Positions 1 through 28,521 are shown, counted from the stretch's first letter. The stretch is DNA of 28,521 nt from Nitrospirota bacterium (GCA_029858565.1 JAOUEV010000047.1:1-28521), one strand, 5' to 3'. Numbers and translations: made by a program. Notes: generated by a model from the letters alone, not told the origin.

Positions 1-6
1 TAGGTA

Positions 7-188
7 GTAGCGCCCCTCAGCAATGGGGGGCGAGGATTGAAACATCGGTCAATCGCGGCATGATCGCTTTCAACTGTGTAGCGCCCCTCAGCAATGGGGG
101 GCGAGGATTGAAACGTCATAGGATTGGCCCTGTTGTGACCATCGTGGAACGGTAGCGCCCCTCAGCAATGGGGGGCGAGGATTACCTT
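7..188 (+). CRISPR. CRISPR array, trailer end (2 perfect repeats, 1 degenerate terminal repeat, 2 complete spacers); probably continues upstream of the window
   Basis: Repeat GTAGCGCCCCTCAGCAATGGGGGGCGAGGATTGAAAC (37 bp) at 7-43 and 78-114. Third copy starts at 152, identical for 32 bp, then ends ACCTT instead of GAAAC. Unique spacers 44-77 (34 bp) and 115-151 (37 bp). Internal hairpin CGCCCCTCA-GCAA-TGGGGGGCG; 3' ATTGAAAC handle typical of type I/III. Confidence 0.95.
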
Positions 189-277
189 TTCTGTCAGGCG
201 AAGGATGTTCTTTCCCGGCTGGCAACCTTTCCCCGCCGGAATGGCTGAAATCTCTATAAATTCCCCCGAAAAAACCC

Positions 278-306
278 TTGCAACTCCTCAATAAATTTAC
301 TATAAT
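278..306 (+). promoter_or_regulatory. sigma70-type promoter of the pheA superoperon
   Basis: TTGCAA (278-283), 17-bp spacer, TATAAT (301-306), 32 bp before the pheA ATG. Confidence 0.8.
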
Positions 307-338
307 CCATTCTCCTGCCGCTGGGCGGCATTTCTCTC

Positions 339-1412
339 ATGGCAAACGACAAGCTTAAAGACCTCAGAAACAAGATCGACGAGATCGATACCAAGATCGT
401 GGACCTCCTGAACGAGCGCGCCAGGATCGTGATCGAGGTCGGAGATATCAAGAAAAAGGAAAAGCTCGATTTCCACTCCCCGGGACGGGAGCGCGAGATT
501 CTGGAACGCCTGACCAGCCGCAATAAAGGGCCCTTTCCCCAGGATACGCTCCGGGCGGTCTATCGCGAGATCCTGTCGTCCTCACTTTCCCTGGAGCGGC
601 CGCTCAAGGTTGCATACCTCGGCCCCCGGGCCACGTTCACCCACATGGCGGGCATGCAGCAGTTCGGCCTTGCGTCACAGTATGTCCCTGTAGAGAGCAT
701 CAAGGACGTGTTCAGCGAGGTGGAGCGGGGCCGGTCAGACTACGGTGTGGTCCCCATCGAGAACTCGACCGAAGGCGTGGTGAACTACACCCTCGACATG
801 TTCATCGACTCGGATCTCAAGATCTATGCAGAAGTGATGCTTGAGGTCTCCCAGAACCTGATGAACCGGTCAGGCAAGATCGAGGACATCAGGAAGATCT
901 ATACCCATCCCCAGGTTCCGGGCCAGTGCCGGCAGTGGATCGAGAAGAATCTCGCGGGGATCCCCATCTTTGACGCGCCGTCGACCGCGCGTGCAGCCGA
1001 GATGGCAAAGGACGATCCCGAGGCAGGCGCGATCGCCAGCGAGATGGCCGCGATCCTGTACGGGCTCCAGTTCGTTGCAAAGAAGATCGAGGACAATCCG
1101 CACAATGTGACGCGGTTCCTGATCATTTCCAGGAAATCGCCGGGCAAGACCGGACGGGACAAGACCTCCATCATGTTCTCGATCAAGGACAAGGTCGGGG
1201 CGCTCCACGGCATGCTGACGCCTTTTGCCGACGCGGGTATCAACCTGAACCGGCTCGACGCCCGTCCGTCGGGGCAGAAAGTGTGGGACTACGTCTTCTT
1301 CCTTGATATGGAAGGCCATATCGAGGAACAGAAAGTGGCCGACGCGATCGAACGGCTGAAGCAGGACTGCATGTTCCTGAAGGTGCTGGGGTCCTATCCG
1401 CGGAGCGGATGA
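339..1412 (+). CDS. pheA: Chorismate mutase / prephenate dehydratase (P-protein)
   Basis: N-terminal AroQ domain (LRNKIDEID..LLNERA), prephenate dehydratase motifs VAYLGP..TFT, PIENSTEG, N.TRF, C-terminal ACT domain ending LGSYP. Confidence 0.97.
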   Translation: MANDKLKDLRNKIDEIDTKIVDLLNERARIVIEVGDIKKKEKLDFHSPGREREILERLTSRNKGPFPQDTLRAVYREILSSSLSLERPLKVAYLGPRATFTHMAGMQQFGLASQYVPVESIKDVFSEVERGRSDYGVVPIENSTEGVVNYTLDMFIDSDLKIYAEVMLEVSQNLMNRSGKIEDIRKIYTHPQVPGQCRQWIEKNLAGIPIFDAPSTARAAEMAKDDPEAGAIASEMAAILYGLQFVAKKIEDNPHNVTRFLIISRKSPGKTGRDKTSIMFSIKDKVGALHGMLTPFADAGINLNRLDARPSGQKVWDYVFFLDMEGHIEEQKVADAIERLKQDCMFLKVLGSYPRSG

Positions 1413-1416
1413 TTCA

Positions 1417-1615
1417 ATTTCGGATTGTAGATTTCGGATTGCGGATTGACCGGCGTGATGCAATTCGAGAGACACGGGCGTACGACGCATTAAGGTGACG
1501 AAGGCAGTGTGGAAAATTGAAATAACGGGCTGCGGAATCGCGGAGGTCAGAATGCCAGATGGAGGTCCTGCTGTAAAATCCGCAATCCGCAATCCGCAAT
1601 CCGAAATCCGCAATT
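1417..1615. repeat. Inverted pair of heptamer tandem-repeat arms flanking a 128-bp core
   Basis: Left arm 1417-1448 ATTTCGG-ATTGTAG-ATTTCGG-ATTGCGG-ATTG; right arm 1577-1615 AATCCGC x3-AATCCGA-AATCCGC-AATT. The right arm is the reverse complement of the left-arm unit. Confidence 0.85.
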
Positions 1616-1629
1616 CTGGAGCAGCTACC

Positions 1630-2712
1630 ATGATCAAAGTTGCCGATAATATTAAGAGCATCTCCCCGTACGTACCGGGGAAGCCCATCGAGGAACTGGA
1701 GCGGGAGCTCGGGATCTCGGGCAGCATCAAGCTTGCCTCGAACGAGAATCCGCTCGGACCTTCGACCAGGGCGGTGAACGCGGTCAAAAAGGCGGTGGAG
1801 GGCCTTAACCGTTATCCTGACGGCAGCGGGTTCTTTCTGTCCCAGGCGCTGGCGAAGAAACTTGATGTGGAGATCAGCCAGGTCATCCTGGGGAATGGCT
1901 CGAACGAACTGATCGAGCTGGCGGTGCGGACCTTTGTGCAGCCCGGCGATGAAGTGGTTTCGGCCGACCCTTCGTTCGTCGTGTACAAGATGATCACCCA
2001 GGCGGCGGGCGGGACGAACGTGATCGTCCCCTGCAGGAACATGACCCATGACCTTGATGCCATGGCAGCGGCGATCACCCCGAAGACGAAGCTGGTATTC
2101 ATCGCCAATCCGAACAATCCCACGGGCACCATGAATACCAAGGCCGAGATGGACCGGTTCATGGCCGCGGCGCCTGACCACGTGCTTGTGTGCGTTGACG
2201 AGGCATATTATGAGTACGTGACCCGCGCTGATTATCCCGATTCGATCGATTACCTCCGCGAGGAAAAGAACATCCTGGCCCTGCGGACCTTCTCGAAGAT
2301 CTACGGCCTCGCGGGACTGCGCATCGGCTACGGTGTGACCAGCCCGGCGATCGCCGAACTGATGAACAAAGTGCGCCAGCCGTTCAATACCAATTCGCTC
2401 GGACAGGTCGGCGCGCTGGCCGCGCTTTCAGACCGCAAGCACGTGGAAAAGTCGGTTACCCTGAACAACGAGGGCAAGCAGCTTCTGTACCGCGAGTTCG
2501 AGCGGCTCGGCGTCAAGTACATTCCCACGGAAACGAATTTCATCATGTTCGAGACCGAGTTTGAGGCCAAGGATTTATACACGGCCCTGCTGAAAAAAGG
2601 CGTGATCATCCGGCCAATGGGTCCCAAGCGGCTTCGCGTGACCATCGGCCTGCCGGAAGAGAACAAGCGGTTCGTGGCGGAGCTGGAAGAAGCGCTGAAA
2701 GGAACAGTATGA
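1630..2712 (+). CDS. hisC: Histidinol-phosphate / aromatic amino acid aminotransferase
   Basis: [49 protein letters not shown] (PLP lysine). Start moved to ATG 1630 (GGAG at 1618-1621); the longer track ORF reads through the repeat element. Confidence 0.95.
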
Positions 2713-3722
2713 TCATCGTACTCCGTCCGGACGCGACCCAGGAAGATCTGGACCATCTCGTAAAGAAACTGAAGGACGTTGGGCTGCAGGCCCACATTTC
2801 CAAGGGCGTGGAGCGGACCCTGGTCGGCGCCATCGGTGATGAAGCGATACTGCGTGCCATGCCGCTGGAGGCCTTTCCGGGCGTGGAGAGCGTTCTCCCG
2901 ATCCTCAAACCCTTCAAGCTCGCCAGCCGCGATTTCCGTCGTGAGAATTCCATTATCAAGGTCGGCTCGTCCGAGATCGGCGGCAATCACATCGCCGTGA
3001 TCGCCGGTCCCTGCGCAGTGGAGAACAAGACCCTGATGGTCGAGATCGCCAAAGGCGTGAAGGCCGGCGGCGCCAACTTTGTACGAGGCGGCGCGTTCAA
3101 GCCCCGAACCTCGCCCTATGCGTTCCAGGGTCTCGAAGAGGAAGGGCTCAAATACCTTGCCCTGGCCAGGGAGCATACGGGTCTGCCGGTCGTGACCGAA
3201 GTAATGGACCCCCGGGACATCCAGCTCATCGCGGAATACGCCGACGTGCTCCAGATCGGCGCGCGGAACATGCAGAACTTCCGGCTGCTGAAAGACGTGG
3301 GGATGTGCAAGAAGCCCATTCTTCTGAAGCGCGGCATCTCGGCAACGATCAAGGAATGGCTCATGTCAGCCGAATACATCATGGCCGGAGGAAACCACCA
3401 GGTGATCCTGTGCGAGCGGGGCATCAGGACCTATGAGACCGAGACCCGGAACACTCTTGACCTCTCTGCGATTCCGGTTCTCAAGAAAATGACCCATCTT
3501 CCCGTGGTGGTGGACCCGAGCCATGCGGTGGGCAAGCGCGATCTGGTCGCGCCCATGGCCAAGGCCGCGGTCGCCGCGGGAGCTGACGGGCTCCTGATCG
3601 AGGTCCACTCCAATCCCGAGGAAGCGCTCTGCGACGGTGAACAGTCGCTCACGCCCGATGCTTTCAAGAAATTGATGGATGAACTCAGGCCCATCGCAAA
3701 GGCGGTGGGAAGGGAAATATAA
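2709..3722 (+). CDS. aroF: DAHP synthase type I-beta with N-terminal regulatory domain
   Basis: [41 protein letters not shown] motifs; ATGA overlap with hisC stop. Confidence 0.95.
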
Positions 3723-3724
3723 GA

Positions 3725-3756
3725 AATTCGGAATTCGGAATGCGGAATGCGGAATG
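3725..3756 (+). repeat. Heptamer tandem repeat (AATKCGG x4.5)
   Basis: AATTCGG-AATTCGG-AATGCGG-AATGCGG-AATG directly after the aroF stop. Confidence 0.8.
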
Positions 3757-3822
3757 AAAGACAAGTCGAAACTGCAAATATCGTCATTTCCGTGAAACCC
3801 GCGGTTCGGCTCCTTAGTTTTT

Positions 3823-3846
3823 CTTCGTGACTTCGTGGCTTCGTGT
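3823..3846 (+). repeat. Octamer tandem repeat (CTTCGTGN x3)
   Basis: CTTCGTGA-CTTCGTGG-CTTCGTGT. Confidence 0.7.
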
Positions 3847-3904
3847 GAGATTGCTTTTGATTCCGGGTTGTATGGATTAGGTTTCATGGATTTAAGGTGT
3901 TGAG

Positions 3905-4048
3905 ATTACGAAGGACGACAAAAAAGAAAAAACGGGATGGTTCGAGTTGAGCGCTTGGGGAAACCTCCTTTTCTTTGTTTTTCTCATCATCGGAATATTG
4001 CTTATCACGTGGTTGTTTCCATATATCAGGCAATGTAGAACACAATAG
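3905..4048 (+). CDS. Putative small single-pass membrane protein (47 aa from ATT 3905, or 33 aa from TTG 3947); not in the ORF track
   Basis: Manual translation ITKDDKKEKTGWFELSAWGNLLFFVFLIIGILLITWLFPYIRQCRTQ*: charged N-terminus plus a ~22-aa hydrophobic helix; stop 3 bp before the tyrA ATG; AAGGTG 5 bp before the ATT. Confidence 0.45.
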   Translation: MTKDDKKEKTGWFELSAWGNLLFFVFLIIGILLITWLFPYIRQCRTQ

Positions 4049-4051
4049 CTC

Positions 4052-4915
4052 ATGTCATTCTCATTCAACAAAGTCACCATCATCGGCGTGGGCCTCATCG
4101 GCGGGTCGCTGGCAAAGGTACTGAAGTCCAAAGGCCTTGCCAAAGAGATCCACGGAAGCGGCCGGAGCCGCGAGACGCTCGAGAAGGCGATCAGGCTCGG
4201 CGTGATCGATCACATGGGCCAGAGTACGGCACATGCGGTGGAGAGCTCGGACCTGGTTGTTCTTGCAACGCCGGTCGGGACCTTTACATCGATCGTCACG
4301 GATATCGCTTCCCACCTGAAAAAAGGCGCCATCGTGACCGATGTGGGAAGCGTCAAGGGGGATCTTGTCAGGACCATAGAATGCATGCTGCCTGCAGGAG
4401 TACACTACGTTCCTGCCCACCCCATCGCCGGACGGGAAAAACACGGCGTGGAGGCGGCGACCGACGACCTGTTCAACGGGGCGCGGTGCATTGTGACGCC
4501 GACGGAGCTGACCGACAAGACCGCGCTCGAACGGGTCTGCTCGGTCTGGCAGGCAGCAGGCATGAATATTATCACCATGGACCCGGACCGCCATGACCAC
4601 GTCTTCGCGGCTGTAAGCCATCTGCCCCACGCAGCTGCCTACGCCATGGTCAGCACGGTCGCCGAGTTCAGTGAAGGTTCGACGAACTATATTAATTTTT
4701 CAGGCGCGGGATTCCGCGACTTTACGCGAATAGCCGCAAGCTCTCCCGAGATGTGGCGGGACATCTGTTTGCTGAACGGAAAGAACATGGTGGAAATGAT
4801 CGAGCAGTACCAGTTCTCCCTCAACCGCATAAAAAAAGCGATCAAGCAGAACAACGGGAAGAAGCTTGAGGAATTGCTGCGCAGGGCGAGCGACCTCAGG
4901 CGGGGGATGCGGTAG
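4052..4915 (+). CDS. tyrA: Prephenate/arogenate dehydrogenase
   Basis: GVGLIGGS Rossmann motif, TDVGSVK, HPIAGRE, HD..A.VSHLPH, GFRDFTRIA.S.PEMW. Confidence 0.95.
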   Translation: MSFSFNKVTIIGVGLIGGSLAKVLKSKGLAKEIHGSGRSRETLEKAIRLGVIDHMGQSTAHAVESSDLVVLATPVGTFTSIVTDIASHLKKGAIVTDVGSVKGDLVRTIECMLPAGVHYVPAHPIAGREKHGVEAATDDLFNGARCIVTPTELTDKTALERVCSVWQAAGMNIITMDPDRHDHVFAAVSHLPHAAAYAMVSTVAEFSEGSTNYINFSGAGFRDFTRIAASSPEMWRDICLLNGKNMVEMIEQYQFSLNRIKKAIKQNNGKKLEELLRRASDLRRGMR

Positions 4916-4918
4916 GCG

Positions 4919-6217
4919 ATGAGCGATCTGGTCATCCACGGTTCCCGCGGTCTGCGCGGCGAGATCACGCCGCCTGGCGACAAGTCCCTTTCGCACCGCG
5001 CGGTGATGTTCTCGTCCATAGCCGAGGGAGAAACTCAAATATCCGGGTTCCTTGCAGGCGAGGACACGCTGAACACCGCGCGGGCGATGCGCATGCTCGG
5101 GGTTCAGATCGATGACCTGGGTGCCGGAAGGTTCGTGGTCCATGGCAAGGGCCTGCGGGGTTTGTCCGAACCGGCCGGCGTGCTCGATCTGGGAAATTCC
5201 GGCACGGGCATGCGGCTTCTCGCGGGACTTCTTGCGGGACAGGACTTCTTTTCGGTCCTTACCGGGGACCAGTACCTGGTGAAGCGTCCCATGGGCCGGA
5301 TCGCCGATCCCCTCAGGACCATGGGCGCGGCGATCGACGGCAGGACCGCCGGGAAGTTCGCTCCCCTGGCAATTCGCGGAGCGGGAAAGAACATCAAGGC
5401 GATCGACTACCGGAGCCCTGTGGCGAGCGCGCAGGTCAAATCCGCGGTATTGCTTTGCGGGCTCTACGCCGCCGGCGCCACCTCGGTAAGCGAACCGCAC
5501 AAGTCCCGGGACCACACGGAACGGATGCTCCGCTTCTTTGGCGTCGATGTCCGCGAAGACGGCCTCAAGGTGAGCGTTCAGGGCAATCAGGCGCTTCGCG
5601 CGGCCGGTTCCCTCGTCATTCCCGCGGACATTTCCTCGGCAGCCTTTTTCCTGGTCGCTGCCACGATCGTACCGGGTTCGGACCTCATCATAAGGAACGT
5701 GGGGATCAATCCCACGCGCACCGGGATCCTCGATGTGCTTACAGCCATGGGCGCGGACATTATCCTGGAAAACCGGCGTGAACAGGCCGGAGAACCGGTT
5801 GCTGATCTTCGGGTGCGGCACCGCGCATTACGCGCGACGGAGATCAAGGGCGACATCATCCCGCGGCTGATCGATGAGGTACCGGTCCTCGCGGTGGCAG
5901 CAGCCTGCGCTGAAGGTACAACGGTCATCCGCGACGCTGAGGAGTTGCGCGTGAAGGAGTCGGACCGTATCGCTACGATGGCTGCGGAGCTCAGGAAACT
6001 GGGTGCTGATGTTCGCGAACGCCCCGACGGGATGGAGATCGCCGGGACCAAACGGTTGCGCGGCAATTTGTGCGAGAGCCATGGCGATCATCGCATCGCT
6101 ATGTCGCTGGCTGTTGCGGGGCTGGCGGCCGAGGGAGTGACAACCGTGCGCGATACCGAATGGATCGAGACATCCTTTCCCGGTTTTGCCGCGATGCTTG
6201 AGAATGCCGTTCATTGA
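4919..6217 (+). CDS. aroA: EPSP synthase
   Basis: PGDKSLSHRA, GNSGTGMRL, ASAQVKSA, RDHTERML, LRVKESDR, DHRIAM. Confidence 0.97.
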   Translation: MSDLVIHGSRGLRGEITPPGDKSLSHRAVMFSSIAEGETQISGFLAGEDTLNTARAMRMLGVQIDDLGAGRFVVHGKGLRGLSEPAGVLDLGNSGTGMRLLAGLLAGQDFFSVLTGDQYLVKRPMGRIADPLRTMGAAIDGRTAGKFAPLAIRGAGKNIKAIDYRSPVASAQVKSAVLLCGLYAAGATSVSEPHKSRDHTERMLRFFGVDVREDGLKVSVQGNQALRAAGSLVIPADISSAAFFLVAATIVPGSDLIIRNVGINPTRTGILDVLTAMGADIILENRREQAGEPVADLRVRHRALRATEIKGDIIPRLIDEVPVLAVAAACAEGTTVIRDAEELRVKESDRIATMAAELRKLGADVRERPDGMEIAGTKRLRGNLCESHGDHRIAMSLAVAGLAAEGVTTVRDTEWIETSFPGFAAMLENAVH

Positions 6218-6239
6218 CCTGTGCGAAAGGAGTTCGCGT

Positions 6240-7505
6240 ATGAAACCACTGCAGAGCATCCTTCTGTGTTTTGTGCTTGTCCTGGCAGCGATCGCGCCGG
6301 CAGACTCGGCAGAAGAGGCGGCCTTCGGGCCGGTGAAATACGATGTCAAGGACCGGTACGGAAAGCCGAACCTCTATACCGCCACGTTTACCGCAAAGGA
6401 AGCTGTCTATGTCATTAAGCTTCAGAACGGCGTGACCCTCGGCGAGAAGGTGGATTGGATGGAATTTTCCGTCAACGGCCAGAAGGTCGTGCGGAACGAC
6501 AAGTACTTGTATCCGTTCATTGCGGTTTTTACCAAGCTGAAGAGCGAGAACACCATAGAGCTCCTGATCCGCGACGACTATCCTGCGGGGATGAAGCGAC
6601 CTCCCGCCTATCCAAAGAATGTGACGATCACGGTGCTCCCGGCGCCTCAGGCCGGGGCGCATCTGCGAACGTCCCTGGGCCTTGCCGACTGGAACTCCCT
6701 GGGTGATGTGATCGGGATGTTCTCGAAACTCTCCGCATCTGCCGTCGCGCTGGCCACGGAAGCGGTCAATCTCGAGTTTGATATCGCGAAACGAGCAGAG
6801 TCACTCCGGAAGTTGTCGGATCTCAAGGACAAGTCGGTCGGCGGGCTCCTGCTCAGTATGTATGGTGATAGTCTTTCGGCGGCGCAGGTCCGGGCTGAGG
6901 CGGCGGTTGCGATAGGTGCTCAGGGTGACAAGAAGTCAATCCCGCTTCTTATGCAGGGAATACTGGATCCCGAGGAGATCGTCAGTACCGCTTGTGCCCG
7001 GGCATTGTCGTTCTATCCGGAGAGCGACGCACGGGAACTCCTGATCAAGACCCTCGAGAAACTTGACAACCTGCGCAAGGACGGCGCTATTCGCACGATC
7101 AGCAAAGGGGGATGGAAGCCCATCTCTACCATGATCGCGCTGTCGGAGTCACCGGATGCCCATGTGGTCGAGACTGCTCTGGGGGTCCTGGGAGGAATGC
7201 AGGTACCCGCGGCAACGGACTATTTGCTTGCGTCCCTGGATAATCCCGGAAAGCGTGCACGTTTCCTGTTCGTCCGGGCACTGGGCGATACCAAGGATGC
7301 ACGGGCGGTCGACGCGCTGATCGCAATCGCCGAGGACAAGCAGAAACGGCTGGGATTGGAAGCTGACCTTGCGGATTCCCTCGTCAGGCTGGGAGACAAG
7401 CGGGCAGCAGGAGCGATCAAGGAAATGGCCAAGAACCCACCGTCCAATTACATCGAGAGCCGTCTCCGATCTGCGTACTATCGTCTGACTGGCCAGGAAC
7501 TTTAG
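6240..7505 (+). CDS. Exported HEAT-repeat (PBS-lyase-like) protein with a probable beta-rich N-terminal domain
   Basis: ATG 6240 with AAAGGAG RBS; signal peptide MKPLQSILLCFVLVLAAIAPADSA; repeated helical units (VRAEAAVAIGAQGDKKSIPLL, RALGDTKDARAVDALI, SLVRLGDKRAAGAI). Confidence 0.75.
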   Translation: MKPLQSILLCFVLVLAAIAPADSAEEAAFGPVKYDVKDRYGKPNLYTATFTAKEAVYVIKLQNGVTLGEKVDWMEFSVNGQKVVRNDKYLYPFIAVFTKLKSENTIELLIRDDYPAGMKRPPAYPKNVTITVLPAPQAGAHLRTSLGLADWNSLGDVIGMFSKLSASAVALATEAVNLEFDIAKRAESLRKLSDLKDKSVGGLLLSMYGDSLSAAQVRAEAAVAIGAQGDKKSIPLLMQGILDPEEIVSTACARALSFYPESDARELLIKTLEKLDNLRKDGAIRTISKGGWKPISTMIALSESPDAHVVETALGVLGGMQVPAATDYLLASLDNPGKRARFLFVRALGDTKDARAVDALIAIAEDKQKRLGLEADLADSLVRLGDKRAAGAIKEMAKNPPSNYIESRLRSAYYRLTGQEL

Positions 7506-7559
7506 GAAGGAAACAGAACACCACTTGGGCGATGTAGCAGGAGATTCAGGGGAATCGGA

Positions 7560-8231
7560 ATGAAAGGGCTGGTAATAGCGATCGACGGGCCGTCGGGTGC
7601 GGGAAAGAGCACGATTGCAAAGCTTTTATCGAGGCGGCTTGGATATACGTATATCGATACCGGAGCGCTCTACCGGGCGATCGGATGGAAAGCCCGGCAG
7701 GAAGGCGTTGATCCGACTGACGAGCACGTGCTGGCCGCGCTGTGTTCGCGGGTGGATGTCCGGTTGCGCTACGAGAACGGTTCGCAGCGTGTCTCGGTAG
7801 ACGGAGCAGACGTGACCGATGCGATTCGCACGCCGGAGATGGGCATGATCGCGTCCACGGTCTCCAAGTCCCCGGCGGTCCGCGCGCGGCTGCTGATCAT
7901 CCAGCGGTCGCTGGGCGAACAGGGGAGCGTGGTGATGGATGGAAGGGATATCGGAACGGTGGTATTTCCGGACGCCGACGTGAAGTTCTTCCTGGATGCT
8001 TCGGCGGCCGAGCGAGGCAGACGCCGGTGGCGCGAACTGAAGGATAAGGGAATGGATGTTGACGTGAACGTGATAACCGCTGAGATCACCGCGCGTGACC
8101 TGCAGGACAGCGGAAGGGATATCGCTCCGCTCAAGCAGGCATCCGATGCTGCTTATGTGGACTCCAGCACCATGACCATCGAGCAGGTGGTGGATCGGCT
8201 GATGAGCGAGATCGAACGACGGAGCTTATAG
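7560..8231 (+). CDS. cmk: Cytidylate kinase
   Basis: IAIDGPSGAGKST, DTGALYRA, DGRDIGTVVFP, RD..DS.R..APL. Confidence 0.97.
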   Translation: MKGLVIAIDGPSGAGKSTIAKLLSRRLGYTYIDTGALYRAIGWKARQEGVDPTDEHVLAALCSRVDVRLRYENGSQRVSVDGADVTDAIRTPEMGMIASTVSKSPAVRARLLIIQRSLGEQGSVVMDGRDIGTVVFPDADVKFFLDASAAERGRRRWRELKDKGMDVDVNVITAEITARDLQDSGRDIAPLKQASDAAYVDSSTMTIEQVVDRLMSEIERRSL

Positions 8232-8236
8232 GAACA

Positions 8237-9085
8237 ATGGAAGTCATTCTTGCAGATAAAGCAGGTTTCTGTTTCGGCGTCCAGCGGGCCATCAATACGG
8301 CCTTCAAGGCTGCTGGTGAAGGGAACGTATACTGCTACGGCCCGCTCATCCACAATCCCCAGGAAGTGGAGCGGTTACGCCAAGCCGGGATCGATACGGT
8401 CGCTGATTTTACCCAGCTCAAGCAGGGAAGTTCGCTCATTATCCGGTCCCATGGCGTGCCTCCGGCTGTGCTTGAGAAGGCGCGTGCTCAGGGATTGAAC
8501 ATCATTGATCTCACTTGTCCGTTCGTTGCCAAGGCGCAGCAGCACGCAGACACGCTGAATCGTGAAGGCTACCAGGTGATCCTTGTGGGTGAGAAGCAGC
8601 ATCCGGAGGTGCAAAGCATTCTCGGGTACGCGGGGCAGAGTGCGATTGTTGTGGAACTGCCCGGAGATCTTGATGGCCTAAGTCTTTCAGGGAAAATTGG
8701 TGTTGTTGCCCAGACCACGCAATCCTATGGAAATTTTTCAGAAATCGTGCTAAGATTACTCCGTCTTTCCAAGGAGTTAAAGGTTTTTAATACGATCTGC
8801 AGCTCGACCAAGGAACGTCAGGACGCCGCCCGCGTTCTGGCATCCCGTGTTGATGTCATGATCGTGGTGGGTGGCAGGAACAGCGCGAACACGAGCAGGC
8901 TTGTCTCACTCTGCCGGGAAGCCGGGAAGCCGACCTACCATATTGAGGTTGTGGACGAGATCCGCCCGGAGTGGCTGGAGGGAGCGACCCGGGTAGGTGT
9001 CACCGCCGGAGCGTCCACGCCCGGCTGGATCATTGAAGCGGTGGTGAAATGGCTTCACGCCGGCGGGAAAAAGCCGGTTACTTGA
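8237..9085 (+). CDS. ispH: 4-hydroxy-3-methylbut-2-enyl diphosphate reductase
   Basis: AGFCFGV.RA, LIHN, SHG, TCPFV, QTT, TIC..T.ERQ, SANT.RL, TAGASTP. Confidence 0.97.
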   Translation: MEVILADKAGFCFGVQRAINTAFKAAGEGNVYCYGPLIHNPQEVERLRQAGIDTVADFTQLKQGSSLIIRSHGVPPAVLEKARAQGLNIIDLTCPFVAKAQQHADTLNREGYQVILVGEKQHPEVQSILGYAGQSAIVVELPGDLDGLSLSGKIGVVAQTTQSYGNFSEIVLRLLRLSKELKVFNTICSSTKERQDAARVLASRVDVMIVVGGRNSANTSRLVSLCREAGKPTYHIEVVDEIRPEWLEGATRVGVTAGASTPGWIIEAVVKWLHAGGKKPVT

Positions 9086-9098
9086 CAAGGGATTCGGG

Positions 9099-10817
9099 AT
9101 GCAAGGAGGTCACAGCAGTCTCATGATTACGAGCGGTGATGATATCGAATACGAGGATAACACCTCTGACCACGAAGAAGGAAGTGAGTTCGAACGGCTG
9201 TACAACCAGTCGCTCAGGAGCTTTCAGAAGGGATCCCTTGTCAAAGGCAGGGTGCTCCGTGTTCAGTCCACCGCGGTGATACTGGATCTCGGGTATAAAT
9301 CGGATGGCATCATTCCTGTTGAACAGTTCACTTCCGACGAACTGGCATCGCTGAAGCCCGGTGATGAGCTTGAAGTGTATCTGGAGGATGCTGAGGACGC
9401 GCGGGGAAACCTTGTGCTCTCCCGCGAAAAGGCAAGAAAGCTTCAGGCCTGGGACGATCTGAACCTGGCCTACCAGAACGGGACCGTGATCAAGGGAAAG
9501 GTGACGTCCAAGATCAAGGGCGGGCTTACCGTCGATATCGGGGTGCCGGCGTTCCTGCCCGGGTCCCAGATCGACGTGCGGCCGGTGCGCAACCTCGACA
9601 GCTATGTCGGTCAGGTCCTGGATATGCAGATCATCAAGATGAACTCCGGCCGAGGGAACATTGTCATGTCCCGCAGGGCCCTCGTGGAAACAGAGCAGAA
9701 GGCTCGGAGAGAACGGCTGCTCGATGGGCTTGCAGAAGGCAGCATCGTGTCAGGGACCGTGAAGAACGTGGCCGATTACGGCGTCTTTGTTGATCTCGGC
9801 GGCATCGACGGATTGATCCATGTGACCGACATGTCCTGGGGAAGGATCGGCCATCCATCATCGGTATTAAAACCCGGGGACCCTGTGGAAGCCGTGGTCC
9901 TGAAGTTCGACCGGGAAAAGCAGAAGGTTTCCCTGGGGCTCAAGCAGAGGACGCCGGACCCCTGGGCAACCACAGCGGAACGATATCCCGCGGGTACCAG
10001 GCTGCGCGGCACGGTCACGAGCCTTGCCGAGTACGGGGCCTTCGTGGAGATCGAACATGGCGTCGAAGGGTTGATCCACGTCTCGGAGATGTCCTGGACC
10101 CAGAAGGTCAAGCATCCCTCAAAGATCATGAATGTCGGGGACACCGTGGAGGCGCAGGTACTAGCTGTCGACCCGAAGGCAAAGCGCATCTCTCTGGGAA
10201 TGAAACAGGTCATGGCGAATCCCTGGGATTCGATCTCGCAGAAATATCCTGTCGGTGCCATTGTCGAAGGGAACGTGCGCACGCTCACCGATTTCGGCGC
10301 TTTTGTCGGAATCGAGGAGGGAATCGACGGACTGCTCCATATCTCCGACATGTCCTGGCTGGTGCATGTGAAGCATCCGTCCGAGATGCTCAAGAAGGGC
10401 CAATCGGTCAAGGCCGTTGTGCTGAGCATAGATTCGCAGCGGCACCGCATCTCGCTCGGGCTGAAGCAACTGAGCCCGGATCCCTGGGAGCAGATCATTC
10501 CCGGCCGTTACAAGGTAGGACGGGACGAGACCGTGAAGGTCGTTAAAAAAGCGGATTTCGGACTGTTCGTTGCGCTGGAGCATGATATCGAAGGACTGAT
10601 CCCCTCCTCGGAACTGCTCCGCGACGCTCCGGATATCAAGGAAGGCGATGAAGTGACCGCACGCGTTATCAAGGTGGACCGGAGCGAACGCAAGGTTGCC
10701 CTTTCCATCAAGGCGCACGTCAAGGGCCAGGATAAGGAAAGCCTCCAGGAGTTCATGAAACAGCAGGAAAAGATCGATACGTCCATAGGCGCTCTGCTCA
10801 AAGAGCGGGGGAACTGA
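9099..10817 (+). CDS. rpsA: 30S ribosomal protein S1
   Basis: Tandem S1 domains (AFLPGSQID, YGVFVDLGGIDGLIHVTDMSW, GVEGLIHVSEMSW, SLGLKQ..DPW); start could alternatively be ATG 9123. Confidence 0.96.
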   Translation: MQGGHSSLMITSGDDIEYEDNTSDHEEGSEFERLYNQSLRSFQKGSLVKGRVLRVQSTAVILDLGYKSDGIIPVEQFTSDELASLKPGDELEVYLEDAEDARGNLVLSREKARKLQAWDDLNLAYQNGTVIKGKVTSKIKGGLTVDIGVPAFLPGSQIDVRPVRNLDSYVGQVLDMQIIKMNSGRGNIVMSRRALVETEQKARRERLLDGLAEGSIVSGTVKNVADYGVFVDLGGIDGLIHVTDMSWGRIGHPSSVLKPGDPVEAVVLKFDREKQKVSLGLKQRTPDPWATTAERYPAGTRLRGTVTSLAEYGAFVEIEHGVEGLIHVSEMSWTQKVKHPSKIMNVGDTVEAQVLAVDPKAKRISLGMKQVMANPWDSISQKYPVGAIVEGNVRTLTDFGAFVGIEEGIDGLLHISDMSWLVHVKHPSEMLKKGQSVKAVVLSIDSQRHRISLGLKQLSPDPWEQIIPGRYKVGRDETVKVVKKADFGLFVALEHDIEGLIPSSELLRDAPDIKEGDEVTARVIKVDRSERKVALSIKAHVKGQDKESLQEFMKQQEKIDTSIGALLKERGN

Positions 10818-10823
10818 CGGGGC

Positions 10824-11729
10824 ATGAAGAACAAACCCGTAGTCGTCATTGTGTTCACTGCGCTTGGGCTGAGCGTTCTGCTCTTCGTGGTCCTTTTTAT
10901 CGCCACGATGCTGACCGGGGGCAAGACGTCACGACGTCTTGCACCGCTCCCGGGGAGCAATCGTGTGGCGCTGGTCAAGGTAGAAGGAATGCTGGTCACT
11001 TCGGAGCAGGTTGTCGAGGAGATCTCGGAATACAGCGAGGATTCCTCCATTAAAGCCATCATTGTCCGGGTCGATAGCCCGGGCGGAGGGGTGGTCGCTT
11101 CCCAGGAGATTTACAATGCCCTGCTGAATGCCCGCAAGGAAGGGAAGAAGGTCGTCATTTCCATGGGATCAGTGGCCGCCTCGGGCGGATATTATATCGC
11201 TGCGGCAGCCGACAAGATCGTCGCGAATCCCGGGACCCTCACGGGCAGCATCGGCGTGAAGATGGAATTCGCGAACATGGAAAAGCTCCTGGAAAAGATC
11301 GGCGTCAAGGGAATGGTGATCAAGGCAGGAGAATACAAGGATGTCGGTTCGCCGTTCCGCGACATGACGGAGTACGAGAAGAAACTGCTCCAGTGGGTGA
11401 TCGATGATGTACATGCCCAATTCATAGAAGCGGTCGCGAAAGGGAGAAATCTCCCGGAAGCGGACGTCCGCGCGATCGCCGACGGCAGGATCTTCACGGG
11501 CCGCCAGGCGCTGCAACTGAAGCTGGTGGACCACCTGGGAGATCTGGACGAGACGATACGGGTGGCGGCGGAGCTTGCCGGTATCAAAGGCAAGCCGAAC
11601 GTCGTCCACCGTGAGAAGAAAATGCAGTTCCTGGAATATCTGAAGGAAGAAACGGCATCGTGGTTCTCCGAGTTCCTGGCACGCAGTCTCGGAAGGACCA
11701 TGGTGAAGCTGGAATACCTCTATCAGTAA
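10824..11729 (+). CDS. sppA: Signal peptide peptidase SppA (36K type)
   Basis: N-terminal TM helix, VRVDSPGG, AASGGYYIA, TGSIGV, G.YKD, DGRIFTG.QA. Confidence 0.94.
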   Translation: MKNKPVVVIVFTALGLSVLLFVVLFIATMLTGGKTSRRLAPLPGSNRVALVKVEGMLVTSEQVVEEISEYSEDSSIKAIIVRVDSPGGGVVASQEIYNALLNARKEGKKVVISMGSVAASGGYYIAAAADKIVANPGTLTGSIGVKMEFANMEKLLEKIGVKGMVIKAGEYKDVGSPFRDMTEYEKKLLQWVIDDVHAQFIEAVAKGRNLPEADVRAIADGRIFTGRQALQLKLVDHLGDLDETIRVAAELAGIKGKPNVVHREKKMQFLEYLKEETASWFSEFLARSLGRTMVKLEYLYQ

Positions 11730-11751
11730 TGATATGCGAGGAGGGGGATGC

Positions 11752-12036
11752 ATGACGAAGGCGGAATTGATCGACAAGATATCTGAGAAAAGGCCCGGGC
11801 TCACGCGAAAACAGGTCGAGGTCGTCGTGAACAGCGTTCTCGACAGTATCAAGGATGCCTTGGCCAAGGAAGACAAGGTCGAGATTCGCGGGTTCGGTAG
11901 CTTCAGGATCCGCCATCGGCGAGCAAAGGAAGGCCGGAATCCCAAGACCGGCGAGACCGTGTCGGTCCCTCCGAAAAAAGTGCCTTTTTTCAAGGCCGGG
12001 AAAGAAATGCGTGAAATGGTGGATGGGAAACTATAG
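11752..12036 (+). CDS. ihfB: Integration host factor beta subunit (HU/IHF family)
   Basis: MTKAELI, VEIRGFGSF, GRNPKTGE, PFFKAGKE; GAGGAGG RBS; position after rpsA-sppA. Confidence 0.92.
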   Translation: MTKAELIDKISEKRPGLTRKQVEVVVNSVLDSIKDALAKEDKVEIRGFGSFRIRHRRAKEGRNPKTGETVSVPPKKVPFFKAGKEMREMVDGKL

Positions 12037-12056
12037 CCGCTCGTTTTCCGTCGCGG

Positions 12057-12716
12057 TTATTCGATCCGTATTATGCCTTTCTGGATCGCGAACTTGATCA
12101 ATCCCGCCCGCGAGTGGATATTCAGTTTTTCGGTGATATTGGTCTGGTGTGCGATCACGGTCTTTACGCTGATTCCGAGAATATCAGCCGCTTCCTTGTG
12201 TGTGTTCCCTTCTGCAATGAGCTTCAGGACCTGCTTCTCCCGGTCCGTGAGCATATCGTACGGGTCCTCCCGCGGTTCCCCCTTCGACAGACCCAGATAA
12301 CCATCCACAACACCTGAGGTGATAGATGGATGGACATAGATCTTACCCTCGCGAACGGCCCGTATTGCCGTAAGGAGGTCCTCACCAACCGCTTTTTTCA
12401 GCAGATAACCTGATGCTCCCGCCTTGAAGAACCGCCTGATATATACCGTATCTTCGTACTGCGTCAGGACCAGGACCTTCACGTTCGGCAGTATCTTTTT
12501 CAGTTCGATGGTCGCTTCGAGGCCACCCAGACCGGGCATGGAAATGTCCATGAGAACAATGTCCGGGCGAGTCTTCCTGGCCGCTTCGATCGCTTGAGCG
12601 CCATCGGCTGCCTCTCCTACGACCTCGCACTCGTCGGACATTTTCAAGAAAGAAGCGATCCCCTGACGTACCATCGCATGGTCATCAGCGATCAATACCT
12701 TTGTTTTGAGTCCCAT
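12057..12716 (-). CDS. NarL/LuxR-family DNA-binding response regulator
   Basis: Receiver IADDHAMVR..MDISMP..GASGYLLK; LuxR HTH LTDREKQVLKLIAEG...LGISVKTV. Confidence 0.95.
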   Translation of the reverse strand: MGLKTKVLIADDHAMVRQGIASFLKMSDECEVVGEAADGAQAIEAARKTRPDIVLMDISMPGLGGLEATIELKKILPNVKVLVLTQYEDTVYIRRFFKAGASGYLLKKAVGEDLLTAIRAVREGKIYVHPSITSGVVDGYLGLSKGEPREDPYDMLTDREKQVLKLIAEGNTHKEAADILGISVKTVIAHQTNITEKLNIHSRAGLIKFAIQKGIIRIE

Positions 12717-12717
12717 A

Positions 12718-14529
12718 TCATTCCTCCGGCCGAAGGGGAACGGTGCACAGGACTGTTGTCCCTCCGCCCTGCTTCGAGCATACTTTCAAAGTGCCATTTA
12801 CCTGCGTCGCGCGTTCCTTCATGCCCATGATCCCCAGCCCGCGTCCGGTCATGGTATTCTCGAAAACCGACTCGGTCTCGAATCCCTTCCCGTCATCCTC
12901 GATGCTCATGAAGAAGGAATGGTCGTCGTTCTTTATGTGGATCTGCACGTGTTCTGCGCCGGCATGACGCCCGATATTCGTCGTTGCTTCCTGAAATATC
13001 CTGAAAAGAGTCAGTTGGATCTCCGGAGGAATCCGGTCCTCGACCAGTTCCTGCATGTTAACATGGCAGTGAAGGCCTTTCTCCCTCAAATTGCGGTCGA
13101 TGAGCCAGACGATACCTGCCTCGAAACCGAGGTCGTCGAGAACCGTCGGCCGCAGGTTCTGGATCACCTTGGTCATTTCATTGATGACGACGGTAACGGT
13201 TTGTTTCATCACCGAAACCTTTTCCGGCGTGATCAGGTCGGGATGCAATCGGCACATCTCGATGTTCATGAGAAGCGCGGATAATGTTTGCAGCGAATCG
13301 TCGTGCAGCTCCCGGGCGATGCGCTTGCGTTCGTCCTCCTGCGAGGTGATCAGCTTGCGCAGAAGTGAAGTGTTGACCCTTTGCTTTTCCTCGAGCTGGC
13401 GGGTCCTGTCCCTGACCCGCTGCTCCAGCTCCATGTTGTACTGCTGGATGCTCTTCAGGGAGGCGTCCAGCTTCGTGCGCATGTCGTCGAATTGCTCCGC
13501 AAGCGTCCTGATCTCGTCGGCGCTTTCGATCTTGACCGGAACGGACAGGTCCCCCCGGGCAATCCGCTCTGTGGCGCGGATGAGCTGCTGGACGGGTTTG
13601 ACAATGCTCTTACTCATTCCCAAGGCAAGGATGAACGAGGTTGCGAGCGCGATCACTGCCAGCACGACAAATCCTCGCTGCAGCGACGTTGAGGGAGCGT
13701 AAACCTGGTCACGGGGAACGCGGATAGCGACGCCCCATGGAGCGAGGTCGAGCGGAGAGAAGATCAGGATGTCTTCAGTACGCCGCTGATATCCTGATGC
13801 GTCTGCCAGATGGCACCGGTGGCACGCAGCCACGGTGCTTTGCTTTGAGTCGATGAGCTTGCTCAGGAACTTGTTGTGGTCGATCCCGCTGAGGATGCTG
13901 CTGGGATGGTTCGAGGCGATGACAATGCCCATGTTGTCGACGAGTTCGATGTTGGTCCGCTTTTCCAGCACAAGGGAGGTGAGGATCCTGGTGAAATGGT
14001 AGCTCGTGGGGTCGATAAGACCTCCGGCGGTCCCGACGACATCCCCGCTTTTATTCCGCAGGGGAACAAGAGCGAAAATGACCTTGCGCCGCGAGGGCTC
14101 CATAGTGAAGACGCTGGAGATGACCGGCCGCATCTCCGATATCACCCGGCTGACCGGCGGGACGCCCAGCAGGTTGATCGCCTCTCCCTCTCGGCTGGGA
14201 TAGGATATCAGGACATTCCCGAGCTTGTCCAGAAGAAAGATCCCGTCGGAAAAGATGGAATAGTGATAGGCGGCTTGCAGTGCCTGCTCTTCCGGGGTCC
14301 AGTTCCCGTCACGCAGGTCGATCTTATCCGCCAGTGAAATATCGTAAAGCCTCGTAAGATTTTCCTCAAGAACATGGTCGATCATGGTCGCGATAATGCC
14401 TGCTTCCCCGCGACGGTCCTCGTAGGAGCGTTCGATGGTGTCCTGGATGTGGTAGTAGCTGATAAAACCGAGGCTGAGAAGGATAATGAGGACGCTGAGA
14501 AGGATAGAGATGATGATTCTTCTTTGCAT
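12718..14529 (-). CDS. Membrane sensor histidine kinase (Cache-like sensor containing CxxCH, HAMP, HisKA_3, HATPase)
   Basis: Two TM segments; CHRCH between them; HAMP (KPVQQL..IARGDL..DEI..LA..F..M); QEDERKRIARELHD; QEATTN..RHA, DDGKGF, GLGI.GM.ER. Confidence 0.93.
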   Translation of the reverse strand: MQRRIIISILLSVLIILLSLGFISYYHIQDTIERSYEDRRGEAGIIATMIDHVLEENLTRLYDISLADKIDLRDGNWTPEEQALQAAYHYSIFSDGIFLLDKLGNVLISYPSREGEAINLLGVPPVSRVISEMRPVISSVFTMEPSRRKVIFALVPLRNKSGDVVGTAGGLIDPTSYHFTRILTSLVLEKRTNIELVDNMGIVIASNHPSSILSGIDHNKFLSKLIDSKQSTVAACHRCHLADASGYQRRTEDILIFSPLDLAPWGVAIRVPRDQVYAPSTSLQRGFVVLAVIALATSFILALGMSKSIVKPVQQLIRATERIARGDLSVPVKIESADEIRTLAEQFDDMRTKLDASLKSIQQYNMELEQRVRDRTRQLEEKQRVNTSLLRKLITSQEDERKRIARELHDDSLQTLSALLMNIEMCRLHPDLITPEKVSVMKQTVTVVINEMTKVIQNLRPTVLDDLGFEAGIVWLIDRNLREKGLHCHVNMQELVEDRIPPEIQLTLFRIFQEATTNIGRHAGAEHVQIHIKNDDHSFFMSIEDDGKGFETESVFENTMTGRGLGIMGMKERATQVNGTLKVCSKQGGGTTVLCTVPLRPEE

Positions 14530-14574
14530 AGGTCAGGGAGAGTCCGTTCTGCCCCGGCATGGGCTGTTACAGAT

Positions 14575-14603
14575 GCAATAGCATAACTCCGCAGGCCCGT
14601 CAA
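14575..14603 (-). promoter_or_regulatory. Possible internal promoter for the kinase/regulator pair
   Basis: Minus strand TTGACG-N17-TATTGC with a preceding TG; imperfect -10. Confidence 0.3.
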
Positions 14604-14673
14604 GGTGGAAAATACGTGCGTGCTCCCGCGGTCCCGCAGAGTCAGTCCCCGGTCGGAACAGTGCTGCGAAGGA

Positions 14674-15414
14674 TCAGTGCCCGCCGCTTTCTCCAGAGGC
14701 CGAGTGGCCATGACCGTTATGCTTGATGAGTTCCTCGACCGGGACGTTCTCGATGCGGGCCAGCTCCACGGGATGCTCGTGGATCATGCGCTCCCGGGAT
14801 ATCTTTCCGGTAAAGATCGCGGTGTCGAGCGGAAATACCTCGGGGCTGAATACCGAATTGTAGATGTGCCAGGTGACGATCACGAGGAAGGCAAGGAGCG
14901 CTTCATTCGAATGTGCGGCTTTGGCCGCCGGGATGAATTCGCCGGGGAGCACGCGGGCGACATCCACCGGGAACCAGAGGATGAGCCCGGTCGATATCAT
15001 CAGGAAGCCTCCCGCAATGACCCCCCAGTATTCGAACTTCTGCTTGTAGTCGTAGCGGTCGCACAGGGCGGGATGTGAATTGATCCCGAAATAATATTTC
15101 ATGTTCTCGATGGCGTTACGGAAATCATTGATGTTGATCATCATAGCTGCCGGCCAGCGCTTGATGATCACGCCATAGATGCCGGTGACGATATGAACCA
15201 GGATCAGGCAGGCGAACAGGAGACCTGAATAACGATGCACGACTCGCATGGTATCGACACCCCCGAGCGTCAGGGTAATCCAGTGTGACACCCGATACTC
15301 GTGAAAGCGCTGCGCGAGGCCGGTGATGACCAAGAGGGTGAAGACGATGGCATTCGCCTGGTGCTCGAGAATGCGACCAAATCCGAATCGTTTTATTAAG
15401 GCATGGGCTGTCAT
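14674..15414 (-). CDS. Di-heme cytochrome b membrane subunit (FdnI/HyaC/CbcB-like)
   Basis: Four hydrophobic helices with histidines (ILEH, VVHR, AAHSNEA.LA, TWHIY); RYDYKQKFEYW motif; AAGGAGG RBS. Confidence 0.88.
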   Translation of the reverse strand: MTAHALIKRFGFGRILEHQANAIVFTLLVITGLAQRFHEYRVSHWITLTLGGVDTMRVVHRYSGLLFACLILVHIVTGIYGVIIKRWPAAMMININDFRNAIENMKYYFGINSHPALCDRYDYKQKFEYWGVIAGGFLMISTGLILWFPVDVARVLPGEFIPAAKAAHSNEALLAFLVIVTWHIYNSVFSPEVFPLDTAIFTGKISRERMIHEHPVELARIENVPVEELIKHNGHGHSASGESGGH

Positions 15415-15453
15415 TCTACACTCCCTCCTTCGTCTCGATTAGCTGTACGGATC

Positions 15454-16893
15454 TCAGCGGTTCACCGCGTAGCGCCACACATGGAGCAGGATCTGCAGGA
15501 TCAGACCGACCAGCATAAAGGGGATGAACAGCTTGTAGGTCAGGTTGATCAGGAAGACCAGCGGCGCGTTGGTAAGGCTCGGTTCATAATGGGACAGCCA
15601 CGCGTCCGGGAACGATCCGGCGGCTCCGGCATGGCATTTTTCACAGCGTTTGACCAGCCGGGACTTTACCATGTTGGTCGCGGGGCCCGAGGTCTTTGTG
15701 ATGTCATGGATCCCGTGGCAGTCAATACAGGTCGCGATGGATTTCCGGGAACTTTCCGGTGAGGCGTCCTTCTGCTTCCTGTAGAACTTCAGGGTGATCC
15801 CATGGAAGTCGGAGAGATAGGAGTTCACCACTCCAGCGTAGAGCCCGTATTTCTTCATAAGCACGGCGTCGCCGTGGCAGCGTCCGCAAATTTCAGGAAC
15901 CTTTTCCCGGTAATCCTGGGTGTGGGCCCCCTGTATCGTGTGGGCCGTGTGGCAGTCGGCGCAGATGGGGACATCAAGATTATGCTCCTGCAGGAGCGCA
16001 TTGCCGTGGACGCTCCGGGTGTATGTCCCAAAGATGTCCTGATGGCACCGGCCACAGCGCTGAGAACTCTTCACTTTGTCCGCGCGCGCCTGCGCGACAG
16101 AATGTGCACCATGACAATCGGTACAGACCGGCGCATTGAGATTGCCCTGGCTGAGCACTGAATAGTGGATGCTTTCGAGGGTCTTCGTGTACTTGTCGAA
16201 ATGGCAGCGCCTGCACGCCTCCGCCTGGGCTATGGAAAAATCACGGGGTGAATTGAAGTTGCGCTTGGGGTGCTGGGTACCGGAGAACCCGAAGTGACAG
16301 TCAAAACAGGCAAGCTTCGCATGGACCGATCCATCCAGTGCGGCCGAGTCCACCTTAAGGGATACCGATTCCCCGTTCCGGAGCTTGATCCCCATAGAGT
16401 GCCGGTGGCAGCCGAGGCAGTAGTCCTTTTCGTTCGAGTGCTTCTTGCCGGCGGTGATCGCGGTGATCTCATGGGGATTGTGGCAGCCGGAGCAGACCGG
16501 CGCCTTGTTCCCGCTCTTGAGGAGCGATGCGTGCACGGGAACCTTGCTGATCATTTCATCGGGATGGCATTGATGACAGACCTGGGAGGCTTTCAGCGCA
16601 TAGAGCTCTCTGCTCTTGAACTTCCGCTCGGGATGGTCCTTGGCCGAGAATTCCCCGTGACAGGCGGTGCAGCTGAGCGAACCGTGCATGGACGCCTGAT
16701 ATTTGTTCCGGTCGACATACGCCTCAAGCGTCTCTCCGTTCTGCAGGGCGTAGTTCACGCCTTTCTGCCCGTGGCAGCCAAGGCACTCGATCGCCTCCGC
16801 GGGAAGGTTCGGTTCCGCGGCTGCGGCGATACCGGAGAGCAGGATAAGGGCGAGCAGGCAAATTCCGAGAAAGGACGTTTCCCGATGTCCCAT
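15454..16893 (-). CDS. Membrane-anchored multiheme cytochrome c (13 CxxCH)
   Basis: Start at ATG 16893 (AAGGAGG RBS); signal peptide; CLGCH, CTACH, CHQCH, CSGCH, CLGCH, CFDCH, CRRCH, CTDCH, CGRCH, CADCH, CGRCH, CIDCH, CEKCH; C-terminal TM helix. Confidence 0.93.
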   Translation of the reverse strand: MGHRETSFLGICLLALILLSGIAAAAEPNLPAEAIECLGCHGQKGVNYALQNGETLEAYVDRNKYQASMHGSLSCTACHGEFSAKDHPERKFKSRELYALKASQVCHQCHPDEMISKVPVHASLLKSGNKAPVCSGCHNPHEITAITAGKKHSNEKDYCLGCHRHSMGIKLRNGESVSLKVDSAALDGSVHAKLACFDCHFGFSGTQHPKRNFNSPRDFSIAQAEACRRCHFDKYTKTLESIHYSVLSQGNLNAPVCTDCHGAHSVAQARADKVKSSQRCGRCHQDIFGTYTRSVHGNALLQEHNLDVPICADCHTAHTIQGAHTQDYREKVPEICGRCHGDAVLMKKYGLYAGVVNSYLSDFHGITLKFYRKQKDASPESSRKSIATCIDCHGIHDITKTSGPATNMVKSRLVKRCEKCHAGAAGSFPDAWLSHYEPSLTNAPLVFLINLTYKLFIPFMLVGLILQILLHVWRYAVNR

Positions 16894-16978
16894 CGTGATC
16901 CTCCTTTGTTCCGTTGAAAGGCGCTGTGTGATCATGGCTGCGAACCGATGTGGCGGCGTGTCTCCATACTTGGTCCGA

Positions 16979-17045
16979 ATTCTAGCAAACTTGATCTCCC
17001 AGGGGAATAGGCATTTCTTCTTAGTTCGATAAGTATATGTTCCTA
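16979..17045 (-). promoter_or_regulatory. Promoter of the cytochrome genes with two tandem palindromic operator boxes
   Basis: Minus-strand extended -10 TGC-TAGAAT (16987-16979); boxes TAGG-N8-CTTA (17008-17023) and TAAG-N8-CCTA (17030-17045), 22 bp apart. Confidence 0.55.
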
Positions 17046-17120
17046 GCGTTTATCAAAAAGCTGTTCTCGGCCCTTGCCGCTTCCTGCGGCAAGCTATGGG
17101 ATCAGCCCTCACAGCCGGTT

Positions 17121-17678
17121 TCACGGGACAGCCGGGTGGCCGTCCTGTTCGCGGGGGATCATGCTTTCGGCCATGCGGACCAGTTCCGTCGGAGCAGAAC
17201 GGATGATGAGAGCCATGGCAAAAGGACCTTCATCCCAGCTGAACTTGCTGCACTGTTTATCATCTTCACATACACCGACCTCAAGGAGCGCCTTTCGTCC
17301 TTTGAAGGGATAGGTCACTTTCTCCCGCACCGAGGCCATCAGGATGCGCGCTGCGAGCGGCCGGCGGGACAGCGCTGTCTGGGTTATGGTGAGGTAGACG
17401 CCCTCGCGCCCCTTGCCGGAAAACTCGGTTATTACCGCGGGATAGGGATGGGTCTGTGCGCCGATCAGGGTCGGCGGCCAGGTGACGCTCTGCGGATAGA
17501 ATGCCGGCAGATATATCTGGCCGATCTTGGTGTGAGATCGGGCCTCCTCAGGGGTCTCAAAACGTCGGAATGAACCTGTATCGAACGCTTCGGGGATCCA
17601 GCTGAGCAGCCTGAGCGCTCCGAGCAGGATGGCGGCCATGATCAGAAAAACAACAATCCCTTTCAGCTGGTTACGCAC
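17121..17678 (-). CDS. Hypothetical membrane-anchored protein
   Basis: GTG start with GAGGTG RBS; N-terminal TM helix; Cys pair CEDDKQC; begins 15 bp after the M56 peptidase stop. Confidence 0.75.
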   Translation of the reverse strand: MRNQLKGIVVFLIMAAILLGALRLLSWIPEAFDTGSFRRFETPEEARSHTKIGQIYLPAFYPQSVTWPPTLIGAQTHPYPAVITEFSGKGREGVYLTITQTALSRRPLAARILMASVREKVTYPFKGRKALLEVGVCEDDKQCSKFSWDEGPFAMALIIRSAPTELVRMAESMIPREQDGHPAVP

Positions 17679-17693
17679 GTGACCACCTCGTGA

Positions 17694-18683
17694 TCAGACC
17701 AGAAAATAGTTGATGCCCGCGATCGACGCCAGGGTGATCGCAAAGGCCGGTATGCCGCTTCCCGAGGAAGGGGGAAGGTCCTCTTCAAGCCGGGTGATGC
17801 GGCTTTCGATCAGCAGCGTATGGCTGTACTCCTCGATGCGATCGCGGATCTGCGTCCCGTCCGGCATACTGTGCTCACGGGATTCATCGCCGTAGTAGAA
17901 CTTGCTCAGTGCGCTTGCCAGGGCCGCGCGGTTTCCGGTCATCTGCACGGCTACGTCATCGCAGATCTTCTCCTCTTCCTGAACGATCCTGCGGAATTCC
18001 ATCAGGACGACCGGATTGAAGAACATGCATATCCGGAGCAGGAACACCAGCACCATGATCGGTCGTCTGCTCCGGGCGATATGTCCGATCTCATGGGCGA
18101 TCGCCGCCCTGAGCTCGTCGGTCTCCAGCCTGCGGGTCAGGCCGCTGGAGAGATAAATGGCCGGTCGTTTGCCGGTGGTGGAGAATATGAGCGGTTCATC
18201 GTCATCAATGACCAGGACCTCCGGCTTGTCGCCGGGAAGCGCAGCCAGCGCGAGAGCTTCCGACGAGCCCGCTGCCGGGGACTCCGCCTCAATACCACCC
18301 TCGTCCGATGAGGCGGAATGACGAACGATCGGGATGATCTCCTGCAGCAGGAACACGAGCGACGCGAAGCCCAGGAACAGGAGGAACAGAAGGCCGACGC
18401 TGACCGGTCCCAGAATGCTCAGGTTGAGCCACCGGTTGATGTCAAAGAGAGCATCGATCCGGAAGGCCGGAGAACCCCGCTCCGGCGACAGGAGCTGAAA
18501 GAGCGGAAACGAGACGATCGGGGTTATGATGACGATCAGCCGGAAGGGCTGACGGATCAACGGGTCCTCGATCTTCCACGCGAGCAGCGCGATGTCGACC
18601 AGGAGGGCCGCAACGAGCGCATGGAGAAACGATTGGGCCACGTACATGCCCGGCCAGGAGTTAAAGAAGTCGGCGATGGTCAT
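17694..18683 (-). CDS. M56 (BlaR1-like)/M48 integral membrane zinc metallopeptidase
   Basis: Several TM helices, ELRAAIAHEIGH (HExxH), FFNP, EEEKICDD, LASAL; start set at ATG 18683. Confidence 0.85.
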   Translation of the reverse strand: MTIADFFNSWPGMYVAQSFLHALVAALLVDIALLAWKIEDPLIRQPFRLIVIITPIVSFPLFQLLSPERGSPAFRIDALFDINRWLNLSILGPVSVGLLFLLFLGFASLVFLLQEIIPIVRHSASSDEGGIEAESPAAGSSEALALAALPGDKPEVLVIDDDEPLIFSTTGKRPAIYLSSGLTRRLETDELRAAIAHEIGHIARSRRPIMVLVFLLRICMFFNPVVLMEFRRIVQEEEKICDDVAVQMTGNRAALASALSKFYYGDESREHSMPDGTQIRDRIEEYSHTLLIESRITRLEEDLPPSSGSGIPAFAITLASIAGINYFLV

Positions 18684-18743
18684 GATGCATTGCGATCGGT
18701 GCCTGCTGACGGCGGAGTGACAGTGGATCCCGGCCCCGGAGCT

Positions 18744-18795
18744 ATTATAGCGAAAAAAAGCGTGTATTGTGGGAAAAAAGCGATTGCTATATAAT
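18744..18795. promoter_or_regulatory. Back-to-back divergent promoters (peptidase operon / NUDIX gene)
   Basis: TATAAT on the minus strand at 18749-18744; plus strand TTGTGG (18767-18772)-N17-TATAAT (18790-18795). Confidence 0.55.
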
Positions 18796-18854
18796 GCCCG
18801 CGGGAGCATCGGAAACGCTGCATATCATTGACCGTTGCGGGAGGACCTCGACCG

Positions 18855-19505
18855 ATGGAACAGGCACAGGAACAGTTCGATGTGCTGGATCGTGCCGGCA
18901 AAAGGACCGGAAGGATGATCAAGCGCGACGAGGCCCACGCGTCCGGCGCCTGGCATGGAGCGTTCCACTGCCTGATCACGTATCACCGCGAGGGACGGCT
19001 TTGTGCCCTGTTCCAGCTCCGTTCCCGGGACAAGAAGATAGCGGCTGGAAAGTTCGATGTGAGCGTGGGCGGCCATTACGCGGCCGGGGAAGGGCCGGAA
19101 ACCGCGGGGCCCCGGGAGATCAGCGAGGAACTGGGGCTTGCTGTGCCGTTCTCCGCGCTGGTGAGTCTGGGCAAAAGGGTCTTTGTCTACGGTTTTCAAC
19201 CAGGCGTGCAGGAGTGCGAATTCCAGGACGTGTTCCTGCTGCCTCTTGACGGACCTCTCTCGCATCTGTCACTCCAAAAGGAAGAGGTGGACGGGGTCCT
19301 GGAAATGGACGTGGAAAAGGGTATCAGGCTCTTTTGCGCGGAAATCCCTTCACTCGAGGCGGCATTGACCCGAAGCAACGGAGCGCAGGAGCGTGTTTTC
19401 GTGCGTTCCGAGGATTTCGTGCCGAGCCTGGACAACTACTACCTGAAGCTCCTTCAACTCGCTAAGCGGTATAGCAGGGGCGAGCAGGCGGTGCTGTTGA
19501 TATGA
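18855..19505 (+). CDS. NUDIX hydrolase (IPP-isomerase-like subfamily)
   Basis: DVLD..G..TG..RDEAH..G.WH, LFQLRS..K....GKFDVSVGGH..AGE......REISEELG, LQKEEV; GGAGG RBS. Confidence 0.85.
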   Translation: MEQAQEQFDVLDRAGKRTGRMIKRDEAHASGAWHGAFHCLITYHREGRLCALFQLRSRDKKIAAGKFDVSVGGHYAAGEGPETAGPREISEELGLAVPFSALVSLGKRVFVYGFQPGVQECEFQDVFLLPLDGPLSHLSLQKEEVDGVLEMDVEKGIRLFCAEIPSLEAALTRSNGAQERVFVRSEDFVPSLDNYYLKLLQLAKRYSRGEQAVLLI

Positions 19506-19678
19506 CAGTATCAAGGAAAATAGCCGTTCCGTTGTTCTGTTCTGCCCGATCTTTAGAACATTCATCCCGATATGATCATGCAGGAGCTTTGAGAACAGAA
19601 ACGCCCTGAAATCGGCCATGCTGCAATTAACTGATCATCGAGAATCCCGGGTTTTTTGGGTTCCGCGGCACCACTCCT

Positions 19679-19728
19679 TGATATAATATGAATCTGCGCT
19701 TGACTAATGCTCTAGGCGAGCTAATAAT
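19679..19728 (+). promoter_or_regulatory. Candidate promoter(s) of the Rieske/cytochrome b operon
   Basis: Extended -10 TG-A-TATAAT (19679-19687); also TTGACT (19700-19705)-N17-AATAAT (19723-19728). Confidence 0.45.
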
Positions 19729-19767
19729 AGGTACAGAAACCGGACTCAGGCCATCCAGGAGGATCCA

Positions 19768-20277
19768 ATGAGCGAACAAGGTGTTTCCCGCCGAAATTTC
19801 ATGACCCGGACGATCATCGCGATCATAGCTTTCATCGGCGCGGCGATCACGGTGCCGCTCGCCGGATTCGGCATACTGCCAGCGATCCGCAAAGGCCAGG
19901 CGGGATGGAGCGATGCCGGGACCTTCAAGGACCTTGAAGTAAACACGCCCCAGGAGCGGCGGTTCGCCCAAACCGTCAAGAATGGATGGCAGGAAGACCA
20001 TATGGAGCGGACGGTCTGGCTGGTCCGGAAGCCCGATGGCACCATCAAGGCGTTCTCGCCGAGCTGCCCCCATCTCGGATGCGGGTACCGGTGGTTCGGT
20101 CAGGAACAGCGCTTCAAGTGCCCCTGCCACGCGAGCATTTTCGACATTGACGGCAAGGTCCTCGCGGGGCCGTCCCCGCGTGCGCTCGATGGGCTCGAAG
20201 CGAAGGTCGAGGATGGGAAGGTGTTCGTGAAGTTCGAGATCTTTCAGGTCGGGACAACGGCCAAGGTTTCCGCATAG
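19768..20277 (+). CDS. qcrA: Rieske [2Fe-2S] subunit of a quinol:cytochrome c oxidoreductase
   Basis: Tat motif SRRNF plus TM helix; CPHLGC and CPCHASIF boxes; GPSPRAL; AGGAGG RBS. Confidence 0.93.
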   Translation: MSEQGVSRRNFMTRTIIAIIAFIGAAITVPLAGFGILPAIRKGQAGWSDAGTFKDLEVNTPQERRFAQTVKNGWQEDHMERTVWLVRKPDGTIKAFSPSCPHLGCGYRWFGQEQRFKCPCHASIFDIDGKVLAGPSPRALDGLEAKVEDGKVFVKFEIFQVGTTAKVSA

Positions 20278-20286
20278 GGAGGCATC

Positions 20287-21612
20287 ATGATCAAGCTTGT
20301 GCTCGACTGGATAGATGAACGCATCAAAGTGCGGGAACTGTGGCGGTCCTTTGCCGACCGGCAGATCCCCGGCGGCGCCAGCTGGTTCTACGTGCTCGGC
20401 GCATCGCTCGTTTTCATCTTCACCCTTCAGGCGATGACCGGCATCCTGCTGACCATGTACTATGCGCCCACGCCGGACCACGCTTACGCGAGCGTGAAAT
20501 ACATCCAGAACGAGGCGCCATTCGGGAGCTTCGTGCGCGGTCTGCATCATTGGGGCGCGAGCTTCATGATGGTGATCGTGGCGCTCCATCTGCTCCGGGT
20601 GTTCGTGTTCGGTTCATACAAAAAGCCCCGGGAGATCATCTGGGTGATCGGGGTGGGGCTCATTGCCGTGGTCGGCGGATTCGCGTTCACCGGATACCTG
20701 CTTCCCTGGGACCAGAAGGCCTACTGGGCCACGGTGGTCGGCACGAATGTTGCCGGGACGGTGCCGGTCATTGGAGGGACGCTTCTCAGGATCGTGCGCG
20801 GCGGCACCGAGCTCGGAGCACTCTCGCTCAGCAGGTTCTTCGCGATCCATACCTATATCCTTCCCGCAACCCTCGCGTTGCTTGCGGGGCTGCATATTTT
20901 TCTGCTTGAGCGGGCGGGCGCCGGCGGCATCTGGAACGCCGCTGACCGCGTCCCGTATAAGACAGAGCCGCTCTTCCCGAACCAGATATTCCGCGACACG
21001 ATCATGATCCTGGTTCTGTTCATTGCCCTGAGCGCTCTTGCGCTCCTGTTCCCGGCGCCGCTGGAGCCCCAGGCTGATCCAACTGACAGTTCGTACAATC
21101 CGCGGCCGGAATGGTACTTCTACTTCGTGTTTCAGCTGCTCAAGATATTCGAGGGAAAGTTCGAGCTGGTCGGGACCGTCATTCTGCCGAACATTGCCAT
21201 TGGCGTTCTGCTGCTCATCCCGTTCCTCGACCGTGGGCCGGAGCGGGACCCCATGAAGAGAAAGGCCATGATGACCGCGGCAGCACTGGCGGTCCTGTCG
21301 GTCATCGGACTGACCCTCGCGGGCGCGCGGGCTCCCATTGTGAATGAACCTGCGGTCACGTCGCCTTCGGTCCTGGCAGGGCGGGATATCTACCGTAGGC
21401 ATGGGTGCGAGGCCTGCCACAGCATTCACGGCAAGGGCGGCAAGGTCGGGCCTGACCTGACCCATGTGGCGGTCAGGCGTCCTGAAGCGGAATGGCACTA
21501 CCGTCATTTCCGGGATCCCCGGGCCGTGGTGCCGGGATCGATCATGCCGAGGATCGAGCTGACGGACAAGGAACTGAAGGAGCTTACCGACTATATGCTG
21601 AGCCTGAAATAA
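20287..21612 (+). CDS. qcrB: Cytochrome b (b6-like + subunit IV) fused to a C-terminal monoheme cytochrome c
   Basis: RGLHHWGAS..LHLLR, FTGYLLPWDQKAYWA, RFFAIH..LH, Qo-site PEWY, then CEACH...GPDLT...PGSIMP. Confidence 0.93.
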   Translation: MIKLVLDWIDERIKVRELWRSFADRQIPGGASWFYVLGASLVFIFTLQAMTGILLTMYYAPTPDHAYASVKYIQNEAPFGSFVRGLHHWGASFMMVIVALHLLRVFVFGSYKKPREIIWVIGVGLIAVVGGFAFTGYLLPWDQKAYWATVVGTNVAGTVPVIGGTLLRIVRGGTELGALSLSRFFAIHTYILPATLALLAGLHIFLLERAGAGGIWNAADRVPYKTEPLFPNQIFRDTIMILVLFIALSALALLFPAPLEPQADPTDSSYNPRPEWYFYFVFQLLKIFEGKFELVGTVILPNIAIGVLLLIPFLDRGPERDPMKRKAMMTAAALAVLSVIGLTLAGARAPIVNEPAVTSPSVLAGRDIYRRHGCEACHSIHGKGGKVGPDLTHVAVRRPEAEWHYRHFRDPRAVVPGSIMPRIELTDKELKELTDYMLSLK

Positions 21613-21799
21613 AGGGATTTTTTTTGCGCTCGTGACAGGTCACTGTTTCCGTGCGATGACATCTACCCTCGGTTCGTGAAAACGGGTCGTAGGTAATCTT
21701 TTCCCCTGAGTTCAAATGCCTGCTTTTGCCTTTGGCTTCTCGTGATGAGGCAGTTTGTTGCATGTTGAGCACTTCCCCCCCCTCCCCACACACATTTTT

Positions 21800-21829
21800 T
21801 CGACAGGTATCTCGATTCTGTGATATTCT
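21800..21829 (+). promoter_or_regulatory. Candidate arr promoter overlapped by TCGA repeats
   Basis: TCGACA (21800-21805)-N18-TATTCT with an extended TG; TCGA-N8-TCGA dyad at 21800-21815. Confidence 0.3.
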
Positions 21830-22103
21830 CGACATATGCACTGTCTGTTGCATGGCAAAATCCTTCCGCGTAAAAAATGTAAATGACAACTAGGGTGATC
21901 CTCCTGGCGCCGTGAAACAGCTATGCCCATTGCAGGTTTCATGTATCAGAGGTTCCGCACAAGGTATGCGCATCAGCACTGCCTCGGAATGTTAAAAGCG
22001 CGGAACAGCCTTGATCGTGGTGAGGACCACCTGCTCTCGAAGACGCGATTCTCTGTATCGGATCGGACAGGGATTCTATCTCAACGTTGAAAGGGAGGTT
22101 GCG

Positions 22104-24680
22104 ATGCAAATAAGAAGAAGGGATTTTCTTAAGACGGGCCTTGCAGCAGGTGCAGCAGCGGCATTAATCGGTCCGTCGCTGAATGCATTCGCCGCTGACA
22201 AGACAGAGGAAAAGTCTACCGGCGGCACTGAACCCGGAGAGTGGATGCCCTCTACTTGTCAGGGCTGCACTGCCTGGTGTCCTGTCGAGTTCTTCGTGCA
22301 GGAAGGCCGCGCGGTCAAGGTGCGCGGCAACCGGTTCAGCAAGGCCAATAACGGCTACGTCTGCCCGCGCGGCCACCTGATGCTGCAGCAGCTCTACGAT
22401 CCCGACCGGATCAAGGTCCCTATGAAGCGAACCAATCCTGAAAAGGGGCGCGGTATAGATCCCAAGTTCGTCCCGATCACCTGGGACGAAGCTTTGGACA
22501 CCATCGCGGACAAGATGATGGAACTGCGCAAGGCCGAGGAGCCGGAGAAGTTGATGTACATGCGCGGGCGATACTCTCCGTCATCTACCGATCTGCTCTA
22601 CGGCACACTACCCAAGATCTGGGGTACTCCCAACTATTTTTCCCACAGCGCGATATGTGCTGAAGCGGAAAAGATGGGACCCGGGTACACCCAGGGGTTC
22701 TTCGGCTACCGAGACTATGACCTAGCAAAGACCACTTGCCTGGTAATCTGGGGCTGCGATCCTCTCAGCTCCAACCGACAGGTGCCGAATGCCATAAGCA
22801 AATTCGGCGACATTTTCGACCGCGGTACGGTGATTGCCGTTGATCCGCGCTTCTCTACCTCGGCTGCCAAGGCAACTGAGTGGTTGCCCATCAAACCGGG
22901 AGAGGACGGCGCCTTGGCCGCAGCCATGGCTCACGTGATTCTGACCGACGGGAAGTGGAGCAGGGAGTTCGTCGGCGATTTCAAGGATGGCAAAAACCTC
23001 TTCAAGGCAGGCAAGACTGTTGACGAGGCGGCTTTTGTAGAGAAGGAAACTAACGGCGTGGTCAAATGGTGGAACATCGAGCTGAAGGACAAGACCCCGG
23101 CATGGGCCGCCAAAAAGACTCTGATCCCCAAGGGGCAGATCATCCGCGTGGCCCGTGCCATGAGCGTCGCAGGCTCTTCCTGCGCGGTCTATATGGGTCC
23201 CGGTGTGGCAATGACGCCCAGAGGCACCTATACCGCCATGGCGGTCTACGCCTTGAACGGTCTGCTCGGTTCCATTGATACCGAGGGCGGCGTAATGCAG
23301 AGCTCCGGTGCGCCGACGGAAAAGTTCCCCAAGCCTGACGCGTTCATCGATGAGATTGCCAAGCACCACGGCCACGGCAAAAAGATCGACGGACGCGGCG
23401 CCAAGGACATGCCCGCGATCCTCGGCGGTTTCGAGAAGAAGAAGGACAAGGAAGGAAAAGAAATAGAAAGCCCCCTAGCCAATGTGGTGACCAACAACGT
23501 GGCCAACGGTCTCTTGAAGGATTCGGGGGCCATCAAGGTGTTCCTCAGCACCTGGAGCAACTTCGTGTTTTCCTGCACCGGGACTGAGCGATGGGAAAAG
23601 GCCATGGCCAAGATGCCGTTCTTTGTGCACATGGTCACCAATGCATCGGAGATGACGCAATATGCCGACATCGTATTGCCGGCCACCTTCGCCCCGGCGG
23701 AGAAGCTTTCTATTGTCACCAACATGGCGAATCTTCACGGCCACATGTCCATCCAGCAGCCGGTGATCAAGCCGCTCTGGCAGGCCAAGCCGGAGGAGAC
23801 TGAGGTCATGTGGCTTCTAGCCGAGAAACTGAAGGTCAAGGGATTTGCCAATCTCTTCGACTATTATGCTTCCTTTGAAGATCCTGAAACCAAGAAGAAG
23901 CCTGCCAATGCCGCAGAGTTCGCCGAGATCGCCGCAAAGATCTCCAGCCAGAAGGTATGGAACGGCAAGGAAAAGATGAAGGGCGATCAGATCGCGGGCT
24001 GGGAGGAATTTAAGCAGAAGGGAATCTACAACTCCGAAACCTACGCCTACAAAAAGAACTGGGGCAAGTTCAAGACCGTAACCAAAAAGTTCGAGTTCTA
24101 CGGCGAAACGTTAAAGAAAACCCTCACGTTGTTTGCCGAAAAACACAAGACCAGTATCGACGACGTGCTGAAGTCGAGCGGTTACGAAGCCCAGGGCGAA
24201 CTGGCTTTTGTGCCCCACTACGAGTCACCCAAGCGTCACGGCAGCGACAAGGAATACCCCTTTACCTTCATCGACTACAAGTCGCGGCTCAACCGGGAGG
24301 GACGGAGCCAGAACACGACATGGTACCACGAGTTCAAGAAGGTGGACCAGGGAGACGTGAGCTGGGACGACGTGGCCAAGATCAATCCAAGCGACGCCAA
24401 AAAGCTGGGGATCAAGAACGGCGACGTCATCCGCCTTACCTCTACCACCGGCTCCATCGTGACCAAAGCGAAGTTGTGGGAAGGGGTGCGTCCCGGCACG
24501 ATCGCCAAGTGCTATGGTCAGGGCCACTGGGCATACGGCCGCGTTGCCGCAAAGGATTACGCCAAGGCGCAGCCGCGCGGCGGCAACAATAACGAACTTC
24601 TCGTTGACGACTACGACCGTTTGAGCGGGGCCACGGCCCGCAACGGCGGTTTCACCGGCGTCAAGATCGAGAAGATATAG
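22104..24680 (+). CDS. arrA: Respiratory arsenate reductase catalytic subunit (Mo-bisPGD, DMSO reductase family)
   Basis: Tat signal RRRDFLK; CX2CX3CX27C Fe-S motif (CQGCTAWC..C); ArrA-diagnostic RGRY (ArxA has GRGWG); SHSAICAEAEK catalytic motif; SRLNREGR, GQGHWAYG; GGGAGG RBS. Confidence 0.93.
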   Translation: MQIRRRDFLKTGLAAGAAAALIGPSLNAFAADKTEEKSTGGTEPGEWMPSTCQGCTAWCPVEFFVQEGRAVKVRGNRFSKANNGYVCPRGHLMLQQLYDPDRIKVPMKRTNPEKGRGIDPKFVPITWDEALDTIADKMMELRKAEEPEKLMYMRGRYSPSSTDLLYGTLPKIWGTPNYFSHSAICAEAEKMGPGYTQGFFGYRDYDLAKTTCLVIWGCDPLSSNRQVPNAISKFGDIFDRGTVIAVDPRFSTSAAKATEWLPIKPGEDGALAAAMAHVILTDGKWSREFVGDFKDGKNLFKAGKTVDEAAFVEKETNGVVKWWNIELKDKTPAWAAKKTLIPKGQIIRVARAMSVAGSSCAVYMGPGVAMTPRGTYTAMAVYALNGLLGSIDTEGGVMQSSGAPTEKFPKPDAFIDEIAKHHGHGKKIDGRGAKDMPAILGGFEKKKDKEGKEIESPLANVVTNNVANGLLKDSGAIKVFLSTWSNFVFSCTGTERWEKAMAKMPFFVHMVTNASEMTQYADIVLPATFAPAEKLSIVTNMANLHGHMSIQQPVIKPLWQAKPEETEVMWLLAEKLKVKGFANLFDYYASFEDPETKKKPANAAEFAEIAAKISSQKVWNGKEKMKGDQIAGWEEFKQKGIYNSETYAYKKNWGKFKTVTKKFEFYGETLKKTLTLFAEKHKTSIDDVLKSSGYEAQGELAFVPHYESPKRHGSDKEYPFTFIDYKSRLNREGRSQNTTWYHEFKKVDQGDVSWDDVAKINPSDAKKLGIKNGDVIRLTSTTGSIVTKAKLWEGVRPGTIAKCYGQGHWAYGRVAAKDYAKAQPRGGNNNELLVDDYDRLSGATARNGGFTGVKIEKI

Positions 24681-24698
24681 GAAAGGAGAAGACGACAC

Positions 24699-25499
24699 AT
24701 GCCTAAATACGGAATGGTCATAGATCTGCAGAAATGCGTGGGCTGCGGCGCATGCGCCCTCGCCTGCAAGACAGAGAATAATACCCAGGACCGGGCCGAC
24801 GGACAAACCTTCAACTGGGCCGATTACCTCATGAAAGAGGAAGGGAAGTTCCCCAATGTCAAGGCCAGCACCATGCCGGTGCTGTGCAACCACTGCACCG
24901 ACGCGCCGTGCATAAAGTCCTGCCCGGTAACGCCGAAGGCCATGTTCAAAACGCCGGACGGCATCACCATGCATAATGATGAGAGGTGCATCGGCTGCCA
25001 GAACTGCCAGCGGGCCTGCCCCTACAGCGCCACGGACGTGGACAAGAGCAAGGCCGCTTACAGCGTGATCAGTTTCAACGCCCACGGCGGCACGACGCAT
25101 CCGTTCTACCGTGACTCAAAGGAGATGATCCCCGGCTGCACCGCGTCGGGAGCCGAGGTGTCCAAGGCAGCCGGAGACAGCCCTCCGCACCGCAATCTTT
25201 ACAAACATCCGGATTATGAGAGCGTTCGGAAGAGCGGCATCGTGGAAAAATGCATATTTTGTGAGCACCGGGTGAAGAAGGGCGAACTGCCTTATTGCGT
25301 TGTTTCCTGCCCGGCAAAGGCCCGCATCTTCGGAGATCAGGACGATCCGAACAGCGAGATCAGCCTGGTCCTCAAGAAACACAAGCCGGTTCAGCTCAAG
25401 AGCAACAAGGGCGGAATCCTGAAGGCCGGCGAAAAGAGCACGAAGCCTAACGTGTTTTATGTCAGGAGCTACAAACCTTCGGCCGGGAAAGCGTCGTAA
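24699..25499 (+). CDS. arrB: Arsenate reductase four-[4Fe-4S] subunit
   Basis: CVGCGACALAC, CNHCTDAPCIKSC, CIGCQNCQRAC, CIFC..CVVSC; directly after arrA; AAAGGAG RBS. Confidence 0.92.
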   Translation: MPKYGMVIDLQKCVGCGACALACKTENNTQDRADGQTFNWADYLMKEEGKFPNVKASTMPVLCNHCTDAPCIKSCPVTPKAMFKTPDGITMHNDERCIGCQNCQRACPYSATDVDKSKAAYSVISFNAHGGTTHPFYRDSKEMIPGCTASGAEVSKAAGDSPPHRNLYKHPDYESVRKSGIVEKCIFCEHRVKKGELPYCVVSCPAKARIFGDQDDPNSEISLVLKKHKPVQLKSNKGGILKAGEKSTKPNVFYVRSYKPSAGKAS

Positions 25500-25512
25500 T
25501 TGCGTTACGGGT

Positions 25513-25557
25513 GACGGGGACCGGAGGATAGACCGGTCCCCGTCGCCCCGTTCTTTC
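25513..25557 (+). terminator. Strong stem-loop after arrB (leaky terminator or mRNA stabiliser)
   Basis: GACGGGGACCGG-AGGATAGA-CCGGTCCCCGTC perfect 12-bp stem, followed by GCCCCG-TTCTTTC. Confidence 0.7.
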
Positions 25558-25601
25558 ATCGGGGTCCGGTGATCCTGAGGGGAAAATGGAGAGGGGGCTG
25601 T

Positions 25602-26270
25602 ATGGATATTGAACAATTCGTCAAATTCGAACGGGCACGGAGCGATTGCTATAAATTGCTCGCGGCTTGTTTTTATCAGCCGCAAAAGGCGATGCTTTTG
25701 GATGAGAACGTATTTGCAATGCTCGGCGATCTGCTGACACGGATCTGTCCGGATGCGGAATTGTTTTCAAAGAAGATGGCGGAATCGCTCATGCGCTACG
25801 ATGAAGAGGCGCTCCTTGTGGAGTACGCGCGGCTTTTTTTGGGGCCCAATGAACTTCTCGCTCCTCCTTACGGCGCGGTTTATCTCGACAAGGGTGGAAT
25901 ATTGATGGGGGAATCAACGGCCAAGGCCGTGGATTTCTACAAGGCGGAAGGCCTGTCCATGGATCAACATTATTATAATCTGCCGGACCATATCACGGCA
26001 GAACTGGAATTCATGCACTATCTCACCTACCGGGAAGTCGAAGCTCTTGAAAAAAACGACACAGAAAAAGCACGGTACTGTCTGGATCGACGTGAAGCAT
26101 TCATGCTGACGTGCCTGGGCTCCTGGGTCGCTCCTTTCTGTGAAAAAATAAAACAGGGTACGGATAATGAATTTTATCGGGCGTTGGCAGACTGCCTGTC
26201 CGTTTTCCTGTCGAAAACGGGCCATTGCGAGATGCCGGTGGAACTGCAGGAATCCCTTGCGCGAGTTTGA
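25602..26270 (+). CDS. arrD: TorD/DmsD-family chaperone
   Basis: EYARLFLGP..LLAPPYGAVY, LPDHITAELEFM, W...F...I......FY. Confidence 0.9.
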   Translation: MDIEQFVKFERARSDCYKLLAACFYQPQKAMLLDENVFAMLGDLLTRICPDAELFSKKMAESLMRYDEEALLVEYARLFLGPNELLAPPYGAVYLDKGGILMGESTAKAVDFYKAEGLSMDQHYYNLPDHITAELEFMHYLTYREVEALEKNDTEKARYCLDRREAFMLTCLGSWVAPFCEKIKQGTDNEFYRALADCLSVFLSKTGHCEMPVELQESLARV

Positions 26271-26278
26271 TAGATACG

Positions 26279-27313
26279 ATGTTGACGGACAAGATCATTA
26301 CGAAAACCCTGGGCGGCGCGGACTCCCTGGTGGCAGCGGACCGGTCCCGATGCGGGAGAATGCGGTTCAGCAGGAATACCTGTTCCCACTGCACCGCTAT
26401 TTGCGACGCAGCAGCTATATCCATTGACGGCGCGATCATAATCGACGCGGCGAAGTGCACGGGCTGCATGCTCTGTGTTTCCGAGTGCCCATCAGGATGT
26501 TTGTCGGCGGCAGGTGAGGATTTCGACCTCCTCCTCGCCAAATTGCGTAAGACGGAGAAGTCCGTTCCATCCTGTGTTGTCAGTTGTAAAACAGCTCGGG
26601 ACAGGTCGGCGCACGCAAAAACAAGCTGCCTCGGTTTTCTGTCGGAGGAACACCTGATGGTCCTGGCGGGGTCTCTCGATAAGCCGCTGTATCTCGACCT
26701 GAGCGCTTGCGGCGCATGCCGGAATTCTTTCATCATTGACAAACTTCGGGAACGCGTTCGCAACGTGCAGGCAAATACCGGCATCAATATCCGGGAGAAA
26801 ATCATCCTGGCAGAAGATGCAGGGGCATTGGCGTTCGAGGACGTTTCTCTGGACAGAAGGGGATTTTTCCAGGCGCTCAAAGCGGCGACGTTCATGCAGG
26901 TCGCCGGATTTCTTGATGAACAGGAAGTGAAAACCCCCGCTTCCTACGGTGAAAAAAAAGTGACCGCGAAACGTCAGCTGCTGAACAGGTTGCTCAAGAG
27001 CTTATCCGACGGCAAAGCGGCCACAGCCATACTCAACAGCTATGCTTTTACGGTGAAGACCGGATCGTCCTGTACGGTTTGCTCCGCCTGTGTGGGCATG
27101 TGCCCCACCGGCGCGTTGCAAGTCAGGAAGGATGCAAACAGTGCGGAGCTTCTGTTTAATTCCTCGCTGTGTCATGGTTGTTCATTGTGTAAGGACATCT
27201 GTCCGGCAGCGGCCGTTGCCGTGACAAGCGGATTCAACGGCAAAAATTACTTCGAACATGAAATATGTCATGCGGTTAATTCCGCATCTCGAGACGCGGT
27301 GAACAAGAATTAA
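26279..27313 (+). CDS. Polyferredoxin (multi-[4Fe-4S]) accessory protein of the arr cluster
   Basis: C..CSHCTAIC, CTGCMLCVSECP, CGAC, CTVCSACVGMCP, CHGCSLCKDICP; start ATG 26279, or TTG 26267 overlapping the arrD stop. Confidence 0.85.
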   Translation: MLTDKIITKTLGGADSLVAADRSRCGRMRFSRNTCSHCTAICDAAAISIDGAIIIDAAKCTGCMLCVSECPSGCLSAAGEDFDLLLAKLRKTEKSVPSCVVSCKTARDRSAHAKTSCLGFLSEEHLMVLAGSLDKPLYLDLSACGACRNSFIIDKLRERVRNVQANTGINIREKIILAEDAGALAFEDVSLDRRGFFQALKAATFMQVAGFLDEQEVKTPASYGEKKVTAKRQLLNRLLKSLSDGKAATAILNSYAFTVKTGSSCTVCSACVGMCPTGALQVRKDANSAELLFNSSLCHGCSLCKDICPAAAVAVTSGFNGKNYFEHEICHAVNSASRDAVNKN

Positions 27314-27349
27314 CGCAGATTTGCGGAGGAACGGGGGTATTGTTGTTGT

Positions 27350-27976
27350 ATGGAAAGCGCTCCTGATTTTGAAACGCTTCTGCAGGAATCCGTCCGTATC
27401 CACGGCCACCTCTGCGCGGGACAGGTGCTCGGCGTCCGCATGTCCATGCTCGGGCTGCGGGAGATCGGCATCGGCGACCCGAAGGGCGCGGATCGGAAGA
27501 GCCTGATCGTTTTCGTCGAGATGGACCGGTGCGCCACCGACGCGGTCCAGTCCGTTACGGGTTGCAGCCTGGGCAAGAGAAGCATGAAATTCATGGATTA
27601 CGGAAAGATGGCGGCGACGTTCCTGAACCTGAAAACCGGCAAGGCCGTCCGGGTCTTCGCGCGCGAAGACTCCCGGGACAAGGCAAAGGAGCGTTTTCCG
27701 GAGATTGAGAATAAATATACCGGACAGCTTGAGGCGTACAAGATCATGTCCGATGAAGAGTTGTTCGACGTGATGGAAGTTGCCATCAACATCGCGCCGC
27801 AGGACATGCCGGGCAGGCCGATGCGCAGAGTGCAGTGTGACACCTGCGGTGAGCACGTTCAGGATATGAGGGAGGTCTATCAGGACGGCAAGGTCCTGTG
27901 CGTTCCTTGCGCTCGGGGCGGCTACTACGAAGTGAATCAGTCTTTATCGGCGGTGCGTTATGCGGAAAAGTCATAA
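27350..27976 (+). CDS. fmdE: FmdE/FwdE-family protein with C-terminal zinc finger
   Basis: HGHLCAGQVLGVRM, VEMDRCATDAVQ..TGCSLGKR, D.GK.AATF, CDTCGE...CVPC. Confidence 0.88.
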   Translation: MESAPDFETLLQESVRIHGHLCAGQVLGVRMSMLGLREIGIGDPKGADRKSLIVFVEMDRCATDAVQSVTGCSLGKRSMKFMDYGKMAATFLNLKTGKAVRVFAREDSRDKAKERFPEIENKYTGQLEAYKIMSDEELFDVMEVAINIAPQDMPGRPMRRVQCDTCGEHVQDMREVYQDGKVLCVPCARGGYYEVNQSLSAVRYAEKS

Positions 27977-28325
27977 CGGATTGGAGATAAGATCGAAGGT
28001 GTGGATCGAGGTTGACGGCGAGCCTGTGTTCGGCCGGGGGAGACGGTTCCTGCTCGAAGCCATAGAAACTCATGGTTCCATCAATCGGGCCGCCGAAGAT
28101 GTCGGCATTTCCTACCGGAAGGCGTGGTGTCATATCAAGGCCATGGAAGAACGGCTCGGCGTCCAGCTTGTCGAGCGGCAGGCCGGCGGAAGGAACGGTG
28201 GCGGCGCGCGTATCACCGATGAAGCCAGAGTTTTCCTGAACAAGTTTGAGCAGATGGAAGCGGGTATCCGTGAAGTCGTCGACGAAAAATTCAAAGCCCT
28301 TTTTCTGGGAGGTTCCCATGTGTGA
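27960..28325 (+). CDS. modE: ModE-family winged-helix regulator, DNA-binding domain only
   Basis: SKVWIE..G..VFG.GR..LLEAI...GSI..AA...ISYRKAW, GG..GGGA.IT; only 121 aa. Confidence 0.85.
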   Translation: MRKSHNGLEIRSKVWIEVDGEPVFGRGRRFLLEAIETHGSINRAAEDVGISYRKAWCHIKAMEERLGVQLVERQAGGRNGGGARITDEARVFLNKFEQMEAGIREVVDEKFKALFLGGSHV

Positions 28326-28521
28326 CGATGCGCATGAGGGTCATCATCATACTGCAACAATGAAATCGATCCCGGTCAATCTGGCTGTCGGCACGGTCCT
28401 TGCCCATGATATCACCGAGATACGGCCTGGCGAGTTCAAGGGACGGGCTTTCAAGAAGGGCCATGTGGTTCGCGAAGAGGATATTTGCCATCTCCAGCGG
28501 CTGGGCAAGGAACACCTCTTT
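28318..28521 (+). CDS. Molybdopterin-binding (MoeA-like/MoCF biosynthesis) protein, 5' part, truncated by window end
   Basis: Manual translation MCDDAHEGHHHTATMKSIPVNLAVGTVLAHDITEIRPGEFKGRAFKKGHVVREEDICHLQRLGKEHLF; GGGAGG RBS; 8-bp overlap with modE. Confidence 0.75.
   Translation, partial: MCDDAHEGHHHTATMKSIPVNLAVGTVLAHDITEIRPGEFKGRAFKKGHVVREEDICHLQRLGKEHLF

Follow-up and report, generated by a model that had tools for sequence, protein, structure and literature searches.

An arr-ars island without arrC beside resident cytochrome genes in an uncultured Nitrospirota bacterium

Not every respiratory arsenate reductase comes with its own membrane anchor. ArrC is described as present in few organisms only (PMC8076601, PMC2500031). 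Shewanella ArrAB relies on CymA, which is encoded elsewhere (PMC2762525), and the claim of the original prediction that arrC is missing from some Geobacter arr clusters too agrees with PMC2500031. ArrC-less arr clusters are an already known kind. Geobacter also possesses CbcL and CbcBA, inner-membrane quinol oxidoreductases that combine a multihaem cytochrome c with a dihaem cytochrome b.

Here we analyse a stretch of 28,521 nt (the window), which is one entire contig, C122, of an uncultured Nitrospirota metagenome bin. Our best explanation is that the window consists of two parts that did not evolve together. One part would be a family-wide Nitrospirota chromosomal block with housekeeping genes, a 13-haem cytochrome, a cytochrome b561, a haem-sensor kinase and its regulator, an M56 peptidase and a NUDIX-like gene, and a Rieske/cytochrome b-c pair. 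The other would be an arr-ars island without arrC, some 12 kb long and inserted downstream of the cytochrome b-c gene, whose ArrAB enzyme is fed by a general pool of periplasmic cytochromes. For this explanation as a whole we estimate a probability of roughly 0.75. Pfam and NCBIfam searches, together with translations, recovered every gene that had been listed for the window, each where the original prediction had put it:

339..12036, + strand: housekeeping block of pheA, aminotransferase, aroF, tyrA, aroA, HEAT protein, cmk, ispH, rpsA, sppA and HU (Pfam); resident, synteny anchor
12057..12716, - strand: NarL/LuxR-type response regulator (Pfam/NCBIfam); resident, outside arr
12718..14529, - strand: sensor histidine kinase (dCache-like, HAMP, HisKA_3, HATPase); resident
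14674..15414, - strand: cytochrome b561/FdnI-like membrane protein (Ni_hydr_CYTB, 52.3 bits); resident
15454..16935, - strand: multihaem cytochrome c with 13 CxxCH motifs, 493 aa; resident
17694-18809, - strand: M56/M48-type membrane peptidase; resident spacer gene
18828-19505, + strand: NUDIX-like gene; resident spacer gene
19768..20277, + strand: Rieske 2Fe-2S subunit (PF00355, 44.3 bits); resident
20287..21612, + strand: cytochrome b (b6 + subunit IV) with fused C-terminal monohaem cytochrome c; resident
21613..22103, no strand: 491-bp spacer between cytochrome b-c and arrA, left island border
22104..24680, + strand: ArrA, predicted Tat-exported Mo-bisPGD catalytic subunit of a respiratory arsenate reductase
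24699..25499, + strand: ArrB, four-cluster Fe-S subunit
25569..26270, + strand: ArrD, TorD/DmsD-type chaperone (PF02613, 96.5 bits)
26225..27313, + strand: polyferredoxin, 362 aa, at least 3 CxxCxxCxxxC motifs
27350-27976, + strand: FmdE-like protein (Pfam/NCBIfam)
27960-28325, + strand: ModE N-domain regulator (Pfam/NCBIfam)
28318..28521, + strand: MoeA-like (MoCF_biosynth) gene, first 68 codons, cut by the window end

As predicted, arrA, arrB, arrD and the polyferredoxin gene stand in this order without arrC, and C122 holds zero matches to NrfD (PF03916) and zero to NapC/NirT (PF03264), the family of CymA-type tetrahaems. The window likewise lacks an arrXSR-type trio of phosphonate-type periplasmic binding protein, kinase and sigma-54 regulator next to arrA. 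The three upstream modules of the prediction, a Rieske/cytochrome bc pair, a 13-haem c/cytochrome b pair and a CxxCH kinase, are all present.

ArrA aligns over its full length with ArrA of Shewanella sp. ANA-3 (6CZ7_A, 877.6 bits; residues 42-858 on chain residues 11-814); the runner-up structure is a thiosulfate reductase (154.3 bits). It is 80% identical to ArrA of the arsenate-respiring Geobacter sp. OR-1, and it has a Tat motif (RRRDFLK), a CX2CX3CX27C motif at residue 52 and zero TM helices. Its top family is NF041714 (ArrA), with 1006.4 bits over model positions 1-848, more than 700 bits above the PhsA score (270.8). The family cut-off of 1600 is not reached; in our view this cut-off serves annotation, is too high for the Geobacter-type clade and does not define the enzyme. 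The stretches RGRYS and SHSaICAEAeK have their counterparts at the aligned positions of 6CZ7_A. We take RGRY and HSxxCAEAxK to be active-site stretches of ArrA, the cysteine of the latter being the Mo ligand; the residue roles reportedly go back to Glasser et al. 2018. By similarity, motifs and its ArrB and TorD-type neighbours, the gene product is predicted to belong to the respiratory arsenate reductase family. ArrB has four Cys motifs, neither signal peptide nor TM helix, and a score of 240.9 bits against NF041715, below the cut-off of 450.

The island appears to extend beyond the window. C122 ends with 16 exact bases shared with the reverse complement of another contig, C17, in frame inside the MoeA-like gene, which is thereby split (residues 1-68 on C122, residues 64-391 on C17, with Pfam support for the C17 part). 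This join consists of a 16-bp overlap with no spanning read, in a gene that has three paralogues, and most likely the arr locus continues on C17. Beyond the join follow arsP-DUF2703-arsR-acr3-trx-dsbD-arsC. The absence of ars genes from the window, noted in the original prediction, therefore reflects the end of the contig, past which ars genes most likely follow on C17. From this arsC on, C17 carries the backbone found downstream of cytochrome b-c in the relatives G020 and G019: arsC, a small ORF, SufC-like, SufBD-like and OmpA. The arr genes are part of a horizontally spread arr-ars island of about 12 kb, which would continue on C17 with arsP-DUF2703-arsR-acr3-trx-dsbD, and it sits at a variable spot 3' of cytochrome b-c, where relatives bear arsC.

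At the other border, run X1 yields a 23.8-kb Logan contig that covers 19500-27541 with 0 differences, so the junction of cytochrome b-c and arrA is not one assembler's product, although run X1 is probably the source sample and hence not independent. The spacer (21613..22103) has no nucleotide similarity to the DNA upstream of arrA or downstream of cytochrome b-c in relatives, and no Rfam family was found in it. A single weak terminator-like site and a single sigma-70-like site lie in it, about what shuffled sequences contain.

The resident part is widely conserved. The gene order of the housekeeping block is identical in G019, G021, G023 and G016. Orthologues of the response regulator occupy the same site in G019, G021, G023 and G061 (67-83% identity), those of the cytochrome b561 occur in the same four genomes and G020 (68-82%), and the peptidase/NUDIX-like pair is syntenic in these five as well as in G045 and G039. 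The Rieske protein has syntenic orthologues at 61-75% identity. Its gene adjoins that of a cytochrome b in which a b6-like part (PF00033, 170.9 bits) and a subunit IV-like part (PF00032, 42.7 bits) are joined to a C-terminal cytochrome c domain, the arrangement of a Rieske/cytochrome b complex. The 13-haem cytochrome begins with a signal/anchor segment and has a TM helix at its C-terminus. The sensor kinase has two TM helices and a dCache-like periplasmic domain with a single CxxCH (C236-H240). This motif is invariant in 5/5 aligned orthologues, with identity down to 45%. The kinase is a candidate haem-c sensor.

The arr genes are distributed quite differently from the cytochromes. ArrA is found in 8/64 genomes of the order and in 0/3 same-genus relatives; the relatives are metagenome bins, in which a missing gene may reflect incompleteness. 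The cassette arrA-B-D-polyferredoxin-FmdE-ModE-MoeA-like is conserved in G016, G023, G020, G011 and G034, and its FmdE-ModE tail, kept after the polyferredoxin in all five, is typical of Nitrospirota-type cassettes. The DNA upstream differs in each: SecA, a phosphonate-type binding protein, a kinase and a sigma-54 regulator in G023 and G020, an ars operon in G016, and unrelated genes in G034 and also in G063. The ArrA tree places the window together with 3 Nitrospirota (support 98). This group is sister to Desulfurivibrionaceae (99), inside a 41-row clade with Geobacter sp. OR-1 (99), and the arr-ars island is common to Nitrospirota, Desulfurivibrionaceae and Geobacteraceae. Across the whole retrieved ArrA clade arrC is absent; at 77 related arrA loci, 0/50 polytopic membrane ORFs match NrfD.

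The original prediction was that ArrB receives its electrons from the adjoining multihaem/cytochrome b or Rieske module. Adjacency was the sole basis of this claim, and relatives show just what the original prediction had named as refuting it. Synteny of the entire cytochrome block extends to the arr-less genomes G019 (C8), G021 (C4; 100% complete), G061 (C247) and G039 (C97/C35), where it keeps its place, and to the arr-bearing G023 (C59) and G020 (C87), where it lies on contigs other than that of arr. Homologues of the Rieske protein, cytochrome b-c, 13-haem cytochrome, cytochrome b561, M56 peptidase and NUDIX-like protein occur within 10 kb of arrA at 0/77 loci in public genomes. Since relatives hold the cytochromes in place without the island, the neighbourhood says nothing on how the enzyme obtains its electrons. 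It is no evidence on the electron source, and the functional idea itself is not disproved. The general notion is supported in other lineages, where a multihaem c/Ni_hydr_CYTB pair or a NapC-type decahaem stands beside arrA.

Among arrA loci elsewhere, 26/61 have a cytochrome gene of their own just upstream. It encodes a NapC-type decahaem, a multihaem cytochrome paired with a cytochrome b561 or a trihaem c7.

One could still argue that the 13-haem/b561 pair, controlled by the haem-sensor kinase, replaces ArrC as quinol dehydrogenase for ArrB. A 7- or 9-haem cytochrome with Ni_hydr_CYTB stands beside arrA in five beta-/gamma-proteobacterial loci (L157, L160, L165, L166, L180), and the 7-haem proteins are weakly similar to the 13-haem cytochrome (23-25% identity, E 1e-7 to 1e-9). 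The latter is matched (E<=1e-60) in 46/64 genomes of the order, including 8/8 arr-bearing genomes (7/7 arr-bearing relatives), and some functional dependence of arr on it is possible on this pattern. However, the pair also occurs in 38/56 arr-less genomes, syntenic without arr. It is encoded opposite to arrA at a distance of 5 kb, is found on a contig separate from arr in G023 and G020 and is missing within 10 kb at 77/77 arrA loci. Moreover, the arr-linked cytochromes b match a paralogue on C74 (E 1e-26 to 1e-32) and not the b561 of the window at E<=1e-5. We regard this role for the pair as unlikely. A role for the Rieske/cytochrome b-c complex, which would pass electrons to ArrAB through its fused periplasmic cytochrome c, possibly from a single transcription unit, strikes us as very improbable. 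The fused domain could act as donor, and the genes share a strand with arrA across a 491-bp gap in which we found no convincing terminator, so that read-through transcription is possible. Yet 18 relatives, 14 of them without ArrA, have a cytochrome b-c orthologue (at least 65% identity); conversely, the window query finds none in the arr-bearing G001 (96% complete) and G034, and finds only a 41% paralogue in G063. The complex does not adjoin arr in G023 and G020 and is missing within 10 kb at 77/77 arrA loci. A Rieske route to As(V) is also thermodynamically marginal, as the original prediction itself had cautioned.

A dedicated substitute for ArrC or CymA could instead be encoded elsewhere in the genome. 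There are 4 NrfD (PF03916) matches, on C73, C132, C24 and C18, while PF03264 scores weakly (30.2 and 28.7 bits) in two proteins, one with 10 haems on C56 and one with 11 on C73; the PF03264 search yielded no canonical tetrahaem NapC/NirT CymA. A C73 cluster combines a tetrahaem c3, a Tat-signal Fe-S protein NrfC, NrfD (128.9 bits) and the 11-haem protein with its NapC/NirT N-terminal region, and is without a catalytic subunit. An 8-haem protein on C126 resembles the NapC-type decahaems just 5' of arrA in Geobacteraceae (27-30% identity over about 300 residues). Against this stand the lack of linkage of both candidates to arr, the weak NapC/NirT scores and the contexts of the other three NrfD genes (hydrogenase-type, formate-dehydrogenase-type or contig-end), and we think such a substitute doubtful. 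That the cassette polyferredoxin itself delivers the electrons is hard to credit. It does travel with arrA in 37/77 loci, and its presence in 0/9 clusters with an upstream decahaem and 10/11 with a trihaem could suggest interchangeable roles. But it has neither signal peptide nor TM helix, whereas ArrA is Tat-exported; its structural relatives by sequence are only the cytoplasmic polyferredoxins FwdF and MvhB, with some 60 residues aligned, and it lies among chaperone and cofactor genes. We see in it a cytoplasmic Fe-S component of the cassette that may act in maturation. Finally, the island might be recently acquired cargo that this host expresses poorly for respiration, or not at all. It lacks the binding-protein/kinase/sigma-54 trio of G023 and G020, and the genome has no close orthologue of the trio (the best match to the G023 binding protein, on C134, reaches 49% identity and covers half of it). 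In addition, the cassette of G034 is decaying, with 2 in-frame TGA in arrA and fragmented arrA, arrB, arrD and fmdE. In the window, however, all cassette genes are intact, and the island includes arsR; this reading is distinctly unlikely.

We therefore favour an island next to resident cytochromes, with ArrAB probably supplied by the host's periplasmic cytochrome pool. ArrAB would be a soluble, Tat-exported periplasmic enzyme with no dedicated partner among its neighbours, and its electrons would come from periplasmic c-type cytochromes reduced by one or more resident quinol:cytochrome c oxidoreductases. Polyferredoxin, ArrD, FmdE, ModE and the MoeA-like protein would serve cofactor supply and maturation. 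The many alternative donors in the genome count toward such a supply: besides the C73 and C126 candidates there are a second 13-haem/Ni_hydr_CYTB pair on C74 and at least 5 PpcA-like trihaems.

How does this locus compare with known systems? With ArrABC(D), as in Alkalilimnicola ehrlichii, it shares the catalytic and Fe-S subunits and a TorD-type chaperone (PMC8076601, PMC2500031), but that system has an NrfD/PsrC-type anchor and C122 has no NrfD gene. The resident 13-haem/Ni_hydr_CYTB pair can be likened, by description, to CbcL and CbcBA, a periplasmic multihaem c with an FdnI-like cytochrome b, and is plausibly a quinol:periplasmic-cytochrome oxidoreductase; by the same description it differs in its 13 haems, its own C-terminal anchor and the haem-c sensor kinase alongside. 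In Shewanella sp. ANA-3 (6CZ7), ArrAB is a soluble heterodimer of the periplasm that lacks ArrC, as we infer here. Its donor, CymA, is a c-type cytochrome quinol dehydrogenase whose gene lies apart from the arr operon, and a comparable donor may operate here; in contrast to Shewanella, the PF03264 search showed two weak matches here and no canonical tetrahaem CymA, and polyferredoxin and cofactor genes are extra. The arr-ars island of Geobacter sp. OR-1 (L142) has the same arrA-arrB-arrD-polyferredoxin order without arrC, arsenic-resistance surroundings and a multihaem-rich host, and its ArrA shares a clade of good support with that of the window. What differs is the host phylum, Nitrospirota here, along with the FmdE, ModE and MoeA-like tail and the position of the ars genes (arsP, acr3, trx and dsbD downstream here, arsDA upstream in OR-1). 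Arsenate respiration has been demonstrated for OR-1, whereas the Nitrospirota system is known here from its genes.

The contig under study (C122), which the 28,521-base window covers from end to end, is one of 144 in a 3.9-Mb genome bin. Gene calls rest on an ORF listing together with Pfam and NCBIfam scans, and they recover every gene named in the original prediction.

Genes of the window (coordinates, strand, product)
339-12036, +, housekeeping run: pheA, aminotransferase, aroF, tyrA, aroA, HEAT protein, cmk, ispH, rpsA, sppA, HU
12057-12716, -, NarL-type regulator
12718-14529, -, sensor kinase with one CxxCH in a periplasmic dCache-like domain
14674-15414, -, cytochrome b561/FdnI-like protein
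15454-16935, -, 13-CxxCH cytochrome
17694-18809, -, M56-type peptidase
18828-19505, +, NUDIX-like gene
19768-20277, +, Rieske protein
20287-21612, +, cytochrome b fused to monohaem c (cyt b-c)
spacer of 491 bp between cyt b-c and arrA
22104-24680, arrA, then arrB, arrD, polyferredoxin (362 aa), fmdE and a modE N-domain gene
contig end, MoeA-like gene, first 68 codons only

No NrfD or NapC/NirT match occurs on C122, which bears out the claim that the window holds neither arrC nor a NapC-type gene. A Logan contig from sequencing run X1 covers 19500-27541 with 0 differences; X1 is probably the source sample, so this contig is not independent. Two CRISPR direct repeats (7-43 and 78-114; Rfam RF01322, 52.6 bits each) lie upstream of pheA, and the contig start is probably the edge of a CRISPR array.

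From its sequence, the catalytic subunit is filed as an ArrA of the Geobacter type, and arsenate reduction is predicted. It aligns over its full length to ArrA of Shewanella sp. ANA-3 (6CZ7_A) with 877.6 bits; the runner-up structure, a thiosulfate reductase, reaches 154.3 bits. The subunit carries a twin-arginine motif and the cluster motif CX2CX3CX27C, and shares the stretches RGRY and HSxxCAEAxK with its ANA-3 counterpart. The best NCBIfam family is the ArrA equivalog, with 1006 bits (below its 1600-bit cut-off) versus 271 for PhsA. It shares 80% identity with the ArrA of Geobacter sp. OR-1, a demonstrated arsenate respirer in culture (PMC4319506). In a tree of 67 ArrA rows the window groups with three Nitrospirota bins (SH-aLRT 98), the Desulfurivibrionaceae are sister to this group (99), and a 41-row clade contains both the window and OR-1 (99).

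It had been proposed that electrons reach ArrB through the neighbouring 13-haem/b561 pair or the Rieske/cyt b-c pair, in place of ArrC. Arr-less relatives keep the same modules in the same place, an outcome that the original prediction itself had set as refuting such a wiring. Of the 64 genomes of the order, 8 have ArrA, spread over 7 of 19 genera; none of three same-genus relatives has it. The 13-haem cytochrome is matched (E<=1e-60) in 46 of the 64 genomes, including all 7 arr-bearing relatives and 38 of the 56 arr-less ones. Orthologues of cyt b-c (at least 65% identity) occur in 18 relatives, 14 of them arr-less; the window query finds none in two arr-bearing genomes, G001 (96% complete) and G034, and only a paralogue (41%) in G063, which is also arr-bearing. 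The order HU-regulator-kinase-b561-13-haem-M56-NUDIX-Rieske-cyt b-c is intact in three arr-less genomes (contigs G019:C8, G021:C4 from a 100%-complete bin, and G061:C247), and same-genus G039 keeps this resident block in pieces (C97 and C35). Arr-bearing G023:C59 and G020:C87 also keep the block, with their arr genes on other contigs. G016 has HU-NUDIX-Rieske-cyt b-c in place and its 13-haem cytochrome elsewhere.

We also compared arrA flanks (10-20 kb each side where contigs allowed) in G016, G023, G063, G034 and G020, and contig-end fragments only in G001 and G011. The cassette arrA-arrB-arrD-polyferredoxin-fmdE-modE-moeA-like is kept in G016, G023, G020 and G011, runs to the polyferredoxin in G063, where the contig stops, and is fragmented in G034. 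Upstream of the relatives' arrA there is no match to the Rieske protein, cyt b-c, 13-haem cytochrome, b561, kinase, peptidase or NUDIX gene, even at E 1e-3. What precedes arrA is SecA, a double phosphonate-type binding protein, a Cache/HAMP kinase and a sigma-54 regulator in G023 and G020 (binding protein, kinase and regulator are an arrXSR-like trio), arsP, thioredoxin, arsR, acr3 and arsC in G016, and unrelated genes in G063 and G034. The G034 cassette (G034:C16, loci L028/L029) is decaying: arrA has 2 in-frame TGA codons, and arrA, arrB, arrD and fmdE are each broken into several frames. Support for the prediction is partial: it extends to the gene identities and the lack of ArrC, and not to the electron wiring proposed at this locus. 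Adjacency to cytochromes was a tempting false lead on electron wiring, now removed.

Judging from gene order, the position of arr is explained by an arsenic-resistance spot and not by cytochromes. The end of C122 and the start of the reverse complement of C17, another contig of this genome, share 16 identical bases, and the frame of the MoeA-like gene, which has three paralogues in the genome, spans the overlap (residues 1-68 on C122, 64-391 on C17). Beyond it, C17 carries arsP, DUF2703, arsR, acr3, thioredoxin, dsbD and arsC, the same tail as behind the cassette in G023, and past these a small conserved ORF, SufC-like, SufBD-like and OmpA genes. In G020, cyt b-c is followed directly by DUF2703, arsC, the small ORF, SufC-like, SufBD-like and OmpA-like genes; G019 has the same backbone genes behind cyt b-c, with one extra gene between. 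Hence, an arr-ars island of about 12 kb most likely sits between cyt b-c and the family's own arsC. No integrase, transposase or other mobility gene was seen with it, direct repeats at its two borders are chance-level matches of 9-14 bp, and its GC content differs slightly from the backbone (0.54-0.555 vs 0.57-0.58). The 491-bp spacer has no blastn match to the relatives' flanks and no match to the strict sigma-54 consensus, promoter and terminator sites in it are no more numerous than in shuffles, and Rfam finds no riboswitch upstream of arrA.

Two further loci of this genome were noted. Just past the ars genes, between the SufBD-like and OmpA genes, C17 encodes a phosphonate-type periplasmic binding protein and a hybrid HAMP-PAS kinase (6333-9458, L185). 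The pair is missing there in G020 and G019 and could be an oxyanion sensor. On C138 (288-16898), a MoeA-like paralogue and a molybdopterin oxidoreductase (weak ArrA-family match, ~62 bits) share a locus with an arrXSR-like trio of binding protein, kinase and sigma-54 regulator.

A survey of arrA neighbourhoods for recurring linkage had been suggested, and it turned up none with the proposed modules. A one-genome-per-species scan gave 257 ArrA relatives, and the best 80 of these yielded 77 loci, with flanks of up to 10 kb; none of the six resident genes has a homologue (coverage at least 0.5) in any of these 77. In the same loci from the best 80 of 257, ArrB accompanies ArrA in 66, ArrD in 62, the polyferredoxin in 37, FmdE in 11 and ModE in 14, counts that are limited by the many loci ending at contig ends. 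NrfD (PF03916) is matched by 0 of their 50 ORFs of 230-520 aa with at least 5 predicted TM helices; these are Acr3, ArsP, DsbD and other transporters. A home-made profile from the genome's four NrfD paralogues, itself too weak, matched none of the 4368 ORFs of the 77 loci at E 10. With no NrfD in these loci, the ArrA clade retrieved (best 80 of 257) is wholly ArrC-less, usually among ars genes. Passages in the literature agree, and describe ArrC as accompanying ArrAB in few organisms only (PMC8076601) and arrC as often missing from bacterial clusters (PMC13685797). One account places Geobacter lovleyi and Shewanella among those without ArrC (PMC2500031), and the original prediction had said the same of some Geobacter clusters.

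The general idea of a multihaem/cytochrome b module in place of ArrC does have genomic precedent, but at arrA loci of other lineages and not at the window locus. We counted cytochromes with at least 3 haems, on the same strand and within 3 kb, in the 61 loci with at least 2 kb before arrA. Among these loci (best 80 of 257), 26 have such a cytochrome (11 trihaem, 9 deca-/undecahaem, 6 with 7-9 haems) and 35 do not, the Nitrospirota type among them. The deca-/undecahaem proteins (~450-540 aa, 10-11 haems) lie directly upstream of arrA in L109, L113, L122, L127, L134, L137, L145, L151 and L175. All three decahaems tested (L113, L175, L137) have an N-terminal NapC/NirT domain (Pfam), and the arr-linked decahaem looks like a dedicated CymA-like quinol dehydrogenase, as a prediction. 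In the tree, the ArrAs linked to decahaems in Geobacteraceae fall into a single clade (SH-aLRT 100). The polyferredoxin occurs in 0 of the 9 decahaem clusters, five of which have ~10 kb of downstream sequence, and in 10 of the 11 trihaem clusters. The four-helix partners of 7-9-haem proteins belong to Ni_hydr_CYTB (Pfam) in 5 of 5 tested.

Pairs of a 7- or 9-haem cytochrome and Ni_hydr_CYTB by arrA
L157, 2487-4731
L160, 7606-9892
L165, 7169-8868
L166, 17384-19029
L180, 2228-3842

The cytochromes b of these five pairs measure ~205-218 aa, and their hosts are beta- and gamma-proteobacterial bins. Arr-linked cytochromes b match a paralogue on C74 of our genome, not the window b561. A trihaem c7 of ~100 aa lies immediately upstream of arrA in L124 and 10 more loci, in Geobacteraceae-type clusters; the one tested, from L124 (9589-9891), is a cytochrome c7 (Pfam). 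Trihaems on C5, C102 and C73 of the window genome are 43-46% identical to the arr-linked trihaem. Literature searches found no description of upstream electron-entry modules for Arr; an expression study of arr/ars in OR-1 (Tsuchiya et al. 2019) was outside their reach. The recurrent cytochrome genes by arrA in other lineages are a testable comparative observation.

The CxxCH sensor kinase had been assigned to the arr locus. It is a plausible haem redox sensor, but it travels with the 13-haem/b561 module and not with arr. The 13-haem, b561 and kinase genes form one string (12718-16935, -), kept together with the NarL-type regulator in G019, G021, G023 and G061, and all 5 aligned orthologues, the most distant at 45% identity, have the CxxCH. 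Sequence comparison makes the kinase a plausible candidate for a haem-based redox sensor of the resident module. The string with its regulator may be a two-component system that senses through haem and is tied to a quinol oxidoreductase, independent of arsenic genes. Searches of PDB sequences matched only the cytoplasmic transmitter domain of the kinase and gave one weak match for the 13-haem cytochrome. In four Desulfurivibrionaceae loci (L112, L121, L129, L132) and one of Rokuibacteriota (L125), a HisKA_3-type kinase and a NarL-type regulator replace the sigma-54 trio 0.3-2.8 kb upstream of arrA. We considered these pairs as a link between the window sensor and arr and rejected them: they share the cytoplasmic part only and have no CxxCH. 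In another Nitrospirae bin (L108, 7626-9335), the gene of a HAMP/HisKA kinase with two CxxCH separates an arrXSR-like trio from arrA; this is a further haem-bearing kinase by an arr cluster, unrelated to that of the window.

How, then, could ArrAB be supplied with electrons in this host? ArrA has a Tat signal, and ArrA, ArrB, ArrD and the polyferredoxin have no TM helices; hence ArrAB should be a soluble periplasmic enzyme. The same holds for ArrAB of Shewanella, whose donor CymA is encoded elsewhere (PMC2762525). Besides the two neighbouring modules, our genome has many possible donors. C74 encodes a further 13-haem cytochrome, of 604 aa, together with a Ni_hydr_CYTB protein, and C73 a cluster of tetrahaem, Tat-Fe-S, NrfD and 11-haem proteins; other candidates are an 8-haem protein of C126, with 27-30% identity to arr-linked decahaems, and at least 5 PpcA-like trihaems. 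Of the remaining NrfD genes, the one on C18 belongs to a hydrogenase-type cluster and that on C24 to a selenocysteine formate-dehydrogenase-type cluster, while the one on C132 lies at a contig end. We give about even odds to a cytochrome-pool model, in which quinol would give up its electrons to one or more resident quinol:cytochrome c oxidoreductases, and small periplasmic cytochromes would carry these electrons on until ArrB accepts them, the donor step being the conjectural one. One could also argue that ArrC-less ArrAB is a plug-in terminal reductase that uses whichever cytochrome quinol dehydrogenase the host has, here the 13-haem/b561 module under its own haem-c sensor kinase, and that other lineages fixed three dedicated solutions upstream of arrA, namely the NapC-type decahaem, the 7-9-haem/cytochrome b pair and the trihaem c7. 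We consider this unlikely. The polyferredoxin is a member of a 4Fe-4S protein family that is widespread but has no name, and it resembles the cytoplasmic polyferredoxins FwdF and MvhB over ~60 residues only; from its place amid the ArrD, FmdE, ModE and MoeA-like genes, it may act in maturation or supply of cofactor. The electron-donor question is not illuminated by the window neighbourhood.

Through respiratory arsenate reduction, arsenic becomes mobile in aquifers and paddy soils, where the arrA most often detected is of the Geobacter type (PMC4319506). The same cassette, with ArrA 80-91% identical, is found in Nitrospirota, Desulfurivibrionaceae and Geobacteraceae bins. Since it is common to three lineages, an arrA sequence from a survey cannot by itself tell which taxon has the activity. 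The island of the window is of the same kind as the Geobacter-type ArrC-less arr-ars island, here in a Nitrospirota host.
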